Source: Candidatus Nomurabacteria bacterium
GTDB lineage: Bacteria; Patescibacteriota; Saccharimonadia; Saccharimonadales; JAGQNJ01
NCBI GenBank assembly: GCA_023898625.1
Contig: CP060231.1
Location: forward strand, 609,890 to 673,889
Direction of reading: 5' to 3'
DNA length: 64,000 nt
In this document: piece by piece, positions 1 to 64,000 of the stretch
Position numbering within the stretch: position 1 is the stretch's first letter
Layout: each line of letters starts with the position of its first letter
Notes under the pieces: generated by a model
Databases searched by the model: none
What the model was told of the DNA's origin: nothing
What the model saw: the letters and a program-made list of their open reading frames with translations, nothing else
Made by a program: the position numbers and the translations under genes

Positions 1-3000
1 ATTAATCATTGGGATGTTAGTCATGTAACAGATATGTACAATACTTTCTTAAACGCTAACAAATTTAATCAACCTTTAGGGAGCTGGGATGTCGGTAATG
101 TGACGAATATGGGCTATATGTTTGCAAATGCAAGTTCGTTCAATCAGCCTTTGGGCAACTGGAACGTCGGCAATGTAACAAACATGGAGCGTTTGTTACT
201 GAGCGCAACCTCGTTTAATCAGCCTCTAAGTAGTTGGAATACTAGTAATGTTACAAATATGACAAGGCTTTTTGCAAATGCAGGTTCGTTCAATCAGCCT
301 CTAAATAGTTGGAACGTTAATAATGTAACAGACATGAGCTATATGTTTACAAATACAGCGACCTATAATCAGCCTCTAAATAGTTGGAACGTTAGTAATG
401 TGACAAACATGACAAGTATGTTTTTTTTATCGGCAAGCTTCGATCATTCATTAGCCAACTGGAATGTTAGTAATGTCACCGATATGTCACAGATGTTTGC
501 CTCTGCGTTAGGTTTATCGGTAACAAATTATGATGCAACTTTAGCCTCTTGGAGCTCTCAAGCTCTACAAAATAATGTAACTTTTGATGCCGGCACCAGT
601 AAATATTGTAATTCTGAGGCTCAGCGTCAGAGTATCATCACTAATTTTTCATGGACAATTAATGATGCTGGCAAGGATTGCGGATCACCCCCACGTCCAT
701 TTATCATTCAGGTTAAGACCGATAATCCAGGCACTACTAGTAATAATCAATTCCTTATTCCAACCGATAGTAACTATATCTACAATTACAATGTTGACTG
801 CAATAACGATGGTACGCCTGAATATACTAACCAAACAGGTGATGTAACCTGTACTTATGGCTCAACTGGCCAATATGATGTTGCTATATCTGGAATATTC
901 CCTTATTGGAATGGAGGTATGGGGCTTGAACAATTAAAGATTATCGATGTTAAGCAATGGGGTGATATAGATTGGCAAGATATGGCATATATGTTTTATG
1001 AAGCTTCGAATATGACTATGTCGGCAACAGACGCCCCGGGCTTATCTAGCGTAACTGACATGAGTTGGATGTTTAATGGTGCGGCATCGTTCAATTCAAA
1101 TATTAATAGCTGGGATGTTAGTAATGTTGAAAATATGGCTGGATTATTTAGTGGTGCTACATCATTTAACCAACCGCTAAATAGTTGGAATGTGGGTAAC
1201 GTTTATGATCTGCACTCCATATTTCTTGATGCAATATCATTTAACCAGTCATTGGACAGCTGGAATGTAGGTAGTCTATTGGATGCACGATTTATGTTTT
1301 TTGGTGCCATATCCTTCAACCAGCCATTGAATAGCTGGGATGTTAGTAATGTTACAACTATGGAAAGTATGTTCCAGGATGCCATTGCTTTCAATCAGAC
1401 ATTAAATAGCTGGGATGTTAGTAGTGTAGTGAATATGAGTAGAATGTTTCAGCACGCCACTTCCTTTAATCAACCCCTGAATGGCTGGGATGTTAGTAAT
1501 ACCAACAATATGATGCTAATGTTTTTTGATGCGACATTATTTAATCAACCATTAAATAGCTGGGATGTAGGCAGTGTCACTAATCTTCAGGGCATGTTTG
1601 GCTATGCTACTTCCTTCAATCAACCACTTAATAATTGGAGTATAAGTAGTGGTGCAAATATAGATGCACTTTTCATAAATGCCACTTCATTCGACCAGTC
1701 TTTAGCTGATTGGGATGTGAGTGATACGTTAAGCCTGAAAGGCTTATTCGGCGATTTCATTGAAACAAGGAAGGCATTTTTTGAACAAATATATAGCCTA
1801 TCTTATGAACAGTGGGATCAGCCAACTAAAGATAATTTTTGGAATATGATGTCATCAATTTTTGGCTACGCCATTGATGAATCTTCCTATACCCCAGACC
1901 CCTCAGGTCTCTCTACCGCCAACTACGACGCCACCCTAATATCTTGGTCAGCACAGAACCTAGAGAGTAGTGTTGTCTTTGACGCTGGCACCAGTAAGTA
2001 CTGTACTAGCGAGGCTCAGCGTCAGAGTATCATCACTAACTTTTCATGGACAATTAACGATGGTGGAAAGTATTGTGGACCACCACAACGCCCATTCATC
2101 ATACGGGTTAAGACTGATAACCCCGGCTATACTAGCAACAATCAGTTTCTAATCTTAGCTGATGGTAATACACTTAACTACGATGTAGATTGTAACAATG
2201 ATGGCACGCCTGAATATACCAATCAGACAGATGATGTAACTTGCACATATGGTTCACCCGGTGAATATGATATTGCTATTACTGGGACTTTCCCTCATTG
2301 GTACGGCAATGTCGATAACAATGATCAAGCAAAGATTATTGATGTCAAGCAGTGGGGTGATATTGAATGGCTGGATATGAGTGACATGTTTAATAGCGCT
2401 ATTAATATTACTGTTTTTACCGCAACAGATATCCCTGATTTAAGTCAAGTTACGAGCATAAGAGGTATGTTCAGTAGAGCAACGGGATTCAACACCAACA
2501 TAAATAATTGGGATGTTAGTAATGTAACAAATATGGATGACACCTTCTCTCTAGCTACTAGCTTTAATCAGCCACTGAATAGCTGGGATGTCAGTAACGT
2601 AACTATCATGAAAGCTACATTTGCAGGTGCTTCTTCATTTAATCAACCACTTTATAGCTGGGATACCAGTAATGTTATGTATATGAATGTTATGTTTGCA
2701 AATACAGACTCCTTCAATCAGCCACTTGACAGCTGGGATGTAAGTAATGTAACCGATATGACAGCGATGTTTGCAAATACAGACTCCTTCAATCAGCCAC
2801 TTGACAGCTGGGATGTCAGTAACGTAACTGATATGTCAGCTATGTTCGCAAATGCAGTGGTTTTTGATCAGCCACTGAATAGTTGGGATGTAAGTAATGT
2901 TATGGATATGACGGGTATGTTTAGTAATACAGGTTTATTCAACCAGTCATTAGCAAACTGGAATGTTAGCAATGTTTCAGTAATGGACGGTATGTTTTCT

Positions 3001-6000
3001 AGTGCTACAGACTTTAATCAGCCACTGAATAGTTGGGATGTAAGTAACGTGGCTAGTATGTTTGGTATGTTTGGAGATTATGTTGCTTCAGCTCGGTCTG
3101 ACCATGAACAGGGCTATGGCTTACCTTATGATCAATGGGATCAACCAACCAAAGACGCTTTCTGGGGTCAGATGTCAATTATTCTTGGCTACCCCGTTGA
3201 CGAACAATCTTACGTACCCAACCCATCTGGTCTCTCCACCGCCAACTACGACGCCACTCTAATATCTTGGTCGGCACAGAACTTAGAGAGTAGTGTTGTC
3301 TTTGATGCTGGTACCAGCAAATACTGTAACTCAGAAACCCAAAGACAAAGTATTATAGATAACTATACCTGGACAATAAACGATGCAGGGAAGGATTGTT
3401 CTATCCAACCCCCTCAAAATCTAGTAGGCACTCCTCATACTAAATCAATAGAAGTAGACTGGGATGACGTAACAGGAGCAAATCACTACAAACTAGAGTA
3501 CAAGCTAACAAGTTCTTCTACCTGGACAGAATACACTAACAACACCATCTCTGGCTCATTTCTAGAAATAACTGGCCTAGAAGCATCAACCTCCTACGAC
3601 ATTAGAGTAAAAGCTGTAGACTCATCAAACGACGAAAGCGATTGGTCAGACACCCTAACAATATCTACCTTAGCTCAACAAACCTATCATATTACAGATT
3701 GTCAGGAGTTGCAGAGTTTGTATGTAAATCCCATTACCTATGTTACAGGAGATCCCTACGGAAGATACTTACTAGATAACGATATAGATTGTACAGAGAC
3801 ATCAAACTGGTACTGGGAGGGAATAGACCCAGAAGCAAATATTCCATCAGGCTTTTTGGCTATGGTATTTAGTGGTGATTTCGACGGACAAGGCCATACG
3901 ATAAATAACATATATCAAGATACTGAGTACTTGACGGTTGGAGGTATGTTTGCGCAAATAAATGGCGCATCAATCAGTAATGTCACCTTGAATAACTTCA
4001 ATAGGAAAATCGGAGCCAAAGAGGCTTTCACTATAACTCTACCCACAGGGGGTGTAGTGGTGACATATGCCCTATCGTCGACAATATCGAATGTAGAGGT
4101 CAAGAATTTGCAAGCCACAGGAGAATCAGTAGGCAAATTAGGAGGTATAGTTGGGACAGCGGATTCCTCGACACAAATAACAAAATCATCCGTTACAGGA
4201 TCGGTAAACTTGTCTGGATATACTCTAGATGGACGATTTGATCAGCCACTAGATATCACAAATGATAACAGCGGTAATGTATATATTTTGGATGTTGGAA
4301 ACAAGCGAGTTCAGAAATTTGACTCAAACGGTAATTACATTATGCAGTTTAAAGCTCAGGATAACTCAGCTACCTATACACCTAGTAGTATAGCTATAGA
4401 CAGCAGCGGATTTATCTATATAACAGATCAGACTAATAGATTCGTAAGAAAATATGATAATAATGGTATTTTTCAATCCCAATTCGGATCATCAGGATCC
4501 GGAGATGGGCAGTTCTATGAACTTAACGATATTGCAGTCGACTCCATGAATAATATTTTAGTTGCAGACAGAGTTAACAGTCGTGTTCAAAAGTTCGATA
4601 CGAATGGTAGTTATATTTCCCAATTCGGATCATCAGGATCCGGAGATGGGCAGTTCTATGATTTGTCGAAACTAGTCTTAGATAGCACCGGAAACATCTA
4701 TACGTTAGAATCTAATAATCATCGTGTTCAAAAATTCGATACGAATGGTAATTTTTTGCAGAAATTTAATACCGATACATTTGCAGACGAATCATTCAAT
4801 ACCCCAGTAAGTCTATCTATAGATAATCTAGGAGATATATACATTACTGATAGTGGTAACCTAAAGATACGCAAATTCACAAATTCTGGCACATACATTT
4901 CTGATATTGGAACAGAAACAGAAGTATTTGCACCATATGGAATTTTAGTTAATACATCTGGTGATATTGTTGTTTCTGATATAATGCGAAATTCCATAAC
5001 ACGCTACTCAAATACGGGAGTAAAGCAGAACTCATGGGGTAGGTATGGCTCAAACACAGGAGCTGATCTATTTGTTGGAGGTGTAGCGGGACTTTTAGTT
5101 AATAGCTCTATTAGAGAGTCGTTTACCAACATTAGTATTACTGTTGATATTAATAGTGGCATGAACTATGACGATGGATCTGCTGTTGCTCCATTAGTGG
5201 CTCTAGGTTACTACAGCAATATAAATGATAGTTATTCATTAGGGAGTATCGCTACAAACGGGGGTCCAGTAATTACTGCTGGAATCGCAGGTTGGATGTA
5301 CACGAATGTTAATATAAATAACTCATACAGTGCTACTGACATTATCGAGACAAATAATATTCTTCCTGAGTCGTTTGGCTCGCCATGGCCATCTGATTTT
5401 TCTGCAAGTAGTGCTTTAGTAGGTATGTATGTCATGCCAGACGTGGTTATTAATAATTCCTTTTTCGCTGGATCTTTGCAGTCTAACATACCAATTCGTA
5501 GCCTTGTTTCAATGGCAATGACTGGTAATCCTACTGGGCCGTTGCCTAATACGATTAATGTCTATTACGACCAAACTAAATCCGGAGTTAATAAATGTAT
5601 TGGACTGCCAATTGACATGAACACAGCTAGCTTTTTACCTACTATAGATTCCGACTGTCACCCCATCAACACCGATGGTTCTCAACCTAACTACTTCAAG
5701 AACAATTCTACCAATCCCCCATTGAATCAATGGAACTTCTCTACTATATGGAAAACTAACTGCACTAACTATCCAGACTTTGTAGGCTCAACCAACTGTA
5801 ATCCATCCAACCCTCCAGAAAACCCAGGTAACGGCAATCCTCCAACCACCCCTACAACTCCCACAACCCCAACCACCCCTACAACCCCAACCAATCCTCC
5901 AAAGACTCCTAGTACCACCAAACCACCTACTCCCTCAACTCCCACCACTCCCACAGAATCAGACACCCCTCCATCTTCATCCAACAATCAGTACTACTCC

Positions 6001-7791
6001 AACCCTCAGTCTACGGCACTACCAGCTCCCCTATCTAAAGTAGTCAAAGGCTCCTTCATGCAATCTCTAGTGAACTATACTGCTAACAATATACCTAAAC
6101 CCGTAGCTAAAGCCATTCCATACAGCCTACTCATACTTCTACTAGCTCTCTCAGCCCTCTATGGCTACTCTAGCTATCTAGAAAACAAAAGAAGACAAGC
6201 TCTCCAAGCTCTCATCACTCGCTTCAAATCTCTACTATCGGCTAGAGCTACCTTCCTACGTATTACCTCCCACTACATCAATACACCGATCACTAAGATC
6301 CAAGGAACCATAGAACTACTAGCTATGGGTACTACTTCAACCACAACTGCTAATACCACAACAGCAAGTACCAACACCACAAACAATAACTCAAGTACTA
6401 ACAATAACTCTACAGGCTCTAATACCAACCCTCCTACTAATACCAGCGCTACTCCTCCAAGTAACACTACTAGCTCTACCAGTAATCCAGGCACTACCTA
6501 CACCCCTAACTCTAGCTCCCAGACTAGTTCAGCTTCCGTAAACAGCTCTAGCAATCAGGCTAGTACCACCAGCTCCATCAGTTCTACTCCTAGCTCCCCT
6601 AATAGCATTAGTATACCTATTAATACTAACTCTAGCTCTCAGTCTGGTTCAGCTTCCGTGTTCACCTCAACCCTAGCCACTACAGCTACCACTCTAACTA
6701 TCCCAGAAGCCTCTATCGTAGCCTCCAAGTCAGCCATCAAGAGTCTCACTAACCATGCCAATGAACTACTAGATGAAGGACAATCCCTCACCGGAAGACA
6801 ACAAGCTAACATCAGAAACCTAGAACAAAGAAAAGGACTTAGCTTCCTAACCCATCCTTTCTTCTGGCTCCCAGTAGTAGTTATCTCTACCTTAGTAGTA
6901 CTACTCAACATCATCTTCATTCAAGCTGAACGCTATACCCCTACAGCTATTACTATTGCTTCTCAACTTATCCTAGGCTTCGTTGGTGTTATAGCTTTAG
7001 GTGTCAGCTACTACTTCTACCGTTCCTTCCAGTCCCAAAGACAAGCTCTACTAACCGAACAAGAAATAGAACAAGAGTTCAATGCTCGCCAAGCTAACTT
7101 CATAGCTGATGCCTACAACAAGCTCAACGATGACATCATAATCCTAGAAGGTGTCAGCCAAGACCTAGCTAAGTATCCTAAAGTCCGTAACTTCAACCAA
7201 GGCCTCAATGAACTAAAAGACATAGTCTCCCAACTAGAAAAACTCAGCAACCTATCTAAGCATGTCCCAGGACTGCAATACCACACCAACCTAAGCAGTA
7301 CTATATCTACTACCCTAACTAACCTCAGATCCCTAGCTGACCAACAGAACATCACTATAACTACCAACAACATCAAACCCAACCAAAACGTCAACATAGA
7401 AGCTAATGCCCTAACCCATCTACTGTCAGCTCCACTCAAGAACGCCATCTCAGCTAGTACTGCTGGCTCTAATATAGAACTATCCCAATCTATCCACAAA
7501 GCTAACAAATCTAGCCAGATAAATAAACCTAACACAGTAACCACTAACCCTAACAATACCAACCTACCTATCCAAATAACTATTACCGATCATGGCAAAG
7601 GCATACCCCCAGAACAACTAAACAATATCTTTACCCCATTCAACTCAGCCCATAGCCTAGAACACTTCACTGATACCGGACTAGGACTAGACCTCTACCT
7701 ATGCAAAGTAATTACCGAACAATACAACGCCAACCTAACCATCACCAGCCAACCAGGAGAAGGCACAACAGTGATAGTGGGGATGGGGTGA
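1..7791 (+). CDS. Giant membrane protein, 5'-truncated by the window edge: DUF285/BspA-like repeat ectodomain + FN3 + GLUG-like beta-helix with inserted NHL propeller + Pro/Thr linker + TM + histidine kinase (H-box, HATPase_c)
   Basis: Frame 1 is open from nt 1 (INHWDVSHVTDM precedes the first ATG at 34) to the stop at 7789-7791. Dozens of ~25-aa FNQPLxxW(D/N)VSNVTxMxxMF repeats. FN3-like segment ~3409-3675 (PPQNL..EVDWDDV..YKLEYK..YDIRVKAVD). GLUG-like text (FSGDFDGQGHTINNI, GGMFAQINGASISNVTL, VGGVAGLL). NHL blades ~4231-5045 (GNVYILDVGNKRVQKFDSNGNY). PT-rich 5815-5990. TM ~6115-6180. H-box FLRITSHYINTPITKIQG (His codon 6271-6273). TM pair ~6850-7020. N/G1/F/G2 boxes (LKNAISAS, DHGKGIP, IFTPFNSA, GLGLDL) ~7430-7700. 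Confidence 0.85.
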   Translation: MNHWDVSHVTDMYNTFLNANKFNQPLGSWDVGNVTNMGYMFANASSFNQPLGNWNVGNVTNMERLLLSATSFNQPLSSWNTSNVTNMTRLFANAGSFNQPLNSWNVNNVTDMSYMFTNTATYNQPLNSWNVSNVTNMTSMFFLSASFDHSLANWNVSNVTDMSQMFASALGLSVTNYDATLASWSSQALQNNVTFDAGTSKYCNSEAQRQSIITNFSWTINDAGKDCGSPPRPFIIQVKTDNPGTTSNNQFLIPTDSNYIYNYNVDCNNDGTPEYTNQTGDVTCTYGSTGQYDVAISGIFPYWNGGMGLEQLKIIDVKQWGDIDWQDMAYMFYEASNMTMSATDAPGLSSVTDMSWMFNGAASFNSNINSWDVSNVENMAGLFSGATSFNQPLNSWNVGNVYDLHSIFLDAISFNQSLDSWNVGSLLDARFMFFGAISFNQPLNSWDVSNVTTMESMFQDAIAFNQTLNSWDVSSVVNMSRMFQHATSFNQPLNGWDVSNTNNMMLMFFDATLFNQPLNSWDVGSVTNLQGMFGYATSFNQPLNNWSISSGANIDALFINATSFDQSLADWDVSDTLSLKGLFGDFIETRKAFFEQIYSLSYEQWDQPTKDNFWNMMSSIFGYAIDESSYTPDPSGLSTANYDATLISWSAQNLESSVVFDAGTSKYCTSEAQRQSIITNFSWTINDGGKYCGPPQRPFIIRVKTDNPGYTSNNQFLILADGNTLNYDVDCNNDGTPEYTNQTDDVTCTYGSPGEYDIAITGTFPHWYGNVDNNDQAKIIDVKQWGDIEWLDMSDMFNSAINITVFTATDIPDLSQVTSIRGMFSRATGFNTNINNWDVSNVTNMDDTFSLATSFNQPLNSWDVSNVTIMKATFAGASSFNQPLYSWDTSNVMYMNVMFANTDSFNQPLDSWDVSNVTDMTAMFANTDSFNQPLDSWDVSNVTDMSAMFANAVVFDQPLNSWDVSNVMDMTGMFSNTGLFNQSLANWNVSNVSVMDGMFSSATDFNQPLNSWDVSNVASMFGMFGDYVASARSDHEQGYGLPYDQWDQPTKDAFWGQMSIILGYPVDEQSYVPNPSGLSTANYDATLISWSAQNLESSVVFDAGTSKYCNSETQRQSIIDNYTWTINDAGKDCSIQPPQNLVGTPHTKSIEVDWDDVTGANHYKLEYKLTSSSTWTEYTNNTISGSFLEITGLEASTSYDIRVKAVDSSNDESDWSDTLTISTLAQQTYHITDCQELQSLYVNPITYVTGDPYGRYLLDNDIDCTETSNWYWEGIDPEANIPSGFLAMVFSGDFDGQGHTINNIYQDTEYLTVGGMFAQINGASISNVTLNNFNRKIGAKEAFTITLPTGGVVVTYALSSTISNVEVKNLQATGESVGKLGGIVGTADSSTQITKSSVTGSVNLSGYTLDGRFDQPLDITNDNSGNVYILDVGNKRVQKFDSNGNYIMQFKAQDNSATYTPSSIAIDSSGFIYITDQTNRFVRKYDNNGIFQSQFGSSGSGDGQFYELNDIAVDSMNNILVADRVNSRVQKFDTNGSYISQFGSSGSGDGQFYDLSKLVLDSTGNIYTLESNNHRVQKFDTNGNFLQKFNTDTFADESFNTPVSLSIDNLGDIYITDSGNLKIRKFTNSGTYISDIGTETEVFAPYGILVNTSGDIVVSDIMRNSITRYSNTGVKQNSWGRYGSNTGADLFVGGVAGLLVNSSIRESFTNISITVDINSGMNYDDGSAVAPLVALGYYSNINDSYSLGSIATNGGPVITAGIAGWMYTNVNINNSYSATDIIETNNILPESFGSPWPSDFSASSALVGMYVMPDVVINNSFFAGSLQSNIPIRSLVSMAMTGNPTGPLPNTINVYYDQTKSGVNKCIGLPIDMNTASFLPTIDSDCHPINTDGSQPNYFKNNSTNPPLNQWNFSTIWKTNCTNYPDFVGSTNCNPSNPPENPGNGNPPTTPTTPTTPTTPTTPTNPPKTPSTTKPPTPSTPTTPTESDTPPSSSNNQYYSNPQSTALPAPLSKVVKGSFMQSLVNYTANNIPKPVAKAIPYSLLILLLALSALYGYSSYLENKRRQALQALITRFKSLLSARATFLRITSHYINTPITKIQGTIELLAMGTTSTTTANTTTASTNTTNNNSSTNNNSTGSNTNPPTNTSATPPSNTTSSTSNPGTTYTPNSSSQTSSASVNSSSNQASTTSSISSTPSSPNSISIPINTNSSSQSGSASVFTSTLATTATTLTIPEASIVASKSAIKSLTNHANELLDEGQSLTGRQQANIRNLEQRKGLSFLTHPFFWLPVVVISTLVVLLNIIFIQAERYTPTAITIASQLILGFVGVIALGVSYYFYRSFQSQRQALLTEQEIEQEFNARQANFIADAYNKLNDDIIILEGVSQDLAKYPKVRNFNQGLNELKDIVSQLEKLSNLSKHVPGLQYHTNLSSTISTTLTNLRSLADQQNITITTNNIKPNQNVNIEANALTHLLSAPLKNAISASTAGSNIELSQSIHKANKSSQINKPNTVTTNPNNTNLPIQITITDHGKGIPPEQLNNIFTPFNSAHSLEHFTDTGLGLDLYLCKVITEQYNANLTITSQPGEGTTVIVGMG
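2692..2841 (+). repeat. Two adjacent near-identical 75-bp (25-aa) DUF285-type repeat units inside the giant ORF
   Basis: 2692-2766 and 2767-2841 both read atgtttgcaaatacagactccttcaatcagccacttgacagctgggatgt.agtaa.gtaac.gatatg, with only a few mismatches. Larger modules also recur: NYDATLxSWS..SKYC..QRQSII..W(T)INDxGK at 526-684, 1921-2080 and 3244-3400; RPFIIxVKTDNPG..QWGDI at ~690-975 and ~2086-2370. Confidence 0.9.
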
Positions 7792-7803
7792 GAAAAGAAA
7801 CAG

Positions 7804-8571
7804 ATGGAGTTTGTTGATACACATTGTCATGTGCATTTTCCGGATTATGGACTTGATGCTGATGAGGTTGTCACAACAGCAATTGATCAGGGTGTGACCA
7901 GAATGTTGGCCGTAGGTTGCACATTGCATGATAGTAAGCTGGGTGTAGAATTTGCTTCAAGGCATAAAAGTATATGGGCAAGTGTTGGTGTTCATCCGCA
8001 CGAGGCAAAATTTTATACCGAAAACCCAAAATCACTACAAGAACTAAGGAATTTATCAAGAGAGCAGAAGGTTGTGGCGATAGGTGAAATTGGTCTAGAC
8101 TACTATTATCAACACTCATCAAAGGAAGATCAAAATTCAATGTTGCGCTACCAGGTAGAGCTTGGGTTAGAGAAGAACTTACCCTTCATCTTTCATGTTC
8201 GTGAAGCATTTAGTGATTTTTTTGAGATAATTGATGAATATAAAGGGATAAGAGGAGTAATTCATAGTTTTACAGCAGATCCTGAGGTGTTAGAAGAATG
8301 TTTGTCTAGGGGGCTATATATCGGCCTTAACGGAATAATGACATTTACAAAAGATAATAAACAGCTAGAATCAGCAAAATTAGTACCAAAAGATAAATTA
8401 TTGCTTGAAACTGACTCTCCCTACTTGACCCCTGTTCCATTTCGTGGTACAATCTGTCAGCCTGTGCATGTTGTGAGTACGGCTCAGTTTTTGGCGAAAT
8501 TACGCCAAGAAGATCTAAAGAGTCTAGCAGATTACTCTACACACAACGCCATAGAGCTATTTAAGTTATGA
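7804..8571 (+). CDS. tatD: TatD-family metal-dependent hydrolase/DNase
   Basis: 255 aa. DTHCHVHF (HxH), GEIGLDYYY, IHSF, LETDSPYLTPVPFRG motifs typical of TatD/YcfH. Confidence 0.9.
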   Translation: MEFVDTHCHVHFPDYGLDADEVVTTAIDQGVTRMLAVGCTLHDSKLGVEFASRHKSIWASVGVHPHEAKFYTENPKSLQELRNLSREQKVVAIGEIGLDYYYQHSSKEDQNSMLRYQVELGLEKNLPFIFHVREAFSDFFEIIDEYKGIRGVIHSFTADPEVLEECLSRGLYIGLNGIMTFTKDNKQLESAKLVPKDKLLLETDSPYLTPVPFRGTICQPVHVVSTAQFLAKLRQEDLKSLADYSTHNAIELFKL

Positions 8572-8903
8572 TGAATATAGATAACAAGCATGAGTTACAG
8601 CCAACTATCGGTGAAAATATTCCTGGGCCAATGATGGAACGGATTGCTCAAGTTCAAAGAGCACTGAGCCGTATTGAAAATGCCCTTTCGTCACTTGAAC
8701 AAGCATCCTTACTAAGGGAAACGCCGATTACTAAACCAGAACAAGCGCCTAAAGTAGACGGTCCTTATGCTGAACCTGCAAGCATACTTGATAAAAAGCA
8801 AGATATTTCTGAAGTGTCAGCAAGTGAAAATGGTGTAGCCGATGAAGATAGGGCGCGTAGGCTAGTTGATGAAGCGTTAAGAGGATTTGCCGATGCCGCT
8901 TAG
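8568..8903 (+). CDS. Hypothetical protein (111 aa)
   Basis: ATGA start/stop overlap with tatD. No recognisable motif. Confidence 0.5.
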   Translation: MMNIDNKHELQPTIGENIPGPMMERIAQVQRALSRIENALSSLEQASLLRETPITKPEQAPKVDGPYAEPASILDKKQDISEVSASENGVADEDRARRLVDEALRGFADAA

Positions 8904-9276
8904 AAATTTAGTAAATACCATTTCAAATGCTATTTCTACCAATAAACAACCTATTCGTGAAGCAAAGCTTTATAGAGGCCTAATGCGTCATGAGGCAAGC
9001 ATTGGCGGAACAGTCTTCGGACCAGTACCAGAAGGTCGTAGGCGAGAATTCTTTTGCTTAGATGAGCATACTTGGGTTTGGCATGAGGAGTGGACCGATA
9101 AAAACGGTAGCCGTAACGTTATGACAACCAGATATGATATTCGGCCGACAGGTGTACTGAAATCACAAAACGGAAACCATTATCAGCCAGTAAGCGATCA
9201 AGAATCCTTGCGTTTATTGAACGCTGCACGATTGTACTACCAAAAGATTCGACAAGAAATCTACACCTTCGCATAG
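8887..9276 (+). CDS. Hypothetical protein (129 aa)
   Basis: ORF overlaps the previous stop. Start is TTG 8887 or ATG 8893. No motif recognised. Confidence 0.5.
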   Translation: MPMPLRNLVNTISNAISTNKQPIREAKLYRGLMRHEASIGGTVFGPVPEGRRREFFCLDEHTWVWHEEWTDKNGSRNVMTTRYDIRPTGVLKSQNGNHYQPVSDQESLRLLNAARLYYQKIRQEIYTFA

Positions 9277-9298
9277 AAAATTACGGTATATTAGAGAA

Positions 9299-10441
9299 GT
9301 GACTGTTTATTTAGATTACGCATCCACTACTCCAGTTGATGAGCGAGTAGTACAAGCAATGCAACCATATTTAGCCGATAAGTTTTATAATCCTTCGGCA
9401 CAATATTTAGTTGCAAAGGATGTTAGGCGTGATATTAATCAAGCTCGTGAAGATGTTGCTAAAGTTATCGGTTCCAAACAGAGTGAGATAGTTTTTACTA
9501 CAGGAGCAACAGAAGCGAATAATTTGGCTATCAGTGGTGTGATGGAGTGCTTTCCAGGCAAAAACTTGGTAGTAAGTTCAATAGAACACGATTCTGTTAT
9601 TGAGCCAGCTAAAAAATATAAACACAGTTTAGTAACGGTTGATGAATCTGGTATTGTTGACCCAGAATCGCTAAGGTCAGCTATTACTGATGATACGGTT
9701 CTGGTTAGCATAATGCAGGCTAATAATGAGATAGGCGTTGTTCAGCCCATAAAATTGATAGCCGAATTAATAGCAGAAATTAAGGTTAAGCGCCGTAAAA
9801 ACAACAATGAGCTACCTCTTTATTTACATACTGATTCTGCGCAAGCTACAAACTATCTAGATATCCATGTTAGTAGATTGGGTATTGACCTGATGAGCGT
9901 TAATGGTGGAAAGATTTATGGCCCTAAACAGACTGGTTTTTTGTTTATCAAGACGGGAGTTAAAATAATCGGTCAAATACAGGGGGGTGGTCAAGAAAGA
10001 GGTTTGAGGAGTGGTACAGAAAATGTACCAGGAATAGTTGGCTTAGCTACGGCACTAAAAATTACCACTGAGATGCGTAGCCAGGAGTCTCGCAGAATGG
10101 CTGAGCTACAACATTATTTCTACAGAAAGCTCGATGAAATTCTACCAAATTTACACGTTAATGGTAGTAAAAAATTACGGCTTCCAAATAATATTCATGT
10201 TACTATTCCGGGCATTGACAACGAGCGTGCAATGATGGAACTCGATGAGCGTGGGGTTATGTGTGCGGTTGGATCAGCCTGTAGTGCAAGTAAAGACGAA
10301 CCATCACATGTTCTAAAGGCAATTGGCTTAAGTGATGAGCTAGCGCGAAGCAGTCTGCGGTTTACTATGGGTCGTGCAACAACAAAAAATGATATAGATT
10401 TTGCCATATCAGCACTGAAAGATAGTTGCCAACAAGCATAA
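9299..10441 (+). CDS. Cysteine desulfurase (class V aminotransferase, NifS/IscS type)
   Basis: 380 aa. FTTGATEANN, PLP-lysine context SVNGGKIYGPKQTG, SGTENVPGIVG, active-site GSACSA. GTG start 9299 lies 6 nt after TATATT (9287-9292). Confidence 0.9.
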   Translation: MTVYLDYASTTPVDERVVQAMQPYLADKFYNPSAQYLVAKDVRRDINQAREDVAKVIGSKQSEIVFTTGATEANNLAISGVMECFPGKNLVVSSIEHDSVIEPAKKYKHSLVTVDESGIVDPESLRSAITDDTVLVSIMQANNEIGVVQPIKLIAELIAEIKVKRRKNNNELPLYLHTDSAQATNYLDIHVSRLGIDLMSVNGGKIYGPKQTGFLFIKTGVKIIGQIQGGGQERGLRSGTENVPGIVGLATALKITTEMRSQESRRMAELQHYFYRKLDEILPNLHVNGSKKLRLPNNIHVTIPGIDNERAMMELDERGVMCAVGSACSASKDEPSHVLKAIGLSDELARSSLRFTMGRATTKNDIDFAISALKDSCQQA

Positions 10442-10487
10442 CAAGCATTATTATATAGATATACGTAAACAGGTGGATTGATACAGG

Positions 10488-11075
10488 GTGGAACTTTGGC
10501 AGTTATTACTGATTATCGGAACTTTACTTGCAACCATGGTTGCCTTTGTTTGGACCGCCATAAAACTAAGTTCAATTAACCAGCCTAACACAGGAACGCA
10601 TCGTACTAACGCTACCGAAGCTGTAAATTTGGCTGTGAATCAAGCCTTTACAGATGATTTTCGTGAAGAGTTACGACAACGTGCTCGTCAACAATTTGAA
10701 AAGTTGATACACGAAAATGCTATGTTTTTGCAACAAGATATTAGAATGAGCGCTTCACAACTCGAAGATTTTATGAAGCGTGAGATATTTGCGACTCTCC
10801 AGCAAGAATTAGCCAAACATCATGAAGCAGTTTCACAGACCAGGCAAATGTTATCTGATTCGGTTGCAAAAAGCCAGGCAGAATTAAACAGTCAAATAAA
10901 TTCCGAAAAGGAAAGGCGAATCAAAGAATTAGATACTCAAATCTCTGAAATTGTAAAGAAATATGTTGTAACTGCTGTTGGCGACATAATGACCACAGAA
11001 CAACAAGTTGCATTAATCGTGGATGGCTTAAATGCCCAAAAAGCAAATATTATGGAGGACATTCGGCGTGTCTAA
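10488..11075 (+). CDS. Hypothetical N-terminally membrane-anchored coiled-coil protein
   Basis: 195 aa. N-terminal TM (LLLIIGTLLATMVAFVWTAI) followed by a charged helical region. AGGTGGA upstream of the GTG start. Confidence 0.55.
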   Translation: MELWQLLLIIGTLLATMVAFVWTAIKLSSINQPNTGTHRTNATEAVNLAVNQAFTDDFREELRQRARQQFEKLIHENAMFLQQDIRMSASQLEDFMKREIFATLQQELAKHHEAVSQTRQMLSDSVAKSQAELNSQINSEKERRIKELDTQISEIVKKYVVTAVGDIMTTEQQVALIVDGLNAQKANIMEDIRRV

Positions 11076-11604
11076 TGACCAGCCTCCAAAGCTATTAGTA
11101 TTGCCAAGTTTTATTGTGTCAAAATCAGAAGTTCATCGATTGTTGTCCGAGCTACTTCAGATAGAAGACTTTTTATATAAAGCAGGTAATCGACAACCAG
11201 GCAGTAAATTATCTCTGCCTAAAACTACCGATGATTTAGATAAGTTTGCCGAAGCAAACAAAAGAAATGTCTTAAATCATGGACAAAGGATTGAAATGGC
11301 TAGATTTTTACGAGCAGTTTATAAATACGCTCCTGAGATAGGTGTAATTTTGCCATCTGGTTCAAACTCGAAGATACTAGACGGTATTACAAAATGGTTT
11401 AGGCAAAATATACATGCTCAGACTTTATTGGTAAGGTCAACGCAAAATAGACTCTCTGGAGGAGCAATTATCAGAATAAAACATAAAAGCTACGATTTTA
11501 GTTTGAATAATAGATTTACGTCAAATGATAATTTGTTGATTCGAGAATTATCTAATCACCCAAAACAAACTCAGAAATCAGACTCAAGAGCGAACTATTC
11601 ATAG
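11032..11604 (+). CDS. Hypothetical protein
   Basis: 190-aa ORF. The more likely start is GTG 11068, giving an 8-nt overlap with the upstream stop. No secure family assignment. Confidence 0.5.
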   Translation: MPKKQILWRTFGVSNDQPPKLLVLPSFIVSKSEVHRLLSELLQIEDFLYKAGNRQPGSKLSLPKTTDDLDKFAEANKRNVLNHGQRIEMARFLRAVYKYAPEIGVILPSGSNSKILDGITKWFRQNIHAQTLLVRSTQNRLSGGAIIRIKHKSYDFSLNNRFTSNDNLLIRELSNHPKQTQKSDSRANYS

Positions 11605-11633
11605 ATAATACCACCTCTGTTATAATATAATTC

Positions 11634-12686
11634 GTGAATCAGAACAACACTACCGTATATGTTGGCTTGAGTGGTGGAGTAGACTCGAGCGTATCGGCTA
11701 TGCTTTTGAAAGAGCAGGGGTTTAATGTCGTTGGTGTATATATGAAAAATTGGACAAAAAATCTACCAGGCTTTGAATGTCCATGGAAGGAAGATTTTCA
11801 AGACGCCAAGCGAATCGCAGTGCAACTTGGTATAGATTTCAAGGTATTCGACTTCGAGTCTCAGTATAAACAAAAGGTTGTCGATTATATGATAGCGGAA
11901 TACCAGGCTGGTAGGACACCAAACCCAGACATTATGTGCAACCAAGAAGTTAAGTTTAAGCTTTTCCTAGAAACTGCGCTAGCCGATGGCGCAGACATGA
12001 TTGCAACCGGGCACTACGCAAAAACTGAAAATGGCAAGTTGATGATCGCAAAGGATGATAATAAAGACCAGACATATTTTCTATACAGAGTTAACACCGA
12101 CGCATTACAAAAAACCATCTTTCCATTAGGTGACCTTACAAAAAATGAAGTTAGGCAATTGGCTAAGAATCATAAATTAGTAACCGCTAAAAAAAAGGAA
12201 AGTATGGGGATTTGTTTTGTTGGTAAAGTTGGCATTAAGGAATTTCTCGGTCAGTATGTAAAATCTGAGAGAGGTAATATAATCAATGAGGAAGGTAAGA
12301 TTGTTGGTGAACATGATGGGGCGATTTATTACACCATAGGCCAGAGGCATGGATTAGATATCGGAGGCGGGCTACCCTATTATGTTGTTGGTAAAGATAT
12401 GAACAAGAATGAGGTTTATGTTACTACCGACTTAAACGATCGACGTCTATGGAAAGATAAGCTAAAGTTAACGAATGTTCACTGGATCAACGGTATCCCA
12501 GACAAGCTTAATGTATTGGTTCGCACTCGTCATCGCGCACCACTAGTCTCTGGATTAATAGATTATGATAGTTCGAATAATTCACTCTCGGTGGCCTTAA
12601 ATAAGGAAGTTCGTGCCGTAACTCCTGGACAGTCAGCAGTAATTTATCAGGATGGTATCGTTCTGGGTGGTGGAATAATATATTAA
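11634..12686 (+). CDS. mnmA: tRNA 2-thiouridine(34) synthase MnmA
   Basis: 350 aa. PP-loop VGLSGGVDSSVSA, TPNPDIMCN, ATGHYA, KDQTYFLY. GTG start is 7 nt after TATAAT (11621-11626). Confidence 0.92.
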   Translation: MNQNNTTVYVGLSGGVDSSVSAMLLKEQGFNVVGVYMKNWTKNLPGFECPWKEDFQDAKRIAVQLGIDFKVFDFESQYKQKVVDYMIAEYQAGRTPNPDIMCNQEVKFKLFLETALADGADMIATGHYAKTENGKLMIAKDDNKDQTYFLYRVNTDALQKTIFPLGDLTKNEVRQLAKNHKLVTAKKKESMGICFVGKVGIKEFLGQYVKSERGNIINEEGKIVGEHDGAIYYTIGQRHGLDIGGGLPYYVVGKDMNKNEVYVTTDLNDRRLWKDKLKLTNVHWINGIPDKLNVLVRTRHRAPLVSGLIDYDSSNNSLSVALNKEVRAVTPGQSAVIYQDGIVLGGGIIY

Positions 12687-12755
12687 TGCTAATGTAGTAT
12701 TTATTTTGAGAGTAGTATATCATAGACTCATTAAGTAAATATTTCTGGAGGGAAA

Positions 12756-13175
12756 ATGGGTATCATAGATTCAATAAAAGGCTTATTCGGTGGAGCAAAA
12801 AATACAGCTGATACGGTTGTTGGTCAGGCACAAGACGTAGCGGGTGATGCTATCGATAGCGGAAAGAACATAGCAAACAATGCTGGTAATGTAGCAAAAG
12901 ATGTTGCTGGTGGTGTTGTTGATACGGCAAAGAATGTTGGCTCGACTACGGCAGGAGTTGTTGGGGATGTCGCAAGCACAACTGGAGATGTTGCCGGTAA
13001 AGTAGCTGGTGGTGTTGGCGATGTTGCTAACACAGTTGGTGATGTAGCGGGCAGTGTGGCTAGTGGGGCTGGTGATGTTGCAAAAGATGTTGCTTCAGGT
13101 GCAGGTCAGGCAGTTAGTGGCGTTGCTGATGGTGTTCAGAATATTGCCGAAGATATCCAAGAAAAACTGAAGTAG
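12756..13175 (+). CDS. Small Gly/Asp/Val/Ala-rich repeat protein (hypothetical)
   Basis: 139 aa built of reiterated GDVA/KDVA(G/S)G units. Strong SD GGAGGG 5 nt upstream of the ATG. Confidence 0.6.
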   Translation: MGIIDSIKGLFGGAKNTADTVVGQAQDVAGDAIDSGKNIANNAGNVAKDVAGGVVDTAKNVGSTTAGVVGDVASTTGDVAGKVAGGVGDVANTVGDVAGSVASGAGDVAKDVASGAGQAVSGVADGVQNIAEDIQEKLK

Positions 13176-13208
13176 ATAGCCTCTGTTTACTGGTATAATA
13201 GGCAGGTT

Positions 13209-15095
13209 ATGAATGCACAACAAATCCGAAAAGCTTATTTAGAATTTTTCAAAAATCGTGAACATGCTCAGATCCCTAGGGCGCTATTGGTTCCGTATAA
13301 TGACCCAACCACCCTTTTTACTGGTAGCGGAATGCAACCACTCATACCATATCTATTGGGAGAATCTCACCAGAGCGGTACTAGGTTAGTTAATAGTCAG
13401 ACTTGTCTGCGAGCTCAAGACATCGATGATGTTGGCGATAATCGTCATACCACCTTTTTTGAAATGCTTGGCAACTGGAGCTTGGGTGATTACTTCAAGG
13501 AGCAACAAATTCGTTGGTTCTTTGAGTTTTTGGTTGACGTTGTTGGCCTGGATCCTACCAAGATATATGTAACTTGCTTTATTGGTAGCGAAAAAGATGG
13601 AATCCCAAGGGACGATGAAGCGGCAAAGATCTGGCAGGAGCTTTTTCAGGGCAAGGGCGTAAAGGCACAGATTGTCGAAATTGGCAGTCAGGCGGATGGT
13701 GACAAGCGTGGCATTAAACCAGGCGAGCGCATCTTTTTCTACGATGATGGAGAAAACTGGTGGAGTCGTGGTGGCGGTTTGGCGAAGACGCCGATCGGTG
13801 ACCCATGCGGTCCGGACAGTGAAGTGTTTTATGATTTTGGTGAGCAAAATCATGCAGATGGGTATGGATTGGCTCATCCTGCGAGTGATTCTGGCCGGTT
13901 TATGGAAATAGGCAATCAGGTGTTTATGCAGTATCGTCGTACAGAAGTTGGGTTTGAACCACTTGCTAAGCCAAATGTCGACTTTGGCGGTGGACTAGAG
14001 CGAATCGGAGCTGCAGCTATTGATAGTCCAGATGTTTTTAAGATAAGCATAATGTGGCCAATCATCGAAAAGTTACAAGAAATTAGTGGCAAGACATACG
14101 AGAGCCATACCGCAAGCATGCGAGTGATTGCCGATCATTTGCGCGCATCGACATTCTTGGCGGTTGATGGTGTAAAGCCTAGCAACAAAGAGCAGGGTTA
14201 TGTGATGCGACGCTTGGTGCGCAGAGCGGTTCGTTTTGCCTTTGAGCTGGGGATTGAGCAGAATTTTTTGCAAGAAATTGTGCCAGTTATAACAAGTTTA
14301 TACCAGGATGACTATCCAGAAGTGGCCGAGAAACGACAAGAAGTTGTTGATGTACTGGTGCGCGAAGAAAAGGCGTTTCGTCAGACTTTGCGCAAGGGCA
14401 TTCGAGAATTTGATAAGCTGACTGAAGGTGGATTGACCGGCAAAGAAATATTTACCCTATATGACACTTACGGCTTCCCAGTAGAACTTAGTGTAGAAGA
14501 AGCGTTCAAACAAGACATTCGTGTTTCGGATAATTGGCGAGAAGTGTTTGATAAACTAATGAAAGAACAACGTGAACGTTCACAGACTGCTTCAAAGGGG
14601 ACTTTCAGGGGTGGCTTAGGTGGTCAGACTTTGCAACATAAGAAGTACCACACCGCTACGCACCTGATGTATCAAGCACTGCGAGATGTGCTCGGCGACC
14701 ACGTTATTCAGAGGGGTAGCAACATCACCGAAGAGCGTCTACGATTCGACTTTAGTCACCCAGAAAAGGTAACCAGAGAACAGTTGGACGCTGTGGAGCA
14801 AATTGTCAATGACCAGATAGCCAAAGACTTAAAAGTATCCTGGGCAGAGTATCCAACAGCCGAAGCGACGGGCAAACTGGGAGCTCTGGGTCAGTTTGGT
14901 GATCGTTATGGCGATACGGTGAAGGTCTATAAAATGATTGCCGACGGCGCAGAAAAGCCATTTAGTTTTGAGATTTGTGGTGGCCCACATGTTGATCATA
15001 CCTTGCAATTGTTCGAGGGAAACAAGCGATTTAAGATTACTAAAGAAGAGTCTTCATCGGCTGGCGTACGTCGTATCAAAGCTGTGCTCCAGTAG
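13209..15095 (+). CDS. alaS: Alanine--tRNA ligase, short form (no C-terminal C-Ala/DHHA1-like domain)
   Basis: 628 aa. FTGSGMQPL, RHTTFFEMLGNWSLGDYFK catalytic-core motifs. Editing-domain HTATHLMYQALRDVLG and CGGPHV. The ORF ends right after the editing domain. Confidence 0.9.
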   Translation: MNAQQIRKAYLEFFKNREHAQIPRALLVPYNDPTTLFTGSGMQPLIPYLLGESHQSGTRLVNSQTCLRAQDIDDVGDNRHTTFFEMLGNWSLGDYFKEQQIRWFFEFLVDVVGLDPTKIYVTCFIGSEKDGIPRDDEAAKIWQELFQGKGVKAQIVEIGSQADGDKRGIKPGERIFFYDDGENWWSRGGGLAKTPIGDPCGPDSEVFYDFGEQNHADGYGLAHPASDSGRFMEIGNQVFMQYRRTEVGFEPLAKPNVDFGGGLERIGAAAIDSPDVFKISIMWPIIEKLQEISGKTYESHTASMRVIADHLRASTFLAVDGVKPSNKEQGYVMRRLVRRAVRFAFELGIEQNFLQEIVPVITSLYQDDYPEVAEKRQEVVDVLVREEKAFRQTLRKGIREFDKLTEGGLTGKEIFTLYDTYGFPVELSVEEAFKQDIRVSDNWREVFDKLMKEQRERSQTASKGTFRGGLGGQTLQHKKYHTATHLMYQALRDVLGDHVIQRGSNITEERLRFDFSHPEKVTREQLDAVEQIVNDQIAKDLKVSWAEYPTAEATGKLGALGQFGDRYGDTVKVYKMIADGAEKPFSFEICGGPHVDHTLQLFEGNKRFKITKEESSSAGVRRIKAVLQ

Positions 15096-15098
15096 CAA

Positions 15099-15893
15099 CT
15101 ATTCATTTACGGTAACTTTGAGAGATTTGATCATCGAGATAAATTCGGGGTCATCACTTATGTCAGAATATCTAGTAACTCTCTGATTCGCTTTTTTGCT
15201 TATTATAGATACATCAAGTTCGTTTTCTGAGTCACCTAACTTGCCAACCATAGTATAGTACCCGATTTTGCTTGAACAAACATCCGTACCACTTGAACCA
15301 ACATCTTTGTTTTCAATATTAAAGTCGGTAGTATCTATTCCAATACCGGATTCCGGATAATCAGGTGCCGTTGTTGTGTATTCCGAAAAATATAGTCCTG
15401 GCGTAGAGGTTGCGATTTTCTGAGTTAAAGTAAAAGTATAATTATCCGGAGTACAATCACCACCATAACCAAGATTGCCCTTAATTGATAAATTGTTGCC
15501 TTTAGGTGAAGTTATGGTGGTATCAGGGAGATTAAATTCGTTGGGTTTTTCTAGAACCGTCCATGTCGAAGGATGGGTAACCTCAACAGTTGTAACTCCT
15601 TGATTAACCTTTGTTATTTTTGTTGAGGATACCTCACTGGAGTGGGGCGATTCTTTACTACCCCCGATATGGGATACTTGATTCGAAGCAATAATCAGGG
15701 CAATTAAAACAATAGAACCTAAAATTATTGTCATCACAACAGCAACCACAATCGCAATTATCAGCTTTTTATTTGAATGTTTATTTGAGGTTTGCGCCTC
15801 TTGTATTAAGCCAGGGGTATCTGGTGTTGGCATCGGTTGTTGAGGTTCAGGAGTTCGGCTATTAATGTCTTCTTGATGTTGTTGTAGATCCAT
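15099..15893 (-). CDS. Hypothetical membrane-anchored protein
   Basis: 264 aa. Pro/Gln-rich N-terminus, one TM (LIIAIVVAVVMTIILGSIVLIALIIA), extracytoplasmic remainder. Confidence 0.6.
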   Translation of the reverse strand: MDLQQHQEDINSRTPEPQQPMPTPDTPGLIQEAQTSNKHSNKKLIIAIVVAVVMTIILGSIVLIALIIASNQVSHIGGSKESPHSSEVSSTKITKVNQGVTTVEVTHPSTWTVLEKPNEFNLPDTTITSPKGNNLSIKGNLGYGGDCTPDNYTFTLTQKIATSTPGLYFSEYTTTAPDYPESGIGIDTTDFNIENKDVGSSGTDVCSSKIGYYTMVGKLGDSENELDVSIISKKANQRVTRYSDISDDPEFISMIKSLKVTVNE

Positions 15894-16035
15894 TTGTTTA
15901 TTTTAGCATAAACACGAAGCCTTAAAATTGATACCCTAACTTGAAAAAATGAACGATCGTGTATTATTGTCGAAATAGAGTGTATAATGAACAAAAGATG
16001 TTAATAAAAAAAGATAAGTAGTAGGTCTGAACATA

Positions 16036-16260
16036 ATGCATTTAGGTACTATTTATGTTGGCAAAAATAATAGCTCATGTGAGATAGTTGTTTTTCCTGA
16101 AACCACAGATACCATAGAGCGTACAACAGAAGCTATTAGGGATGCGGGTTTTCTAGTGGAAGCAGAAGCACCATATATTGGTAATATTGCAATTCGTTTT
16201 AATGAGGATAAAACTCTCCAGGATCTACAGGGTATGATTACCGGAGAAATTATCTCTTAA
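16036..16260 (+). CDS. Hypothetical small protein (74 aa)
   Basis: ORF only; no motif. Confidence 0.35.
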   Translation: MHLGTIYVGKNNSSCEIVVFPETTDTIERTTEAIRDAGFLVEAEAPYIGNIAIRFNEDKTLQDLQGMITGEIIS

Positions 16261-16311
16261 GGGAAAAGTTGTTTTAGAGTACGACAGGACAGTGTTATAC
16301 TGGTTATACTT

Positions 16312-17610
16312 ATGCTTGATAAGTTCAAGAAGATAAAGGTTCCCAAAATACCAAAGTCTAATAAAAACGTGCCTAAACGTAAACCAGAACGTTATGTTGT
16401 TGGGCTTGATATAGGTACAGAGTATGTAAAGGCTCTTATAGCTAAGGTAGAAAACAATCAAGCTGAGATAATTGGCATGGGAAGAGCACATCAACAACTT
16501 GGTGATATGCAGGCCGGGGCAATTGCAGATATATCTGCTGTTGTTGGCAATTGCGATACGGCACTTGCTCAAGCAGAACAGCAAGCAGGGCTAAGCGCCA
16601 GGACTGTTGTTATTGGTATTGCTGGTGAGCTAGTAAAGGGGACAACCACGACTGTCAGATATAGACGAAATCAGTCAAGTAGAGAGCTAACAATAGATGA
16701 AGTTGAACGAATAATAAAAAAAGTTCAAGAACGTGCCGAGCAAAAAGCTCGCGATAGTTTGGCCTGGGAATTAGGTGGCAAGCAAGTGGATATCCGTTTA
16801 GTAAATAGCGCTCTGGTGAGTATAGAAATTGATGGCTATAAAGTAACTAATCCTGTTGGATTTCAAGGTAGGGATGTCGTAGTTCAGTTATATACCGCAT
16901 TTGCTCCGTTAGTCCACATTGGCGCACTTGAACGAACAGCACAAGAATTAGATCTTGATTTGCTGGCGGTTGCCGCTGAACCTTTTGCAGTTGCTAGGTC
17001 GGTGATTGGTGATGATACCGGCTCCAATAAAAGTGCCATCTTGATGGATGTGGGTGGTGGCACAACAGACATTGCTGTAATAAACGACGGAGGAGTTCAA
17101 GGAACAAAGATGTTTGGAATTGGCGGTCGGGCCTTTACGAGGTCTGTCGAGCGTGAACTTGGTGTAGAGTTTGGGGAGGCTGAGGAATTAAAAACAGGCC
17201 TAACAACACACCAAACTTCTGGAGATAAGGCCAAAGAAGTTCAACAAGCGCTCGTAAAAACACTTGGAGTCTGGACTCACGGAGTTGAGCTGGCACTAAG
17301 TGAATTTGATAACGTGGACAATCTACCTCAACGTGTATTGCTTTGTGGTGGTGGTTCATCTTTATCGTTGATTCCAGCACGGCTCAGCAAAACCAAGTGG
17401 TATAAAGACCTACCTTTCACCAAACAGCCAATTATTCAGCATATCAATCCTGATCAGGTAGTTGGTATTACAGATAGTACCGGCAAGGTCAATGATCATA
17501 CCTATATTACTGCATTGGGTTTAGTAAGAGTTGGCATTGACTCACTTCAGCAAGGAAATAATGATCAAGATTCAATTAAAGCAAGAATTGATAGGATGCT
17601 TAAGGTATAA
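16312..17610 (+). CDS. ftsA: Actin-like ATPase of the FtsA/PilM family (FtsA-like)
   Basis: 432 aa. GLDIGTEYVKALIA (phosphate 1), DVGGGTTDIAV (phosphate 2), LCGGGSSL (adenosine), C-terminal amphipathic IKARIDRMLKV resembling an FtsA membrane-targeting helix. Confidence 0.65.
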   Translation: MLDKFKKIKVPKIPKSNKNVPKRKPERYVVGLDIGTEYVKALIAKVENNQAEIIGMGRAHQQLGDMQAGAIADISAVVGNCDTALAQAEQQAGLSARTVVIGIAGELVKGTTTTVRYRRNQSSRELTIDEVERIIKKVQERAEQKARDSLAWELGGKQVDIRLVNSALVSIEIDGYKVTNPVGFQGRDVVVQLYTAFAPLVHIGALERTAQELDLDLLAVAAEPFAVARSVIGDDTGSNKSAILMDVGGGTTDIAVINDGGVQGTKMFGIGGRAFTRSVERELGVEFGEAEELKTGLTTHQTSGDKAKEVQQALVKTLGVWTHGVELALSEFDNVDNLPQRVLLCGGGSSLSLIPARLSKTKWYKDLPFTKQPIIQHINPDQVVGITDSTGKVNDHTYITALGLVRVGIDSLQQGNNDQDSIKARIDRMLKV

Positions 17611-17613
17611 TAA

Positions 17614-19278
17614 TTGACGATGAGTTCTGCAAATCAAAAAGATACGATATATATTGACGTAGACGAAGAGATAACTTCTATTGTTGACAAGGTTGCCAAC
17701 AGTAAATCAAAAATCGTGGCTCTTGTTTTGCCAAAAAGAGCTGTTGTGTTGCAGAGTATTGTAAACATGAAGTTACTAAAACGAGCGTCTGACGATGCTG
17801 GCAAGAGGATTGTTTTGATTACTTCTGAACAAGGTGTGGTGCCATTAGCTGGTGCAGTCGGTGTTTATGTTGCAAAGAACCTGCAATCTAAGCCAGAAAT
17901 ACCACCAGCACCAGAAGGACCAACCAGTGATGATGAACTGCTTGAATCAGAAGATGTTCAGCCAGAAGTCATCGATCAATCAAAGACGGTTGGTGAGTTG
18001 TCGGGTGACGAGGAAGCCGTTTTTGAGTCGGAATCTCCTCTAGAGTCGTCTGAGTCAAAAAAATCTAAAAACAAGTCAAGTACTTCAAAAAAATCTAAAA
18101 AAGACAAAAAAAACAAAGTTCCAAATTTTGACTCATTTAGAAAAAGGGTGATAATTGGTGCGATAGTTGTTTGCGGATTGTTAGCCTTAGCATATTTTGC
18201 ATTCTTTATTGCCCCCAAGGCTACCCTAACTATTGTTACCGAAACATCAACAACAAATAGTTCTATAGATTTTACAGCCTCACCTTCAGCTCAAGCTAGC
18301 GATATAGATAAAGCAATTTTATCCGCAAAAGAAGTAGAAGAGTCCAAAAATGATACCCAAAAGGCGCCGGCAACCGGCCAAAAAGATCTAGGCGCAAAGG
18401 CAACGGGTAGCGTTGCTTTATCGATATCTTGTGGTTCAGTTTCTGGTTTACCTCCAACTATTCCAGCTGGTACCGGCGTAAGTACAGGTAGCCTAACCTA
18501 TATTACAAACAGCTCAACATCTCTAACCACACCTAGTTTTAGTGGAGGCTGTAAGTTTGTTTCTACGGTAGTGGTGACTGCTCAAGCAAATGGTGAGCAA
18601 TATAACATTGATAGCGGAAAGACATTTACAGTTGCAGGATTCTCTTCTGTTACTGGTTCAAATTCATCAGCCTTTACTGGAGGGTCATCAAAAGTAGCCA
18701 AAGTTGTCAGTCAGCAGGATGTAGATTCAGCCAAACAAAAATTAACGGATAACTCTCAAGAAGTCAAAGAAAACTTAAAAAAACAACTCGAGTCATCTGG
18801 CTATTATGCATTGGTTGATACCTTTACCACCAAGTCTGATAAGGTTACCGTGAGTCCTGAGGTTGGCCAAGAAGCGTCAGAAGTGACAGTAACAGCCGAA
18901 AGAACTTATACGATGCTCGGAGTGAAAAATGATGACCTAAAGGCGCTTGTAGAGCATAGCGTTCAAGATGAACTAAATAGTAAAAGTATGCAAATTCAAG
19001 AAGATGGAGTTGACCAGGCTGTGTTCAGGGTTGGGACCCGCCAAAGCAATGGTGACATGACAGTTACTATGCAAACACAGGTGGTTATGGGGCCAAAGAT
19101 AAATGAGGAACAAGTCAAGAAGGACATTGCCGGTAAAAAACGAGGTGATGCACAAGATGCAGTAAAACAGATTGATGGCGTTAAGGATGCCAGAGTAGAG
19201 TTTAGTCCATTTTGGGTTAACGTTGTTCCAAAAGATACTAATAAGATAACCATCAAGTATGAAGAGGCAAATAATTAG
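17614..19278 (+). CDS. Hypothetical bitopic membrane protein (cytoplasmic N-domain, acidic/Lys-rich linker, one TM, large external domain)
   Basis: 554-aa ORF. ATG 17620 is the more likely start (8 nt after TATAAT 17606-17611). TM IIGAIVVCGLLALAYFAFFIA. Stop overlaps the ruvX GTG by 1 nt. Confidence 0.65.
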   Translation: MTMSSANQKDTIYIDVDEEITSIVDKVANSKSKIVALVLPKRAVVLQSIVNMKLLKRASDDAGKRIVLITSEQGVVPLAGAVGVYVAKNLQSKPEIPPAPEGPTSDDELLESEDVQPEVIDQSKTVGELSGDEEAVFESESPLESSESKKSKNKSSTSKKSKKDKKNKVPNFDSFRKRVIIGAIVVCGLLALAYFAFFIAPKATLTIVTETSTTNSSIDFTASPSAQASDIDKAILSAKEVEESKNDTQKAPATGQKDLGAKATGSVALSISCGSVSGLPPTIPAGTGVSTGSLTYITNSSTSLTTPSFSGGCKFVSTVVVTAQANGEQYNIDSGKTFTVAGFSSVTGSNSSAFTGGSSKVAKVVSQQDVDSAKQKLTDNSQEVKENLKKQLESSGYYALVDTFTTKSDKVTVSPEVGQEASEVTVTAERTYTMLGVKNDDLKALVEHSVQDELNSKSMQIQEDGVDQAVFRVGTRQSNGDMTVTMQTQVVMGPKINEEQVKKDIAGKKRGDAQDAVKQIDGVKDARVEFSPFWVNVVPKDTNKITIKYEEANN

Positions 19279-19673
19279 TGAGTACAACAATTCTGGCGTT
19301 GGATATCGGTGAACGTAAAATTGGTATCGCACGGGCAAATAACATCGCAAAGATTGCAGAGCCGTTAACTACGCTCATAAATGATGAGACCTTTCCAGAG
19401 AAGCTTGAGGATATAATTAGCAAGGAAAATGCTGGTTTGATAGTCGTTGGGCTTCCAAGGGGGCTAGAAGGACAAGATACTCAACAGACAAAGTATGTTA
19501 AGGATTTTATGGACGGGATTGACCTAGCTATCCCATTTAGATTTCAAGACGAGGCCCTAACTTCAGTTAAGGCAGAAGAAAGATTATCGAAAAATAGTAA
19601 AAGTTATACAAAACATGATATTGATTCAAATGCCGCATCGATAATACTCGAAGACTATTTGTTGGAGAACTAG
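19278..19673 (+). CDS. ruvX: Holliday-junction resolvase-like nuclease RuvX/YqgF
   Basis: 131 aa. ILALDIGERKIGIA, VVGLPRGLEG, SVKAEE, DSNAASIILEDYL. Confidence 0.88.
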   Translation: MSTTILALDIGERKIGIARANNIAKIAEPLTTLINDETFPEKLEDIISKENAGLIVVGLPRGLEGQDTQQTKYVKDFMDGIDLAIPFRFQDEALTSVKAEERLSKNSKSYTKHDIDSNAASIILEDYLLEN

Positions 19674-19677
19674 ATTA

Positions 19678-20733
19678 ATGTACAGAAAATCACATCGATA
19701 CCGTTGGCTAAGAATAATAGTTATCCTTGCGGTCGCAGGAGCTATATTATTGGTAGGTGGTATAATTGTAGCTAGAAAATACTACGATACAAACCTCAAA
19801 CCTGTTAGTTCTCAACAGTCTTTAGTTGAAGTTACAATCGAAGAAGGATCAACACTACCAGAGATTAGTAAACTGCTTAAAGATCGCAAACTTATTAGAA
19901 ATAAGCAAGTTTTTGAGCAATATGTTCGAAACAATGGCGCCGATGAAGCAATTAAGGCCGGCACTTATGAGATTAGTCCAAGCTATGGAGTTCCAGAAAT
20001 TGTCTCAATACTAACCAAAGGTAAAATAGTGAGTAAATTAGTCACAATTTTACCTGGTGCGAGAATCGACCAAGTCAAGACAATGTTAATCAATGCTGGA
20101 TTCTCAAAAGATGATGCAGAGTCAGCCTTGAATCCTTCGAATTACACTGACCATCCTGCATTGGTGGATAAACCCAAAAACGCGAGCCTAGAAGGTTACT
20201 TGTATCCAGAATCTTTTGAAAGAACCTCTAACACATCAGCAAAACAGATAATCAATGCTTCGTTAGATGAAATGCAAAAGAGGTTAACTCCAGAATTAAG
20301 GCAGGCATTTAATCAACAAGGTTTGACAACTCACCAAGCGGTCATTTTAGCCTCAATAGTTGAAAGAGAGGTTTCAAAACCAGAGGATAGAGCACAGGTG
20401 GCGCAGGTTTTTCTTAAGAGAATAAAGATGGGCATGAAATTACAGTCTGACGCTACAGCTAGCTATGGGGCGGTACTAAACGGCGAAGACATTAATAATA
20501 TGACTAGCTCGCAAATACTGAATTACAACTCGGCATATAATACATATTTGAATACCGGATTACCTCCTGGTCCAATTAGCAATGTATCTGAGGCATCATT
20601 AAAGGCTGTCGCCAATCCTGCACAGACTGATTGGTTGTATTTTGTATCGGGTGATGATAAGGTGACTTATTTCTCAAAAACACTAGAAGAGCACGAGGCG
20701 CTGGTTCAGCAACACTGCAAAACAAACTGCTGA
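19678..20733 (+). CDS. mltG: Endolytic murein transglycosylase MltG (YceG-like)
   Basis: 351 aa. N-terminal TM, LASIVEREV, SAYNTYLNTGLPPGPISN, YFVS motifs. Confidence 0.9.
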   Translation: MYRKSHRYRWLRIIVILAVAGAILLVGGIIVARKYYDTNLKPVSSQQSLVEVTIEEGSTLPEISKLLKDRKLIRNKQVFEQYVRNNGADEAIKAGTYEISPSYGVPEIVSILTKGKIVSKLVTILPGARIDQVKTMLINAGFSKDDAESALNPSNYTDHPALVDKPKNASLEGYLYPESFERTSNTSAKQIINASLDEMQKRLTPELRQAFNQQGLTTHQAVILASIVEREVSKPEDRAQVAQVFLKRIKMGMKLQSDATASYGAVLNGEDINNMTSSQILNYNSAYNTYLNTGLPPGPISNVSEASLKAVANPAQTDWLYFVSGDDKVTYFSKTLEEHEALVQQHCKTNC

Positions 20734-20767
20734 AACTAGTAAATCATTGGTCAATCTCTACAAACTA

Positions 20768-21535
20768 TTAGTTTTCATTGTAATTTTTTGTACCAATAAT
20801 GGTAAAACTTTCTGATGCTTGAGATCGCAATAATCCGTATGAAATTAATTGGTAAAAACGCCATGCTACATGAGCCGGTAAGAAAAAACTAAAGTAAGTA
20901 CACTGGTAATAGGGTATAACTTTTTGAACTGTAACATTGTTAGATTCTAATAGGCGAGTTATTTTATCTGGAGTACATTGATTGTAATATGCCGGGAACC
21001 CTTGAGCATGTTCCGTCCCGGGGAAAATACTAAAAAGGAGTTTTCGTTTAATCGATTCTGGGAGCCATCTGTTGATTATTGCAAATAATGCGTATCGTGA
21101 TGGAATAAATAATGCGATTGTTCCTTGATTTGCAGTAAGTTCTGAGATATTTTTGATGGCCTGGGCATTGTTTTTTACATGCTCAAGTACTGCTTCGCAA
21201 ATAACCACAGTTGCGTTAATTCCTTTTGTTTTTGTATCACTACTTCCAATGTCTGCAACCATAGTTTTGTCATAAATATTTGGTGGAGCTTGTTCGAGTT
21301 CGTGCTTATCAATATCTATTCCGATTATATACTGTGATTGTTTTGGGATCTCAGTTCCGATAAACGGACGCTTGCCAGCGCCTACATCACAAACGCGACT
21401 GTTTTTTCGAATCAAGTCAGGAACTACGTTGTGCGTAAAGTCTAGTAATCCATCTATTCTCCAAGACTTGGGTACGAATAAATTATCGAATTTCTGGCAA
21501 GCAACTTGATTCCAGTGCACAAACTTTTGAAACAT
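20768..21535 (-). CDS. Class I SAM-dependent methyltransferase
   Basis: 255 aa. Motif I VCDVGAGKRPF, acidic loop GIDID, post-I region. No substrate assignment possible. Confidence 0.75.
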   Translation of the reverse strand: MFQKFVHWNQVACQKFDNLFVPKSWRIDGLLDFTHNVVPDLIRKNSRVCDVGAGKRPFIGTEIPKQSQYIIGIDIDKHELEQAPPNIYDKTMVADIGSSDTKTKGINATVVICEAVLEHVKNNAQAIKNISELTANQGTIALFIPSRYALFAIINRWLPESIKRKLLFSIFPGTEHAQGFPAYYNQCTPDKITRLLESNNVTVQKVIPYYQCTYFSFFLPAHVAWRFYQLISYGLLRSQASESFTIIGTKNYNEN

Positions 21536-21851
21536 AGTCTGTATTATACCTTGAAAAAGTACTGTACTAATAGTTCAATAAACTAAACTTGCGCCAATTA
21601 TACATACGAGCACACTGCTTGAATTACTAGCACAAAATATGATAAAATGTTACACGATAATGCTTGTAATTGTTATGCAACAAGAACAATCATCATCCAT
21701 CCAACAGGATAATTATCAATAACTTGAGTGGTCGAACTCTCAAGAATCGTTACAAATCAACCTGTTGTATGTTTAGGCCATAGCCTAAGGAGTAAGTATT
21801 AGTACGCAATCTCAAACTATTGAACGCGACACAAACTCACGTTTAAATGGT

Positions 21852-22949
21852 TTGCAATCAGATATCAAGAATCAAAAGCTATACAAGCGATTGATGAACA
21901 AAAAAAACAAGCGTAAGACTATAGGATTCTCTTTGTTATTTGCTAATGTTTTATTAATTGCTCTAGTATCGTTTTTTGTTCTCCAAAAACCTTCTGCCTC
22001 TGGAACTACTATATCTAATGCGATATTGACCACTAAATCAGACGCTGTTGCCAACCCTCTAGACACATTATCTTCAGCAGACATTGCGCTAAGTGTCGCG
22101 CGTGTAACTGATTTGCCTGAGCAAACTGCAGTGGCTAACTTGGCGGATAGTATGAATGACCAGCTTACTGTAACACCGGCGAATGATATTGTGGTTGCTC
22201 AGCCACAAATCATCGCAAGTGGACTTAAATCTAGGGCGGATATTCATGAATATACCGTACAGCAAGGTGATACGGTGGCTAGTATTGCTCAAAAATTTGG
22301 CATAACTTCTGACACAATAAAATGGACAAATAATCTTACGGGTGACAATGTTCAGGCGGGCACAAAACTTACTATTTCGCCAGTTAATGGCCTGGTTTAT
22401 ACTATTCAGTCAGGTGATACCATAGATGGGTTAGTAAGTAAGTTTAGGGTAGATAAGGCAAAGTTTGTTGCATTTAATGACTTAGAATCAGGTAGTTTAC
22501 CGGGTGCTGGACAAAAAGTAGTTTTACCAGATGGCAAACCGGCTCCGGTATCAGCTCGAAGTGGTGGTCAATCCTCGTCAGCATTCGGTAGGGCATCTGG
22601 ATTTACTGCTGTTTATGGTGCCGCAAACGGATATGATTTTGGGTATTGTACTTGGCACGCCGCTAATCGTCGAGCACAAGCTGGACACCCACTTCCTACT
22701 AACCTAGGGCATGCACGGACATGGTATTCTAGGGCACAAGGTGCTGGCATGGCGGTGGGCAATACTCCACAAGCTGGTGCTGTTTTATGGCATGCCAACA
22801 TAGGTGGACTGGGACACGTTGCCTATGTAGAGGCAGTTAACGGTGATGGCTCTATGTTGGTTTCTGACATGAACTATCCGACATGGGGTAGGGTTACCTA
22901 TCGAACGGTTCCACCTAGTGAATTCGGGAACTACAGGTTTATATACTAG
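21852..22949 (+). CDS. Secreted peptidoglycan hydrolase: 2x LysM + C-terminal CHAP domain
   Basis: 365-aa ORF (TTG 21852; ATG 21894 is an alternative). TM/signal FSLLFANVLLIALVSFF. LysM YTVQQGDTVASIAQKFGI and YTIQSGDTIDGLVSKF. CHAP Cys (GYCTWHAANR) and His (GHVAYVEAV). Confidence 0.85.
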   Translation: MQSDIKNQKLYKRLMNKKNKRKTIGFSLLFANVLLIALVSFFVLQKPSASGTTISNAILTTKSDAVANPLDTLSSADIALSVARVTDLPEQTAVANLADSMNDQLTVTPANDIVVAQPQIIASGLKSRADIHEYTVQQGDTVASIAQKFGITSDTIKWTNNLTGDNVQAGTKLTISPVNGLVYTIQSGDTIDGLVSKFRVDKAKFVAFNDLESGSLPGAGQKVVLPDGKPAPVSARSGGQSSSAFGRASGFTAVYGAANGYDFGYCTWHAANRRAQAGHPLPTNLGHARTWYSRAQGAGMAVGNTPQAGAVLWHANIGGLGHVAYVEAVNGDGSMLVSDMNYPTWGRVTYRTVPPSEFGNYRFIY

Positions 22950-22986
22950 CAATAACGTAAAGATATTGTATAATTAGTATAATATT

Positions 22987-24261
22987 ATGTTTGTAGATAA
23001 GGTTAAAGTATTGGTTAAGGCGGGCGATGGCGGTAATGGTGTGGTTAGTTTTCGTCATGAAAAGTACGTTGACAAAGGCGGTCCTGACGGTGGAGACGGA
23101 GGAAATGGTGGTAGTGTAGTGGTAGTGGGGAGTAAAAATCAAGACACCCTAGCTACTTACCGTTTCAAAAAGAAGATTACTGCAGAAAATGGTCATCCTG
23201 GGTCTGAGAGAAAAAAACACGGCAAGAGTGGTCGAGATTTGGTAGTTCAACTACCTGTTGGAACTGTAATCACAAAAAACGACGGAACAATACTGGCAGA
23301 TTTGGTTGATGAAGAGCAGAAAGTAATAATCGCCAAAGGTGGTAAGGGTGGTTTTGGTAATGCTCATTTCTCCTCATCTGTTCGGCAAGTTCCTAGAGTT
23401 GCAGAAAAGGGCGAACCAGGTGAAGACCTAGAGTTGACCTTTGAACTTAAACTAATCGCTGATGTTGGCCTTGTTGGATTGCCAAATGCTGGAAAATCAA
23501 CATTATTATCACGAATAAGCCATGCCAAGCCAGAAATAGCAAATTATCCGTTTACAACCCTAACACCGAATCTTGGGGTGGTTGACGTAGATGGCGAGTC
23601 AAGTTTCTTGGTAGCAGACATACCTGGATTGATAGAGGGTGCTAGTGATGGCAAGGGTTTGGGTGACGAGTTTTTGCGTCACATCGAAAGAACTAGCGTT
23701 ATTTTACATTTAGTGGAGGCTTACAGTGATGATATTACAAAAAATTATAAGACTATTCAAAATGAACTAAAGAATTATGGACACAACTTAAGTAGTAAGC
23801 CACAGATTGTTCTTATCACTAAGGTTGATGGGCTGGACGAAGATATCATAAAGGATATTCACGGACAATTAAAAAAGATAGCGCCACCAAGAACTAAAAT
23901 AATGACAATATCATCATTAAGTGGAGTCGGATTAGTGGAGATGCTTAGGGAAGTGTTAAGACTTGTAAAAAAAGAAAAACTGCGTATCGACAAACAAAAA
24001 GAATCTACTCTGCCTATCCTAACATTCGAAGAACCAGCAGACAGGTGGCATATTCAAAAACAAAAAAATGAATATGTTGTAACTGGGAAAAAAATTGAGA
24101 GTTTTGCAAGACGAACTGACTTTTCAGACTACCATGGAATACAGCGTTTGAGGGATATCTTAAAAAAGATGGGAATTATTAACGCACTAGTTAAGCAAGG
24201 CATTGACCCCGGACAGCAGATAATAATTGGCGATCCAGCAATCGGTAAAGTTGATTACTAA
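22987..24261 (+). CDS. obg: GTPase Obg/CgtA
   Basis: 424 aa. FVDKVKVLVKAGDGGNGVVSFRHEKY, G1 GLPNAGKST, G3 DIPGLIEGA, TKVD, C-terminal OCT-like domain. Confidence 0.93.
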   Translation: MFVDKVKVLVKAGDGGNGVVSFRHEKYVDKGGPDGGDGGNGGSVVVVGSKNQDTLATYRFKKKITAENGHPGSERKKHGKSGRDLVVQLPVGTVITKNDGTILADLVDEEQKVIIAKGGKGGFGNAHFSSSVRQVPRVAEKGEPGEDLELTFELKLIADVGLVGLPNAGKSTLLSRISHAKPEIANYPFTTLTPNLGVVDVDGESSFLVADIPGLIEGASDGKGLGDEFLRHIERTSVILHLVEAYSDDITKNYKTIQNELKNYGHNLSSKPQIVLITKVDGLDEDIIKDIHGQLKKIAPPRTKIMTISSLSGVGLVEMLREVLRLVKKEKLRIDKQKESTLPILTFEEPADRWHIQKQKNEYVVTGKKIESFARRTDFSDYHGIQRLRDILKKMGIINALVKQGIDPGQQIIIGDPAIGKVDY

Positions 24262-24264
24262 TTT

Positions 24265-25203
24265 TTAGTGATAGATATGAATTTTAGAGTATATCTTATG
24301 TTTAATAGACAATCCGTATTCTGCGATTACCACCCCAACTAGTATCAGAACACCACCTAGCGTAGCGATAATAGAAAGAGGTTCTTTTAAAAATATAATT
24401 GAAATAAGAAGAGTTATAAATACCCCACAATAGTAAAGAATGCCGTTTACGGCTGATCCAGTCTTCTCATAACTAGCAACGTTAAGAACTCTACTTATGG
24501 CAGTTACAAAAATTCCAGAATAGACGATCGGTATTATGATAGAGGGGCTAGAAGTAATACCGATCGATAACGTAAGTTGACTTGTGGATATACCCCAAAT
24601 AAAAGATAGAATTGCCACAACAATCGTTTGGATAAATATGATGGCAGTTAAAGGAAGTTTTTTGCGCTCTTCGTTGGCTTTTCGGGCAAAAATTACTGAT
24701 AGCGGGTAAGCAATTACAATTAATAAAATAAAGAATGTGGCAAGCGGGTAAAACTCAAGCGAGGCGTTTTCTGTCTTTATTAATGGTCCAGCAATTATTA
24801 TTAGCGCCCCAAGCAGTGCTATGCTAAATCCCGCAATCTTTCTAATATCAACCTTATCCTTAGTCATTTTTAACGAAAACAGTACTAGCATAATTGGACT
24901 TAGAATTGTTAATAATGCTACGTAATTTGCGGTGCTATGATCCAGGGCTATTACTAGGCAAGCTGAAGATACGAATATGGCAATGCCCGATAAAACTGAG
25001 TATCGAAGGTTGTTTTTGTTTAGTTTATGAATATTTTTGAAAAAATATGGAAACGTTACTAACGCGCCAAAACTGTACCTCAGGGCGTTAATTGTTGCTG
25101 GATTGGTTGATTCGGTGGCGTATTTCATTAGTGGTATATTCAGAGATCCTAGTAACATTGCCAAAAATCCATACCAAAAATACTTTTTGTTTGTTTTTGC
25201 CAT
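24265..25203 (-). CDS. EamA/DMT-family transporter
   Basis: 312 aa, about 10 predicted TM helices in two similar halves. Confidence 0.75.
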   Translation of the reverse strand: MAKTNKKYFWYGFLAMLLGSLNIPLMKYATESTNPATINALRYSFGALVTFPYFFKNIHKLNKNNLRYSVLSGIAIFVSSACLVIALDHSTANYVALLTILSPIMLVLFSLKMTKDKVDIRKIAGFSIALLGALIIIAGPLIKTENASLEFYPLATFFILLIVIAYPLSVIFARKANEERKKLPLTAIIFIQTIVVAILSFIWGISTSQLTLSIGITSSPSIIIPIVYSGIFVTAISRVLNVASYEKTGSAVNGILYYCGVFITLLISIIFLKEPLSIIATLGGVLILVGVVIAEYGLSIKHKIYSKIHIYH

Positions 25204-25288
25204 AAGCTATATAAATCATATAACGTTTTGGTAATTTTTGCGAGTCATATCATCAGCATCAGATATAAAAAGTGGTACACTATTCGGT

Positions 25289-26722
25289 ATGCAGGAGACA
25301 TTCTTTTTCTATGATTTAGAGACTAGTGGCATAAATCCTAGGGAACAACGGATTATGCAATTTGCTGGCCAGCGTACAGATTTGTCAATGAATCCAATCG
25401 GCGATCCGTTTAATATCCTAATAAAGTTAACAGAAGATGTCTTGCCAGATCCAGATGCAATTTTAGTAACTGGCATAACCCCTCAGCAGACTATCGATGA
25501 CGGATTAACAGAAGTAGAATTTTTGAAGCTATTTCATAAAGAAATTACCTTGCCTGGAACAATATTTGTTGGCTTCAATACTGTAAGGTTTGATGACGAG
25601 TTCATGAGATACTTGCACTACCGTAACTACTACGATGCTTACCAGTGGCACTGGCAGAACGGATGTAGTAGATGGGACTTGTTAGATTTGACAAGAATGA
25701 CTAGAGCATTACGCCCAGAAAACATCATGTGGCCAGTTGATTCAGAGGGTAAACCGACTAATCGGTTAGAGTTACTAACTAGTATTAACAATTTAGATCA
25801 TCAAAATGCCCATGATGCATTGAGTGATGTTCGAGCCACCATTAGTGTGGCTAAAATGTTAAACGAAAGGCAACCACGACTCTTTAAGTATTTACTAAAG
25901 ATGCGTGACAAAAATGAAGTAGAGCGTCTTGTAAAATCGGGCGATCGATTTGTGTATTCTAGCGGTAAATATAGTGGTGATTTTGAGAAAACAACAATAG
26001 CAGTCTATCTGGCGGATAACCCTAAATCTGGCGCATTGGTGTATGATTTGCGATTTGATCCGACTCCTTGGTTGAACATGCCTGCTAATCAGCTAGTAGA
26101 GGCCTGGAAATGGAAGAAAGACAGTCAAGAACCAAGACTGCCAATTAAAACACTGCAATATAATCGATGCCCTGCTGTTGCTCCTAGCGCTGTGTTGGAT
26201 GATCAGTCAAAACAACGATTGAAATTCGATATGGACGAAATAGTCAAACATCATCAAATACTCAGTAATAACAAAAAATTTGTAATTTCAGTACTGAAGG
26301 CTTTAGAAATAATGAATAAACAGCAACAGTTGGCGTGGCAAGCAGACCAAAAGCTTGTTGATGGCCAATTGTATGATGGATTTTTTAAGCCGATAGATAA
26401 GCCCAAAATGGAACAGATTCAAAAAATAGATAGTTCATTAATTAACAATAAACCACCAGACTTTAGTGACAATAGACTTAACGCATTGTGGCTACTATAT
26501 AAAGCACGAAACTTCAGCGACAAATTAGATGCTCAGGACATACAGCAGTGGGACGAGTACAGAAAGCATAAATTTTTTGATGGAGACGAGCAAAGCCGTG
26601 TAAGTAAGTACTTTTCGCGTATCGAGGAGCTTGCAAATAACAAGACACTAATTAAAAAGCAAAGGTATCTACTAGAAGATTTAAAGCTTTACGGAGAGAG
26701 TATATTACCAGACCTTAGCTAA
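25289..26722 (+). CDS. sbcB: Exodeoxyribonuclease I (SbcB)
   Basis: FFFYDLETSG (Exo I), GFNTVRFDDEF (Exo II), HDALSDV (Exo III). The ORF is open from TTG 25238, but ATG 25289 sits 7 nt after TGgTACACT (25276-25281) and gives an E. coli-like N-terminus. Confidence 0.85.
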   Translation: MQETFFFYDLETSGINPREQRIMQFAGQRTDLSMNPIGDPFNILIKLTEDVLPDPDAILVTGITPQQTIDDGLTEVEFLKLFHKEITLPGTIFVGFNTVRFDDEFMRYLHYRNYYDAYQWHWQNGCSRWDLLDLTRMTRALRPENIMWPVDSEGKPTNRLELLTSINNLDHQNAHDALSDVRATISVAKMLNERQPRLFKYLLKMRDKNEVERLVKSGDRFVYSSGKYSGDFEKTTIAVYLADNPKSGALVYDLRFDPTPWLNMPANQLVEAWKWKKDSQEPRLPIKTLQYNRCPAVAPSAVLDDQSKQRLKFDMDEIVKHHQILSNNKKFVISVLKALEIMNKQQQLAWQADQKLVDGQLYDGFFKPIDKPKMEQIQKIDSSLINNKPPDFSDNRLNALWLLYKARNFSDKLDAQDIQQWDEYRKHKFFDGDEQSRVSKYFSRIEELANNKTLIKKQRYLLEDLKLYGESILPDLS

Positions 26723-26888
26723 AAAGCTGTAATTGAGTCGATTCTTTATTACGGCGCTTTGTTGAATGGGTTTTATGGTAAAACACTAACACGCTAATAG
26801 AAAGTGCTAGCCCAACAAGCAAGTACCAAAATAATGTAATTTCTAAGTTTGTGCCAGGGATATGCCCCAATACTAAGAACTCCAACAT
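26715..26888 (-). CDS. Small membrane protein (57 aa), below the ORF-track cutoff
   Basis: AAAGGAG SD 7 nt upstream of the ATG (26888). Translation is MLEFLVLGHIPGTNLEITLFWYLLVGLALSISVLVFYHKTHSTKRRNKESTQLQLFS: one TM plus a basic tail. The 3' end overlaps the sbcB stop by 8 nt (convergent). Confidence 0.5.
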   Translation of the reverse strand: MLEFLVLGHIPGTNLEITLFWYLLVGLALSISVLVFYHKTHSTKRRNKESTQLQLFS

Positions 26889-26960
26889 AAGTCCACTCCT
26901 TTTGAGTGTATTCTACACCTAGTTGTAAAAAAGTCAAGTATATTGTAAAACGCTAATGAT

Positions 26961-27452
26961 TTATTTTTGGCGCTTTTGTTTAATTTGTTTTGAAATTCTC
27001 TGTAACCTCTTGCGGTTTCCAATGAACAGCCAAATACTCGTAAACATCAAGCCAGAAAACAAAACTTTAAAAAACGTTGATCGAGTGGTAGAAATAACAT
27101 AACAGCTAAGCGTGAATAACAGAAAAGATATGATATCAAAAATTAATTGTACTCTAGGTTTTTCGCTAAAAATAATCTCAGACAAACGATTGCCGTGATG
27201 CCCTAGACTGTTGATGAGTCTTTCTGCCCATTCATGATTGCTGGCAAGCAGTGCCAGGCCACCTAAGAATAATGGTATGCCACCAGGACCGGGAAGCCAT
27301 CCAACCAACCCCGACGCAATAATTAGAAGCACTCCAAGAATATCAACCCCAATTTTTTTTGGCAGAGATCTTTCTTTATGGAGCGCCTTCTTAATATCTT
27401 TGTGCTCAAGTTGCATGTCTATATATTTTATCAAATCAGTGGTTAATGGCAT
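26961..27452 (-). CDS. PGPGW-domain membrane protein
   Basis: 163 aa. GWLPGPGGIPLFLGGLALLA motif, about 4 TM helices. Confidence 0.7.
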   Translation of the reverse strand: MPLTTDLIKYIDMQLEHKDIKKALHKERSLPKKIGVDILGVLLIIASGLVGWLPGPGGIPLFLGGLALLASNHEWAERLINSLGHHGNRLSEIIFSEKPRVQLIFDIISFLLFTLSCYVISTTRSTFFKVLFSGLMFTSIWLFIGNRKRLQRISKQIKQKRQK

Positions 27453-27648
27453 AAACTAAAGGCCACATGGTTATAAATGAAGCAAATCAAAAAGATATAA
27501 ATTTTATTTGACTAGAGAAGCACAATGTATTACCATAAACACTATAAATATAAAGTGTATATTATTTACTAAGTAGCACATTAAGCAAACTATTAAATAA
27601 TTAAGTTAACAAAACTTTACTAAGAGGGGTGTAATAAATAAACTAACC

Positions 27649-29493
27649 ATGAAAAACCTTCTAACGAAACTATCTATATCAACAAACAAACTAAAAACTA
27701 TAAACTACCTAATACTATCCCTACTATTCACCATAACCACCCTAATACCATTAACTACCAGCACAGCCAACGCCACACCACTACCTACTGATGTGCCAGA
27801 ACATGTTTGGACTAAGGGTAATGGAGATGGAGTATTCAGAAGCCCTAGAGGCATCACCACCGACTCCGCTGGCAATGTCTATGTGGCCGATAAGGGCAAC
27901 AACCGTATTCAAAAGTTTGATAGCTCCGGTACCTTCCTGGCCAAGTGGGGCAGTTATGGTTCGGCTGATGGTGAGTTTGATGGCCCTTCTGGCATCACCA
28001 CCGACTCCTCCGGCAATATCTATGTAGCTGAAATGTATAACAACCGCATCCAAAAGTTCAATTCCTCCGGCACCTTCCTAGCCAAGTGGGGCGCCTCTGG
28101 CTCAGGCGATGGGGAATTTGATCGTCCTTACGATATAACAACTGACTCTTCTGGTAATGTCTATGTAGTCGAAATGTATAACCACCGCATCCAAAAGTTC
28201 GACTCTAATGGCACCTTTCTTGCCAAGTGGGGCAGTAATGGCTCAGCCGATGGTCAGTTTAGCTATCCTGACGGCATTACCACCGACTCCTCCGGTAATG
28301 TCTATGTAGCCGATGCAGGTAACAGCCGCATCCAAAAGTTTGATAGCTCCGGCACCTTCCTAGCCAAGTGGGGTAGTAGTGGCTCAGCCGATGGGGAGTT
28401 TAGCTATCCTTATGGCATCACCACCGACTCCTCTGGTAATGTCTATGTAGCAGATGCTGGCAACCACCGCATCCAAAAGTTCAACTCCTCCGGCACCTTC
28501 CTAACCAAGTGGGGTAGTAGTGGCTCAGCCGATGGGGAGTTTAGCTATCCTTATGGCATCACCACCGACTCCTCCGGCAATGTCTATGTAGCTGATTCTG
28601 GCAACAACCGTATCCAGAAGTTCGATGCTAACGGCACCTTCCTAACCAAGTGGGGCAGTAATGGTTCAGCTGACGGGGAGTTTATTATTCCATATGATAT
28701 AACCACCGACTCCTTTGGCAATGTCTATGTAGCTGATACTGGCAACAACCGCATCCAAAAGTTCGACTCTAATGGCACCTTCCTAGCCAAATGGGGCACC
28801 CTTGGCTCGGCTGATGGTGAGTTTATTATTATGTATGGCGCAGGGCTACACATAGATAATTTTGACAATTTATATGTCTCCGAGTTCCTCAACAGCCGCA
28901 TCCAAAAGTTTGCCTATCCTAGCGAAGAACCTGAAACCCCAGAAGAATCTTCCTCCGACTCCGACGGTATCCCCGACACCATCGAAAACTCTGCCCCCAA
29001 CTCTGGCGATGCTAACAATGATGGTATAGCCGATAGTACTCAAGCTAATGTAGCTAGCTATGTTAACCCAGTAACCAATAGCTATGTAGTACTCCAAACA
29101 TCCAGTGAATGTAGTATCACTACCACTACTACAACTAGTGAAGATAACCTAACTATAAAAGACTCTGGCTATAACTATCCAGTAGGACTAACTAACTTCA
29201 CTACTGACTGTAATACCCCGGGCTTTACTGCTACCATAAATCTCTACTACTACAACCTAGATAGTACTAACTATGTACTAAGAAAACATAACCCTAACAA
29301 TAACTCTTTCCTTACTATAGCTAACCCTACACTAACTAACCTAACTATAGACAATAAACCAGTAACCAAAGTAACCTACCAAGTTACTGACGGACAACAA
29401 CTAGACATAGACAACACCACTAACGGAACCATAGTAGACCCAGTAGGCCTAGCTACACTAGCTGTAGGAAGTCCTAATACGGGGTTGAGATAG
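27649..29493 (+). CDS. Secreted NHL-repeat (beta-propeller) protein with acidic DxDG linker and C-terminal beta-rich domain
   Basis: 614 aa. Signal/TM LILSLLFTITTLIPLTTSTANA. Eight copies of ..GITTDSSGNVYVAD.GNNRIQKFDSSGTFLAKWGS.GSADGEF... Then SDSDGIPDTIEN..GDANNDGIADSTQANV. Confidence 0.85.
   Translation: MKNLLTKLSISTNKLKTINYLILSLLFTITTLIPLTTSTANATPLPTDVPEHVWTKGNGDGVFRSPRGITTDSAGNVYVADKGNNRIQKFDSSGTFLAKWGSYGSADGEFDGPSGITTDSSGNIYVAEMYNNRIQKFNSSGTFLAKWGASGSGDGEFDRPYDITTDSSGNVYVVEMYNHRIQKFDSNGTFLAKWGSNGSADGQFSYPDGITTDSSGNVYVADAGNSRIQKFDSSGTFLAKWGSSGSADGEFSYPYGITTDSSGNVYVADAGNHRIQKFNSSGTFLTKWGSSGSADGEFSYPYGITTDSSGNVYVADSGNNRIQKFDANGTFLTKWGSNGSADGEFIIPYDITTDSFGNVYVADTGNNRIQKFDSNGTFLAKWGTLGSADGEFIIMYGAGLHIDNFDNLYVSEFLNSRIQKFAYPSEEPETPEESSSDSDGIPDTIENSAPNSGDANNDGIADSTQANVASYVNPVTNSYVVLQTSSECSITTTTTTSEDNLTIKDSGYNYPVGLTNFTTDCNTPGFTATINLYYYNLDSTNYVLRKHNPNNNSFLTIANPTLTNLTIDNKPVTKVTYQVTDGQQLDIDNTTNGTIVDPVGLATLAVGSPNTGLR
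27823..28920 (+). repeat. Tandem 141-bp (47-aa) NHL repeat array, about 8 copies, high nucleotide identity
   Basis: caaccg.at.caaaagtt recurs at 27900 and 28041, with period 141 across the array. Confidence 0.9.
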
Positions 29494-29520
29494 AGCAAGA
29501 TAAAACCATAAAAAGCTATT

Positions 29521-29702
29521 CTCTGAGGACTGTCCTCATAAAGAGGGAAAATATAGTCTCTGAGGACTGTCCTCATAAAGAGGGAAAATATGGTGTAGTA
29601 TGTTTTTGGTGGATTCCTGAGAGATTGGTCTCTGAGGACTGTCCTCATAAAGAGGGAGAATATGGTGTAGTATATTTTTTTGGTGGACTACTGAGAGATT
29701 GG
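29521..29702. repeat. Intergenic tandem repeat (one 36-bp short unit + two 72/74-bp units), each carrying the 13-bp palindrome GAGGACtGTCCTC
   Basis: Palindrome at 29525-29537, 29562-29574 and 29634-29646. The long units 29557-29628 and 29629-29702 share tctctgaggactgtcctcataaagaggga.aatatggtgtagtat..tttttggtgga...ctgagagattgg. Confidence 0.9.
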
Positions 29703-29724
29703 CGATATAAATGTCAATACGGGT

Positions 29725-30507
29725 TTGTATTGTAGAGTAAAGTACACTATGCAGATAATCCAGAAAGCTATTATAATAATGCTTAACATGGGGAGAAAAA
29801 ATACACAACGCTCAAGTTTGCGTCATGAACGTTCATTTTACCCAGAGTTTGGAGCAAGACACATTGCGACAGATTGTGATACTTTGGCTTTTTTCTTTGA
29901 TGACATGAAACATGCGCTCAGGAATATACTGCCGAGTGTAGCAGTGTTTGACGAAAGAACTGGCGAGCCAAAGTTTGATAGTTTTGGGGAGCCTAGAACT
30001 AAAGATTTATTTAGATTATACGATCATGTTGATAAAACTGGCATTAGCGTACTAGAAAGACGCTTGGCTTCTGATTATGCCAAGAAACATCGAATTCGCT
30101 GGACAAAACAAGATGTTGGGAGAATTCGGGGCAGAATACAGGATGAGATCGGCAGATTAGATCTGGCAGACAGAAACTTAACGATAAACTTCAGTAACGT
30201 CGTAAGAGTCGGTGATGCAGACGCCGAAGGGGAAAATGCTCGCAAGCTTGCATTAATTCCAGATCAAGCAACTGACGAGGCAGAGTTTTTGGTTAGAGAG
30301 CACGCTATTTGTGTGGACGGGATAAGCACTAGTCTAAGCAGATTTAGATACCCATATAGTACATATATTCCACACATGACGGTGGGACGAATCTTTCGTG
30401 ATGTACCAAAAGAGTCTATGAATGAGGTTGTTGAGTCTGTTCAAGAACTTTTACCTATTGAGGTAGAGCTTAACCCGATAAAATTTACACTCCAACAAGA
30501 AATATAA
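29725..30507 (+). CDS. Hypothetical protein
   Basis: 260-aa ORF. The likely real start is ATG 29779 or 29788, just after TATAAT 29772-29777. The only motif-like feature is C-terminal HMTVGRIF (an HxTx as in 2H phosphoesterases), and no convincing first HxTx is present. Confidence 0.5.
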
Positions 30508-30550
30508 CACTAGAAAAAATATCAATTTTAGCGTATAATTTATTGACTTT

Positions 30551-33361
30551 ATGCATAACGAAATTGAAGTTAAAGGTGCACGAGAGCATAATCTAAAAAA
30601 TATCTCACTAAAGATTCCGCGAGATAAATTAGTGGTGATTACAGGTCTGAGTGGTTCTGGAAAATCAAGCCTAGCTTTTGATACGATCTATGCCGAAGGC
30701 CAGCGTCGTTATGTTGAATCGTTAAGCTCTTATGCCAGGCAATTCTTAGGTTTAATGGAGAAGCCAGATGTTGATCAGATTACGGGGCTTAGTCCGGCAA
30801 TTAGTATCGACCAAAAGTCAACTAGTAGAAATCCACGTTCGACAGTTGCAACGGTCACGGAGATTTATGATTATCTGAGATTGTTGTTCGCTAGAATTGG
30901 AACACCTCATTGCCCAATATGTGGTAAGCCGGTCACGAAGCAGACTATTCAGGCGATTGTCGACACAATTAGCTCGAATAACCGTGACCAAAGATTAATT
31001 GTGCTTGCGCCGATTGTAATTGATAAAAAAGGTGCTTTTGAACATATTCCCGAGCAATATCAACGAGCAGGTTTTGCCAGAGTGCGTGTTGATGGCGTTA
31101 TCTATTCTTTAGATGAGTTCCCAGAGCTAGACAAGGCCAAGAAGCACACTATTGAGATAGTTGCAGATAGATTGATTTGTAATGACGCAAATCAAGGACG
31201 TATGAGTCAATCTATTGAGCAGGCGCTAGACATTGCAGACGGGAAGGTTAAGGTCTTCAATGCTGATACCGAGACAGAATCTACTCATACTCTGATGTAT
31301 GCTTGTGTTGATCATCCTGAAGTTCTTATTCCAGAGCTAGAGCCTCGCACCTTTAGCTTTAATAGTCCGCATGGGGCGTGTTCGGTTTGTACTGGACTGG
31401 GCTCAAGGTTAGAAGTTGACCCAGACTTAGTTATTCCAAATGGTCGGCTAACATTAGCAGAAGGTGCAATAAGACCTTTTAACCGAATAAATGTTGACGC
31501 TTGGTATATGAAGAAGATACAGGCAGTTGGCGAGGAATACGATTTTAGTATCCATGTACCAACAGGTGAAATTTCTCCAGCTAATATTCAAAGGATTTTG
31601 TACGGTACTGGCAATAAAAAATATAAGATTGCGCTTGGTGGCGGACGATTTTATGAATCTGTTTTTGAGGGCGTAGTTCCAAACCTCGAGAGACGACATA
31701 AAGAAACAGAGAGTGACTTTATTCGGCGTGATATTGAAAGATTTATGCAGGAACGTCCTTGTCATGCCTGTCAGGGTAAACGACTTAAACCAGAAGTGTT
31801 AGCGGTGACCATCAACAAAAAATCAATTATGGATATATGCGAGCTATCAATTGACGATGCTTGTAACTATTTTTCTAACATTAAACTAAATGAAACGGAT
31901 TTGCATATTGCACAACAAATACTCAAAGAAATTCGTTCAAGATTAGAATTCTTAAGAGATGTCGGCCTAAATTATCTTAATTTACTGCGTAGTGCAAATA
32001 CGTTGTCTGGTGGTGAAGCGCAAAGAATCAGGTTGGCGACGCAAATTGGGTCGGGTTTGATGGGTGTACTGTATGTGCTTGATGAGCCATCGATTGGTTT
32101 GCATCAGCGTGATAATGAACGGTTGATAAAAACCTTGATGCATCTGCGCGATCTTGGTAATACCGTTATTGTTGTTGAGCATGATGAAGATACAATTCGC
32201 ACAGCTGATTATTTAATTGATATCGGTCCCGGGGCTGGCCTTAATGGAGGGAAAATTGTCGCTCAAGGAACGCCACAAGAAGTAGCAAGTAATTCAGCAA
32301 GTATAACCGGGCAATATTTGGTTGGAAAAAAGAAGATCAATACACCAAAGAAGCGACGCCCTGGAAACGGAAAATCATTAATCATTAAGGGCGCAAAAGA
32401 AAACAATTTGAAAAATCTTCAGGTTGAAATTCCACTCGGAGAACTAGTTGTAGTGAGTGGTGTTTCTGGATCCGGAAAGTCAACCTTAATTAATGATATT
32501 CTAGCCAAAGAATTGCTTGCTAGATTGCATCGAGCCAATACGGTTGCTGGCAAGCACGACGATATAGAGGGTATTAAACAGTTAGATAAAGCAATTATTA
32601 TTGATCAATCGCCAATTGGTCGAACGCCTCGGTCAAATCCAGCAACCTACACCGGTGTTTTTACTCCAATTAGGGAATTATTTGCCAGTGTTCCAGAAGC
32701 TAAATTGCGGGGTTACAACCCAGGAAGGTTCAGTTTTAATGTTAAGGGTGGGCGGTGCGAAAATTGTGCGGGAGATGGAATTATTAAGATAGAAATGCAC
32801 TTTTTGCCTGATGTGTATGTGCCATGTGAAGTTTGCAAGGGCAAGCGCTACAATCGTGAGGCACTAGAAATTCATTTTAAAGGAAAAGATATTAGTGATG
32901 TTCTGGATATGACCTGTGAAGTAGCCTTAGATTTTTTCAGCAATATTCCTGCTATTGCGCGCAAGCTCCAAACGTTAGTAGATGTTGGGCTAGGTTATAT
33001 TACGTTGGGACAATCAGCCACAACATTATCTGGCGGAGAGGCACAGCGTATTAAGCTTGCTAGCGAACTTTCTAGAAGGCCAACCGGCAGAACTTTGTAT
33101 ATTCTTGACGAGCCAACAACGGGACTACATATTGCCGATGTTGATAAATTACTAGGTGTATTGCACGCCCTTGTTGATGCTGGCAATAGCATGATTATTA
33201 TTGAGCATAATTTGGATGTTGTTAAGTCTGCAGATTATTTGATTGATATGGGGCCAAATGGCGGTGCTGGCGGGGGGCAGATAATTGCCAAGGGTACACC
33301 AGAACAGGTCGCTAGGGTTAAAGAATCATATACCGGACAATTCTTAAAGCAAATACTCTAG
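30551..33361 (+). CDS. uvrA: Excinuclease ABC subunit A
   Basis: 936 aa. [26 protein letters not shown], zinc-finger CxxC pairs, second Walker [23 protein letters not shown]. Confidence 0.97.
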
Positions 33362-34011
33362 TTGGATTTTTTTAACTTTATACTATTCAGCGCAAGTTTA
33401 ACTTTTAACATAAATAATTGACGAGTTCCGGGCTTTTTAAATAAATGAGCCATAGATGCCAGGAGACTAATAGCGATAATACCAATAAGAACAATATCTA
33501 TATATTCTTGTATCCAGGGCATTCTGTTGCCCAAAAAGTAGCCAAATAAAGTTACGCCACCACCCCATAGAACTCCTCCAATAATATTGAAGGCTAAGAA
33601 CCGTTGCCTGGACATATTACCCATACCAGCAACTACTGGCGCAAAAGTTCGTACCATGGGCACAAAGCGAGCCAGTATAATCGTCTTGCCTCCGTGTTTT
33701 TCATAAAACCTTTCGGCTCGCTCAATATGCTCTTTTTGAAACAATATACTGTCTTTCTTTTTGAGCAACTTTTTTCCGGTGCTATGTCCAATCGAGTAGC
33801 CAACATTATCGCCTAATATTGCACAAACAATAACCACTATTAGCAACCAGCCTATTGGTAAGCTACCTTGTGATGCTAAGATACCGGCACCAAGGAGCAA
33901 GGTATCGCCGGGCAGAAAGAATCCAATCAATAGTCCAGACTCTGCAAATACTGTCGCCCCAATAGCAATTAGGCCACTACCCAAAATTGCACCATCAATG
34001 TCTAAAGCCAT
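33358..34011 (-). CDS. DedA-family membrane protein
   Basis: 217 aa. [34 protein letters not shown]. Confidence 0.88.
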
Positions 34012-34055
34012 ATATATAAGGTTATCTTTTTATCATGATTTAGTCTAGTAATAAC

Positions 34056-36722
34056 ATGCATTACTCCACACGTATCTCTCCCCATGCTAATATATACCTA
34101 ATGTCAGAAAATCATTTATCTCGCCAAGGTGCTCAATTCCTCCATCAGCAATACAGTACACTACATCAATCAGACCCAGTCAATCAAGAACAAATAAGAA
34201 GAGCTAGAAGACTAAGCCATGATCTAGAGGATTCCTTTCTACCAGAAGATATAACTGAGTCTGAAGCTGTAAGTACTATTCCAGCTCACGAACTAGATTC
34301 AGAAGTACACACCAAGCCTATAGATAAAATAGATGACTGGATGAAAGTACTAGAACGTACTCATCAAGGTCATCGTGATGACCCAAGAGTACTAGAACGT
34401 ATTAAGAATAGTTACCATAGACAATATGTTATCAAGCCAGAGCAAGTTCCAGAGTCTGCCTTTGCACTAGAAGCTCAAATAGCCAGGAATATGGGTTATG
34501 GTGATATACCAATAACCGATGAGTTCAGACAAGCTAAAACAAAAGAAATTATCTCTAACCAAGAAGAAAGCCTAGATCGTTGGGTAGACTATCTTTCCAG
34601 TCCTGATGCTGTCTACCCAATGTGGCTTAAGTACTGGGCATTTACTAGCATTACTAAAATGGGCAAACTAGAAAAGAACACAACAACTGATGAACATGGA
34701 GTAGAACACGAAACAACTCGCTTTGCTAGACGAACAGAAGATACTGTATCTCCATTCCCACCACTCAACCCCAGAGCTCTAGCTTTAACCCTTTCAGCTA
34801 TTGAAGCTAAGGCTAGCCAAAGAGGAATACCTAAGAAAGAAAGACAGCCAATCGACAATACTAGTACTAAGCTAAACGACAGTGACTTTGCTCAACTAGT
34901 ATCTTCTGAAAGCTTCTCTAAGTTGTATGCTCAGTTCTTATCTGAACTACCAGCCTATTCAACTGAAGGACTTAGAGAAACCAGAGGACAATGGGTTAAG
35001 TATGATCAAGGTAGTGATGCCCAACCCTTAGTAGATAGCCTAGAAGGTCACCCCCTAGAGTGGTGCACAGCAGGTATAGAAACTGCCAGGAATCAACTAT
35101 CTACAGGTGACTTCTATGTTTACTATTCTATTGACCAAGACGGTAACCCAACAATACCTAGAGTAGCTATTAGGATGCAAGATAGCTCTATAGCCGAAGT
35201 AAGAGGCATAGCCCCCGACCAAGAAATAGATCCATTCATTGCTGATGTGGTAAGCGAAAAGATGCAAGAATTCCCAGACGGTGAACAATACCAAAAGAAA
35301 GCTAGCGATATGAAGCGACTCACCGAAATCGATGAACGTAAGGCCGGTGGTAGTGAACTAACAACAGAGGACCTAAGATTCCTCTACGAAATAGACAATC
35401 CAATTAATGGCTTTGGCTATGAAAAAGACCCAAGAATCGAACAACTACTACAAGACAGAGACACTCGCGCTGATCTTTCAATGCTTCTTGACATACCACC
35501 ACAACAAATTAGCTTAACCCGGGAAGAAGCCCTCAGTGGAACACCAGAACAACCAATCGTTTACCATTATGGAGGCCTTGATCTCTATAGCCTGACCAGT
35601 GCCGAAGGACTAACCCTACCAAACAGTGTTGGTGGATACCTTGATCTCCACAGCCTGACCAGCGCCGAAGGACTAACTCTGCCAAACAGTGTTGGTGGAA
35701 GCCTTGATCTCTATAGCCTGACCAGCGCCGAAGGACTAACCCTACCAAACAGTGTTGGTGGAAACCTTGATCTCCACAGCCTGACCAGCGCCGAAGGACT
35801 AACTCTACCAAACAGTATTGGTGGAGGTCTTAATCTCTCTGGCCTGACCAGCGCCGAAGGACTAACCTTGCCAAATAGTATTGGTGGAGGTCTTAATCTC
35901 TCTGGCCTGACCAGCGCCGAAGGACTAACCCTGCCAAATAGTATTGGTGGAGGTCTTAATCTCTCTGGCCTGACCAGCGCCGAAGGACTAACCCTGCCAA
36001 ACAATATTGGTGGAGGTCTTAATCTCTCTGGCCTGACCAGCGCCGAAGGACTAACTCTGCCAAACAGTGTTGGTGGAAGCCTTGATCTCTATAGCCTGAC
36101 CAGCGCCGAAGGACTAACCCTACCAAACAGTATTGGCGGAAGCCTTAATCTCTCTAGCCTGACCAGCGCCGAAGGATTAACCTTGCCAAACAGTATTGGT
36201 GGAAGCCTTGATCTCTATAGCCTGACCAACGCCGAAGGACTAACCTTGCCAAGCAGTATTGGCGGAGGCCTTTACTTCCATAGGCTGACCAGCGCCGAAG
36301 GACTAACCTTGCCAAGCAGTATTGGTGGAAGCCTTAGTCTTTATAGCCTGACCACCGCTGAAGGATTAAACTTACCAAACAGTATTGGTGGAGACCTTAG
36401 TCTTTATAGCCTGACCACCGCTGAAGGATTAACCTTACCAAACAGTGTTGGTGGAAGCCTTGATCTCTCTGGCCTGACCAGCGCCGAAGGACTAACCCTA
36501 CCAAACAGTATTGGTGGAAGTCTTTATCTCACTAACCTGACCAGCGCCGAAGGACTAACCCTGCCAAGCAGTGTTGGTGGAGACCTTGATCTCTATAGAC
36601 TGACCAGAGCCGAAGGACTAACCCTACCAAACAATATTGGTGGATACCTATATTTGAAGAGTCTGACCTACACTGAAAATGAATCTCTCCGCCAAGCCAG
36701 ACCAGACCTAAGGATTATCTAG
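34056..36722 (+). CDS. Large repeat protein: ~500-aa unassigned N-terminal region + about 17 tandem 21-aa LRR-like repeats
   Basis: 888 aa (alternative start ATG 34101). C-terminal half is LxLxxLTSAEGLTLPNSIGGx reiterated. I saw no signal peptide or TM. Confidence 0.8.
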   Translation: MHYSTRISPHANIYLMSENHLSRQGAQFLHQQYSTLHQSDPVNQEQIRRARRLSHDLEDSFLPEDITESEAVSTIPAHELDSEVHTKPIDKIDDWMKVLERTHQGHRDDPRVLERIKNSYHRQYVIKPEQVPESAFALEAQIARNMGYGDIPITDEFRQAKTKEIISNQEESLDRWVDYLSSPDAVYPMWLKYWAFTSITKMGKLEKNTTTDEHGVEHETTRFARRTEDTVSPFPPLNPRALALTLSAIEAKASQRGIPKKERQPIDNTSTKLNDSDFAQLVSSESFSKLYAQFLSELPAYSTEGLRETRGQWVKYDQGSDAQPLVDSLEGHPLEWCTAGIETARNQLSTGDFYVYYSIDQDGNPTIPRVAIRMQDSSIAEVRGIAPDQEIDPFIADVVSEKMQEFPDGEQYQKKASDMKRLTEIDERKAGGSELTTEDLRFLYEIDNPINGFGYEKDPRIEQLLQDRDTRADLSMLLDIPPQQISLTREEALSGTPEQPIVYHYGGLDLYSLTSAEGLTLPNSVGGYLDLHSLTSAEGLTLPNSVGGSLDLYSLTSAEGLTLPNSVGGNLDLHSLTSAEGLTLPNSIGGGLNLSGLTSAEGLTLPNSIGGGLNLSGLTSAEGLTLPNSIGGGLNLSGLTSAEGLTLPNNIGGGLNLSGLTSAEGLTLPNSVGGSLDLYSLTSAEGLTLPNSIGGSLNLSSLTSAEGLTLPNSIGGSLDLYSLTNAEGLTLPSSIGGGLYFHRLTSAEGLTLPSSIGGSLSLYSLTTAEGLNLPNSIGGDLSLYSLTTAEGLTLPNSVGGSLDLSGLTSAEGLTLPNSIGGSLYLTNLTSAEGLTLPSSVGGDLDLYRLTRAEGLTLPNNIGGYLYLKSLTYTENESLRQARPDLRII
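35571..36670 (+). repeat. 63-bp tandem repeat array (about 17.5 copies), coding
   Basis: ttggtggagg recurs at 35818 and 35881 (period 63). Several central copies (35818-36006) are almost identical. Confidence 0.92.
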
Positions 36723-36901
36723 AAGACGTATTTCTTAAGGTATCAATATCCTTAAAGTCCTCATTGTTCTTCTTAATGCTTAAGTTGTAATAATTCAATC
36801 ACCAAGTTATAGCTTTTCATAAGTATTATATATAGAAAAGTACGTATAGAAAAACACAAGCAATTAGGGTATAATAACTGATACATAAAAGAACGGAGGG
36901 A

Positions 36902-37561
36902 TTGATGAGTTCAGACACTATCGCGCTAACTTTAGGTGAGCGGAAAGTGGTGGGTAAACAAGTAAGAGCCTTACGACGTGAAGGTAGGGTGCCGGCAGTA
37001 ATCCACAATCATGGCAAAGATTCGATTATTGTTGATGCTCCATTTATTGAAATAACTAAAGTTTATGAGAAGGCTGGCAAGCATCATCCTGTCGACCTGA
37101 CCGTAGGCAAGGATAAGTATCTAGCAATCATTCGTGATGTTGATCTTGATCCACGCAAGAATGACTTAAGGCATGTTGTGTTTAATGCGGTTAGACAAAA
37201 CGAGAAAGTTCAGACAGAGGTGCCATTAAGATTTGAAGGCGATAGCGAGGCAGAAAAAGCTGGCTTAATGCTACTTCATCAACTAGAGAATATAGAGATT
37301 GAAGCTACCCCGAGAAACATCCCAGACGAAATAGTGGTTAATGTTGAAAAACTAGCAGAAGTTGGTGATAAAATATCGGTTGGCGATATTAAGCCTCCTG
37401 AAAATGTAGATATCATTACTGATTCTGAACACCCAATTGTAGCTGTGATTGAAACGCCGGCACAACAATCTGAAGAATCTGAGGCTGACGAATCTTCTGA
37501 GCAAACCGAAGCTGGTGAAGAAACTCCAGAACAAGGTAAGTCTGCCGAAGACGACACTTAG
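36902..37561 (+). CDS. rplY: 50S ribosomal protein bL25 (Ctc/general stress form) with acidic C-terminal tail
   Basis: 219 aa. RKVVGKQVRALRREGRVPAVIHNHG. SD GGAGGG 36894-36899; ATG 36905 is probably the true start. Confidence 0.88.
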   Translation: MMSSDTIALTLGERKVVGKQVRALRREGRVPAVIHNHGKDSIIVDAPFIEITKVYEKAGKHHPVDLTVGKDKYLAIIRDVDLDPRKNDLRHVVFNAVRQNEKVQTEVPLRFEGDSEAEKAGLMLLHQLENIEIEATPRNIPDEIVVNVEKLAEVGDKISVGDIKPPENVDIITDSEHPIVAVIETPAQQSEESEADESSEQTEAGEETPEQGKSAEDDT

Positions 37562-37586
37562 ATCAAGAAGAATATCATTAACAAAT

Positions 37587-37616
37587 AAGAACCTACGGAG
37601 CTTACCGTAGGTTCTT
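37587..37616. terminator. Stem-loop between convergent genes (candidate bidirectional terminator)
   Basis: AAGAACCTACGG (37587-37598) / loop AGCTTA / CCGTAGGTTCTT (37605-37616): perfect 12-bp stem. T-rich tract on the minus-strand side. Confidence 0.6.
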
Positions 37617-37666
37617 AAAGGTTAGTGACGAGCAAGAGTTATGAAATGTATGGCGAGCTATTTGAG

Positions 37667-39445
37667 TTAATCTTCGATGAACCCACCAGACTGACGACCC
37701 CATAGCTCGGCATATTTACCATTTTTATTGATGAGTTCGTTGTGGGAGCCTTCCTCGATAATCTTGCCGTTATCAAGCACAATTATGCGATCCATTTTTT
37801 GAATAGTACTTAATCTATGAGCTACTACTATGGCAGTTTTATTTTGCATTAACTTCCAAAGAGCATCCTGAATCAACGCTTCGCTTTCGCTATCAAGGGC
37901 GCTAGTTGCTTCATCTAAAACAATAATAGGTGCATTTTTAATCATTGTGCGAGCAATGGCTACGCGCTGACGTTGGCCACCGCTAAGTTTAACGCCACGT
38001 TCACCAACTAATGTCTGATATTTATCTGGCAAATCTTTGATGAATTCGTGTGCATAGGCCATTTTAGCGACAGCTTCTATCTCTTTTTGGTCTGCTTCTG
38101 GGTTACCATAGGCGATGTTGTCTGCAAGAGTTCGATGAAACAATAAAGGTTCCTGAGGGACATAAGCAATGTGACTATGCAGGTCGTCCTGTTTGATACG
38201 AGCAATATTTTGACCATCAATAGTTATCTCTCCTGAATCTATGTCGCTAAATCTGAGTAGTAGTCGAACAAGAGTGGACTTTCCAGACCCAGAATGACCT
38301 ACTAGCCCGACCTTTTCGCCGTGTTTTATTTTTAAATTAAGGCCATTAAAGATTGCGCTATCTGAACCATCATGAGTGAAGGCAACATCATTAAAGTTAA
38401 TACTACCAGAAGTAATCTTTACTGGTTCAGGTTTAATCGGATCTAAAATCTCTGGGGTTTGGCTAAGGATATCAACCATCTCGGAAGCATCACCAAAAGC
38501 TCGATTATAGTTACGCAGGCCGTTATTACTAAATGCAAATAGCTGATCGATTATAGTTGAAGTGTAGCTAAATATTAAAAACACGGTAGCAACGTTGGCG
38601 TTAAACGTTACTACCCCGATCACAGCTACTAAAAGTGCCGTGAGCGACATCGTTCGACTGATCAGTGCAAAGATGTTCATTTGAACTTGATGCATGCTCG
38701 CAAAACGGCTCATATGGTTTTTGGAATTAGTCGTTGCCTTATGAAAGCGCTTTCTTTCAAAATTTGGCCGGGCAAAACTTTTTATTGCCATAATGTTAGT
38801 AATGGCATCTGCCAAGAAACCAGTTTGTTTACTTTCGGCTTTAGCAGATTTTGAACTAAGCTTACGTACTGGTCTTGAGATTAGTAGCGCTCCAACTATG
38901 AATACTATCGTTCCCGCGAGTAATGCAATAACATATTGTGGAGATTTAGGCCACAAAATAACACTAACCGTAACCAAGCCAATTATCAGAGGATATGTTC
39001 CGAATATGGTGGTGTCAGCGGTGCGAATATAACCGCCTAGTAGTTTGTTGTTTGCGGAAACTAGCGAACCTCCAAAATGATTAGCGTGAAAATTCGAGCT
39101 TTGCTTTACTAGATGGTCAAAAACTTCTTCAGCGATATTTTGTTGAACGCTAATTTCGAGACGCCACATAAAGTAATCTACGACACGCCAAATGATAGCA
39201 CCGGTAAAGATTAAAAGCCCATAAATTAGTAAATCTGCGCCAAAACTACCCAATACGTCATTAGGTGTAAAATTGCGAGCACTTAGTTTATCTAGTACAT
39301 TGGCAAGTATTATTGGTGGCAAATAGGCATTTATGACAATCGTTAGAGGCACAGAAACTATAAGCCCTATTAGGTATAGCGGGTACGCAGTGGCTTTATG
39401 CCAATAATATTTAGCAACTGGGTTAATTCTTGATTTTTTCTTCAT
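37667..39445 (-). CDS. ABC transporter, fused permease/ATP-binding exporter (MsbA/MdlB-like)
   Basis: 592 aa. Six-TM N-domain, Walker A GHSGSGKST, signature LSGGQRQR, Walker B IIVLDEATSALD. Confidence 0.9.
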   Translation of the reverse strand: MKKKSRINPVAKYYWHKATAYPLYLIGLIVSVPLTIVINAYLPPIILANVLDKLSARNFTPNDVLGSFGADLLIYGLLIFTGAIIWRVVDYFMWRLEISVQQNIAEEVFDHLVKQSSNFHANHFGGSLVSANNKLLGGYIRTADTTIFGTYPLIIGLVTVSVILWPKSPQYVIALLAGTIVFIVGALLISRPVRKLSSKSAKAESKQTGFLADAITNIMAIKSFARPNFERKRFHKATTNSKNHMSRFASMHQVQMNIFALISRTMSLTALLVAVIGVVTFNANVATVFLIFSYTSTIIDQLFAFSNNGLRNYNRAFGDASEMVDILSQTPEILDPIKPEPVKITSGSINFNDVAFTHDGSDSAIFNGLNLKIKHGEKVGLVGHSGSGKSTLVRLLLRFSDIDSGEITIDGQNIARIKQDDLHSHIAYVPQEPLLFHRTLADNIAYGNPEADQKEIEAVAKMAYAHEFIKDLPDKYQTLVGERGVKLSGGQRQRVAIARTMIKNAPIIVLDEATSALDSESEALIQDALWKLMQNKTAIVVAHRLSTIQKMDRIIVLDNGKIIEEGSHNELINKNGKYAELWGRQSGGFIED

Positions 39446-39677
39446 AAGCAGTCTCCTACTGCTGGGATTAATTTGTTATTAAATTTTGTTGTGGTTCACA
39501 AAGAATGAGTGTATTTTTCTCTATTCGTTGCAGGTGACGAAAGAGAATGTATAGACTGATTGTGGTTTCATCATGATTGTTGTCGCCACCTTTCCTTTAT
39601 TCGATAATGATTTGTACACTATACCATAAGCTAGTCAGAAGTGACAAGTGAATATTTTTCTTGTAAAATAGTAAGCC

Positions 39678-40565
39678 GTGAATAAGGTTATTTTATACTA
39701 CAAGTTTGTTCCAGTAGCTGATCCGGCCATGACTGTTAGGTGGCAAAGAGAGCTTTGTAATAGATTAGACTTGAAGGGGCGAGTTATTGTTAGTAAACAT
39801 GGCATTAACGGTACACTTGGTGGAAATATTGAGAACTTGCGTGAATATAAACGTGAAATGAACAGATCCGTATTATTTAAGGGGATTATGTATAAATGGA
39901 GTGACGGAACTGGACGTGATTTTCCTCGTTTGAGTGTTAAGGAAAAATCTGAGTTGGTTGCTTTTGGGGTACCAGACGAAATTAAAGTTGATGAAAAGGG
40001 CGTAATTGGCGGAGGTAAACACCTCAAGCCGGAGCAAGTTAATGAACTTGTTAAGGAACGTGGAGATGATGTTGTGTTTTTTGATGGACGAAATGCTTAC
40101 GAGGCCGAAATTGGCGTGTTTAAGAACGCGATTGTTCCTGATGTTAAGACAAGTCGAGATTTTTTGTCCGAAATTGAGAGCGATAAATACAAAGAAATTA
40201 AGGATAAACCAGTAATAACATATTGTACTGGAGGAATTCGTTGTGAGGCGCTCAGTGCTTTAATGATAAATCGTGGCTTTAAAGAGGTCTATCAGATTGA
40301 TGGTGGTATTGTAAAATACGGTGAAAAATATGGAGATGAAGGATTATGGGATGGCAAGTTACATATTTTTGACGACCGTATGATACATCAATTTAGTGAC
40401 AAAGCTAAAGATATTGGCGAATGTGTTCATTGTAAAGGCAAAACTAGTCGATATATAAATTGTGATAATGTTTCTTGTAACCGACTGGTGTTAGTGTGTA
40501 GATCTTGTAATAAAAAAACAAAATGCAAAGATTGCCAAGAGGTGGCTAGCGTAGCCGTAGTATAA
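39678..40565 (+). CDS. trhO: Rhodanese-domain tRNA uridine(34) hydroxylase TrhO (UPF0176/YceA)
   Basis: 295 aa. YKF..., GRV.VSKHGINGTLGG, rhodanese active-site loop YCTGGIRCE, C-terminal Cys-rich tail. GTG start 8 nt after TGTAAAAT (39664-39669). Confidence 0.85.
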   Translation: MNKVILYYKFVPVADPAMTVRWQRELCNRLDLKGRVIVSKHGINGTLGGNIENLREYKREMNRSVLFKGIMYKWSDGTGRDFPRLSVKEKSELVAFGVPDEIKVDEKGVIGGGKHLKPEQVNELVKERGDDVVFFDGRNAYEAEIGVFKNAIVPDVKTSRDFLSEIESDKYKEIKDKPVITYCTGGIRCEALSALMINRGFKEVYQIDGGIVKYGEKYGDEGLWDGKLHIFDDRMIHQFSDKAKDIGECVHCKGKTSRYINCDNVSCNRLVLVCRSCNKKTKCKDCQEVASVAVV

Positions 40566-40701
40566 AGTTTGAATATCGAGGGTAAAGCGAAGACTGTAAG
40601 GTTTAAGTGCGGAGAAATATTTTGCTGGCGACAAGCGCTAGAGCAAAAGGGTTTTCCTCAACGTCTCAGACGCTCACAGCCTTCGCTTGTTCTCTCCTTA
40701 T

Positions 40702-41307
40702 CTAGTTGGTGCTGACCTTCTCCTTTTCGGGAGAAGTCCGGATCGGCCTGCGACGCCTACTGACAGACATCGGCCGGTCGATCCCGAAGAAGAACTCCAG
40801 GATGGCCTCGTTAGCAACGCCAGCGATGACGACCACCGGGATGGTGATCATCTGGAACATATTGGCGCTTTCTGGCCAAAGTGCTCCATTGGTGGTGTTG
40901 CTGACCCACATGGTGGCGCCACCCATGTCAGACGCAATGTCCAACAAGAAGATAGCACCCGCCATCACCAGAGCGCCGATGTGCTGTGGTTTCAGCTGAC
41001 GAAACTGAAGGTTCGTCTTGCTGAAGTTCCACAAGGCAATCTGGATGCCACTACAGATAGCACTGATCATGAAGCCCAACATGGTAGCGTGGGCCCAGTC
41101 GATGTGCCACCCGAGCAGCGGCAAGTTTAGGTTGAACGAACCCGTCATGTAGGGCTCGAACGCACCCTGGAAATAGTTCGCCCCAGAGGCGATGTCCAGG
41201 TACAGGAGACCCGGTCCCAAGACGATACAGATGAAAGCCTTCCAGGTGACGGCGATCGTGGCATTGATGCCACGGACGAACTGGGAGTTATTGCCGTATG
41301 CAGGCAT
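40702..41307 (-). CDS. Hypothetical 4-TM membrane protein on a compositionally foreign (high-GC) island
   Basis: 201 aa. Four hydrophobic helices plus an RRRRP basic tail. Codons are strongly C/G-ending on this strand (ATC, GCC, GTC, CTG, TTC...). The overlapping plus-strand ORFs are read as GC shadows. Confidence 0.7.
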   Translation of the reverse strand: MPAYGNNSQFVRGINATIAVTWKAFICIVLGPGLLYLDIASGANYFQGAFEPYMTGSFNLNLPLLGWHIDWAHATMLGFMISAICSGIQIALWNFSKTNLQFRQLKPQHIGALVMAGAIFLLDIASDMGGATMWVSNTTNGALWPESANMFQMITIPVVVIAGVANEAILEFFFGIDRPMSVSRRRRPIRTSPEKEKVSTN

Positions 41308-41402
41308 GGGAATCTCAACTTTCTTTTGGGAGGGAACAAATTGTTAAGGTCCTTAGACCTCATTCCACCAGTGTTGGTAGAATGTTACATAATACAACAG
41401 TA

Positions 41403-41432
41403 TTGACAAAAAGTCAATACGAAGTGTATAAT
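41403..41432 (+). promoter_or_regulatory. Near-consensus sigma70-type promoter with a palindrome over the -35
   Basis: TTGACA (41403-41408), 18 nt, TGtTATAAT (-10 at 41427-41432). TTGACaaaaaGTCAA inverted repeat at 41403-41417. AAGGA SD at 41443-41447 before ATG 41454. Confidence 0.6.
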
Positions 41433-41453
41433 ACATGACTTTAAGGACGATAT

Positions 41454-43124
41454 ATGTCAGTAGATAATATAAATGATATCAGGCCATTTGAGGTAGATGT
41501 GTATAACCCCGGAATTCATGAACTTTCTGGTGAGTATCAAAACACCCAATCAGGCTTTAGGCGTGTGATAGCTATTGGCGTGGTGGCGCTTGCTGGTTTG
41601 GGGTTGTTCGCCAAAGGCTATTCAAACAATCATCAGGACGAGTCACAACAGAGAGATCCGCAAATAACTTTTCCAGAACAAGCCACGGCCGAAGTCGCCA
41701 ACATTAACACAAGCCTAGATTCTGTTCAGCTTGGTCAAGCCTATGCCCTAGATTCTTTAATCCAAAATATTAAAACAAACGACGCTGTGTATGCTACCAC
41801 GGATAGCGACAGAACAAAGAATATGCCCAATGGTTATGTAAAATTTCTGTTACCAAACGAGGAAAAAGGCATAAAAGTTCCTTTTACGGTAGCAGAACGT
41901 ACCGCAGATATCGAAAGATATACATCTCCAGAGCTTTCGGCGGTACTCTTAGCAACCGCAAAAATATACCAAGACTTAATTTTCACTAAGTATCCTCAAT
42001 TAGCTGGTGAAATGCTAAGGATTCGCGATCTTAATTCGCCGTTTCATAAGAATCACTCAACTGGAACACAAGCAGATATTTCTAGTATGCTAGGTTGGCA
42101 AGTTGCGCAATATTCTAATGGTTCTTTTGCGGATCAGCAATTTTCTACCAGATTTAATAGAGAGTTTACGATTGATCTAATGACGGAGATGTCAAGGTTT
42201 ACAATTAATGGTCAGCCTGTCATAAGGCGAATTGTATACAGCGATGAAGCTATAAACAACGCAGTAAATGATAGGGTTGGCAGAAGGTTTGCGGTATTTG
42301 CAAAGTGGCACAAAGATCACGCTCATCTTGACCTTAATAGCAGTGTGGCACAGTTGCCTGCATGGAGGCCGGATACGAGTCAAATTCCCTGGAACGAACA
42401 GCAGGATTTACGAATCGGAGGCATGGCTCAGCCAATCAGCCCGGAGCAATCTATCCATGAACACGGTGACTTTATTAAGTGGGTAGCATCTATATCAAAA
42501 CCAGACACCAATGAGTCAGAAACAAACTTGCCACACCCAGATGTAATGCCACTTAATCCAGGCGCAGAGGAACTTATAGATTCACTTGATATTTCATCAG
42601 AACATAAAGATTATCTTAAGCGGATGGTTCCAGTTATTGCGACAGCAACCAAAGCTGGTGCAAAATTTAACCCAGCCGGGGCTTTAGCTCATTCTGCTAC
42701 AGAGTCAGGTTGGGGAGTTAGCGATTTGAGCAAAAAAGCAAATAATTATTTTGGCCTTAAGGCCGGTAAGTACTGGACGGGAAAAACCATCAACCTCAAA
42801 ACACTAGAAGAATACACAGAGGGCAACCTAACAACTATTAAAGATAACTTTCGAGATTACGACGATCCTCTATCTGGTGTAATGGACTATGCGCGATTTA
42901 TTGAGAGTCGACCATGGTATGCTGATGCAATCGCCAACAACCAAACACCAAAGGGATATTTTGATGGGTTATTTCACGAGATCGACAACAACGGAAATAT
43001 ATTAAAGCGCCAGGGCGAGGGTGCAATTAGTTATGGAACATCTAGGGGTTACGTAGAAAGAGCGGTAGAATTTACAAGGCAATACAACCTGGAAGAAATT
43101 ATGAATGCTCAGCTTGGTTCATAA
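41454..43124 (+). CDS. Membrane-anchored bifunctional cell-wall hydrolase: LAS-type Zn peptidase-like domain + C-terminal glucosaminidase (GH73/FlgJ-like) domain
   Basis: 556 aa. TM VIAIGVVALAGLGLFA. HSTGTQAD (Hx6D) plus HAH (HxH) as in LAS/M15 peptidases. C-terminus AHSATESGWGVSDLSKKANNYFGLKAG...YDDPLSGVMDYARFI is typical of mannosyl-glycoprotein endo-beta-N-acetylglucosaminidase domains. Confidence 0.75.
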   Translation: MSVDNINDIRPFEVDVYNPGIHELSGEYQNTQSGFRRVIAIGVVALAGLGLFAKGYSNNHQDESQQRDPQITFPEQATAEVANINTSLDSVQLGQAYALDSLIQNIKTNDAVYATTDSDRTKNMPNGYVKFLLPNEEKGIKVPFTVAERTADIERYTSPELSAVLLATAKIYQDLIFTKYPQLAGEMLRIRDLNSPFHKNHSTGTQADISSMLGWQVAQYSNGSFADQQFSTRFNREFTIDLMTEMSRFTINGQPVIRRIVYSDEAINNAVNDRVGRRFAVFAKWHKDHAHLDLNSSVAQLPAWRPDTSQIPWNEQQDLRIGGMAQPISPEQSIHEHGDFIKWVASISKPDTNESETNLPHPDVMPLNPGAEELIDSLDISSEHKDYLKRMVPVIATATKAGAKFNPAGALAHSATESGWGVSDLSKKANNYFGLKAGKYWTGKTINLKTLEEYTEGNLTTIKDNFRDYDDPLSGVMDYARFIESRPWYADAIANNQTPKGYFDGLFHEIDNNGNILKRQGEGAISYGTSRGYVERAVEFTRQYNLEEIMNAQLGS

Positions 43125-43142
43125 GAAGTTATAATATAGTTT

Positions 43143-44654
43143 GTGAACGAAAAGTTACAGGCTAAGATTAAGAAATTACCCAGAGAGCCAGGGGTCTACT
43201 TTCACAAGGATAAGATCGGGCAAATAATCTATGTGGGTAAAGCATCGAATTTGCGTAATCGAGTTAGACAATATTTTCAGGCTAGTCGTAGTCGTGATCC
43301 AAAAACAGAATTACTGGTGGGTGAAATTTCCGACACCGATTGGCAAGTGGTTGATAGTGAAGTTGAAGCTTTGTTTTTAGAGGCTGAGATGATCCGGCGC
43401 TACATGCCTAAGTACAATATTCTGCTACGTGACGATAAGTCGATGACCTATTTACGCATAAACTTTAAGGATAAATATCCAAGTGTATCATTTACTCGTC
43501 GCCCGATTGATGATGGTGCAGAATATTACGGTCCATACTTAAGCGCGCTAGCACTGAAAAGGGCTTTAAAATACCTACGTCGAGCATTTCCTTACTCTAC
43601 GCATACAGTGTTGCCAAAACGAGCTTGCTTGCAATATCACTTAGGGTTATGCCCAGGACCAGAAACCGGTAGTCTAGATGAAAGGGTTTATAAATCAAAT
43701 CTGAAGCAATTGGTTAGAGTGCTAAAAGGACAGCGTACTAAATTGCTCAAAGAACTCGAACAAGACATGAAGAAACATGCTTTAAATCAAGAATTTGAAA
43801 AGGCTGGCGTTATCAGGAATCAGATATTTGCCCTAAAAAACGTTGGGCAACAAGTTATTTTTGGCGATAAAGAATTTTTAGATATATCTAAAGATCATGC
43901 CTTGGTTGAGTTAACTAAACTACTCGGTCTTAATAAACCGCCACGACGCATCGAGGGATATGATATTAGTCATATGTCCGGAACTGACACCGTAGCAAGT
44001 ATGGTTGTTTTTGTTAATGGTGCGTCTGATAAAAGTAGCTATCGAAAATTTAAATCACGAATCGCTGGTAACGATGATTTTAAGCATATGCACGAGGTTA
44101 TAAGTAGACGCTTTAGTGAGAAAAATATAAAGCAATGGGGTATGCCAGATTTGCTTCTGATTGATGGAGGAAAGGGGCAGTTGGCTTCGGCAATAAAAGC
44201 GTTACGTGAAAAAAATATACAGATACCAGTTATAGGTTTGGCAAAAAAGTATGAAGAGGTGGTTGTGGATAATGACTGGCCACATGTAAGCCTGAACCAA
44301 GATGAAGTTACAAGTTTGAACGGATTTGCGCGGGTAAGTGATAAGTTTACGTTGATAGATCTGCCTAATAATTCAAATCTGGTTAAGCTACTTCAAAGAG
44401 TTCGAGATGAATCTCATCGTTTTGCGGTTAGTTATCATTCAGTACTAAAACAAGGTCGGCAAACTAAAAGTATGCTTGATGAAGTTCCAGGTATTGGCTC
44501 GATAACTAAAAAGAAACTACTACAAAAATTCGGTAGCTATAAATCAGTTACAGAGGCAAGCCAACAGGATCTCGCTCGCGCCATCGGGGACAAAAAAGCA
44601 ACTGTTTTAAAAACTTACATTGATAGTTATAAAAATGATAGTGCGAAAAAGTGA
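43143..44654 (+). CDS. uvrC: Excinuclease ABC subunit C (compact, 503 aa)
   Basis: GIY-YIG (GVYFHKDKIGQIIYVGKASNLRNRV), UVR-like helix, endonuclease domain (IEGYDISH, DGGKGQL), HhH (IPGIGSITKKKLLQKFGS). GTG start 7 nt after TATAAT (43130-43135). Confidence 0.92.
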   Translation: MNEKLQAKIKKLPREPGVYFHKDKIGQIIYVGKASNLRNRVRQYFQASRSRDPKTELLVGEISDTDWQVVDSEVEALFLEAEMIRRYMPKYNILLRDDKSMTYLRINFKDKYPSVSFTRRPIDDGAEYYGPYLSALALKRALKYLRRAFPYSTHTVLPKRACLQYHLGLCPGPETGSLDERVYKSNLKQLVRVLKGQRTKLLKELEQDMKKHALNQEFEKAGVIRNQIFALKNVGQQVIFGDKEFLDISKDHALVELTKLLGLNKPPRRIEGYDISHMSGTDTVASMVVFVNGASDKSSYRKFKSRIAGNDDFKHMHEVISRRFSEKNIKQWGMPDLLLIDGGKGQLASAIKALREKNIQIPVIGLAKKYEEVVVDNDWPHVSLNQDEVTSLNGFARVSDKFTLIDLPNNSNLVKLLQRVRDESHRFAVSYHSVLKQGRQTKSMLDEVPGIGSITKKKLLQKFGSYKSVTEASQQDLARAIGDKKATVLKTYIDSYKNDSAKK

Positions 44655-44676
44655 TTCTGGCTTATACTAAATAGAA

Positions 44677-45891
44677 GTGAAAAGTTTTAGCTCAGAGTTT
44701 TTTAAGCAAAATAGGCTTGCTTTGCGTCAAAGTATCGGTGATGAATCACCGATAATATTATCGGCTAACGGCGTGATACAGCGAGCTGGAGATAGCGGAT
44801 ATCCATTTAGGCAGGATAGTAATTTTTGGTATCTAACGGGTCTATCTGTTCCTGATGTGACCTTAGTGATTACACAAAAAACCGAGTTTCTGATTCTTCC
44901 GGAGAGAGACCCGATTTTGGATTATTTTGAAGGGGCTATTGCCGTAGACGCACTAAGGAAAACTTCTGGTATTGACCAAATTATGTCGCATCACGAGGGT
45001 TGGGAACATCTAAGATTGGTTATAACAAAGAGTAAGTGTTTGTACACCGCTATAGTAAAAGGTTTCGATGCTCGACATAGTATTTATATCAACCCTAGTA
45101 AACCTCGATTAATTAGTCGATTAAAAAGACTGAGTGCAGATGTAGAAATTAAGGATATTAGAAAGAACCTCACTCACCTAAGGATGGTTAAGCAGTCTGT
45201 CGAGATTGGCGCCATTGAAAATTCTATCCAAGTTACTATAGGTGCTTTTAGCGAGATATTTAGAGATGGTTGGTACGAGAAAAATAATAGTGAAGCATTG
45301 ATTTCGGCGCGTTTGGGTTTTGAATTTGCAAAAAGAGATGGTGAGCACGCCTATCCGCCAATAGTAGCCTCCGGAAAATCGGCCTGTACTTTGCATTACG
45401 ACAAAAACAACCAGCCTATTGGTGATAATGATTCACTATTGGTTGATGCGGGTGCTGAAGTTGGGATGTATGCTTCAGATATAACAAGGGTCTATTCTCC
45501 AAAAAAGATGTCGTTATTGCAAAATGAAGTCTACGAAGCCGTCAAAGATATACAAGAGTACGTTATTAGCGAGCTTAAACCCGGTGTGGATATTAAAGAA
45601 ATCGATAAGCAGGTAGAGAAAAAGATCGGGCAGTTCTTAAAATTAAAGAAATTAATAACTAAGCAAGAGCCTGCGCAAATCCGAAAGTTTTATCCTCATG
45701 CCGTTTCACATCATCTTGGGTTGGATGTCCATGATGTCGCCGATTATTCACAGCCACTTGCAGAAGGTAATGTAATAACCGTAGAGCCCGGAATCTATAT
45801 TCCAGAGTATGGCATTGGTGTACGCATCGAAGATGATATATTAATAACAAAAAATGGTGCAAAGAATCTGAGCGCTGACTTGCCATCGTAG
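44677..45891 (+). CDS. Xaa-Pro aminopeptidase / M24B metallopeptidase
   Basis: 404 aa. DAGAEVGMYASDITR, HAVSHHLGLDVHD, VEPGIY, RIEDDILIT metal ligand motifs. Confidence 0.88.
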   Translation: MKSFSSEFFKQNRLALRQSIGDESPIILSANGVIQRAGDSGYPFRQDSNFWYLTGLSVPDVTLVITQKTEFLILPERDPILDYFEGAIAVDALRKTSGIDQIMSHHEGWEHLRLVITKSKCLYTAIVKGFDARHSIYINPSKPRLISRLKRLSADVEIKDIRKNLTHLRMVKQSVEIGAIENSIQVTIGAFSEIFRDGWYEKNNSEALISARLGFEFAKRDGEHAYPPIVASGKSACTLHYDKNNQPIGDNDSLLVDAGAEVGMYASDITRVYSPKKMSLLQNEVYEAVKDIQEYVISELKPGVDIKEIDKQVEKKIGQFLKLKKLITKQEPAQIRKFYPHAVSHHLGLDVHDVADYSQPLAEGNVITVEPGIYIPEYGIGVRIEDDILITKNGAKNLSADLPS

Positions 45892-45918
45892 TCCGGTCGA
45901 AGTAAAATAGGCATAAGC

Positions 45919-46281
45919 ATGAAAAACCCAATTATTAGATTTATGATTAGATGGGGTGTTTGCACACTTGGGTTATGGATATCTGCTAGCCTGCTTGGTG
46001 ATAATATATCGTATCAAGATAAATTGAGCGTAGTGATTGTAGCTGGTTTGGTCTTAGCGCTTGTGAATATGGTTATAAAACCAGTGGTAGTAATGCTTTC
46101 TCTGCCGGCATTGTTATTCACTCTAGGCTTGTTTATGGTTGTTATTAACGGATTGATGGTTGTTTTGGTAAGCAAGATTTATGGGTCATTAGAGGTTGCA
46201 AATTTTTGGAGTGCGATGTTTGCTGGTATGATAATAGGGCTAGTTAATTATTTAGTAAGCGCAGTCGTGGAGGAAAAATGA
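45919..46281 (+). CDS. Phage-holin-4_2 / YvlD-like small membrane protein
   Basis: 120 aa. Pattern VNMVIKPVVVMLSLPALLFTLGLFMVVINGLML matches the family as I remember it (PF04020-like). Confidence 0.65.
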   Translation: MKNPIIRFMIRWGVCTLGLWISASLLGDNISYQDKLSVVIVAGLVLALVNMVIKPVVVMLSLPALLFTLGLFMVVINGLMVVLVSKIYGSLEVANFWSAMFAGMIIGLVNYLVSAVVEEK

Positions 46282-46490
46282 CTATTTACAACTATATAAC
46301 AATCATTTCAGCTGTATTAATGACCATCCTGATATTGATTCAAACCAGGGGTGCATCATTGGGTGCTGGTTTTGGTGGTGGTACAGAGGTCAACACTGTT
46401 CGTCGTGGAACAGATAAGACCATATTTCAGATTACTATTGTGATGGCTTTTATATTTGCCTCGTCAATAATTGCAGGAGTTATTGCCTAG
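46278..46490 (+). CDS. secG: Preprotein translocase subunit SecG
   Basis: 70 aa, two TM, ILIQTRGASLGAGFGGG signature. ATGA overlap with the upstream gene. Confidence 0.85.
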   Translation: MTIYNYITIISAVLMTILILIQTRGASLGAGFGGGTEVNTVRRGTDKTIFQITIVMAFIFASSIIAGVIA

Positions 46491-46496
46491 TAATCT

Positions 46497-48281
46497 ATGG
46501 TTGATCGATATACTAAGTTACGCTGGCGAAGGCGCTTCAAGAGGAGTCAGCGTCAGGTTGAAAACTTTTCGATTCAAGCCGAACAAGGTGTTGATAAATA
46601 TTTCTTCGGGCGCCTACCAAGATTATCTAATGTACGTCGTTTCGTTACAGGATGGGTATTATTAATCTTCTTGCTAGGAGTTGGTCTAGTGTTTCAGGTA
46701 CGCGCCCTATCGCCATATTATCAAACAGTACAGTCAGCAGAAGGCGGTATATTTACAGAAGGGATAGTTGGTCATTTTACAACCGCAAACCCACTGTACG
46801 CTACTAGCTCCGTAGATAGCTCTGTTTCGCGATTAATCTTTTCTGGATTGATGCAATATAATGGACACGATCAGTTGATTGGTGATCTAGCTAGTGAAGT
46901 TACCTCCGATGAAAGGGCGACCGTATTTACCGCTAAGCTAAAAGACAATATTTATTGGCACGATGGTAAGCCAGTCACCGCAGATGACGTCGTGTTCACC
47001 TATCAATTAATTCAAAACCCAGATGCTAAATCTCCTCTTCAGAGTAACTGGAAGAGCGTGAAAATCGAGAAAGTCGATGATAGAACAGTGCGTTTTACGT
47101 TACCGCATGCTTTAGCTTCATTTAAGAATTTACTAACAAATGGGATTATACCCAAACACAAATTAGAAAAAGTTCATCCATCTCAACTTCGTACAGACGC
47201 ATTTAACGTAACCTCACCGATTGGCAGTGGTCCATTTAAGTGGGATAGCATTCAGATTAGCGGACAAACTCCAGAGGAAAGAGAAGAGCAAATTGGACTG
47301 AGCGCCAATCTTGAATACTACGGAGGTGAGCCTGACCTAGATAAATTTATAGTAAAAGCTGTGAATAATAAAGATCTTCTTGTGAAGCGGTTTAATGATC
47401 AGCAAGTAGATGCCATGGTTGGCATTGACAAAATGCCAGATAATATTGATAAAGATGCAGTTGTTAAAGAAAATAGTATTCCATTAGATGCTCAGGTTAT
47501 GGTATTTTTCAAATCAAGCAATGATGTGTTGGGTGATAAGGCTGTTCGACAGGCTCTAACGAAAGCCACAAACAGAGCCGAGATACTTAATGGCTTAGGC
47601 TATCCAGTTAAGCCATCTGAAGGTCCGTTATTGCACTCTCATTTAGGTTTTGCGAAGGATGTTACACAATTTGGGTACAATTTAGAAGAGGCCAATGCGA
47701 TTCTTGATCAGAATGGTTGGGTAAAAAATCAAGAAGGAGTTCGCGAAAAATCCGGGAAAAAGTTATCGTTTAGTCTTAGTTCCCAAAACAATAGCGAATA
47801 TGCTTATACCTCACAAATACTTCAAAGACAGTGGCGTGAGGTTGGAGCCGATGTAAAAGTTGATTTAGAGAGTGATACTGATTTACAGTCTACAATCGCT
47901 TCACATAATTACGACTCTTTGCTTTACGGTATTTCTGTAGGTAACGATCCAGATGTCTACGCATATTGGCATAGCTCTCAGGCAGACGTTCGCTCTTCTT
48001 CACGGTTGAATTTTTCTGAGTTTAAATCGGCTCTAGCAGATAGTGCGCTAGATGCTGGCCGTACGCGAACTGATCCAAACCTGCGAGCTGTGAAGTACCG
48101 TTCGTTTCTGACGGCATGGCGTGATGAGGCTCCAGCAATCGCCTTGTATCAACCAAGATTCTTGTATATATCTAGAGGTGTAGTTTATGGGTTTGATAAC
48201 AGGGTATTAAACACAGCTGTTGATAGATTTTGGAATGTGCAAAACTGGCGTGTTAGGACAGAAAAAGTCACAATTCAGTAA
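46497..48281 (+). CDS. ABC-transporter family-5 (peptide/nickel-type) substrate-binding protein, membrane-anchored; no cognate permease or ATPase adjacent
   Basis: 594 aa. N-terminal TM GWVLLIFLLGVGLVF. YWHDGKPVTADDVVFTY and overall SBP_bac_5 layout. Confidence 0.8.
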   Translation: MVDRYTKLRWRRRFKRSQRQVENFSIQAEQGVDKYFFGRLPRLSNVRRFVTGWVLLIFLLGVGLVFQVRALSPYYQTVQSAEGGIFTEGIVGHFTTANPLYATSSVDSSVSRLIFSGLMQYNGHDQLIGDLASEVTSDERATVFTAKLKDNIYWHDGKPVTADDVVFTYQLIQNPDAKSPLQSNWKSVKIEKVDDRTVRFTLPHALASFKNLLTNGIIPKHKLEKVHPSQLRTDAFNVTSPIGSGPFKWDSIQISGQTPEEREEQIGLSANLEYYGGEPDLDKFIVKAVNNKDLLVKRFNDQQVDAMVGIDKMPDNIDKDAVVKENSIPLDAQVMVFFKSSNDVLGDKAVRQALTKATNRAEILNGLGYPVKPSEGPLLHSHLGFAKDVTQFGYNLEEANAILDQNGWVKNQEGVREKSGKKLSFSLSSQNNSEYAYTSQILQRQWREVGADVKVDLESDTDLQSTIASHNYDSLLYGISVGNDPDVYAYWHSSQADVRSSSRLNFSEFKSALADSALDAGRTRTDPNLRAVKYRSFLTAWRDEAPAIALYQPRFLYISRGVVYGFDNRVLNTAVDRFWNVQNWRVRTEKVTIQ

Positions 48282-48351
48282 AAACTAATATTTATTAGTA
48301 AGGTGCTTGTGGTATTATATTCTTATTGAATAAAAACAAGGATAGGGATAA

Positions 48352-49986
48352 ATGAATAAGATTGCTCACTATTTGCAACAGCACCTTGTTGGTGAAGTTT
48401 TGTCATCTGGGGATGTGCGACGACACTTCTCTACGGATGCAAGCGTATTTACATTGACGCCAACGGTGGTTGCATATCCACGTAACGAAAACGATATTCG
48501 AAAGGTATCACGATTTACGTGGCAGTTAGCCGAGCGAGGTCGAGTTATTCCGGTTACGGCTCGCGGAAAGGGGAGTGATCAATCTGGTGCAGCCATCGGT
48601 AATGGCATTATGCTGGTATTCCCCGCACACATGAACAGGATCTTAGAATATGATGGCAAGAGTGGTGATGTTACTGTTGAGACTGGCATTAATTACGGAA
48701 GATTGCAACAAACTTTGTATACTCACGGACGATTCTTGCCACCATATCCATCTTCCCTAGATTACTCAACTATTGGTGGAGCAATTGCCAACAATGCGTC
48801 TGGCGAAAAGTCTGTTAAATATGGAACAACGCGTGATTACGTTAGAAGCATGCGTGTAGTTTTAGCTAATGGCGAGGTCATCGAAACAAGGCGTCTTTCT
48901 AAAAGAGAACTTAACAAAAAAATGGGTTTATCGAGTTTTGAAGGAGAAATTTACCGTAATCTAGACAAGTTAATAGAAGAAAACAAAGAAATCATTAAAC
49001 AGATTAATATAAATGTATCAAAAAACTCTGCTGGGTATGACATTGCTAGCGTAAAGCATAAGGGATCTTTTGATTTAACCCCTTTGATAGTTGGGTCACA
49101 GGGAACGTTAGGTATAGTGAGTGAGGCTACCTTAAAAACAGCCCCATATAATCCACATACTTCGCTGATAGCTGGATTTTTTGAAGATATCAACTCTGCT
49201 AAGAATTCCGTAATTGATTTGATGAAGCAATCAGAGAAGCCCAGTGCAATAGAAATGATTGATCAAAATTTGCTTAATTTTCTTGATGAAAATTATCCAA
49301 ACCAGCTAAAAGGAATAGTAAATAAGCCATTCCATAAAATAGTTTTGCTGATTGAATTTGATACTCACAATGAACGGGCTCGAAAGAAGTCTGCCAAAAG
49401 GGCTATAAAGATTCTAAACAAATATCATGCAGAGTATCAATTAGAAACCGAACCTGATGAAAGAGAAAAGTTGTGGAAGATACGCCACAGTGTTGCAACA
49501 GCTATTTCTCATAATTACGACCATAAAAAAGCTTTGCCAATTGTAGAAGATGGCATAGTTCCAATTGCTAAATTTTCAGAATATATCGACGGAGTTTACA
49601 AAATATTTGAAAAGCACAAACTAAAAATAGCATTGTGGGGTCATGCGGGCGATGCTAATTTACATATGCAACCCTTTTTGGACTTGAGCCAAATTGGCGA
49701 TCGCCAGAAAGTGTTTAGGATTATCGACGATTACTACAATCTTGTAATTGATTTAGGCGGTAGTACAAGCGGAGAGCATGGCGATGGACGTCTTAGGGCT
49801 CCATATTTACCAAAGCTTTATGGGCAACAGGTGTATGAGTTGTTTAGAAAGATTAAGGCAATTTTTGACCCATACAATACCCTTAACCCGGGTGTCAAGA
49901 TTGATGTATCTATAGAGGATATTAAACCGTTATTGCGCGATGAATATTCCCTAAACCATTTGTTTGACCATTTACCTAGATCATAA
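48352..49986 (+). CDS. FAD-linked oxidase (GlcD / D-lactate dehydrogenase-like)
   Basis: 544 aa. FAD_binding_4 motifs (RGKGSDQSGAA, STIGGAIANNASGEKSVKYGTTRDYV) and C-terminal GHAGDANLH, SGEHGDG. Confidence 0.85.
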   Translation: MNKIAHYLQQHLVGEVLSSGDVRRHFSTDASVFTLTPTVVAYPRNENDIRKVSRFTWQLAERGRVIPVTARGKGSDQSGAAIGNGIMLVFPAHMNRILEYDGKSGDVTVETGINYGRLQQTLYTHGRFLPPYPSSLDYSTIGGAIANNASGEKSVKYGTTRDYVRSMRVVLANGEVIETRRLSKRELNKKMGLSSFEGEIYRNLDKLIEENKEIIKQININVSKNSAGYDIASVKHKGSFDLTPLIVGSQGTLGIVSEATLKTAPYNPHTSLIAGFFEDINSAKNSVIDLMKQSEKPSAIEMIDQNLLNFLDENYPNQLKGIVNKPFHKIVLLIEFDTHNERARKKSAKRAIKILNKYHAEYQLETEPDEREKLWKIRHSVATAISHNYDHKKALPIVEDGIVPIAKFSEYIDGVYKIFEKHKLKIALWGHAGDANLHMQPFLDLSQIGDRQKVFRIIDDYYNLVIDLGGSTSGEHGDGRLRAPYLPKLYGQQVYELFRKIKAIFDPYNTLNPGVKIDVSIEDIKPLLRDEYSLNHLFDHLPRS

Positions 49987-50039
49987 CGTTAAAGTAGTTA
50001 TTTTGATATAATGAAATTTATCCTCATTTGAGTTTGTAT

Positions 50040-50126
50040 GTGCGAGTGGCGGAATCGGTAGACGCGCTAGCTTGAGGGGCTAGTGGGAGCAATCCTATGG
50101 AGGTTCAAGTCCTCTCTCGCACACCA
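50040..50126 (+). tRNA. tRNA-Leu (anticodon GAG), CCA encoded
   Basis: Acceptor GTGCGAG/CTCGCAC. Anticodon arm CTAGC-TTGAGGG-GCTAG. Long variable arm. T arm GGAGG-TTCAAGT-CCTCT. Discriminator A + CCA. Confidence 0.9.
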
Positions 50127-50138
50127 ATCAAAAGGTTT

Positions 50139-50846
50139 CTAGAATAATTGCTCAATATCTGTCTTTACTTTTTCTAATGTAGTTTTGTAGTTATACTCAT
50201 AGTTAGAGTATTTTGTTAATAATCTGCCGATGGCGAGAATGTCGGCTCCATGATCGATAGCCTCCTTTGGTGACATGGTTGTTGGGTGTTGATCAATGGG
50301 TTGGTTGTTGTATCTGATACCAGTGGCTATCACGGTAAAGTTGCCTATATTCTTGACTCGTTCTATCATTCCAACATTGCACATAATATCTGTTATTTGC
50401 TTGCGATGAGGAAGATATTCATTGGCCATAATAACCTCTTCTAGGAAGGGAACAATCAAATCATCATGATAATTTGGCATTGGTATAAATATACTCGAGT
50501 CATGATCCGTGGCATTAACCGCAGAAATTAAGGATTGATGACCAGAAAGGGCGGAAACGCTCAACTTTTTGACACCTCGACTAAATACGCTATTTGCAAC
50601 CTGAGGTATTTGATCAGAATCCAAGACATAATTTGTATCTAGCCAGGTTTCTATGTCGTGATCTCGTAGCATTCTATGAATTGACCAAGGTCTATCAAAT
50701 TGCATTAGTTCTAAGCCTAACTTGAAGGCGCGTGTTTCTTTGCCAATGTCGCTTGCAATTTTGCCCAGATTTTGGATGTCTGATTTTGCATCAATAACTA
50801 CTATAATTTTATTTGCTATAGGATCAAGAGCCTCAAAGTTCCTCAT
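50139..50846 (-). CDS. Orotidine-5'-phosphate decarboxylase-fold protein, divergent (catalytic Lys apparently not conserved)
   Basis: 235 aa. IIVVIDAKS...AFKLGLELM and C-terminal GADILAIGRLL resemble PyrF/KGPDC family. The DxKxxD region reads WLDTNYVLDSDQIP (no Lys). Confidence 0.5.
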   Translation of the reverse strand: MRNFEALDPIANKIIVVIDAKSDIQNLGKIASDIGKETRAFKLGLELMQFDRPWSIHRMLRDHDIETWLDTNYVLDSDQIPQVANSVFSRGVKKLSVSALSGHQSLISAVNATDHDSSIFIPMPNYHDDLIVPFLEEVIMANEYLPHRKQITDIMCNVGMIERVKNIGNFTVIATGIRYNNQPIDQHPTTMSPKEAIDHGADILAIGRLLTKYSNYEYNYKTTLEKVKTDIEQLF

Positions 50847-50956
50847 GTCTGATTTATATCAGACGTTATCTTGATTGTAAAAATATTGTGTTATATATCA
50901 CAGATAACTAGTTGTGCATGACAGAGCATTAAATACTACCAATATAATCATTTTCT

Positions 50957-50964
50957 GGTATAAT
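50957..50964 (+). promoter_or_regulatory. Extended -10 (TGgTATAAT) upstream of tRNA-Val
   Basis: tctggtataat lies with TATAAT at 50959-50964, 13 nt before the tRNA 5' end. The same tctggtataat precedes tRNA-Gly. Confidence 0.45.
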
Positions 50965-50977
50965 CGTTCGGAGATGT

Positions 50978-51054
50978 GGGCGCTTAGCTCAGCTGGCTAG
51001 AGCACTTCGTTTACACCGAAGGGGTCGGGGGTTCGAGTCCCTCAGCGCCCACCA
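50978..51054 (+). tRNA. tRNA-Val (anticodon TAC), CCA encoded
   Basis: Acceptor GGGCGCT/AGCGCCC. D arm GCTC-AGCTGGCTA-GAGC. Anticodon arm CTTCG-TTTACAC-CGAAG. T arm GGGGG-TTCGAGT-CCCTC. Confidence 0.92.
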
Positions 51055-51091
51055 CATTAAGCACCTTTCAGTGATGATTAAACTATCATGT

Positions 51092-51167
51092 GGCTCTTTA
51101 GCTCAGTTGGTAGAGCAGAGGCCTGAAGAGCCTTGTGTCCCCAGTTCGAGTCTGGGAGGAGCCACCA
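51092..51167 (+). tRNA. tRNA-Phe (anticodon GAA), CCA encoded
   Basis: Acceptor GGCTCTT/AGGAGCC (one G-U pair). D arm GCTC-AGTTGGTA-GAGC. Anticodon arm GAGGC-CTGAAGA-GCCTT. T arm CCCAG-TTCGAGT-CTGGG. Confidence 0.92.
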
Positions 51168-51451
51168 AAATCTATATGATTTTTTGGAGATACCCAGACG
51201 AGAACTGGGATCTGCGGAGCAGACAGTTCGGTCATGACGAACACGCGCAGATGCTTGCATCGAGCATGTGATGAAATGGACCGCAAGGTCGCCCTGGGAG
51301 GAGCCACCAAAATCTATATGATTTTTTGGAGATACCCAGACGAGAACTGGGATCTGCAGAGAAGACAGTTCGGTCATGACGAGCACGCGCAGATTCTTGC
51401 ATCGAGCATGTGAGGAAATGGACCGCAAGGTCGCCCTGGGAGGAGTCACCA
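51168..51451 (+). repeat. Two tandem 142-bp units directly 3' of tRNA-Phe, each ending with a copy of the last 16 nt of the tRNA (CTGGGAGGAGCCACCA)
   Basis: Unit A 51168-51309 and unit B 51310-51451 differ at 6 of 142 positions. A third start (aaatct) at 51452-51457 then diverges into the tRNA-Gly promoter. The units are visibly more GC-rich than other intergenic DNA and contain local hairpins (CCCAG-ACGAGAA-CTGGG; GTTCG-GTCATGA-CGAAC; GACC-GCAA-GGTC). Confidence 0.9.
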
Positions 51452-51456
51452 AATCT

Positions 51457-51464
51457 GGTATAAT
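51457..51464 (+). promoter_or_regulatory. Extended -10 (TGgTATAAT) upstream of tRNA-Gly
   Basis: tctggtataat with TATAAT at 51459-51464, 12 nt before the tRNA-Gly 5' end. Confidence 0.45.
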
Positions 51465-51476
51465 ATATGTCAATAT

Positions 51477-51552
51477 GCGGGTGTAGCTCAGTTGATAGAG
51501 CGCTTCCTTGCCAAGGAAGAGGCCACGAGTTTGAGTCTCGTCACCCGCACCA
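51477..51552 (+). tRNA. tRNA-Gly (anticodon GCC), CCA encoded
   Basis: Acceptor GCGGGTG/CACCCGC. D arm GCTC-AGTTGATA-GAGC. Anticodon arm CTTCC-TTGCCAA-GGAAG. T arm ACGAG-TTTGAGT-CTCGT. Confidence 0.92.
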
Positions 51553-51591
51553 ATCAGACTCAAATGATTTTCAAGCAGTATTGTTTCTAAC

Positions 51592-51617
51592 AAATGAGTC
51601 GTGCGAGGCTCATTTTT
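51592..51617 (+). terminator. Rho-independent-type terminator after the tRNA cluster
   Basis: AAATGAG (51592-51598) / 10-nt loop / CTCATTT (51609-15), running into a T tract. It overlaps the first ATG of the next ORF, arguing for a downstream start. Confidence 0.5.
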
Positions 51618-52205
51618 GTTAAGATATATATAATGAAGATGCTTATTATTGAGGGAATAGCGACAAGCGGCAAATCCAGTCTAATAAAGAAATTGACCGA
51701 GCTGCTAGGCGAGAAAAGGCTACTCATATTCGGTGAACCAGCTACCCATATTCCAATTATGGAAAAAACAGACGAGCTGCACGTTGAGTTTTTCAAATCG
51801 CTCATAGACGATGCTGTCAAAGCTGATGCTGACCTTGTGATATTTGATAGGCTACACTACACGCAGGCATATCGAGCAAAAGCAAGCTTAGTTGAATACG
51901 CTGAAATTGATGATTTACTGTCAAAACAAGATACGCTTGTGGCATATTTGCGGGTAGATGAGAGTGCAATTGCCGAACGGGTCAGACTTGCTACTGAACA
52001 TCGTGATAGGACGTGGGGCGATTATGTACTTACTAAGGGCAAGACTTTTGATGAAATTGCCGAGTATTATGTCGCTCAACAGAGTAGTCAGCTTCAACTA
52101 CTTAGTCAGACTAAGCTCGCTTATAAAGTATTCAACACTACTCAACACAACTACCAAACCATAGCTGAACAGATTATCAACGACTGGTACAAAAAGCCTG
52201 CCTGA
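51594..52205 (+). CDS. P-loop kinase-like protein (thymidylate/deoxynucleoside kinase-like fold; function uncertain)
   Basis: ORF from 51594, but the probable start is ATG 51633 or 51639 (MKMLIIEGIATSGKSS: Walker A close to the N-terminus, as in dNK/TMK-type kinases). Confidence 0.6.
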   Translation: MSRARLIFVKIYIMKMLIIEGIATSGKSSLIKKLTELLGEKRLLIFGEPATHIPIMEKTDELHVEFFKSLIDDAVKADADLVIFDRLHYTQAYRAKASLVEYAEIDDLLSKQDTLVAYLRVDESAIAERVRLATEHRDRTWGDYVLTKGKTFDEIAEYYVAQQSSQLQLLSQTKLAYKVFNTTQHNYQTIAEQIINDWYKKPA

Positions 52206-52532
52206 AAATGCTTGGCGAAACTGTTCTCATAAATTAGGTATATAGACGGCGGAGTGTAGAATGGCAGGATAAAGAGTGACCCCGCCCTGTACTTGGGCAT
52301 AATAATAGGCATAGCTGTTCAATGGTTTGAGACTCTTTAATGGTCATATGCTAAGTTGTCGTCTAATCGGGATTATTCGGCTCAGTGTTTGAGCTTATAG
52401 TCCTCTTGAGCAAATGTAGCTGACGTTTGAAGTGTGTCAACTATGTTGCACTAAATCAGAACAAAAAGATTTTGTAACAGTCTAGTTTGAACATTCAGAC
52501 TCATTTCGGGTCTTTTTTGTTATCATTAGATA

Positions 52533-53111
52533 ATGATGCAACTAAAACAAGTGATATATAAGAAACCGCCAAAAAACGGGAAGTTTTATATTGTTGCTAT
52601 TGATGGTCGTGGTGGTGCCAGTAAGACTACGCTAACCGAATATATAGAAACACTTCTGCCCGATTTTAGTGTATTGAATGGTGATGAGTACTTTGAGCCT
52701 GACGATAATACAATCGCATTCGGCTCATTTAATGATGAGCGTTTTGAGAAGGAAGTGTTATCACAATTGCGAGAAGAAAAATCTGAGTTTATTTATCATC
52801 CATATCGGTGGGGCGACAAAGAGCCAATGTCTGATAAAAACCTAAAGATAACAGCAGGAATTATTGTTGAAAGAAGTGGCAGTTTTGCCTTCAACCTAAA
52901 TTTCGATTTTAAGATTTGGGTTGAAACACCAGCTAAACTTGCACTACAGAGAGGCCAGGAGCGTGATGAGATGCCACTTGAACAAGGCTATCGTTCTTGG
53001 AAAGAAGTATGGCAGCCACAGGAAGACGCTCACTTCAATAAGGTCAAACCATTGGAAACCGCAGATATAGTGATTGATGGAACAAGATCATTCGAAGAGC
53101 AAGTCGCCTGA
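52533..53111 (+). CDS. P-loop NTPase, uridine-kinase/PRK-like family
   Basis: 192 aa. IVAIDGRGGASKTTLTEYI Walker A, GDEYF, IIVERSG, KIWVETP, ADIVIDG. ATG is 6 nt after TATCAT (52521-52526). Confidence 0.6.
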   Translation: MMQLKQVIYKKPPKNGKFYIVAIDGRGGASKTTLTEYIETLLPDFSVLNGDEYFEPDDNTIAFGSFNDERFEKEVLSQLREEKSEFIYHPYRWGDKEPMSDKNLKITAGIIVERSGSFAFNLNFDFKIWVETPAKLALQRGQERDEMPLEQGYRSWKEVWQPQEDAHFNKVKPLETADIVIDGTRSFEEQVA

Positions 53112-53359
53112 TAAATTAAACAAGTTAACAAGATTTTTGAGCTTTTGGTCGTTGACTGCCTTAATTGATGATGTTTGAAATGCATCAACTATGTTTCCAC
53201 AAAATAGAACGCTTAGAACAGTGGATAGAACAGCTTGTCGCCAAAACCGGTGTGAAGCTCATCTAATCCTCAAGGCGGTAACCGAATAGCAGTTTTCATT
53301 ACGATAGACGGGGTACTACTCCAGTATTTGGACTCTCTTTTTGGAGCCCAACGACATGC

Positions 53360-53388
53360 TTGCATGATACCCCCAGGGGGTATATCAT
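53360..53388 (+). promoter_or_regulatory. csoR promoter (TTGCAT-17-TATCAT) with an embedded 17-bp perfect palindrome, ATACCCCC-A-GGGGGTAT (53367-53383); CsoR-type operator
   Basis: The GC-rich palindrome fills the -35/-10 spacer. CsoR operators in Gram-positives are C/G-tract palindromes of this type. ATG 53395 lies 6 nt after the -10. Confidence 0.75.
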
Positions 53389-53394
53389 AGAGTT

Positions 53395-53679
53395 ATGATT
53401 AAAGATTTAAAACAACGCGCATTACATCGGTCGAAGATAATAGAAGGTCAAATTAAGGGTCTGCAAAAAATGATTGAGAATGATGAGTATTGCATGGATA
53501 TATTAACTCAGAATTTGGCTATCCAAAAATCACTCGCATCACTAAATAAACTTGTACTTGAAAATCATGTCCGTACTCATATTAAAAGTGGGCTTCAATC
53601 AACTTCTGAAAAAGAACAAGAAACTGCAATAGATGAACTTTTGTTGCTTTATGAACTTAACAATATTCGCGGGAAATAA
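53395..53679 (+). CDS. csoR: Metal-sensing repressor of the CsoR/RcnR/FrmR family
   Basis: 94 aa. RSKIIEGQIKGLQKMIENDEYCMDILTQ...LENHVRTH (Cys and His ligand positions). Directly upstream of a copper ATPase. Confidence 0.85.
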   Translation: MIKDLKQRALHRSKIIEGQIKGLQKMIENDEYCMDILTQNLAIQKSLASLNKLVLENHVRTHIKSGLQSTSEKEQETAIDELLLLYELNNIRGK

Positions 53680-53684
53680 CTGTA

Positions 53685-55751
53685 ATGAACCACCATCATG
53701 ATCACCAGAACAACACCAAGCACGATAATCATTCTTGTCACAACCTTGGCTCAGAACCAAATAGCCATTATAATCACGATAAGCATGCTGGTCATTCAGT
53801 AGCGATGTTCAAGGATAAATTTTGGATTTCGGTGTTATTAACACTGCCAGTGCTTTTGTATACGCCAATGATTCAAATGTGGTTTGGGTTTACGGCGCCT
53901 GAGTTTACTGGATCTACTTACGTTCCTTTGGTGTTTAGTACAATTATATTCTTCTATGGTGGGATGGTTTTTATTAAGAGTGCTGTTATTGAGCTAAAGA
54001 ACAGAGCACCAGGCATGATGACTTTGGTTAGTTTGGCAATATTGGTTTCTTATTTTTATAGTGTGGTAGCTCAGTTGTTTATGAATAAAGAGGGGTTCTT
54101 TTGGGAGTTAGCTACTCTAATAACAATAATGCTACTCGGTCATTGGCTAGAAATGGCCTCAGTTGCAAGGGCGCAAGATTCACTCGATTCTATAGCTAAA
54201 TTATTGCCAGATGAAGCAGAAAAAATAGTGCGAGGCAGAACTCAAATAGTAAAAGTCGCTAGCCTTACAATTGGAGATAATATTTTGGTAAAGCCCGGCA
54301 CAAATATCCCTGTTGATGGACGTGTTATTGAGGGGCAGTCTTCTGTTGATGAGTCTGCTATTTCTGGAGAAAGCAAACCGGTTCTTAAAACCAAAGATCA
54401 AACAGTGATTGCAGGAACTACAAATCAAGATGGTTCGCTGACCGTAGAGGTGACGGCTTTGGGAGGGGATACTGCTTTGGCCGGAATTATGCAGTTAGTA
54501 GCAGAAGCTCAAAATTCTAAGTCTCAGGTTCAGGTGTTGGCGGACAAAGCGGCCTTTTACCTTACGATAATAGCTATTTTTGCCAGTACGTTAACCTTTT
54601 TTTATTGGCTTATAGCTCAAGACGTAACCTTTGCGTTAGAAAGAGCGGTAACCGTTTTGATTATTGCTTGTCCTCACGCACTTGGGTTAGCTATTCCGTT
54701 GGTTGTATCAATTTCTTCGGCTTTGGCAGTCAAAAACGGGTTGTTAATAAGAAAGCGCATTGCTTTTGAAACAGCAAGGAAGATAGATTGGGTGGTATTC
54801 GATAAAACCGGCACCCTAACAAAAGGCGAACATGAAGTTACTAGCATCGTGCAAGGCAGAGGTTACACAGAAGAAGATATTCTGCAGTTAATTGCTAGTT
54901 TAGAACATAACAGCGAGCACATTATTGGTCGAGCATTGGTTAACGAGGCCAAAAAACGTCAAGTTAAGTTGCATAAAGTAACCAATTTCTTGGCTCTGCC
55001 AGGAGTTGGTGTACAAGGGGTGTTGCAAAAGAAATCCTACAAAGTGGTGAGCGGGCGATATTTATTAGATGAAAATATAGCTCTACCTTCGGATGTTAAA
55101 AAAGGGGTTGATCGATATCTTTTACAAGGTCAGACAGCAGTGTATTTATTGAACAAAAATAAACTTGTGCTAGGTGCCATAACTTTGGCAGATGCAATTC
55201 GCGAGCAATCTAGGCAGGCAATTAATCTACTTCATCAGCGAGGGATAAAGATAGCTATGATTACAGGGGATAGTCAAGTTGTAGCCGACCATGTAGCAAA
55301 AGACCTTAAGGTGGATGAATATATTGCAGAAGTAAAACCCAAAGAAAAGGCTAAAAATATTCAGAATTTACAATCTAGTGGAACCAAAGTGGCGTTTGTT
55401 GGTGATGGAATTAACGATGCCCCAGCGTTAGCCACTGCGGATATTGGGATAGCAATTGGGGCGGGTACGGATGTGGCTATCCAATCAGCAGATATTATTT
55501 TGGTAAATAGCAATCCTTTAGATGTGGCTAAGGCTATTGAATTGTCTCAACAAACCCATAAAAAGATGGTACAAAATTTAGTTTGGGCAACTGGATATAA
55601 CGTACTTGCTTTGCCTTTGGCATCAGGTGTGTTTTATGGCTTGGGTGTAACATTATCACCAGCCGTCGGTGCAGTATTGATGTCGCTATCAACAATAGTC
55701 GTAGCATTCAACGCCCAGTTACTTCGCAAAACGAAACTCGAGAAATTTTAA
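53685..55751 (+). CDS. copB: Heavy-metal (copper) P1B-type ATPase with His-rich N-terminus and CPH motif (CopB-like)
   Basis: 688 aa. MNHHHDHQNNTKHDNHSCH.., TGES, CPH in TM6 (IIACPHALGLAIP), DKTGTLT, GDGINDAP. Confidence 0.9.
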   Translation: MNHHHDHQNNTKHDNHSCHNLGSEPNSHYNHDKHAGHSVAMFKDKFWISVLLTLPVLLYTPMIQMWFGFTAPEFTGSTYVPLVFSTIIFFYGGMVFIKSAVIELKNRAPGMMTLVSLAILVSYFYSVVAQLFMNKEGFFWELATLITIMLLGHWLEMASVARAQDSLDSIAKLLPDEAEKIVRGRTQIVKVASLTIGDNILVKPGTNIPVDGRVIEGQSSVDESAISGESKPVLKTKDQTVIAGTTNQDGSLTVEVTALGGDTALAGIMQLVAEAQNSKSQVQVLADKAAFYLTIIAIFASTLTFFYWLIAQDVTFALERAVTVLIIACPHALGLAIPLVVSISSALAVKNGLLIRKRIAFETARKIDWVVFDKTGTLTKGEHEVTSIVQGRGYTEEDILQLIASLEHNSEHIIGRALVNEAKKRQVKLHKVTNFLALPGVGVQGVLQKKSYKVVSGRYLLDENIALPSDVKKGVDRYLLQGQTAVYLLNKNKLVLGAITLADAIREQSRQAINLLHQRGIKIAMITGDSQVVADHVAKDLKVDEYIAEVKPKEKAKNIQNLQSSGTKVAFVGDGINDAPALATADIGIAIGAGTDVAIQSADIILVNSNPLDVAKAIELSQQTHKKMVQNLVWATGYNVLALPLASGVFYGLGVTLSPAVGAVLMSLSTIVVAFNAQLLRKTKLEKF

Positions 55752-55936
55752 GGAGTCGTAAATCATCTGTTGTAAATAACACTTTTCCGAACTATTGCTT
55801 ATTGTCGCACGTTTCGCTACCATAAAACCATTAGCGTAATTTAACAAGTAGTTGACGTGGAAACATCAATATAAAACTAAAGATAAGATCTATCTAATAA
55901 GTTAAAAGTTCTTGTTAGTACTTATATAACTTCTTT

Positions 55937-56046
55937 TTTATTTAAATTCTTATTAATTATCTCTAGCCATAAGCTAAAGATAATCTATATACATAAGAAT
56001 AAGTTAATAACAAAAAGGATAATTACTAAATAAGAATTTAAATAAA
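55937..56046. repeat. 18-bp perfect inverted repeat pair flanking a 74-bp AT-rich segment upstream of the surface-protein gene
   Basis: TTTATTTAAATTCTTATT (55937-55954) and its exact reverse complement AATAAGAATTTAAATAAA (56029-56046). A nested ATTATCT/AGATAAT pair lies inside. Confidence 0.85.
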
Positions 56047-56087
56047 CACATTAATAGACATACATACAAACAAGGAGAATAAAACAA

Positions 56088-57911
56088 ATGGTCAAAAACA
56101 ATCGTTATCATACTAGATATACTAATAGTAACAATACAAACAATAGAGCAAGCATTATACCCCTAGCTAAAGAACTAGGCTTTGCTCTATTTTTACTAGC
56201 TACAGTACTAATCTTTAGCCCTAAGTCAGCTGATGCTGCTACCTTTAACGTAGCTACTGGGTCTAGCGCGACAAATGCTGACTCCATCTGTCAGCTAGAA
56301 GAAGCCATTACTAACATCAACGACGGCACCAGAACAAATGCAGACTGTATAGAAACCGGAGCCTACGGCACAGACGATACCATCAACTTACCAGTTGGAA
56401 CTATTGATGGTTCACTATCTGGTTCGGGTCTTATGCTAAGCAAATCAGCAAAGATCATTGGTCAAGGCAGAGGAGTGTCAGTCATTGATAAACTTACACT
56501 TAATTTAGGTGGTAGTGGCACAGCTTCTTTTGAACTAAGTGATTTTAGTATGACCCTTGGTAGCAGTAATATTATAGGAATACAATCCTACCAGACTGTA
56601 TCAACAACAATAGATAATATAGAAGTAGATAATGAAGGCCTAGGTATGGCGAGTGTATATTCTGCTGATAGCAATCTAACTATTCGCGACAGCTATTTTC
56701 ATGATGGCGCTATGACTGGATCTGGAATGCCATTAGTTGTTGCTACTTCAAATGAATCAAATTCAAGTGTAGATATCGATCGCACGACCTTTGCGTCTGG
56801 GCCAGCAGGCCTTATGCTTCATGCTGGCTCAGGATTTACGCTAAATGCTACCATCAAAAACTCTACTTTTACAGATTTGCATGGTGATGGAAATCAATTC
56901 TATACGGTAGCTAGTGGTATTGCCGCTGCCCCTGATAATAGTACTGGCACTCAAGTTAACTACACTACCACTAACAATACTTTCAGTAATATAACTAATA
57001 CTGTTACTGGATCATATCCAGCAACGGCTATTCTTGATGTCGCGGAAGGAGATAGCACCATCACCCACACCGCGCAGAACGACCTTTACGCGGTAGGTGA
57101 TGGTACTGCCAATACAGTGAACTATTATAGATATGCCGGTTCAGGTTCTGGTGGCTCTGGCACCTTCAACACCACCAGCAACGGCGGTAACGTCTCAAGT
57201 GACAATAGCTTCAGTAGCTATCTAACTCAGCCTTCTGACAAACACAGCCAAACTAACCTAGCTTCCTTCCTTGGAGTCCTAACAGACAATGGCGGATCAG
57301 TACCAACCCTAGCACTATCTGAAGGTTCCCCAGCTATTAATGCTGGTACAACTGTATCTGGTATGACAACAGATGCTAGAGGAGTAACTCGCCCTCAAGG
57401 CGGAGCCTTTGATGCAGGAGCCTACGAACTAGCAATGTCTAATCCAGACCCAGATCCTGAATCAGGTAGCTCAGCAGTCATCAACAATCCTAATGGCTCT
57501 GGTACTATATCACTAACTGGTAACCCTACTATCCCTAAACGTCCAACCTTCTCTGGAACAACTACACCTAACTCTACTGTCTCAGTAACTGTACACTCAG
57601 ACCCAGTAGTCTGTACTGCTACAGCAGATAGTTCTGGTAACTGGAGCTGTACTCTACCTAGTGATCTAGCACCCGGTACTCATACTGTAACCATACAAAT
57701 CACTAAACCAGATAGTTCCACGGAAACCTTAGGGCCATACAGTGTAGTAGTAACTGAAGGACAAGCTACAACCATAACCAGCAATGACAAACTAGCCAAT
57801 ACCGGACAAAACACTATTGCTGTAGCCCTAGTAGGTAGCCTATTAGTCTTAGCTACTAGTACCCTAGCTATCCTTAAGAAATTCAAAAGACAGAAGAAGT
57901 TTGTAGGGTAG
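56088..57911 (+). CDS. Cell-wall-anchored surface protein: signal/TM, parallel beta-helix-like region, Ig-like segment, LAxTG sorting signal
   Basis: 607 aa. SD AAGGAGAA. N-terminal hydrophobic LGFALFLLATVLIF..ADA. DARGVTRPQGGAFDAGAYE motif (as at the end of beta-helix 'choice-of-anchor Q'-type domains, from memory). C-terminal LANTG + hydrophobic stretch + KKFKRQKK. Confidence 0.8.
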   Translation: MVKNNRYHTRYTNSNNTNNRASIIPLAKELGFALFLLATVLIFSPKSADAATFNVATGSSATNADSICQLEEAITNINDGTRTNADCIETGAYGTDDTINLPVGTIDGSLSGSGLMLSKSAKIIGQGRGVSVIDKLTLNLGGSGTASFELSDFSMTLGSSNIIGIQSYQTVSTTIDNIEVDNEGLGMASVYSADSNLTIRDSYFHDGAMTGSGMPLVVATSNESNSSVDIDRTTFASGPAGLMLHAGSGFTLNATIKNSTFTDLHGDGNQFYTVASGIAAAPDNSTGTQVNYTTTNNTFSNITNTVTGSYPATAILDVAEGDSTITHTAQNDLYAVGDGTANTVNYYRYAGSGSGGSGTFNTTSNGGNVSSDNSFSSYLTQPSDKHSQTNLASFLGVLTDNGGSVPTLALSEGSPAINAGTTVSGMTTDARGVTRPQGGAFDAGAYELAMSNPDPDPESGSSAVINNPNGSGTISLTGNPTIPKRPTFSGTTTPNSTVSVTVHSDPVVCTATADSSGNWSCTLPSDLAPGTHTVTIQITKPDSSTETLGPYSVVVTEGQATTITSNDKLANTGQNTIAVALVGSLLVLATSTLAILKKFKRQKKFVG

Positions 57912-58006
57912 AGAACAGGAGAAATAAGCTCATACTCAGATTAGACTAGTAATTTATTAATTATTATGCTAATATAGACGTTTGTTTTGAATAAAATAAG
58001 GAGACT

Positions 58007-58549
58007 ATGAGCAAAAATCTAGACCCAAATCAATTTGAAAATATTGAGTATATACCTGATTCATCACAGGCCGAATCACTGTATTTTCCGGCTTTCCCAG
58101 CTGTAGAGTCTGGCAAATTAGACATACATTCTTTGGATCCTCATAACCCGCAGTTTGCTGGAATGATGGTTCGCAATGGGCTTATTCCGGATCAAGCTGG
58201 GTCATTGGTGTTGCCAGGCGACGGGTTTGGTGCGTATGATTTAGTAAAAGGGTATTTAGACGGAGACGAGTTGCGTGTTTTTCCTGCAGATAAATCTGCT
58301 GTTGATAAAGAGAGTCGAAGAATTAATTCGTCAATCGGGTTAGTTATATTATCGAACTTTAACGACGGGACTATTCGTCCAGTTGCTGAAGTGGTTGACG
58401 TGTCAAGGACAGACTGGAATCGTGGATATCGAAGTATGGGCACCTGTGCGTTGAGGCCGTTTGGTATTAATTCACAGATTTTCGGAGTTGAAGACTTGTG
58501 CAAGAACGACGGCACAATAATTGCAAAATTACCAAAAAGATATTTCTAG
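58007..58549 (+). CDS. Hypothetical protein (180 aa)
   Basis: AAGGAG SD upstream of the ATG. No motif recognised. Confidence 0.55.
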   Translation: MSKNLDPNQFENIEYIPDSSQAESLYFPAFPAVESGKLDIHSLDPHNPQFAGMMVRNGLIPDQAGSLVLPGDGFGAYDLVKGYLDGDELRVFPADKSAVDKESRRINSSIGLVILSNFNDGTIRPVAEVVDVSRTDWNRGYRSMGTCALRPFGINSQIFGVEDLCKNDGTIIAKLPKRYF

Positions 58550-58596
58550 CCAGCCTGTCTATCTGATAAAATACCATGGTAGCTCTCTGGTATTTT

Positions 58597-58670
58597 GGCG
58601 CGTTGGCCGAGAAGTTAGGTACAGGTCTGCAAAACCTGTTAGACGGGAGCGTTACCCGTACGCGCCTCCA
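58597..58670 (+). tRNA. tRNA-Cys (anticodon GCA), CCA encoded, atypical D and T loops
   Basis: Acceptor GGCGCGT/ACGCGCC. Discriminator T (U73, as expected for Cys). Anticodon arm CAGGT-CTGCAAA-ACCTG. T arm ACGGG-AGCGTTA-CCCGT. D region GCCG-AGAAGTT-AGGT. Missed by the ORF track, which places two spurious ORFs here. Confidence 0.75.
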
Positions 58671-58787
58671 AATTATGTCGTTAAGACTTTTAGTAGTTCG
58701 GGGAATGTTGGGTCCCAAAAATGATATTTGTCATTAAATATATGAGCAGTTGCGCTAGGGATATCTGCTTGGAATTTAGCAATCTCA

Positions 58788-59261
58788 TTAAATGGGTACT
58801 ATAGGGTCGTTTTTGCTGTGAAAAAGATGTATGTTATCGCTACTTTTAATAATCTTTTTAGCTGATTTAATTTTAAAACTACCCATTTCTTCTTTTGATT
58901 CGTCGTTATAACCAGGAGCTATGAGTATAATACGTTTGGCTTTATTTTTTAGCGGATTCTTCTGTAGATATTTTACTAGGAACATTCCGCCTAAACTGTG
59001 ACCAACTAGTTGAAAATCTGACGATAGCAAACTTAGCATCTTTTCGAAGTAAGTAGACCATTCTAAGAATTTTGCATTTGCTGAATTCGGCATTGTCGGA
59101 GTTAAAACGTCGTAGGTAGGAAGTTCGCCTGCTATCCAGCTTCGCCAGTTTTGATTATAAATTAGATTAGCATAGTCAAGTTTGTGCTGTTTCAAATATT
59201 TCAGATAAGCGCTGTAAGTAGAGAAGCTGTTGCCTCCGTGAATTATCAAGATTTGTTTCAC
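58788..59261 (-). CDS. Alpha/beta serine hydrolase (YdeN/RBBP9-like)
   Basis: 157 aa. ILIIHGG, nucleophile elbow LVGHSLGG, late HSKNDPIVP. Confidence 0.7.
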   Translation of the reverse strand: MKQILIIHGGNSFSTYSAYLKYLKQHKLDYANLIYNQNWRSWIAGELPTYDVLTPTMPNSANAKFLEWSTYFEKMLSLLSSDFQLVGHSLGGMFLVKYLQKNPLKNKAKRIILIAPGYNDESKEEMGSFKIKSAKKIIKSSDNIHLFHSKNDPIVPI

Positions 59262-59323
59262 ATTTTTAGTATATCAGATGTTATAATAATGAAATGCACT
59301 TGACGCGAAGGTCTTTTGCTAAT

Positions 59324-59411
59324 GGGCGAGTGGCGGAATTGGTATACGCGACGGACTTAAAATCCGTTGGCTGAATAAGCCTTGAGAGTTCGAGTCTCTC
59401 CTCGCCCACCA
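59324..59411 (+). tRNA. tRNA-Leu (anticodon TAA), CCA encoded
   Basis: Acceptor GGGCGAG/CTCGCCC. Anticodon arm ACGGA-CTTAAAA-TCCGT. Long variable arm. T arm GAGAG-TTCGAGT-CTCTC. Confidence 0.9.
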
Positions 59412-59561
59412 AATTGGTACTAAAATGGGTTCTAGCCTGGACGTAAAAACTCACCGAAGAGAAACTTAATTAATATGGCGGCGAGTTGTGTCGGAAACAC
59501 GTGCGACACAGATTGTCGTACATTAGTTTTATGAAAAATAGCTCATGACATAGCCAAAAAC

Positions 59562-59927
59562 TCATAACCTAACGTCTTCGGACTGCATAGATCTGGCGTA
59601 GCTACGCTGGCGATGACAATTTGAGCACACAACTTCACACTTTGCTAACTCATTCTTTAAGCCAGTACGATTGTTATTAGTAATAAACTTATTTATTAAT
59701 GCTTCCTTGTCTTTTATGTGATCGAAATCCATCACGTAGTAAGGGTAGTTGATGCCACAATCTGTGCATGGCGTAGTCTGTTTCATTTGCCGAATATAGT
59801 CTTTGAGTTCATCTCTGCGCTTTTTATTGCTTTGAATATACTTCTTTTTGTTCGTAAGATAATGAAGCTTACTGTATGCTCTCTGTTTTTCTGAGTCCTT
59901 ATACGGCATATTTTGGATTATAACCAA
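59562..59927 (-). CDS. Free-standing HNH endonuclease
   Basis: 121 aa. CTDCG...DFDHIKDK...N...CSNCHRQR (Cys4 + HNH core), basic N-terminus. Confidence 0.8.
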   Translation of the reverse strand: MVIIQNMPYKDSEKQRAYSKLHYLTNKKKYIQSNKKRRDELKDYIRQMKQTTPCTDCGINYPYYVMDFDHIKDKEALINKFITNNNRTGLKNELAKCEVVCSNCHRQRSYARSMQSEDVRL

Positions 59928-59975
59928 GTTTAGCGGTTATATCCATATTTATTTATGTTACAATTATTGCGATAA

Positions 59976-60052
59976 GCCCCCGTAGCTCAGTGGATTAGAG
60001 CAAGACGGTTCTAACGTTTAGGTCGTAGGTTCGAGTCCTACCGGGGGTACCA
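59976..60052 (+). tRNA. tRNA-Arg (anticodon TCT), CCA encoded
   Basis: Acceptor GCCCCCG/CGGGGGT (G1-U72). D arm GCTC-AGTGGATTA-GAGC. Anticodon arm AGACG-GTTCTAA-CGTTT. T arm GTAGG-TTCGAGT-CCTAC. Confidence 0.85.
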
Positions 60053-60210
60053 TAAAAGAACTAAAATTTGAATTGTGGCGCGAAAGCACCGTTTTTTCTT
60101 TGACTTCGCGGAGCGCAAGCCAAATGTTCTTGGGGCATAATTTTAAGGTAGCCTTAGCTACGCCTTTTAGGGTTGTCTATGAAGATCGATGTATTCTGTA
60201 TTATCAGCTA

Positions 60211-61863
60211 TTATTTTGTAACACTTGTTACGTAGTTTGCGTATTGATCATTATGCACACTAACTTGCCAGGTTCCATTGGGCGCACTATTGCTTGGGGC
60301 AAATATATATTGTGTTCCGCCTCTAGTTAGATAGCTTTTGGGTCTAAGCCAGTATGTTCCATTATTTTGAATTGTAGCACCACAAGATTGAGTAGCAAAA
60401 ATCCGACAACCTATCAGTATGATTTCGTCGCTACCTAGACTACCAGAAGCTGATCGCCAAATATGGCCAACGGCAGGCTGGTTTGGTGAATCTATTTGAT
60501 CACCCAAAAGATTGTCCTGCATTAAGGCTAAGTTTAAAAGGGTAGCTTTGTGTGCATTTATTCTACCAAACCCGTACTCATCAGTTTTATTGGTATTAAA
60601 CATTAACGGAACTGTATCAGCACTTTCGGTTAGAATTGACTCTACTTGTTTTGGTGTAAGGCCGGGATTTTGGGCGACTAATATTGACACCAATCCACTC
60701 ACTAGTGGCGCCGAAAATGACGTACCACTACCTGAAGCGTAGGAATTTGTGGATCCATTGTTGTATACAGGCAAAGGTCCTACAGAACTACCAGGGGCAA
60801 TGACATCTAATTGAGGGCCATAGCCTGAATAATCAGCGCGTTGATCTGTATTAGTGGACGAGCCAACTGCAATCACCTCTGGGTAAAGGGCTGGATAGGT
60901 CATCCTTCCTGGTGCAGAAAGTGCATTACAAAAAGTTTGATTATTCATTGCGCAATTACCGCTCGCACCAACCACAGTGATATTATTGCTAATTGCTCTC
61001 TGGATGGCACTTAGTAGTGTTTGGTCAAATTGATCAGAACCTAGGCTAAGATTAATAACATTAACATGCATATCTGTGGCATAGTCAATGGCCGAAACAA
61101 CGCTGTTTGTATAAGCTTCACCATCGTCACTGAAGATTTGTAACGGAAGAATTTTAACATTTTGATCGATACCACTGTTGCCGATGTTATTGTTTGTAGT
61201 TGCGCCGATTACACCTGCAACCATTGTGCCGTGATGTACTGCATCTCCAGATGTATTGGTTGTTCCAGCTTGAGGACTGTTATCATTATTAATAAAATCG
61301 TATCCACGATAATCGTCGATATACCCATTGTTATCATCGTCACAATTATTGGTTGATTTGTCCTGCGCGGAGCCAGTCCAGCAGTTGTCACCATCTTGAG
61401 TTTGACCCGATTCACCGAGATTGGAGCGCCAGCGATTTACTAAATCTTCGTGATTAAGTTCAAATCCAGAGTCAATTACGGCCACAGTCTTCGTGTTGTC
61501 GCCAATCGATAGATCCCAAGCTCTGTTGACTTGTATTTTTGATAGCGCCCAATTAGAACCGTAGTATGGGTCGTTTGCGTCACTCATTAAATAGTAAGGT
61601 ATTTGTGGGGCATTTGGGTTACTTCTGAGCGTTGTGGATGTTGCGATAAGTTTGGGTTTGGGTGTATTTGTATGTGTTACAGTTGCTGGATTGTTTTGTT
61701 CAGAATTAGTTGAGCTACCTGTTGTTGGTTGAGATGTTGTGTTTATGGGAGTAGCGGTTGGTGTTTGAGGTGGTGGGCTATGATCTTTTGTTTTTAAAAA
61801 GACCACAAAAGATAGTGCTAATAACAGAAAAACAACACAGGTAAATTTTATGGTTTTTTTCAT
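60211..61863 (-). CDS. Secreted subtilisin-like serine protease (S8) with C-terminal extra domain
   Basis: 550 aa. Signal/TM FTCVVFLLLALSFVVFL. Catalytic D (VAVIDSGF), H (HGTMVAGVIG), S (GTSFSAPLVSG). Confidence 0.9.
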   Translation of the reverse strand: MKKTIKFTCVVFLLLALSFVVFLKTKDHSPPPQTPTATPINTTSQPTTGSSTNSEQNNPATVTHTNTPKPKLIATSTTLRSNPNAPQIPYYLMSDANDPYYGSNWALSKIQVNRAWDLSIGDNTKTVAVIDSGFELNHEDLVNRWRSNLGESGQTQDGDNCWTGSAQDKSTNNCDDDNNGYIDDYRGYDFINNDNSPQAGTTNTSGDAVHHGTMVAGVIGATTNNNIGNSGIDQNVKILPLQIFSDDGEAYTNSVVSAIDYATDMHVNVINLSLGSDQFDQTLLSAIQRAISNNITVVGASGNCAMNNQTFCNALSAPGRMTYPALYPEVIAVGSSTNTDQRADYSGYGPQLDVIAPGSSVGPLPVYNNGSTNSYASGSGTSFSAPLVSGLVSILVAQNPGLTPKQVESILTESADTVPLMFNTNKTDEYGFGRINAHKATLLNLALMQDNLLGDQIDSPNQPAVGHIWRSASGSLGSDEIILIGCRIFATQSCGATIQNNGTYWLRPKSYLTRGGTQYIFAPSNSAPNGTWQVSVHNDQYANYVTSVTK

Positions 61864-61972
61864 TTTTAGTGATCCTATAAATAGTATAAACCATAAGCTA
61901 GATTATCTATAATGGTTGCAACAAACTATTAACAGCGTGATACAATATATTTATGATAAATAAAGGAATCAG

Positions 61973-62527
61973 ATGATGGTGTTAATAATAATTGGCGTAA
62001 TAGTAGTTATCGGCATAGTGGTTGCACTTATTTATAATGGTTTAGTTAGATCAAAGGTTCGAGTTGACGAAGCCTGGAGTGATATTACCGTTCAGCTCAA
62101 AAGACGAACTGATTTAATCCCAAACCTTGTTGAAACCGTTAAGGGATATGCAAAACATGAGAAGAGTGTATTTGAAGAAGTAACCAAAGCTCGCACTGCT
62201 ATCATGGATGCTAAAGGGGTTAAAGATACCGCACATGCTGATAACATGTTTGAGGGTGCGCTGAAGAGTTTGTTTGCCGTAGCAGAAGCATACCCAGACC
62301 TAAAGGCGAATGAAAATTACAAACAATTACAAGAAGAGCTTGTTGACACAGAGGATAAAATTCAGGCGTCTCGACGGTTTTACAATGGAGCCGTGCGAGA
62401 TTTGAATACTAAAATTCAAGTTTTCCCGACAAACATTTTCGCTGGAATGCTAGGGTTTAGTGCTCGTGAGTTTTTTGAAGTTGAAGATCGTAAATCTATA
62501 GAAGAACCAGTCCAAGTAAAACTTTAG
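61973..62527 (+). CDS. lemA: LemA-family protein
   Basis: 184 aa. N-terminal TM, YNGLVRSKVRVDEAWSDI, RRFYNGAVRDLNT. Confidence 0.88.
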   Translation: MMVLIIIGVIVVIGIVVALIYNGLVRSKVRVDEAWSDITVQLKRRTDLIPNLVETVKGYAKHEKSVFEEVTKARTAIMDAKGVKDTAHADNMFEGALKSLFAVAEAYPDLKANENYKQLQEELVDTEDKIQASRRFYNGAVRDLNTKIQVFPTNIFAGMLGFSAREFFEVEDRKSIEEPVQVKL

Positions 62528-62658
62528 TTAAAGACTTAGGAATTTTGCCTATTTGGCTGAACAAAATTTAACAGAATAGGTTTGGCTTGTAGTACTTGTA
62601 TTGTTATACGAAAAGAGTTGTTTAGCTAGATAGTTTGTTTTTTTAGGTTCTTCATTTT

Positions 62659-63564
62659 GTGACTTCAAAAACTAAAATAGGTATAATAGTTTCTATGTAT
62701 AGTGAGATTTCTGCAAATAAACGAAAAACCGTATTTATGATGTTTTTCTTTATTGTGTTGATTTCTGGGTTGGCCTGGGCAATAACTAGCTTGCTTCAGT
62801 TAGATCAATATGTGACATATTATGTTGTGATAGGGGCATTAGTGTATGTACTGGTGAGTTATTATTCTAGTTCCAAGATGATGTTGAGTATCAATGGAGC
62901 AAAACCAATTTCAAAAAAAGATAACCCAAGAGTCTATAGAATTGTTGAAAACCTTGCGATAACAGAAGGCTTACCGATGCCTAAAGTCTATGTCATTAAC
63001 GATCCTGCACTGAATGCTTTTGCGACTGGACATAATCCAAATTCTGCATCTGTGGCTGTAACCACGGGATTGTTAGAAGTTTTGAATGATGCGGAGCTAG
63101 AAGGCGTGATGGCGCATGAAATGGGGCATGTAAAGAACTATGATATTCGCGTATCGTTGGTAGCTTTTGCGCTTGTAGCAGTCATCGGCATCATGTCAGA
63201 CATAATACTGAGATTGAGTTGGTTTGCCGATGATGAAGATAATCAATTTACTATTTTGTTTGGGCTTATTGGTGCATTGCTGGCGCCACTGGTGGCTGGG
63301 TTGATACAGTTAGCGGTTTCTCGCAAACGAGAGTACTTGGCCGATGCAACAGGTGCGTTAACAACCAGGTATCCTCAAGGACTAGCCAGTGCACTCAAAA
63401 AAATTGGATCTGATGGTGGGATTATGAAAAAACAAAATAGCTCAACTGCTCATCTTTTTTTTGCAAATCCACTAAAAAAAGGTAGCCTGAGTGGTTTGTT
63501 CAGTACGCATCCACCCATTGAGGAGCGTATAAAGCGGCTGAACAACATGGAGGATGCAGTTTAA
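62659..63564 (+). CDS. htpX: Zinc metalloprotease HtpX (M48)
   Basis: HEMGHVKNYD, TM pairs, EYLADATGA, HPPIEERI. The ORF opens at GTG 62659, but ATG 62695 lies 7 nt after TATAAT (62682-62687) and is the likelier start. Confidence 0.9.
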   Translation: MTSKTKIGIIVSMYSEISANKRKTVFMMFFFIVLISGLAWAITSLLQLDQYVTYYVVIGALVYVLVSYYSSSKMMLSINGAKPISKKDNPRVYRIVENLAITEGLPMPKVYVINDPALNAFATGHNPNSASVAVTTGLLEVLNDAELEGVMAHEMGHVKNYDIRVSLVAFALVAVIGIMSDIILRLSWFADDEDNQFTILFGLIGALLAPLVAGLIQLAVSRKREYLADATGALTTRYPQGLASALKKIGSDGGIMKKQNSSTAHLFFANPLKKGSLSGLFSTHPPIEERIKRLNNMEDAV

Positions 63565-64000
63565 TGAGTCCAACAAGAAGACGAAAAAAACCACAATATA
63601 AACCCTTTCGTCTAAGAACGAAGATAAAGCCCCCAATCTCTAAAGACCTGCCTTCAGTTAGGAAATTGATTTTTGACACGTGCCTGCATATGTGGCGATA
63701 TAGAAAAGTGTTTGTAGGGGTAATATTAATATACATCGTTTTGAACCTAGTACTTGTTAAGAGTCTGTCTTCTGCTTTAGACATTCCAGCCTTAAAACAA
63801 GAATTGAAAGAAAGTTCTGTGGCAAGTGGCGCAACGCTGAATGCTGTGCTTTTAGGCGTTGTTGTTAGTTCAGGCTCAAATGGATCAACCGAAGTTTCCA
63901 GCTTATATCAAACAATTATCACAGTAGTATTTATGCTTTCGTTCATTTGGCTGTTTCGCGAAACACATGAGCACAAGCTAAAGAGAATTCAATTAAAGAT
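63564..64000 (+). CDS. Hypothetical membrane protein, 3'-truncated by the window edge
   Basis: ATG 63564 overlaps the htpX stop (TAATG). Frame stays open to nt 64000 (MSPTRRRKKPQYKPF...VFVGVILIYIVLNLVLV...). Not in the ORF track because it has no stop within the window. Confidence 0.6.
   Translation, partial: MSPTRRRKKPQYKPFRLRTKIKPPISKDLPSVRKLIFDTCLHMWRYRKVFVGVILIYIVLNLVLVKSLSSALDIPALKQELKESSVASGATLNAVLLGVVVSSGSNGSTEVSSLYQTIITVVFMLSFIWLFRETHEHKLKRIQLK

What the first reader, a model, noticed from the sequence alone, without database searches (positions are those of the whole stretch)
6240..7160. Kinase module is split: the His-bearing H-box lies before a TM hairpin, and the DHp-like helix next to the ATPase lacks the His
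- After TM1 (~6115-6180) comes a good H-box, FLRITSHYINTPITKIQGTIELL (His codon 6271-6273).
- About 130 aa of Ser/Thr/Asn low complexity follows.
- Two further TM helices (~6850-7020) come next.
- Only then does a second DHp-like segment appear, QANFIADAYNKLNDDIIILEG (7093-7150), where the canonical SHELRTPL is replaced by YNKLNDDI (no His).
- The HATPase_c domain follows this second segment.

The phospho-acceptor and the catalytic domain are therefore separated by a membrane hairpin. That is an unusual geometry and suggests either trans-phosphorylation within a dimer or oligomer, or a degenerate, non-canonical signalling mode.
Basis: seen in the sequence. Interest (0 to 1): 0.55.

Follow-up and report, generated by a model that had tools for sequence, protein, structure and literature searches.

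The report
Membrane-split histidine kinase of Saccharibacteria
The tail of a giant surface protein is a histidine kinase whose phosphate-accepting histidine and ATP-binding domain sit on two separate helical hairpins joined by a membrane loop; several hundred Saccharibacteria relatives share this layout, and I found no description of it.

Summary
The ORF runs from the window's left edge to the stop at 7789-7791. It ends in this order:
- TM1
- a complete HisKA hairpin (DHp1; His codon 6271-6273) with a 125-aa Ser/Thr/Asn insert in its loop
- a TM2-TM3 hairpin
- a second HisKA-derived hairpin (DHp2) with Asn at the His position (7117-7119)
- an intact HATPase_c domain

188 distinct relatives share this order, and every one that carries a taxon name comes from Candidatus Saccharibacteria or Patescibacteria.
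- The DHp1 His is present in 175 of 175 sequences, as conserved as the ATP-binding residues.
- The His-equivalent position in DHp2 is hypervariable (His in 3 of 187).
- Spacer lengths around all three TM helices are essentially invariant.
- The two hairpins align in register, and DHp2 plus the ATPase matches solved kinase cores along their full length.

Best reading: an active kinase built as a single-chain, asymmetric pseudo-dimer, in which the ATPase carried by DHp2 phosphorylates the His on DHp1. The packing itself is inferred. I could not obtain model coordinates, and the coevolution signal was too weak to test it.

One oddity: the acidic residue that normally follows the His is a conserved Tyr.

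No curated family or paper that I could search describes this layout. I rate it a new variant of a known kind.

The parts
1..5799 (+). Extracytoplasmic part of the same ORF. It is open from base 1, so the N-terminus lies outside the window. It contains DUF285/BspA-like repeats, an FN3-like domain (about 3409-3681), NHL beta-propeller repeats (about 4363-4984) and a conserved pre-linker motif (5692-5760).
   Evidence: The close relative P0131 (2291 aa) has the same domains behind an N-terminal signal anchor.
5800..5982 (+). Pro/Thr-rich linker. Different ectodomains are joined to the kinase module around here. The shift to G-poor codon usage has already begun about 200-350 bases upstream, near 5450-5600.
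   Evidence: (P0001, 98% identical in the module, has a different N-terminal part).
6115..6180 (+). TM1, running from outside to inside. AlphaFold2 predicts it continuous with the H-box helix.
6181..6330 (+). DHp1 helix alpha-1. The H-box is at 6253-6321. The phospho-acceptor His is at 6271-6273, followed by Tyr (6274-6276) and Thr-Pro (6283-6288).
   Evidence: His is present in 175 of 175 family members.
6331..6705 (+). Ser/Thr/Asn low-complexity insert in the DHp1 hairpin loop. It is specific to the window's clade and predicted disordered.
6706..6828 (+). DHp1 helix alpha-2, running back towards the membrane.
   Evidence: Coevolving pairs at profile columns 84-109 and 81-116 fit an antiparallel hairpin.
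6856..6924 (+). TM2, running from inside to outside. It carries the conserved FWLP motif.
6925..6945 (+). Short extracytoplasmic turn between TM2 and TM3. Its length is fixed across the family and it is poor in K/R.
   Evidence: 13 columns in 183 of 185 members; 0.7 K+R per 8 residues.
6946..7014 (+). TM3, running from outside to inside. AlphaFold2 predicts it continuous with the DHp2 alpha-1' helix.
7015..7167 (+). DHp2 helix alpha-1', a HisKA-derived helix without His. Asn 7117-7119 occupies the His position.
7186..7254 (+). DHp2 helix alpha-2'.
7291..7788 (+). Catalytic ATP-binding (HATPase_c) domain. N-box Asn is at 7441-7443, G1 at 7588-7602, the F box at 7636-7641 and G2 at 7678-7695. 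The stop codon is at 7789-7791.

Best explanation
The C-terminal ~560 residues form an active class-I (HisKA-type) sensor histidine kinase built as a single-chain, hard-wired asymmetric pseudo-dimer.

A canonical kinase is a homodimer of [TM helix - DHp hairpin - ATPase]. Here two such half-units sit in one polypeptide:
- Unit 1 is TM1 plus DHp1. It keeps the phospho-acceptor His and has no ATPase.
- Unit 2 is TM3 plus DHp2 plus the ATPase. It keeps the ATPase and has lost the His.
- TM2 is the return strand. It lets the second unit enter the cytoplasm in the same out-to-in direction as the first.

Proposed mechanism:
1. The four cytoplasmic helices pack side by side, most simply as one intramolecular four-helix bundle.
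2. The ATPase attached to DHp2 phosphorylates His 6271-6273 on DHp1. This has the geometry of 'trans' autophosphorylation, but within one chain.
3. The signal comes from the giant adhesin-like ectodomain through TM1, which runs as one uninterrupted helix into the His-bearing helix.
4. The phosphoryl group then goes to a receiver protein encoded elsewhere in the genome.

What is shown: the domain order, the topology signals, the homology of both hairpins to HisKA, and the conservation pattern. What is inferred: the packing, the kinase activity, and the input and output.
For: 1. The same architecture occurs in all 12 stop-to-stop ORFs read from loci and in 188 distinct family members.
2. An exhaustive HMMER search finds 622 cluster representatives (50% identity) at E<=1e-30. 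Nearly all of the best 150 match in two stretches, the main one running from the alpha-2/TM-hairpin region to the ATPase.
3. Conservation fits complementary degeneration:
   - DHp1 His 175/175, Thr(+4) 98%, Pro(+5) 99%.
   - N-box Asn 188/188; G1/G2 glycines 99.5-100%.
   - The DHp2 His-equivalent column is hypervariable (A26, E24, T20, G19, N18...; His 3 of 187).
4. DHp1 alpha-1 is conserved on all faces (2.26 bits per column). DHp2 alpha-1' keeps mainly a hydrophobic seam with 3-4 residue spacing (F228, I229, A232, L236, L240, L243; 1.37 bits per column).
5. The DHp1 and DHp2 profiles align in register over 67 columns, with His opposite Asn (hhalign probability 84%, E 7.6e-6).
6. The DHp2+ATPase profile matches solved kinases across the whole DHp+CA unit (SrrB E 3.7e-35, HK853 E 1.8e-29), and the His-less position lies opposite their His.
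7. The AlphaFold2 models match ZraS, CpxA, HK853 and DivL over 230-260 columns, and BceS over about 335 columns including its TM hairpin.
8. Pfam HisKA hits DHp1 over both helices in 9 of 10 short-loop members and never DHp2.
9. Geometry is rigid:
   - TM1 end to His: identical length in 172/172.
   - TM3 end to His-equivalent: identical length in 184/186.
   - TM2-TM3 turn: identical length in 183/185.
   - Only the DHp1 loop varies (12-137 residues).
   - The His lies about 31-32 residues below TM1. Its DHp2 equivalent lies about 33-36 residues below TM3, so the two are at similar depth.
   - The short fixed TM2-TM3 turn forces alpha-2 of DHp1 and alpha-1' of DHp2 of the same chain to emerge next to each other.
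10. Topology: K+R counts are 4.1 and 4.2 per 15 residues after TM1 and TM3, against 0.7 per 8 in the turn. Relatives have N-terminal signal peptides or anchors.
11. AlphaFold2 predicts continuous TM1+alpha-1 and TM3+alpha-1' helices of equal cytoplasmic length, with pLDDT 85-95 in both hairpins and pTM 0.62 and 0.66.
Against: - The intramolecular bundle was not observed. The prediction tool returns no coordinates or PAE.
- pTM values of 0.62-0.66 are only moderate.
- My mean-field coevolution analysis (effective sequence number 168) showed no enrichment of DHp1-DHp2 pairs, and its top inter-hairpin pairs lie at inconsistent depths, so it gives no support.
- The acidic residue at His+1 is E or D in 80 of 83 canonical kinases recovered by the same searches. 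By established knowledge of HisKA kinases it acts as the general base for autophosphorylation. Here it is Tyr in 167 of 175 members and never D or E. No conserved acid sits at the matching depth in DHp2. The chemistry may therefore differ, or activity may be low.
- No receiver domain lies within the 64-kb window. The one receiver next to a family member (L012) has an orthologue that is paired with a canonical kinase in L005. The output is therefore unknown.
- No biochemical data exist.
Confidence: 0.5

Rival explanations
1. The protein is a conventional homodimer or higher oligomer. DHp2 serves as a His-less dimerisation scaffold for the ATPase, like P3 of CheA. DHp1 forms its own bundle or docks on the partner chain. 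Phosphorylation runs between chains.
For: - Nearly all characterised HisKA kinases are homodimers (established knowledge).
- DHp2 keeps the hydrophobic seam expected of a dimerising hairpin.
- Both hairpins are individually HisKA-like.
- Nothing I could compute distinguishes contacts within a chain from contacts between chains.
Against: - If only a tethered His domain were needed, a flexible linker would do, as in CheA. Instead there is a fixed-length TM hairpin and fixed helix lengths that recreate the TM-to-alpha-1 continuity of a second protomer.
- The complementary loss (His only in unit 1, ATPase only in unit 2) is the usual signature of a fused pseudo-dimer.
- The short TM2-TM3 turn already places the two hairpins of one chain side by side.
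Confidence: 0.3
2. The DHp1 His is not phosphorylated by the protein's own ATPase. It would act as a phosphotransfer or phosphatase site, HPt-like or phosphatase-biased, served by another kinase. The ATPase would bind nucleotide for regulation only.
For: - The His+1 acid needed for autophosphorylation in HisKA kinases is replaced by a conserved Tyr, while the +4 Thr of the phosphatase/transfer motif is kept.
- Saccharibacteria also encode canonical PAS-HisKA kinases paired with a receiver whose orthologue sits next to this family in L012.
Against: - All ATP-binding and lid motifs (N, G1, F, G2) are as conserved as in active kinases.
- The invariant spacing holds the His at the level where the ATPase hangs from DHp2.
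Confidence: 0.12
3. The module is a degenerate pseudokinase or an annotation or assembly artefact: a decayed kinase tail on an adhesin, or hydrophobic segments that are not in the membrane.
For: - Pfam HisKA is below its gathering score in the window protein.
- One close genome (L006) has lost all but the last 63 codons of the gene.
- Codon usage changes abruptly inside the ORF.
Against: - 188 distinct members from independent assemblies share the layout, with an invariant His and invariant ATP-binding residues.
- The module is fused in frame in many giant proteins.
- The hydrophobic segments score 2.2-3.1 on Kyte-Doolittle, with positive-inside flanks.
Confidence: 0.05

Closest known systems
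Canonical HisKA-type (class I) transmembrane sensor kinases such as HK853, EnvZ, WalK/VicK, SrrB, CpxA
   Same: - The same DHp hairpin plus HATPase_c fold and sequence family. DHp2+CA aligns along the full length of these proteins.
- The H-box of DHp1 is SH..TP-like.
- The N, G1, F and G2 boxes are intact.
   Different: - The His-bearing hairpin is not the one attached to the ATPase. A TM hairpin lies between them.
- The ATPase-proximal hairpin has no His.
- The His+1 residue is Tyr instead of Glu/Asp.
- There is no HAMP or PAS domain between the membrane and the DHp.
Intramembrane-sensing kinases of the BceS/LiaS type
   Same: The stretch TM2 - short turn - TM3 - DHp - CA superposes on BceS (8g3a_D) over about 335 columns.
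   Different: - BceS carries its own His and needs a partner ABC transporter for input.
- Here this unit lacks the His, and it is preceded by an extra TM1-DHp unit and a large ectodomain.
CheA (P1 HPt domain, P3 dimerisation domain, P4 ATPase)
   Same: The logic is the same. The hairpin next to the ATPase is a His-less, DHp-like scaffold, and the phospho-acceptor His sits on a separate helical module of the same chain (established knowledge).
   Different: - CheA is soluble.
- Its His lies on an HPt four-helix bundle unrelated to HisKA and tethered by flexible linkers.
- Here the His module is a true HisKA hairpin, anchored in the membrane at both ends.
His-less or non-autophosphorylating DHp-CA proteins such as DivL (Tyr for His) and RetS (acts through DHp heterodimers)
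   Same: A DHp next to an ATPase can lose the His yet keep a structural or signalling role. The models match the DivL and RetS structures.
   Different: Those proteins have no second, His-bearing DHp in the same chain. Here the ATPase motifs are fully conserved, and a His-bearing partner hairpin is supplied in cis.
Monomeric histidine kinase EL346 (HWE/HisKA_2 family, DHp-like domain)
   Same: It is a precedent for a histidine kinase working without homodimerisation (recalled from the literature, not tested here).
   Different: - EL346 is a soluble LOV kinase from a different DHp family.
- It has a single hairpin, with no tandem DHp and no membrane hairpin.

Membership tests
HisKA-type (class I) sensor histidine kinase | A GHKL ATP-binding domain with N, G1, F and G2 boxes. 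| tested here: met
   Pfam HATPase_c scores 56-59 bits against a cutoff of 26.4. N-box Asn is present in 188/188 and the G1/G2 glycines in 99.5-100%. The fold matches ZraS, HK853 and CpxA.
HisKA-type (class I) sensor histidine kinase | A DHp (HisKA) helical hairpin carrying a conserved phospho-acceptor His. | tested here: met
   DHp1 has His in 175/175. HisKA covers both helices in 9 of 10 short-loop members at 13-27 bits, but only one of these reaches the gathering score. In the window protein HisKA scores 20.4 bits, also below it.
HisKA-type (class I) sensor histidine kinase | The His-bearing DHp is directly fused to the ATPase domain (DHp-CA unit). | tested here: not met
   The hairpin fused to the ATPase (DHp2) has Asn at the His position in the window. 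That column is hypervariable in the family, with His in 3 of 187. The His-bearing hairpin is separated from the ATPase by two TM helices.
HisKA-type (class I) sensor histidine kinase | An acidic residue immediately after the His (H-E/D-x-x-T/N motif). | tested here: not met
   The residue is Tyr in 167 of 175 members and never D or E. The +4 Thr is kept in 98%. Canonical kinases from the same searches have E or D in 80 of 83.
HisKA-type (class I) sensor histidine kinase | ATP-dependent autophosphorylation on His, followed by transfer to a cognate receiver domain. | not testable with these tools
   This needs biochemistry. No receiver domain lies in the 64-kb window. A stand-alone receiver lies next to the family member in L012 only.
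CheA-type kinase | An HPt (P1) domain carrying the His, plus P2, P3, P4 and P5 domains, in a soluble protein. | tested here: not met
   Pfam finds no Hpt, H-kinase_dim or CheW-like domain. The His lies in a HisKA hairpin, and the protein has three TM helices.
Intramembrane-sensing kinase (BceS-like) | Two TM helices joined by a very short external loop, followed directly by a His-bearing DHp and CA, with no ectodomain. | tested here: not met
   The TM2-TM3-DHp2-CA stretch matches the BceS fold. However, DHp2 lacks the His, and the protein has a third TM helix and a large ectodomain.
Any curated NCBIfam kinase family | A score above the family's curated cutoff. | tested here: not met
   The best hit is phoR_proteo at 76.7 bits against a cutoff of 334. 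All other hits are also far below their cutoffs, for three family members tested.

The most novel reading that the evidence does not exclude
This family is a natural single-chain histidine kinase. One polypeptide reproduces the whole signalling dimer: two TM-DHp units in one four-helix bundle, with a single His and a single ATPase. It would therefore signal across the membrane as a monomer with built-in asymmetry. Giant, rapidly exchanged adhesin-like ectodomains would pull on just one of the two 'protomer' helices. That would make it a contact sensor for the host cell in obligate epibionts.
Probability: 0.4. Interest if true: 0.8.

Novelty: new variant of a known kind. Interest (0 to 1): 0.62.

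Why it matters
How a sensor kinase dimer turns a small movement of its transmembrane helices into an asymmetric active state is still debated. So is why some kinases phosphorylate in cis and others in trans. A natural kinase in which the two halves are covalently linked, and have each lost the complementary function, would fix that asymmetry genetically. Each helix could then be mutated independently, which is impossible in a homodimer.

The family is also one of the few signalling systems in the reduced genomes of Saccharibacteria. It is fused to huge, swappable surface domains. That makes it a candidate sensor of attachment to the host bacterium, though this role is inferred.

In practice these proteins are currently annotated as 'hypothetical protein' or 'ATP-binding protein', because domain models miss the split phospho-acceptor.

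Tried and rejected
2. Mean-field direct-coupling analysis on 178 aligned members (effective number 168).
   - Only ATPase-ATPase pairs were enriched.
   - Pairs within DHp1 fitted an antiparallel hairpin.
   - DHp1-DHp2 pairs were at chance level and at inconsistent depths.
   - The result is inconclusive.
3. Looking for a cognate response regulator.
   - None lies in the window (tblastn with CheY, Spo0F, PhoB, NarL and a Saccharibacteria receiver).
   - Adjacency was seen in L012 only.
4. An internal promoter or start for a separately expressed kinase module. Promoter-like sites in 5300-8000 are at the level of shuffled controls. The Met at 6058 aligns with the start of the stand-alone homologue P0003 but is not conserved in L003.
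5. Conserved synteny as proof of orthology. It holds only in part: L006 keeps the same order, L002 has it rearranged, and the other loci lack it.
6. A conserved acidic residue in DHp2 that could replace the missing His+1 acid. None lies at the right depth.
7. Literature. Five full-text searches found nothing on this architecture.
8. The first word-index protein search with the full module was swamped by low-complexity and generic kinase candidates. A profile without the insert recovered the family.


Full report
**What is in the window**

Frame 1 of the + strand is open from base 1 to the stop at 7789-7791. The protein is therefore longer than 2596 aa and its N-terminus lies outside the window.

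Pfam finds the following:
- eight matched stretches of DUF285 (BspA-like repeats);
- a weak, FN3-like match to a cytokine-receptor D2 family, below its cutoff;
- five NHL repeats;
- a weak HisKA match confined to the H-box (profile 2-30 of 66, about 20 bits, below the gathering score);
- a clear HATPase_c domain (56-59 bits).

**Check of the observation**

| Element | Coordinates | Support |
|---|---|---|
| TM1 | 6115-6180 | |
| H-box FLRITSHYINTPITKIQGTIELL | 6253-6321, His codon CAC 6271-6273 | |
| Ser/Thr/Asn stretch | 6331-6705, 125 aa, 72% S/T/N |; predicted disordered, |
| TM2 and TM3 | 6856-6924 and 6946-7014, Kyte-Doolittle peaks 2.61 and 2.22 | |
| Second DHp-like helix | 7090-7152, Asn 7117-7119 at the His position | |
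| ATPase domain | N, G1, F and G2 boxes intact | |

- The ORF runs off the left edge of the window.
- A further helix at 6706-6828 is the alpha-2 of the first DHp. The first unit is therefore a whole HisKA hairpin with the low-complexity stretch in its loop. In relatives with short loops, Pfam HisKA covers both helices (profile 1-62 of 66) in 9 of 10 members, and it never hits the second hairpin.

**A family, not a one-off**

- A protein search found relatives 44-65% identical over the module, one at 24%, and two near-identical fragments (98-99%). All that cover the region have the same order of parts.
- A scan of species-representative genomes found 10 loci. Nine are from Candidatus Saccharibacteria MAGs and one from an unclassified 'bacterium' MAG.
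- A profile without the low-complexity insert recovered about 27 more members at 308 bits or better. Canonical kinases begin at 165 bits or below.
- An exhaustive HMMER search gave 622 cluster representatives at E<=1e-30. Nearly all of the best 150 match in two stretches, the main one from the alpha-2/TM-hairpin region to the ATPase. Many are proteins of 1400-3100 aa with the module at the C-terminus.
- Names in public records are 'hypothetical protein', 'ATP-binding protein' or 'fibronectin type III domain-containing protein'. The sources are Saccharibacteria and, once, a Patescibacteria group bacterium.
- No NCBIfam model comes near its cutoff.

**Conservation**

I aligned 188 distinct members to the family profile.
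- The DHp1 His is present in 175 of the 175 sequences that cover it. Thr(+4) is at 98% and Pro(+5) at 99%.
- The N-box Asn is present in 188 of 188, and the G1/G2 glycines in 99.5-100%.
- The His-equivalent column of DHp2 is among the most variable in the protein (A, E, T, G, N, S, K...; His in 3 of 187).
- DHp1 alpha-1 averages 2.26 bits per column and is conserved on all faces. DHp2 alpha-1' averages 1.37 bits and keeps mainly a hydrophobic seam with heptad-like spacing.

DHp1 thus looks like the functional surface (phospho-acceptor, ATPase docking, receiver docking). DHp2 looks like a scaffold.

**Both hairpins are HisKA-derived**

- Profile-profile comparison of DHp1 and DHp2 aligns them in register over 67 columns, with His opposite Asn (probability 84%, E 7.6e-6).
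- A profile of DHp2 plus the ATPase matches solved kinases across their entire DHp+CA units (SrrB E 3.7e-35, HK853 E 1.8e-29, VicK, CpxA, BceS). 'nefikeasktL' lies opposite 'KDFIANVSHEL'.
- The AlphaFold2 models match ZraS, CpxA, HK853, DivL and RetS over 230-260 columns, and BceS over about 335 columns including its TM hairpin.

**Topology and geometry**

- The three hydrophobic segments are conserved across the family.
- K+R density is 4.1 and 4.2 per 15 residues after TM1 and TM3, but 0.7 per 8 residues in the TM2-TM3 turn.
- Complete relatives start with a signal peptide or signal anchor.
- The path is therefore: ectodomain outside, TM1 inwards, DHp1 in the cytoplasm, TM2 outwards, TM3 inwards, DHp2 and ATPase in the cytoplasm.
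- Spacer lengths are nearly invariant: TM1 end to His in 172 of 172, TM3 end to the His-equivalent in 184 of 186, and the TM2-TM3 turn in 183 of 185. Only the DHp1 loop varies, from 12 to 137 residues.
- The His sits about 31-32 residues below TM1. Its DHp2 counterpart sits about 33-36 residues below TM3.
- AlphaFold2 predicts TM1+alpha-1 and TM3+alpha-1' as single uninterrupted helices of about equal cytoplasmic length. pLDDT is 85-95 in both hairpins. For the window module, mean pLDDT is 72.9 and pTM 0.62. For the 497-aa member P0092, they are 79.9 and 0.66.

**Interpretation**

The simplest account is a covalent pseudo-dimer. Two [TM-DHp] half-kinases are fused in one chain, TM2 is the return strand, and the two halves have lost complementary functions. 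The first kept the His and has no ATPase. The second kept the ATPase and lost the His.

Because the TM2-TM3 turn is short and of fixed length, alpha-2 of DHp1 and alpha-1' of DHp2 of one chain must leave the membrane side by side. An intramolecular four-helix bundle is therefore sterically natural. The ATPase on DHp2 would phosphorylate the His on DHp1 in the geometry that homodimeric kinases use for trans-autophosphorylation. A merely tethered His domain, as in CheA, would not need a membrane hairpin of fixed length.

I could not verify the packing. No coordinates were available to me, and my coevolution analysis lacked power. A conventional homodimer with phosphorylation between chains remains a serious rival.

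**A point against simple kinase chemistry**

The residue after the His is Tyr in 167 of 175 members and never Asp or Glu. It is Glu or Asp in 80 of 83 canonical kinases recovered by the same searches. From established work on HisKA kinases, that acid is the general base for autophosphorylation. I found no conserved acid at the matching depth in DHp2. The family may use a different base, may be a slow kinase, or may be biased towards phosphotransfer or phosphatase activity.

**Input and output**

Ectodomains differ widely between members.
- Types seen are DUF285, NHL and FN3 giants, beta-helix-like repeats, and a small fourfold Cys-rich repeat.
- They appear to be exchanged at the Pro/Thr linker. 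P0001 is 98% identical in the module but has a different N-terminal part.
- L001 keeps only the last ~150 residues of an ectodomain, and L006 keeps only the last 63 codons of the gene.

Given that Saccharibacteria are epibionts (established knowledge), sensing of host contact is a reasonable but untested role.

No receiver domain lies in the 64-kb window. In L012 a 169-aa stand-alone receiver is divergently adjacent to the family member. Its 59%-identical orthologue in L005 sits beside a canonical PAS-HisKA kinase. The partner is therefore unresolved.

**Novelty**

Five full-text literature searches found nothing on this arrangement. The parts are all known (HisKA, HATPase_c, TM helices), so this is not a new kind of system. 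What I could not find described is their order: a His-bearing DHp and a His-less DHp-CA separated by a membrane hairpin, with a Tyr-for-acid H-box. I rate it a new variant of a known kind, of moderate to high interest for two-component signalling and for Saccharibacteria biology.

Noticed in passing
window 5450-7790: Codon usage changes sharply inside one ORF.
- The kinase module (6049-7788) has G at only 5% of third codon positions and C at 37%, with GC skew -0.42.
- The ectodomain of the same ORF has G3 15% and C3 21%.
- Most neighbouring genes checked have G3 17-24% and C3 11-19%.

The switch lies just before the Pro/Thr linker and ends at the stop codon. The close relatives L001 and L003 show the same trend. 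Distant members do not. I have no explanation.
   Followed up: partly
window 5692-5982; P0001; L001 315-806; L006 3498-3699: Ectodomains seem to be swapped or lost around the Pro/Thr linker while the kinase module is kept.
- P0001 is 98% identical in the module but has an unrelated N-terminal part.
- L001 keeps only the last ~150 residues of an ectodomain upstream of a stand-alone module.
- L006 keeps the same downstream gene order (TatD to AlaRS) but only the last 63 codons of the kinase gene.
   Followed up: partly
window 1-33: The ORF listed as starting at 34 is in fact open from base 1, inside a DUF285 repeat. The true start and any signal peptide lie upstream of the window.
   Followed up: yes
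L012 2306-2815 (-); L005 411-1457 (-) and 1498-3252 (-): A stand-alone receiver protein (a REC domain plus a Pro-rich tail, with no output domain) is divergently adjacent to the split kinase in L012. Its 59%-identical orthologue in L005 lies next to a canonical PAS-HisKA-HATPase kinase, about 4 kb from the split kinase. It may be a shared output for both kinases.
   Followed up: partly
L002, L008, L010, L012 (N-terminal ~200 aa of the kinase ORFs): The short family members (about 640-680 aa) carry a small ectodomain. It is made of about four Cys-rich repeats of the form D.C.NI.G.Q...P.GM..D..G.C.TP, behind a signal peptide. Pfam found no significant family for them.
   Followed up: no
window 34056-36722 (+): An 888-aa ORF with no Pfam match shares the G-poor third-position bias of the kinase module (G3 9%, C3 26%).
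   Followed up: no
window 27649-29493 (+): A separate 614-aa NHL-repeat beta-propeller protein is related in domain type to the NHL part of the giant ectodomain.
   Followed up: no
window 6639-6920 (-) and 7113-7562 (-): Antisense ORFs of 93 and 149 aa lie inside the kinase module. They are probably by-products of the skewed base composition. I did not examine them.
   Followed up: no
window 50040-60052: Seven tRNA genes (Leu-GAG, Val-TAC, Phe-GAA, Gly-GCC, Cys-GCA, Leu-TAA, Arg-TCT) lie scattered over 10 kb.
   Followed up: no
P0097 (416 aa): An outlier relative (157 bits) lacks TM1 and the standard H-box but keeps TM2-TM3-DHp2-CA. Its N-terminal cytoplasmic stretch contains 'AVHEYVRT'. This could be a relocated or degenerate H-box with Glu after the His.
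   Followed up: no

Follow-up and report, generated by a model that had tools for sequence, protein, structure and literature searches.

The window, a 64,000-nucleotide stretch with a GC content of 40.6%, belongs to an organism placed in Candidatus Saccharibacteria (TM7, Patescibacteria/CPR). The relatives of its uvrC gene are all Saccharibacteria MAGs. A preliminary description named eleven genes with a -10-like hexamer 6-9 nt before the start codon and no Shine-Dalgarno (SD) site in between, and proposed that they are leaderless. We found all eleven hexamers and start codons in the sequence where they had been placed:

9287-9301, plus strand: cysteine desulfurase; TATATT 9287-9292, 6-nt gap, GTG 9299
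11618-11636, plus strand: mnmA; extended -10 TGtTATAAT 11618-11626, 7-nt gap, GTG 11634
13191-13211, plus strand: alaS; extended -10 TGgTATAAT 13191-13199, 9-nt gap, ATG 13209
17606-17622, plus strand: membrane/cell-division-cluster protein; TATAAT 17606-17611, 8-nt gap, ATG 17620
25273-25291, plus strand: sbcB; extended -10 TGgTACACT 25273-25281, 7-nt gap, ATG 25289
39664-39680, plus strand: trhO; TAAAAT 39664-39669, 8-nt gap, GTG 39678; best -35 GTGACA at 17 nt
43130-43145, plus strand: uvrC; TATAAT 43130-43135, 7-nt gap, GTG 43143; intergenic spacer 18 nt in total
44663-44679, plus strand: M24B aminopeptidase; TATACT 44663-44668, 8-nt gap, GTG 44677; 22-nt spacer
52497-52535, plus strand: P-loop kinase-like gene; extended -10 TGtTATCAT 52518-52526, 6-nt gap, ATG 52533
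53360-53397, plus strand: csoR promoter; TTGCAT 53360-53365, 17-nt spacer, TATCAT 53383-53388, 6-nt gap, ATG 53395
62659-62697, plus strand: htpX promoter; -35 GTGACT 62659-62664, 17 nt, TATAAT 62682-62687, 7-nt gap, ATG 62695

The gaps measure 6, 7, 9, 8, 7, 8, 7, 8, 6, 6 and 7 nt in list order, and GGAG, GAGG or AGGA occurs in 0/11 of them. Five of the eleven start codons are GTG. E. coli ribosomes are poor at translating leaderless mRNAs that begin with GUG, whereas mycobacterial ribosomes accept GUG. The coexistence of two initiation modes also held, because the five genes said to be SD-led (12756, 36905, 41454, 56088 and, on the minus strand, 26888) all carry GGAGG, AAGGAG or AAGGA, and both SD-led and stop/start-coupled genes lie beside the leaderless type. 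Five leaderless-type starts had been missed (15893, 21535, 27416, 59261 and 59909, all on the minus strand), and conserved sites at a gap of 10-11 nt precede 16312, 30551 and 45919. These further sites, a possible start correction and an SD-led gene for contrast are as follows:

15891-15908, minus strand: 264-aa protein; TGcTAAAAT (hexamer 15900-15905), 6-nt gap, ATG 15893
16293-16314, plus strand: FtsA-like gene, near-leaderless; TGtTATACT (hexamer 16296-16301), 10-nt gap, ATG 16312
21533-21548, minus strand: methyltransferase gene; TATAAT 21543-21548, 7-nt gap, ATG 21535
27414-27433, minus strand: PGPGW-family membrane protein; TGaTAAAAT (hexamer 27425-27430), 8-nt gap, ATG 27416
30534-30553, plus strand: uvrA, near-leaderless; TATAAT 30534-30539, 11-nt gap, ATG 30551
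36868-36907, plus strand: bL25 ribosomal protein, SD-led; TATAAT 36870-36875, 29-nt gap with GGAGG 36894-36898, ATG 36905
45880-45921, plus strand: holin_4_2-family membrane protein, near-leaderless; TTGCCA 45880-45885, 17 nt, TAAAAT 45903-45908, 10-nt gap, ATG 45919
51617-51641, plus strand: possible start correction; TGtTAAGAT (hexamer 51620-51625), 7-nt gap, ATG 51633, second ATG 51639
59259-59276, minus strand: serine hydrolase gene; TGaTATACT (hexamer 59268-59273), 6-nt gap, GTG 59261

The 264-aa protein has no family match. In all, 15 of the 51 window genes have the leaderless-type module and 3-4 more have it at slightly longer spacing; about 30% of the genes in this Saccharibacteria genome carry a -10 box 6-9 nt 5' of the start codon.

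Several listed genes stand in tight arrays. The cysteine desulfurase starts 22 nt after the end of the upstream gene, and its orthologues mostly have TGGTATAAT 6-7 nt before GTG or ATG (at least 22/37; 32/38 allowing nearby starts). Orthologues of alaS carry cTGtTAyAAT or cTGgTATAAT at a gap of 6-10 nt in 39/40 cases and an SD site in 0/40. Those of mnmA vary with the upstream neighbour, 21/78 being of the leaderless type and 33/78 of the SD type. For uvrC, orthologues of 55-96% identity have TATAAT at gap 7 (twice), TATACT at gap 6, CATAAT at gap 6 and TATAAT at gap 11, and one deviates with a gap of 3; for the M24B gene we found TATACT at gaps 8, 9 and 8, TAGAAT at gap 12, and no hexamer in one locus (L012).

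For the gene at 17620 the proposed start stood and the proposed -10 did not. The hexamer at 17606 is GTA-TAA-T, the last sense codon and stop of the upstream FtsA-like gene, and a -10 at this position occurs in 2/27 family members and is absent in 25/27; we rejected it as probably coincidental. ATG 17620 is backed by orthologue N-termini (M..KD.IYID), and in orthologues the start overlaps the upstream stop or follows it by a few nucleotides (1-4 in most); translational coupling is the more likely mode for this gene.

Other genes of the leaderless type have divergent or distant neighbours. At least six have a divergent neighbour 85-316 nt away (25289, for which the divergent region is 85 nt, 39678, 52533 and, on the minus strand, 15893, 21535 and 27416), and for 53395, 62695 and 59261 (minus strand) the upstream gene is co-directional and 167-300 nt away. 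Stop/start coupling therefore cannot account for any of these nine. Orthologues of trhO have TAAAAT at gap 9, TAGAAT at gap 6 and TATACT at gap 9, with a conserved N-terminus (M/V-NKVILYYKF). Upstream of 52533, a terminator-like hairpin at 52497-52513 (-14.6 kcal/mol, z = -4.3) has a T-run leading into TGtTATCAT, and a transcript starting past this terminator would have a leader of at most about 13 nt with no SD site. The csoR gene matches PF02583, and a P-type ATPase gene comes next; a predicted CsoR-type operator, ATACCCCCAGGGGGTAT (53367-53383), occupies its promoter spacer and fits the type-2 CsoR consensus and the TAC-N9-GTA rule (PMC3902906). Near-leaderless sites are also kept in orthologues, with TATAAT at gap 10-11 before ATG-GTA-TTA (MVLEK...) for the FtsA-like gene, TATAAT at gaps 11 and 8 for uvrA, and TAGAAT, TACAAT or TATAAT at gap 8-11 for the holin_4_2-family gene.

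We then considered how often such spacing is expected. Using longest-ORF starts, which are chosen blind to the motif, a TAnnnT hexamer with at least 5/6 matches lies at gap 6-9 in 12/52 window genes, versus 22/766 internal in-frame start-like codons, 190/6559 start-like triplets overall and 18/509 intergenic ones, a background of about 3% (binomial p = 2e-7; Fisher odds ratio 10). Among the 20 arrangements of AAATTT, TATAAT occurs four times at gap 6-9, TTATAA twice, AATTTA once and the remaining 17 not at all; TATAAT is among the rarer arrangements window-wide, yet the commonest by far at this gap. A shuffled-background comparison, which the preliminary description had suggested for the whole genome, came out in its favor within the window: when any start within the first 18 codons is permitted, as a reader's freedom would allow, 16/51 genes have a hexamer, compared with 4.7 +/- 2.1 in local shuffles (maximum 12 in 1000) and 3-10 genes in each of eight control gap windows. 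As a control, the same pipeline applied to pXO1 (B. anthracis, 150 kb, GC 30-35%, SD-using) gave 4/120 genes and a clear SD peak, with no gap 6-9 peak and no TGn. A generic -35/-10 scan of the window found 52 promoter-like sites where 52.8 are expected, hence no excess overall; the -35 therefore provides weak evidence, and the argument is carried by position, TGn and conservation.

Across 86 related loci, the geometry between -10 and start persists where the flanks have diverged. Besides alaS and the cysteine desulfurase, it is kept in trhO (3/3) and uvrC (3/5), and likewise in the M24B and 45919 families. A set of 792 ORFs taken from 80 metagenomic relatives has exact TATAAT 20, 21, 23 and 10 times at gaps 6, 7, 8 and 9, versus about once per position elsewhere, and the peak is sharp with genomes of 45-57% GC included. 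After weighting by family (324 families), there are 44.0 vs 14.8 hexamers with at least 5/6 matches, and 23.2 vs 2.3 that also have TGn, the latter peaking sharply at gap 6. Gap 6 is the canonical distance from the -10 to the transcription start site. The motif, its enrichment at this position, its conservation and its promoter-specific features are direct observations.

From them we infer where transcription starts and that translation is leaderless. The proposed module would be a minimal promoter with a TAnAAT -10, often extended to TGnTAnAAT, and a weak -35, placed 6-9 nt before ATG or GTG. RNA polymerase usually starts about 7 nt beyond the -10, so the 5' end of a transcript would be the start codon's first base for gaps of 6-7 nt, or lie 1-3 nt ahead of it for gaps of 8-9 nt. 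Gaps of 8-9 nt, which are frequent among mnmA and alaS orthologues, therefore imply a predicted leader of 1-3 nt rather than strictly zero, and a leader of 3-4 nt is predicted for the FtsA-like gene. Because this leaves no space for an SD site, the ribosome would initiate on the 5'-terminal start codon. The remaining genes of the genome would use a distal -10 and an SD-bearing leader, or stop/start coupling. In tight arrays, the module would fit spacers of 18-33 nt, its upstream part lying inside the end of the preceding gene. This core reading, as first proposed, has comparative and compositional support, and we put the probability that sigma-70-type -10 boxes abutting start codons produce mRNAs that are leaderless or have a 1-3-nt leader, with SD-led genes in the same genome, at roughly 0.8.

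The alternative that survives best, although improbable, is that the promoters fire while most protein comes from read-through polycistrons by reinitiation, leaderless transcripts from internal promoters adding a share that is minor or condition-specific. Genes in the arrays are closely packed and co-directional, no terminators were seen in 8887-15095 or 41454-48281, and mnmA orthologues that abut the upstream gene use an SD site embedded in it. Six leaderless-type genes lie 18-33 nt behind a co-directional gene without a terminator, and their starts are probably also carried internally on read-through transcripts. However, the alaS module persists in nearly every relative and never with an SD site, an SD-less internal AUG 18-33 nt past a stop is a poor site for reinitiation, and truly coupled genes here have overlapping or 1-5-nt junctions instead. 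Nor can this reading hold for genes whose upstream neighbour is divergent or distant.

It is slightly less probable still that the hexamers act in translation, as an AU-rich, non-SD initiation signal on polycistronic mRNAs, such as a Bacteroidota-type "group B" ribosome site, an S1-binding site or an unstructured pad for post-termination 70S scanning. The six short spacers, the A/T-rich motif and the lack of a global excess in the promoter scan would fit this explanation. Against it, TGn precedes 118/177 start-proximal hexamers (67%) but 137/2331 intragenic ones (5.9%), the features ahead of the hexamer include T at positions -5 and -3 and G at position -2, and a weak TTG at -23 to -21 corresponds to a 17-nt spacer. 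In the window itself, TGn accompanies 7/16 hexamers (p = 4e-5). Because a translation signal would need neither TGn nor TTG, and both are read by RNA polymerase rather than ribosomes, they argue for a promoter. The same motif lies 23-30 nt 5' of SD-led genes, being placed distally in bL25, 41454 and 26888 (minus strand), and for bL25 both the distal TGnTATAAT/TATACT and GGAGG are kept in three orthologues. For at least nine genes of the leaderless type the upstream neighbour is divergent or lies 85-316 nt away, one site is overlapped by the predicted CsoR operator, and truly coupled genes (the 17620 family and copA at 53685) have no motif.

A real promoter with a mis-assigned start, translation beginning at a downstream codon behind an ordinary leader, is less probable again. 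Start codons in MAGs are predictions, and several long-ORF starts in the window are wrong (17614, 25238, 27452 and 62659, a GTG that falls within the htpX -35; probably also 51594). Yet every correction shifts toward the -10 and none away, and no SD motif lies 3' of the -10. Family profiles align from residue 1-8 in six families (alaS from residue 1, mnmA from residue 7-8, uvrC, trhO, cysteine desulfurase and htpX), and orthologues share their N-termini from codon 2 onward (e.g. MNAQEIR and VNEKLQAK). For alaS, mnmA, sbcB, htpX and the 17620 membrane protein, the N-terminus of a profile or of orthologues settles the start, with SbcB profile position 5 at residue 18 of the long ORF (ATG 25289) and HtpX profile position 2 at residue 13 (ATG 62695). 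Public gene calls on identical contigs give the same starts for trhO, uvrC, the M24B gene, the P-loop gene and csoR. The start corrections proposed earlier at 17620, 25289 and 62695 are thus upheld, and the one at 51633 is plausible: public calls start that gene at ATG 51594, and the product from ATG 51633 has a Walker A motif, GIATSGKSS, right after MKMLIIEG. The PGPGW-family gene likely starts at ATG 27416 instead of 27452; in its L011 orthologue the alignment begins only at window residue 26, and TATACT stands 7 nt ahead of the second GTG.

Chance matches in AT-rich intergenic DNA, to which the window GC content, its 859 hexamers with at least 5/6 matches and the seemingly accidental 17606 site might point, are refuted by the window statistics, the sharp peak in relatives, the co-occurrence of TGn with start-proximal hexamers and the lack of a peak in the more AT-rich pXO1.

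The leaderless reading, with its minimal promoter abutting the start codon, matches the GeneMarkS-2 group C type, defined by a Pribnow box 6-8 nt before the start (PMC6028130). We found no published report of leaderless-type gene starts for the Saccharibacteria phylum; the sole start-site set that we found comprises 188 sites from ordinary RNA-seq and is described as imprecise (PMC12641261). The leaderless-type architecture is well known in other phyla, and Saccharibacteria would be a new phylum for it.

The majority of genes in the window, whose GC content is 40.6%, lie on the plus strand. A preliminary description had placed a -10-like hexamer directly before 11 start codons with no Shine-Dalgarno (SD) sequence in between. 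All 11 hexamers and start codons were exactly where they had been claimed, with gaps of 6-9 nt from the end of the hexamer to the start codon, and an SD-like tetramer occurred in 0/11 gaps. The five genes cited there as SD-led all carry GGAGG, AAGGAG or AAGGA. To remove free choice of start codon, we defined motif-blind starts as the longest-ORF start of each non-overlapping ORF. Of the 52 window ORFs, 12 had a TAnnnT hexamer agreeing with TATAAT at 5 or 6 of the 6 positions and standing at a gap of 6-9 nt. Background rates were 2.9% both for internal in-frame start-like codons (n = 766) and for start-like triplets as a whole (n = 6559), and 3.5% for intergenic ones (n = 509), giving a binomial p of ~2e-7 for 12/52. 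Three A and three T can be ordered in 20 ways. At these gaps TATAAT was by far the commonest order, with 4 hits, while two others gave 2 and 1 and the remaining 17 none; window-wide, it is among the rarer of the 20. When any start within the first 18 codons was allowed, the count was 16/51, compared with 4.7 +/- 2.1 in local shuffles and 3-10 in control gap windows. The claimed spacing is thus enriched over the AT-rich background of ~3% in the window, and it is also enriched in relatives.

Related loci came from a uvrC genome scan (L007-L013) and an mnmA metagenome scan (L016-L095). Both sets are syntenic with the window; the latter totals 865 kb at 38-57% GC, with mnmA identities of 61-74%. 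Identical copies of the uvrC protein occur on many metagenome contigs, and its nearest relatives in species-representative genomes, descending from 96% to 55% identity, come without exception from MAGs named 'Candidatus Saccharibacteria' or 'Saccharimonadales'. The alaS (628 aa) and uvrC (503 aa) products are short, consistent with a CPR genome. Over the 792 ORFs from the metagenome scan, the counts of exact TATAAT were 20, 21, 23 and 10 for gaps of 6, 7, 8 and 9 nt, respectively, compared with roughly one at any other position, and the SD tetramers peaked at the same distances. Because these loci are orthologous neighbourhoods, we collapsed the ORFs into 324 protein families for weighting. 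Family-weighted counts were 44.0 for hexamers with at least 5/6 matches (background 14.8), 17.6 for TATAAT (background 1.9) and 23.2 when the extended -10 element TGn was required (background 2.3), the last with a sharp mode at gap 6. At that gap the usual start point, the seventh base past the -10, is the first base of the start codon. SD 4-mers, weighted in the same way, peaked at gaps 5-10 (68.5 vs 11.7); the 16S 3' end, sought as a readout of the anti-SD, was absent from all related loci collected. As a control, the same script was run on 150 kb of Bacillus anthracis pXO1, where the count was 4/120, no gap stood out and the SD peak was strong; since pXO1 is more AT-rich and SD-dependent, the pipeline does not create the signal. 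We conclude that the -10/start geometry is real and statistically solid.

The key alternative to promoters is that the hexamers are a translation signal, and several sites do lie in the 18-33-nt spacers that follow co-directional genes. Six of the ~15 leaderless-type sites (those with a -10 box 6-9 nt before the start codon) have this position, whereas at least nine have an upstream neighbour that is divergent or distant (85-316 nt), a layout that rules out stop/start coupling. Moreover, TGn precedes 118 of 177 start-proximal hexamers (67%) but only 137 of 2331 intragenic hexamers picked by the same rule (5.9%); within the window it precedes 7/16 sites against a 6.75% baseline (p = 4e-5). When the 177 hexamers were aligned, T was also enriched at -5, which together with T at -3 and G at -2 gives TnTGnTAnAAT. 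Hexamer positions T1, A4 and A5 were occupied in 95%, 98% and 92% of start-proximal cases compared with 76%, 70% and 83% of intragenic ones, and TTG was enriched at -23 to -21 (49%, 46%, 38%), corresponding to a 17-nt spacer. TGn and the TTG at -35 are contacts of sigma-70 regions 3.0 and 4.2 and have no part in ribosome binding. Individual window sites match the -35 at 1-5 of 6 positions, and this weak signal is consistent with extended -10 promoters, which need little -35. TGnTATAAT is also seen before SD-led genes, at a distance of 23-30 nt, and in bL25 orthologues it is kept together with the SD. A generic two-hexamer promoter scan of the window returned 52 promoter-like sites against 52.8 expected; being uninformative in AT-rich DNA, it was dropped for position-specific statistics.

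A more specific form of translation signal is the non-SD motif of Bacteroidota (GeneMarkS-2 group B), which stands before all genes including operon-internal ones and so cannot be a promoter (PMC6028130). The window resembles this group in having many genes without an SD and A/T-rich DNA upstream of starts. In contrast to group B, its motif has TGn and -35 features, lies distally before SD-led genes and is missing at coupled genes, and SD-led genes are common; on these grounds we rejected a Bacteroidota-type signal. An artefact of longest-ORF starts, arising from in-frame stops within TAAAAT or TATAAT, was rejected because gaps 6, 7 and 8 are about equally occupied, gaps 2, 5 and 11 show no peak, the hexamers are linked to TGn and the peak is absent in pXO1. 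GTG as a marker of the leaderless class, a thought prompted by 5/11 window sites, was likewise discarded, as the family-weighted usage of 80% ATG and 12% GTG is the same as in the SD class.

Within each gene family, start architecture was bimodal and conserved, of either leaderless type or SD type:

Start architecture of window genes and its conservation in orthologues (plus strand unless stated)
9299, cysteine desulfurase: leaderless type in 22/37 orthologues, 32/38 if a box-adjacent start is allowed
13209, alaS: leaderless type in 39/40 orthologues, SD in none
39678, trhO: leaderless type in 3/3 orthologues
43143, uvrC: leaderless type in 3/5 orthologues, gaps 6-7, at protein identities of 55-96%
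44677, M24B aminopeptidase: leaderless type in 2/4 orthologues
45919 family: leaderless type in 3/4 orthologues, gaps 8-10
bL25, 39445 (minus strand) and 19678: SD kept instead of the leaderless geometry

The DNA flanking the hexamers has diverged in the orthologues, while the N-termini are conserved from codon 2 (MNAQEIR..., VNEKLQAK..., MNKVILYYKF...) and family profiles align from residue 1-8, which indicates that the start codons are right. The mnmA orthologues of L016-L095 differ by context: free-standing copies are of leaderless type (TGnTAnAAT, 8-10 nt, ATG), and copies abutting an upstream gene are of SD type, with GGAG or AGGAG inside the 3' end of that gene. As judged from these arrangements, the predicted initiation mode of mnmA tracks gene neighbourhood, and the two modes appear interchangeable over short evolutionary distances. 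A Candidatus Uhrbacteria locus (L014) had the geometry at 2/15 ORFs (8723 and 11080; TATAGT or TGgTATAAT 8-9 nt before ATG), a sample too small for inference beyond Saccharibacteria.

Conserved sites with a gap of 10-11 nt were found at 16312 (an FtsA-like gene), 30551 (uvrA) and 45919. In the FtsA-like family (16293-16314 in the window; orthologues within L021-L092), the conserved TATAAT spacing is 10-11 nt instead of 6-9, and in several relatives the ATG overlaps the box (TATAATG), so that automated callers choose a start inside the promoter of this gene. Besides the 11, the minus strand has leaderless-type starts at 15893, 21535, 27416, 59261 and 59909, and the one at 27416 adds another start correction. 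In total, ~15 of 51 window genes are of leaderless type, 3-4 are near-leaderless (gap 10-11) and ~13 are SD-led, with the remainder overlapping, coupled or unclear.

Considering the 11 sites individually, those at 9299, 11634 (mnmA), 13209, 39678, 43143, 44677 and 53395 (csoR) are well supported by conservation or independent anchors, and those at 25289 (sbcB), 52533 (P-loop gene) and 62695 (htpX) are supported by local features (TGn, -35, terminator, profile-fixed start). The site before the membrane-protein gene at 17620 is doubtful as a promoter. Its TATAAT at 17606 reads GTA-TAA-T, the final codon and stop of the FtsA-like gene, and 25/27 orthologues lack it, with starts that mostly fall 1-4 nt past the upstream stop or else overlap it. 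This points to translational coupling of the 17620 gene. The proposed correction of its start to ATG 17620 nevertheless stands, as orthologue N-termini confirm it; the -10 hexamer proposed with it is probably coincidental. Two other corrections from the same description agree with protein profiles, at 25289 (SbcB) and at 62695 (HtpX), where the rejected GTG falls within the -35. The correction to 51633 is plausible, since MKMLIIEG there leads directly into a Walker A motif, with TGtTAAGAT 7 nt before the start. Long-ORF or public calls in the window include 4-6 likely miscalls, namely 17620, 25289, 27416, 62695 and 51633, plus a spurious ORF over tRNAs.

The latter ORF (51078-51593, minus strand; 161-171 aa) is called on identical public contigs (e.g. 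L001, 15310-15795), has no family match and lies opposite to, and overlapping with, tRNA-Phe (51092-51167) and tRNA-Gly (51477-51552); the call is very likely spurious. The ORFs at 58521-58724 and 59281-59454 overlap tRNA-Cys and tRNA-Leu. At 40687-41307, opposite-strand ORFs overlap (plus strand, 147 aa; minus strand, 201 aa) and public contigs differ on the call. The minus-strand ORF is the real gene, given its conserved orthologues (MPAYGNN...) in two uvrC-scan loci (L008, L009); no -10 or SD precedes its start. A single 2585-aa ORF at 34-7791, running from the window's first bases, may encode a giant surface or adhesin-like protein.

Two promoters showed overlapping signals. The csoR promoter reads TTGCAT, 17 nt, TATCAT, 6 nt, ATG, and its spacer is filled by a predicted operator, ATACCCCCAGGGGGTAT, at 53367-53383. 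This element is a perfect 8+8 palindrome (ATACCCCC-A-GGGGGTAT) and fits both the type-2 CsoR operator consensus ATATACCCCTNAGGGGTATAT and the TAC-N9-GTA rule (PMC3902906). It lies upstream of csoR-copA, and the genes that follow match PF02583 (csoR) and E1-E2 ATPase. CsoR-repressed copper-efflux promoters likewise have a type-2 G/C-tract pseudopalindrome before a csoR or copper ATPase gene, here predicted from sequence. Unlike in known CsoR systems, the putative operator sits in the -35/-10 spacer and 6 nt separate the -10 from the csoR ATG, so that an autoregulated csoR transcript would be leaderless. The copA ATG (53685) follows the csoR stop by 5 nt and lacks both an SD and a -10; copA is therefore probably translationally coupled. 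Upstream of the P-loop gene at 52533, a stable hairpin resembling a terminator has a T-run that continues into TGtTATCAT; at 52497-52526 (TTTTTTGTTATCAT) this T-run is also the upstream part of the extended -10, illustrating how signals overlap in a streamlined genome. A new transcript at this point would have at most ~13 nt before the ATG, with no SD.

Conservation and promoter-specific features support the promoter/leaderless interpretation offered in the preliminary description, which would amount to a known architecture in a phylum for which our search turned up no report of it; the mechanism is not new. In GeneMarkS-2 group C, 25-50% of genes are leaderless, with the Pribnow box 6-8 nt before the start, and the others use an SD; the group is common in Actinobacteria and Deinococcus-Thermus but seldom seen in Proteobacteria and Firmicutes (PMC6028130; Lomsadze et al. 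2018). No assignment of CPR or Saccharibacteria to group C was found in the passages of PMC6028130 that were consulted. The window is similar in its localised -10 and its SD elsewhere, and its ~30% falls within the range given for group C. It differs in that the module also occurs in 18-33-nt spacers after co-directional genes, which are operon-internal for GeneMarkS-2.

In M. tuberculosis, M. smegmatis and Deinococcus deserti, leaderless genes have TANNNT followed after ~6-7 nt by a 5'-terminal ATG or GTG; they include housekeeping genes, and GTG is accepted. Leaderless expression has reportedly been proven by dRNA-seq and proteomics in the two mycobacteria (work attributed to Cortes, 2013, and Shell, 2015) and in D. 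deserti (de Groot, 2014). Their genomes are rich in GC and their TANNNT is degenerate, whereas the window has near-consensus TATAAT, usually with TGn, and its leaderless starts are predicted from sequence. Gram-positive extended -10 ('TRTGn'/-16 region) sigma-A promoters share TnTGnTAnAAT and a weak or dispensable -35. In Bacillus and Streptococcus, extended -10 promoters normally drive leadered, strongly SD-dependent mRNAs; the Saccharibacteria boxes, in contrast, adjoin the start codon. The TG/TRTG motif is discussed in PMC12641261.

Our literature search found no link of leaderless mRNAs, -10-to-start spacing or TATAAT to Saccharibacteria, Patescibacteria or CPR beyond incidental co-occurrences. 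A TM7x transcriptome preprint had no promoter or start-site content, and a Cell 2023 genetics paper does not discuss leaders. The sole study with TM7x start sites (NAR 2025; 188 sites) derived them from ordinary RNA-seq and notes them as imprecise. In CPR ribosomes, the anti-SD is less often detected only in a Parcubacteria subgroup, bS1 is short and several proteins are missing (PMC9297842), which is compatible with the dual modes described here.

Taken together, we consider it somewhat better than an even chance (about 0.55) that leaderless initiation from TGnTAnAAT, 6-9 nt, ATG/GTG is a principal and anciently conserved mode across Saccharibacteria, fixed at alaS, cysteine desulfurase, uvrC and trhO. 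In such a scheme, an independent promoter and start would be packed into the ~20-nt spacers of streamlined genomes, and many genes of apparent 'operons' would be transcribed individually. Orthologues such as mnmA would flip between leaderless and SD initiation as the gene neighbourhood changes. Saccharibacteria live on Actinobacteria, the classic leaderless phylum. They would be the first CPR/Patescibacteria lineage in which heavy reliance on leaderless mRNAs is shown. CPR gene starts are called almost wholly by automated tools, and with ~30% of starts -10-led, start codons could be corrected. Saccharibacteria have recently become genetically tractable with borrowed tuf and rpsJ promoter regions (PMC10633639), and a ~20-nt module (TGnTATAAT, 6 nt, ATG) would offer a compact signal for expressing genes in them. 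The finding also raises the question of how CPR ribosomes, with a short bS1 and missing proteins, cope with two initiation modes. Heavy leaderless use would extend to a deep-branching, genome-reduced phylum, which bears on whether its origin is ancestral or due to streamlining.

What the first reader, a model, noticed from the sequence alone, without database searches (positions are those of the whole stretch)
51092..51476. Tandem 142-bp GC-rich units appended to tRNA-Phe, each regenerating the tRNA 3' end
Two 142-bp copies follow immediately after the CCA of tRNA-Phe(GAA), differing at 6 positions. Each terminates in CTGGGAGGAGCCACCA, which is exactly the T-stem 3' strand, the acceptor 3' strand, the discriminator and the CCA of the tRNA. 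The motif plus aaatct occurs a third time before the sequence diverges into the tRNA-Gly promoter.

The units are far more GC-rich than other intergenic DNA here. They contain stable local hairpins, including a T-arm look-alike (CCCAG-ACGAGAA-CTGGG) and a GCAA-tetraloop hairpin.

Two readings are possible:
- Nested or decayed att-site scars of an element that integrates into the 3' end of tRNA-Phe, although no integrase is in the window.
- Co-transcribed, tRNA-processing-dependent small RNAs released by RNase P/Z-type cleavage at the tRNA-like ends.

One of the six substitutions (A->G at 51383 vs 51241) keeps the GTTCG/CGAAC hairpin pairable as G-U. Others break candidate stems, so structural conservation is not established.
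Basis: seen in the sequence. Interest (0 to 1): 0.72.

Follow-up and report, generated by a model that had tools for sequence, protein, structure and literature searches.

The report
tRNA-linked repeat RNA in Saccharibacteria
The two 142-bp units after tRNA-Phe are a recently duplicated copy of a conserved, structured element found beside tRNA genes in Saccharibacteria, built like the 'tRNA-linked repeats' of E. coli, whose function has been unknown since 1978.

Summary
tRNA-Phe (51092-51167) is followed by two 142-bp units that differ at 6 positions. Each unit ends in a copy of the tRNA's last 16 nt; the second copy has one C>T change.

The units are not a private duplication. At least 27 other Saccharibacteria/Patescibacteria contigs carry a unit with the same 16-nt end after tRNA-Phe.

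Units of the window's type have four parts:
- an antisense copy of the tRNA T arm;
- a split sense copy that pairs with it (helices A and B);
- two hairpins, P3 and P4;
- the tRNA 3' end.

Compensatory changes support the hairpins strongly: 20 of 31 pairs have changes on both sides, against 11.0 +/- 1.5 in shuffles (0/500).

Copy number varies between metagenomes, with one unit in some contigs and two in others. I found no integrase and no viral match. Rfam has no match.

The closest known thing is the E. coli tRNA-linked repeat (TLR; RtT RNA), which I re-examined here and which shows the same design. Relatives carry similar elements after tRNA-Val, tRNA-Leu and tRNA-Gly, each copying its own tRNA.

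The best reading is a TLR-type RNA that is co-transcribed and released by tRNA processing. The att-scar reading is poorly supported. Function remains unknown.

The parts
50956..50964 (+). TGGTATAAT, an extended -10-like box 13 nt upstream of tRNA-Val; putative start of the tRNA-Val/tRNA-Phe/unit transcript
   Evidence: Read from the sequence. The same 9-mer recurs before tRNA-Gly. The -35/-10 consensus scan did not call it. Its role as a promoter is inferred.
50978..51054 (+). tRNA-Val(tac)
   Evidence: ARAGORN; Rfam tRNA model, 67.3 bits.
51092..51167 (+). tRNA-Phe(gaa) with encoded CCA; its last 16 nt (51152-51167) are the repeated motif
   Evidence: ARAGORN; Rfam tRNA model, 65.9 bits; motif search.
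51168..51309 (+). Unit 1, a TLR-like element of 142 nt
   Evidence: Tandem Repeats Finder; alignment of the two units; covariance model R1, 110.7 bits over 51192-51309.
51165..51187 (+). Weak A/T-only hairpin CCAAAATC-TATAT-GATTTT(TT)GG that includes the tRNA's CCA. It sits where relatives have a strong terminator-like hairpin.
   Evidence: Folds at -5.6 kcal/mol, z = -2.3. Relatives fold at -13 to -30 kcal/mol.
51193..51209 (+). Antisense copy of the tRNA-Phe T arm, CCCAGACGAGAACTGGG. CCCAG is the 5' strand of helix A and GAACTG (51202-51207) is the 5' strand of helix B.
   Evidence: Matches the reverse complement of the T arm at 15 of 17 positions (sequence). RNAalifold predicts helices A and B on a sequence-only alignment.
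51212..51222 (+). Apical hairpin Ba, CTGC-GGA-GCAG
   Evidence: All 4 pairs covary in the family. In unit 2 one pair is broken by C>A at column 53.
51224..51229 (+). Sense copy of the T-stem 5' strand and start of the T loop (CAGTTC); 3' strand of helix B
51241..51269 (+). P3 hairpin: ACA-C-GC-GCA-GATG-CTTG-CATC-GA-GC-A-TGT, with a conserved internal loop and a CUUG tetraloop
   Evidence: All 9 pairs covary across 24 units. The same module occurs in a tRNA-Val-linked element at L014:1972-2076(-).
51279..51290 (+). P4 hairpin, GACC-GCAA-GGTC
   Evidence: All 4 pairs covary: GACC/GGTC, GGAC/GTCC, GTCC/GGAC, GGGC/GCCC and GGC/GCC.
51294..51309 (+). Copy of the tRNA-Phe 3' end, CTGGGAGGAGCCACCA. 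CTGGG is the 3' strand of helix A; AGGAGCCACCA is left as a single-stranded tail.
51310..51451 (+). Unit 2, with the same parts shifted by +142. It carries helix-breaking changes at column 53 (Ba) and column 86 (P3d), and C>T in the 3' motif (column 137).
   Evidence: Alignment; model R1, 99.5 bits; consensus fold -32.3 against MFE -33.9 kcal/mol.
51456..51464 (+). TGGTATAAT, an extended -10-like box 12 nt upstream of tRNA-Gly
   Evidence: Read from the sequence. Its role as a promoter is inferred.
51477..51552 (+). tRNA-Gly(gcc)
   Evidence: ARAGORN; Rfam tRNA model, 71.2 bits.
51588..51621 (+). Terminator-like hairpin followed by a T run, closing the tRNA cluster
   Evidence: Folds at -12.7 kcal/mol, z = -4.4.

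Best explanation
Each unit is a tRNA-linked-repeat (TLR)-type element, a small structured RNA module embedded in the tRNA-Val/tRNA-Phe/tRNA-Gly cluster.

**Structure (shown)**
- An antisense copy of the tRNA-Phe T arm pairs with a split sense copy. This gives a closing helix A (CCCAG/CTGGG) and helix B (GAACTG/CAGTTC).
- Between the two halves of the sense copy sit two hairpins. P3 has a conserved internal loop and a CUUG tetraloop. P4 is a short hairpin.
- The last 11 nt, AGGAGCCACCA, are left as a free tRNA-like 3' tail.

**How it works (inferred)**
- The units are co-transcribed with tRNA-Phe. The window has no terminator between them.
- They are cut out by the enzymes that mature the neighbouring tRNAs.
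- The tRNA 3' copy acts as the handle that forms the unit's 3' end. PMC8144298 proposed the same for the E. coli TLR RrB.

**Origin of the tandem pair (inferred)**
- The pair arose by unequal homologous recombination across the repeated tRNA 3' end. The units share a 64-nt exact stretch (51152-51215 and 51294-51357).
- One-unit and two-unit alleles coexist in nature (shown).

The cellular role of the RNA is unknown, as it is for most E. coli TLRs.
For: **The family exists**
- The 16-nt tRNA-Phe end is repeated 130-157 nt downstream in 12 species-level Saccharibacteria/Patescibacteria genomes.
- A unit-shaped pattern found 15 more metagenome contigs.
- Model R1 scores the window units at 110.7 and 99.5 bits, and finds the units with this architecture in 21 relatives' loci.

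**The structure is supported**
- RNAalifold, run on a sequence-only MAFFT alignment, predicts helices A, B, Ba and P3.
- On that alignment 11 of 31 pairs have changes on both sides, against 5.4 +/- 1.3 in shuffles (0/500).
- On 24 units: 92.4% of cells are paired against 77.3% in shuffles; 20 of 31 pairs have changes on both sides against 11.0 +/- 1.5; the covariation score is 0.364 against 0.140 (each 0/500). Slid controls give at most 0.09.

**Same design as E. coli TLRs**
- The tyrT-tyrV locus has a 178-bp unit in 3.1 copies. Each unit ends in the tRNA-Tyr 3' end.
- The Rfam RtT consensus has a closing helix between an antisense copy and the tRNA-like 3' end, leaving ccaCCACCA free.
- PMC8144298 defines TLRs by position in a tRNA or rRNA operon, an 18-19 bp 3' end identical to the upstream gene, 1-5 copies per locus, read-through transcription and processing.

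**It is general**
- Relatives carry such elements after tRNA-Val, tRNA-Leu and tRNA-Gly. Each copies its own tRNA's 3' end, and those inspected carry an antisense copy of their own T arm.

**Position in operons**
- In L028, L020 and L030, tRNA-Gly begins 3-17 nt after the unit's CCA.

**Copy number varies**
- Two units: window, L001, L003, L041, L042.
- One unit: L039 and L040 (unit 1 body with T at column 137) and L005 (identical to unit 2).
Against: - I had no transcript data, so expression, ends and processing are all inferred.
- Folding of the window units alone is not significant (z = -1.4 to -1.65). The consensus fold of unit 1 is 3.3 kcal/mol worse than its minimum-energy fold.
- Outside helix A, G.U pairs (13) do not outnumber A.C pairs (11). 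Covariation therefore does not decide which strand is read, or whether the structure acts in RNA or in single-stranded DNA.
- Most relatives have a strong terminator-like hairpin between tRNA-Phe and the unit. Expression there would need read-through.
- The large covariation test used an alignment fitted to the model.
- The loci were collected with patterns that require the repeat, so how common the element is among Saccharibacteria is unknown.
- Unit 2 carries helix-breaking changes and may be decaying.
Confidence: 0.65

Rival explanations
1. The units are DNA-level att-site scars, or miniature non-autonomous integrative elements. On this reading each unit was left or inserted by site-specific recombination at the tRNA-Phe 3' end, and the repeated 16 nt is the crossover core.
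For: - The region downstream of tRNA-Phe is a hotspot for variable DNA in relatives. L012 has a 1.68-kb insert bounded by 3' end copies. L032 has 5.3 kb of accessory genes, and L022 and L015 have smaller inserts.
- L029 has a 1267-bp repeat holding an APH-family (phosphotransferase, PF01636) gene between two copies of a unit.
- Arrays are heterogeneous. In L033 a complete unit of a different sequence lies next to the tRNA, and an older, decayed unit resembling L014's lies distal to it.
- Decayed tRNA-Phe 3' fragments lie further downstream in L029, L032 and L034.
- A large serine recombinase abuts tRNA-Gly in L028.
Against: - No tyrosine integrase, or any recombinase, lies next to tRNA-Phe or the units in the window or in the 30 neighbouring proteins scanned.
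- Three unit-internal patterns gave no hits in viral contigs.
- Units have a constant modular architecture with compensatory changes in hairpins. Integrase arm sites and deletion remnants are not expected to show this.
- Elements after other tRNAs carry sense and antisense copies of their own tRNA, so they are not one mobile sequence with one target.
- The heterogeneous arrays can also be explained by ectopic homologous recombination between alleles.
Confidence: 0.15
2. The tandem pair is a plain, selectively neutral local duplication. The second copy, and perhaps both copies, has no function in this genome.
For: - Copy number is polymorphic, with one or two units.
- Unit 2 has three changes that break consensus pairs or the 3' motif.
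- E. coli TLRs have had no demonstrated function for decades.
- The older unit in L033 has decayed.
Against: - A single unit is retained in every allele seen.
- The family is conserved with covariation across many divergent lineages that have very small genomes.
- Neutrality may describe the extra copy, but it does not account for the unit itself.
Confidence: 0.15
3. The units encode a small peptide, by analogy with tpr inside the E. coli rtT repeat.
For: ORFs of 34-66 codons overlap the units, for example 51234-51413 on the + strand. E. coli annotates tpr within RtT.
Against: - The unit length of 142 nt is not a multiple of 3, so the reading frame shifts between copies.
- Relatives differ by many indels, and their substitutions are compensatory in helices rather than synonymous.
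- PMC8144298 notes that the starvation phenotype first attributed to the tyrT TLR was later traced to a nearby ORF. That point applies only to E. coli.
Confidence: 0.02

Closest known systems
E. coli tRNA-linked repeats (TLRs), including the tyrT-locus RtT RNA (Rfam RF00391) and RrA/RrB/RrF downstream of 5S rRNA
   Same: - Both lie immediately downstream of a tRNA inside a stable-RNA operon.
- Unit lengths are similar: 142 nt here, 150-178 nt in E. coli.
- The 3' end copies the upstream gene's 3' end, including CCA.
- Copies occur in tandem, 1-5 per locus in E. coli.
- Many relatives have the gene-terminator-unit-terminator layout seen at rrnB.
- Both have an antisense copy of the T arm pairing with the tRNA-like 3' end to form the closing helix, leaving the CCA tail free.
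   Different: - There is no detectable sequence homology. Rfam RtT does not hit the window or the relatives, and model R1 does not hit the E. coli locus.
- The shared 3' block is 16 nt here against 18-19 nt.
- The host is a Patescibacteria/CPR (Candidate Phyla Radiation) lineage, not Enterobacterales.
- The interior (P3 with a CUUG tetraloop, and P4) is specific to this family.
- Expression and processing have been shown for some E. coli TLRs but were not tested here.
attL/attR direct repeats of genomic islands and prophages integrated in the 3' ends of tRNA genes
   Same: Direct repeats of the tRNA 3' end lie downstream of an intact tRNA. Accessory DNA of variable content lies in the same region in relatives.
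   Different: The interval is only 126 nt and encodes nothing. No integrase lies adjacent and no viral contig matches. The interval has a conserved secondary structure and an antisense T arm.
sRNAs derived from tRNA spacers and trailers, such as 3'ETS-leuZ in E. coli
   Same: An RNA made as a by-product of processing a polycistronic tRNA transcript (mentioned in PMC8144298).
   Different: 3'ETS-leuZ is a short trailer with no copy of a tRNA 3' end and no tandem repetition. Its sponge function has no evident counterpart here.

Membership tests
tRNA-linked repeats (TLR) as defined for E. coli (PMC8144298; Rudd 1999) | Located in a tRNA or rRNA operon, immediately downstream of the stable-RNA gene | tested here: met
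   The units start at the base after the tRNA-Phe CCA, between tRNA-Phe and tRNA-Gly.
tRNA-linked repeats (TLR) as defined for E. coli (PMC8144298; Rudd 1999) | The 3' end of the unit is identical to the 3' end of the upstream gene (18-19 bp in E. coli) | tested here: met
   Unit 1 matches at 16 of 16 nt and unit 2 at 15 of 16. Elements after tRNA-Val, tRNA-Leu and tRNA-Gly in relatives copy their own tRNA's last 15 nt. The block is 2-3 nt shorter than in E. coli.
tRNA-linked repeats (TLR) as defined for E. coli (PMC8144298; Rudd 1999) | One to five units per locus, in tandem | tested here: met
   The window has two units. One-unit and two-unit alleles occur in other samples.
tRNA-linked repeats (TLR) as defined for E. 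coli (PMC8144298; Rudd 1999) | [quoted passage not shown] | not testable with these tools
   No expression data were available. The window has no strong hairpin between tRNA-Phe and the units. Relatives have a terminator-like hairpin on both sides of the unit.
Rfam RtT RNA (RF00391) | Score at or above the gathering threshold (45 bits) of the RtT covariance model | tested here: not met
   There is no RtT match even at E <= 10 over 49500-52500, or at E <= 1 in 10 relatives' loci. The same scan gives 133-138 bits on the E. coli units.
Rfam RtT RNA (RF00391) | Closing helix between an antisense copy of the T stem and the tRNA-like 3' end, with a free CCA tail | tested here: met
   RNAalifold predicts helix A (CCCAG/CTGGG plus flanking pairs). 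Some pairs show compensatory variants: AU in 10 units and GC in 4. The match is to the design, not to the sequence.
att sites of tRNA-targeting integrative elements | An integrase or recombinase gene adjacent to one of the repeats | tested here: not met
   Pfam scans of window neighbours and of 30 proteins around the units in relatives found only one recombinase. It is a large serine recombinase abutting tRNA-Gly in L028, not beside the tRNA-Phe units.
att sites of tRNA-targeting integrative elements | The unit sequence is present in a phage or mobile-element attP | tested here: not met
   Three unit-internal patterns of 23-27 nt gave 0 hits in IMG/VR viral contigs. The matching was exact only, so diverged elements would be missed.
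tRNA, tmRNA and tRNA-like genes | Recognised by ARAGORN or by the models of the Rfam tRNA clan | tested here: not met
   Neither tool reports a hit inside 51168-51451. The units lack a 5' acceptor strand.

The most novel reading that the evidence does not exclude
TLR-type elements may be a general class of structured RNAs embedded in tRNA operons, either ancient or evolved repeatedly, rather than an enterobacterial curiosity.

On this reading the Saccharibacteria family has a real function. It combines a 'T-arm clamp' (antisense copy plus split sense copy), a conserved P3 internal loop and a free tRNA 3' tail. The function would be tied to the cognate tRNA. Examples are a decoy or sensor for enzymes or toxins that act on tRNA 3' ends, or a regulator of tRNA-Phe maturation through its 12-17-nt complementarity to the T arm.

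A more remote variant is that the stacked 3' end copies act as a recombination platform that captures accessory genes beside tRNA-Phe.
Probability: 0.25. Interest if true: 0.8.

Novelty: new variant of a known kind. Interest (0 to 1): 0.55.

Why it matters
TLRs were first described in 1978. E. coli K-12 has 22 of them, and most still have no known function (PMC8144298).

This family is independent in sequence, shows covariation, and occurs in a reduced-genome CPR (Candidate Phyla Radiation) phylum. That has four consequences:
- The TLR design (antisense T arm, tRNA 3' end copy, tandem copies inside tRNA operons) is not confined to Enterobacterales.
- Comparative constraints now point to the parts under selection: helices A and B, the P3 internal loop with its CUUG loop, P4, and the purine-rich joiners.
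- At least one case (a tRNA-Val-linked and a tRNA-Phe-linked element sharing P3) suggests a common core joined to tRNA-specific ends.
- The element can be tested in cultivable Saccharibacteria.

There is also a practical point. Several metagenome contigs begin inside or beside these units, which may mark assembly breaks, and one-unit and two-unit alleles could be mistaken for assembly errors.

Tried and rejected
- **Rfam.** Scans of the region (E <= 10) and of 10 relatives' loci (E <= 1) matched nothing on the units.
- **Viral contigs.** Three exact-pattern scans gave 0 hits.
- **Integrases.** Pfam scans of flanking and inserted genes found only accessory or housekeeping families, plus one serine recombinase at tRNA-Gly in L028.
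- **Snap-back origin.** I considered a sense-antisense-sense copy of the whole tRNA 3' part, centred on the terminator hairpin. The region 5' of helix A shows no similarity to the antisense acceptor strand beyond chance (mean score 2.13 against 2.10 in shuffles). The antisense copy is therefore limited to the T arm, and I leave the origin open.
- **Strand or RNA-versus-DNA from G.U against A.C counts.** Inconclusive outside helix A, at 13 against 11.
- **Homology of the other tRNAs' elements to the tRNA-Phe model, with filters off.** Only the L014 tRNA-Val element is significant (31.6 bits). The rest share the design but not detectable sequence.
- **Kink-turn reading of the P3 internal loop.** Rejected, because the GA at the start of P3d forms covarying Watson-Crick pairs.
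- **Known ribozymes or tRNA-like RNAs.** No Rfam or ARAGORN support.
- **MAFFT alignment of all subtypes (A2).** It misaligned the 5' part, so I used a homogeneous subset (A3) and model-based alignment instead.
- **Literature.** Searches for a prior description in Saccharibacteria found nothing relevant. Bosl & Kersten 1991 is not held in the library.
Full report
**1. The observation**

ARAGORN finds tRNA-Val(tac) at 50978-51054, tRNA-Phe(gaa) at 51092-51167 and tRNA-Gly(gcc) at 51477-51552. Tandem Repeats Finder reports a 142-bp period, 2.1 copies, 96% matches and no indels over 51152-51453.

Unit 1 (51168-51309) and unit 2 (51310-51451) differ at unit columns 49, 53, 74, 86, 105 and 137. The 16-mer CTGGGAGGAGCCACCA is the T-stem 3' strand, the acceptor 3' strand, the discriminator and CCA. 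It occurs exactly at 51152 and 51294, and with one mismatch (GTC) at 51436. Shuffles expect 0.02 matches.

The units are 48-57% GC. Adjacent intergenic DNA is 27-31%. The window holds no other copy.

- Unit 2 ends in a 15/16 copy of the motif.
- The sequence after the third copy has one A fewer.
- The 'T-arm look-alike' is an antisense T arm (section 3).

**2. Whose genome, and is the unit private?**

The downstream 190-aa protein is encoded identically on contigs from many metagenomes and on GCA_020428435.1.

A scan of one genome per species asked for the 16-mer repeated 111-141 nt apart. It returned 12 MAGs, 11 of them titled Candidatus Saccharibacteria, Saccharimonadales, Saccharimonadia, Saccharimonadota or Patescibacteria, and one titled only 'bacterium'. 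In each MAG where the tRNA lies on the stretch held, the first copy is the end of tRNA-Phe. The spacing is 130-157 nt.

A metagenome scan with a unit-shaped pattern returned 15 more contigs. The unit is therefore a recurrent feature of tRNA-Phe loci in this phylum.

The collection patterns required the repeat, so I cannot say what fraction of Saccharibacteria has it.

**3. Anatomy**

Two types follow tRNA-Phe.
- *Class A* (L011, L013, L021) carries an antisense copy of the anticodon arm in a long hairpin, plus a longer sense copy of the tRNA 3' part.
- *Class B* is the window's type (L012, L014-L020, L022-L037).

Class B units have this order:
- In most species, a strong terminator-like hairpin whose stem includes the preceding CCA (for example CCAAAGAAAA...UUUUCUUUGG, -30 kcal/mol in L032). 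The window, L015, L020 and L030 lack it. The window has only a weak A/T hairpin of -5.6 kcal/mol.
- (CCCA)GAC-NN-GAACTGG, the reverse complement of the tRNA's T arm. L014, L016, L017, L033 and L036 match the antisense loop ACTCGAA exactly. The window matches at 15 of 17 positions.
- An optional small apical hairpin (CTGC-GNA-GCAG).
- The sense CCAGTTCG(G).
- A purine-rich joiner, GGYGRAG.
- P3, a hairpin with a conserved internal loop (RCA/GA) and usually a CUUG tetraloop.
- A GGAAA-like joiner.
- P4, a hairpin of 3-4 bp.
- CTGGGAGGAGCCACCA.

The antisense T arm pairs with both halves of the split sense T arm. Helix A joins CCCAG(AC) to (GT)CTGGG, and helix B joins GAACTGG to CCAGTTC. The result is a four-way junction, and AGGAGCCACCA is left single-stranded.

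**4. Is the structure real?**

RNAalifold, run on a sequence-only MAFFT alignment of 8 units (A3), independently predicts helices A, B, Ba and P3.

| Measure | A3, 8 units | A5, 24 units |
|---|---|---|
| Cells paired | 91.8% vs 84.2% shuffled (0/500) | 92.4% vs 77.3% shuffled (0/500) |
| Pairs changed on both sides | 11 of 31 vs 5.4 +/- 1.3 (0/500) | 20 of 31 vs 11.0 +/- 1.5 (0/500) |
| Cells changed on both sides | 20 vs 6.6 +/- 1.8 (0/500) | 99 vs 29 +/- 4.7 (0/500) |
| Covariation score | 0.301 vs 0.149 (0/500) | 0.364 vs 0.140 (0/500) |
| Best slid control | 0.083 | 0.09 |

A5 comes from covariance model R1, built from A3, which aligned the 24 units. In A5 every pair of Ba, P3 and P4 covaries. 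Examples for the apical stem of P3 (P3d): GAUG/CAUC, GGUG/CACC, AGAG/CUCU, AGAA/UUCU, GAAG/CUUC. Examples for P4: GACC/GGUC, GGAC/GUCC, GUCC/GGAC, GGGC/GCCC.

Helices A and B are mostly invariant, because they are copies of the tRNA. Helix A still shows AU in 10 units and GC in 4 at one pair.

Caveats:
- A5 is fitted to the model, and the sequences are related to each other.
- Single-sequence folding of the window units is unremarkable (z = -1.4 to -1.65). The consensus fold costs 3.3 kcal/mol for unit 1 and 1.6 for unit 2.
- G.U against A.C counts do not settle the strand, or RNA against single-stranded DNA.

**5. Closest known: E. coli tRNA-linked repeats**

I recalled the tyrT repeats and checked them directly. 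In E. coli K-12, tRNA-Tyr is followed by a 178-bp unit in 3.1 copies. Each unit ends in AATCCTTCCCCCACCACCA, the tRNA-Tyr 3' end.

Rfam RtT (RF00391) scores the units, and a further copy between tyrT and tyrV, at 133-138 bits. Its curated structure closes with GgGaaGG/CCuuCcC, an antisense copy paired with the tRNA-like 3' end, leaving ccaCCACCA free. Inside the unit, cUUCGAcc-aa-GGUuCGA is an antisense and sense T-loop pair. This is the same design as helices A and B here.

PMC8144298 summarises the class:
- There are 22 TLRs at ten loci, 1-5 per locus, in tRNA or rRNA operons.
- They have 18-19 bp of 3' identity to the upstream gene.
- At rrnB the layout is 5S-T1-TLR-T2.
- They are transcribed by read-through and then processed.
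- The authors suggest, for RrB, that the repeat is the RNase E processing signal.
- Apart from Hfq/CsrA binding by RrA/B/F in vitro, no function is known. An early claim of function was retracted.

The Saccharibacteria units are not members of Rfam RtT, and R1 does not hit E. coli. This is a shared design without detectable homology.

**6. The phenomenon is general within these genomes**

In the relatives' loci, a copy of the tRNA's own last 15 nt lies 119-175 nt downstream in these cases:

| tRNA | Loci with a downstream copy |
|---|---|
| tRNA-Val(tac) | 4 of 10 |
| tRNA-Leu(taa) | 1 of 5 (two copies) |
| tRNA-Leu(gag) | 1 of 8 |
| tRNA-Gly(gcc) | 2 of 15 |

Those I inspected for it carry an antisense copy of their own tRNA's T-arm region (a perfect 21-mer in L024, diverged copies in L014 and L020) and an insertion in the sense T loop.

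One of them, after tRNA-Val in L014, is hit by the tRNA-Phe model (31.7 bits, E = 3e-6). Its helix B is changed to GAACCC/GGGTTC, and its P3 (GAAG-CUUG-CUUC) is clearly homologous. This hints at a common core with tRNA-specific ends. The others are not significant with R1.

None of the window's other six tRNAs has such an element.

**7. Context and likely expression in the window (inferred)**

TGGTATAAT boxes precede tRNA-Val (50956-50964) and tRNA-Gly (51456-51464). A strong terminator-like hairpin follows tRNA-Gly (51588-51621, -12.7 kcal/mol, z = -4.4). Nothing terminator-like lies between tRNA-Val and unit 2. The units are therefore most likely transcribed with tRNA-Val and tRNA-Phe.

In L028, L020 and L030, tRNA-Gly starts 3-17 nt after the unit's CCA. 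RNase P cleavage there, together with maturation of the tRNA-Phe 3' end, would release the unit as a discrete RNA.

**8. The tandem pair and copy-number variation**

Contigs from other samples fall into three groups:

| Allele | Contigs |
|---|---|
| Two units, identical to the window except one extra change in L003 | L001, L003, L041, L042 |
| One unit: unit 1 body with T at column 137 | L039, L040 |
| One unit: identical to unit 2, different upstream context | L005 |

Fifteen further places resemble L039 in their neighbouring genes. They were not shown, so their unit number was not read.

The single-unit k141 contigs are unlikely to be assembly collapses, but read-level confirmation is needed.

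The pattern fits unequal recombination across the 64-nt stretch shared by the tRNA/unit 1 and unit 1/unit 2 junctions. The recombination may have been between two diverged single-unit haplotypes.

Relative to the family consensus, unit 2 carries helix-breaking changes at column 53 (Ba) and column 86 (P3d), plus C>T in the 3' motif. Unit 1 carries one change, at column 105.

**9. The att-site rival**

The region downstream of tRNA-Phe is a hotspot for variable DNA in relatives.
- L012 has 1.68 kb between the true tRNA end and a second copy.
- L032 has 5.3 kb, and L022 and L015 have smaller inserts.
- L029 has a 1267-bp repeat holding an APH-family (phosphotransferase, PF01636) gene between two units.
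- L033 stacks a new unit in front of a decayed one resembling L014's.
- Decayed 3' fragments lie further downstream in L029, L032 and L034.

The inserted genes are accessory or housekeeping: GDSL lipase, RibD_C, Ldh_2, a hydrolase, a Fic/Doc fragment, NUDIX, DUF6941 and APH. None is an integrase.

Ten further neighbouring proteins gave only a large serine recombinase abutting tRNA-Gly in L028. Viral scans were empty.

Taken with the conserved structure and the tRNA-specific sense and antisense copies, the units themselves are not scars. The repeated 3' ends may nevertheless promote ectopic recombination and turnover.

**10. Verdict**

The finding is real and more than a local duplication. It belongs to a family of structured elements that I found in neither Rfam 15 nor the paper library. 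The family has the defining layout of E. coli tRNA-linked repeats but lies in a very distant, genome-reduced phylum.

I rate it a new variant of a known kind. Mechanism and function remain inferred. Interest is moderate (0.55). It would rise if expression and a role linked to the tRNA were shown.

Noticed in passing
L014:1972-2076 (-), L016 downstream of tRNA-Leu(taa) c[7253-7340], L017 after tRNA-Val 289-365, L019 after tRNA-Leu(gag) and tRNA-Val, L020 and L024 after tRNA-Gly(gcc), L033 after tRNA-Val: TLR-like elements follow other tRNAs in relatives. Each ends in a copy of its own tRNA's 3' end. L024 (a perfect 21-mer), L014 and L020 (diverged) also carry an antisense copy of their own T-arm region. 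The L014 tRNA-Val element shares the P3 module with the tRNA-Phe units.
   Followed up: partly
L011:124-257 (-), L013:2408-2541, L021:5616-5748 (-): A second type of tRNA-Phe-linked unit (class A, about 134 nt). It has an antisense copy of the tRNA-Phe anticodon arm in a long hairpin, plus a sense copy from the variable loop to CCA.
   Followed up: partly
L028:638-2134 (-): A 498-aa large serine recombinase (Pfam Resolvase, Recombinase and Zn_ribbon_recom domains) overlaps the 3' end of tRNA-Gly, just downstream of the tRNA-Phe-unit-tRNA-Gly cluster. This is probably an element integrated at tRNA-Gly.
   Followed up: partly
L029:80-165 and 1347-1432: A 1267-bp direct repeat. An APH-family phosphotransferase gene lies between two identical copies of a unit, each preceded by a decayed tRNA 3' end (GTCCCTGTTAGAGTCCACCA).
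   Followed up: partly
L012:1-1860: A 1.68-kb insert lies between the true tRNA-Phe 3' end and a second copy of it, followed by a class B unit. The insert holds a DUF6941 gene and two unknown ORFs.
   Followed up: partly
L004:1-118: This contig joins the 3' end of a different tRNA (..CGAATCCTATATCGCCCACCA), a terminator hairpin and a GAACCG/GGTTCG-type unit 5' half to column 75 of the window's unit 1, inside the conserved P3 sequence. It is either an assembly chimera through the shared P3 module or a real recombinant.
   Followed up: no
window 29519-29702: The intergenic region between two + strand ORFs holds three copies of TCTCTGAGGACTGTCCTCATAAAGAGGGARAATAT, with an operator-like palindrome TGAGGACTGTCCTCA. 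Two of the copies continue into a further shared stretch, GGTGTAGTAT..TTTTTGGTGGA..CTGAGAGATTGG.
   Followed up: no
window 63-3086, 27757-28915, 35445-36752: Long in-frame tandem repeats, apparently inside large ORFs: 75-nt units (25 aa), 141-nt units (47 aa) and 63-nt units (21 aa; about 17-21 copies). These look like repeat-rich proteins.
   Followed up: no
L002, L006-L010 (contig ends): Several short metagenome contigs carrying the downstream 190-aa gene begin inside unit 1 (L002, L008) or inside tRNA-Gly (L006, L007, L009, L010). This suggests the repeat and tRNA cluster break assemblies.
   Followed up: no
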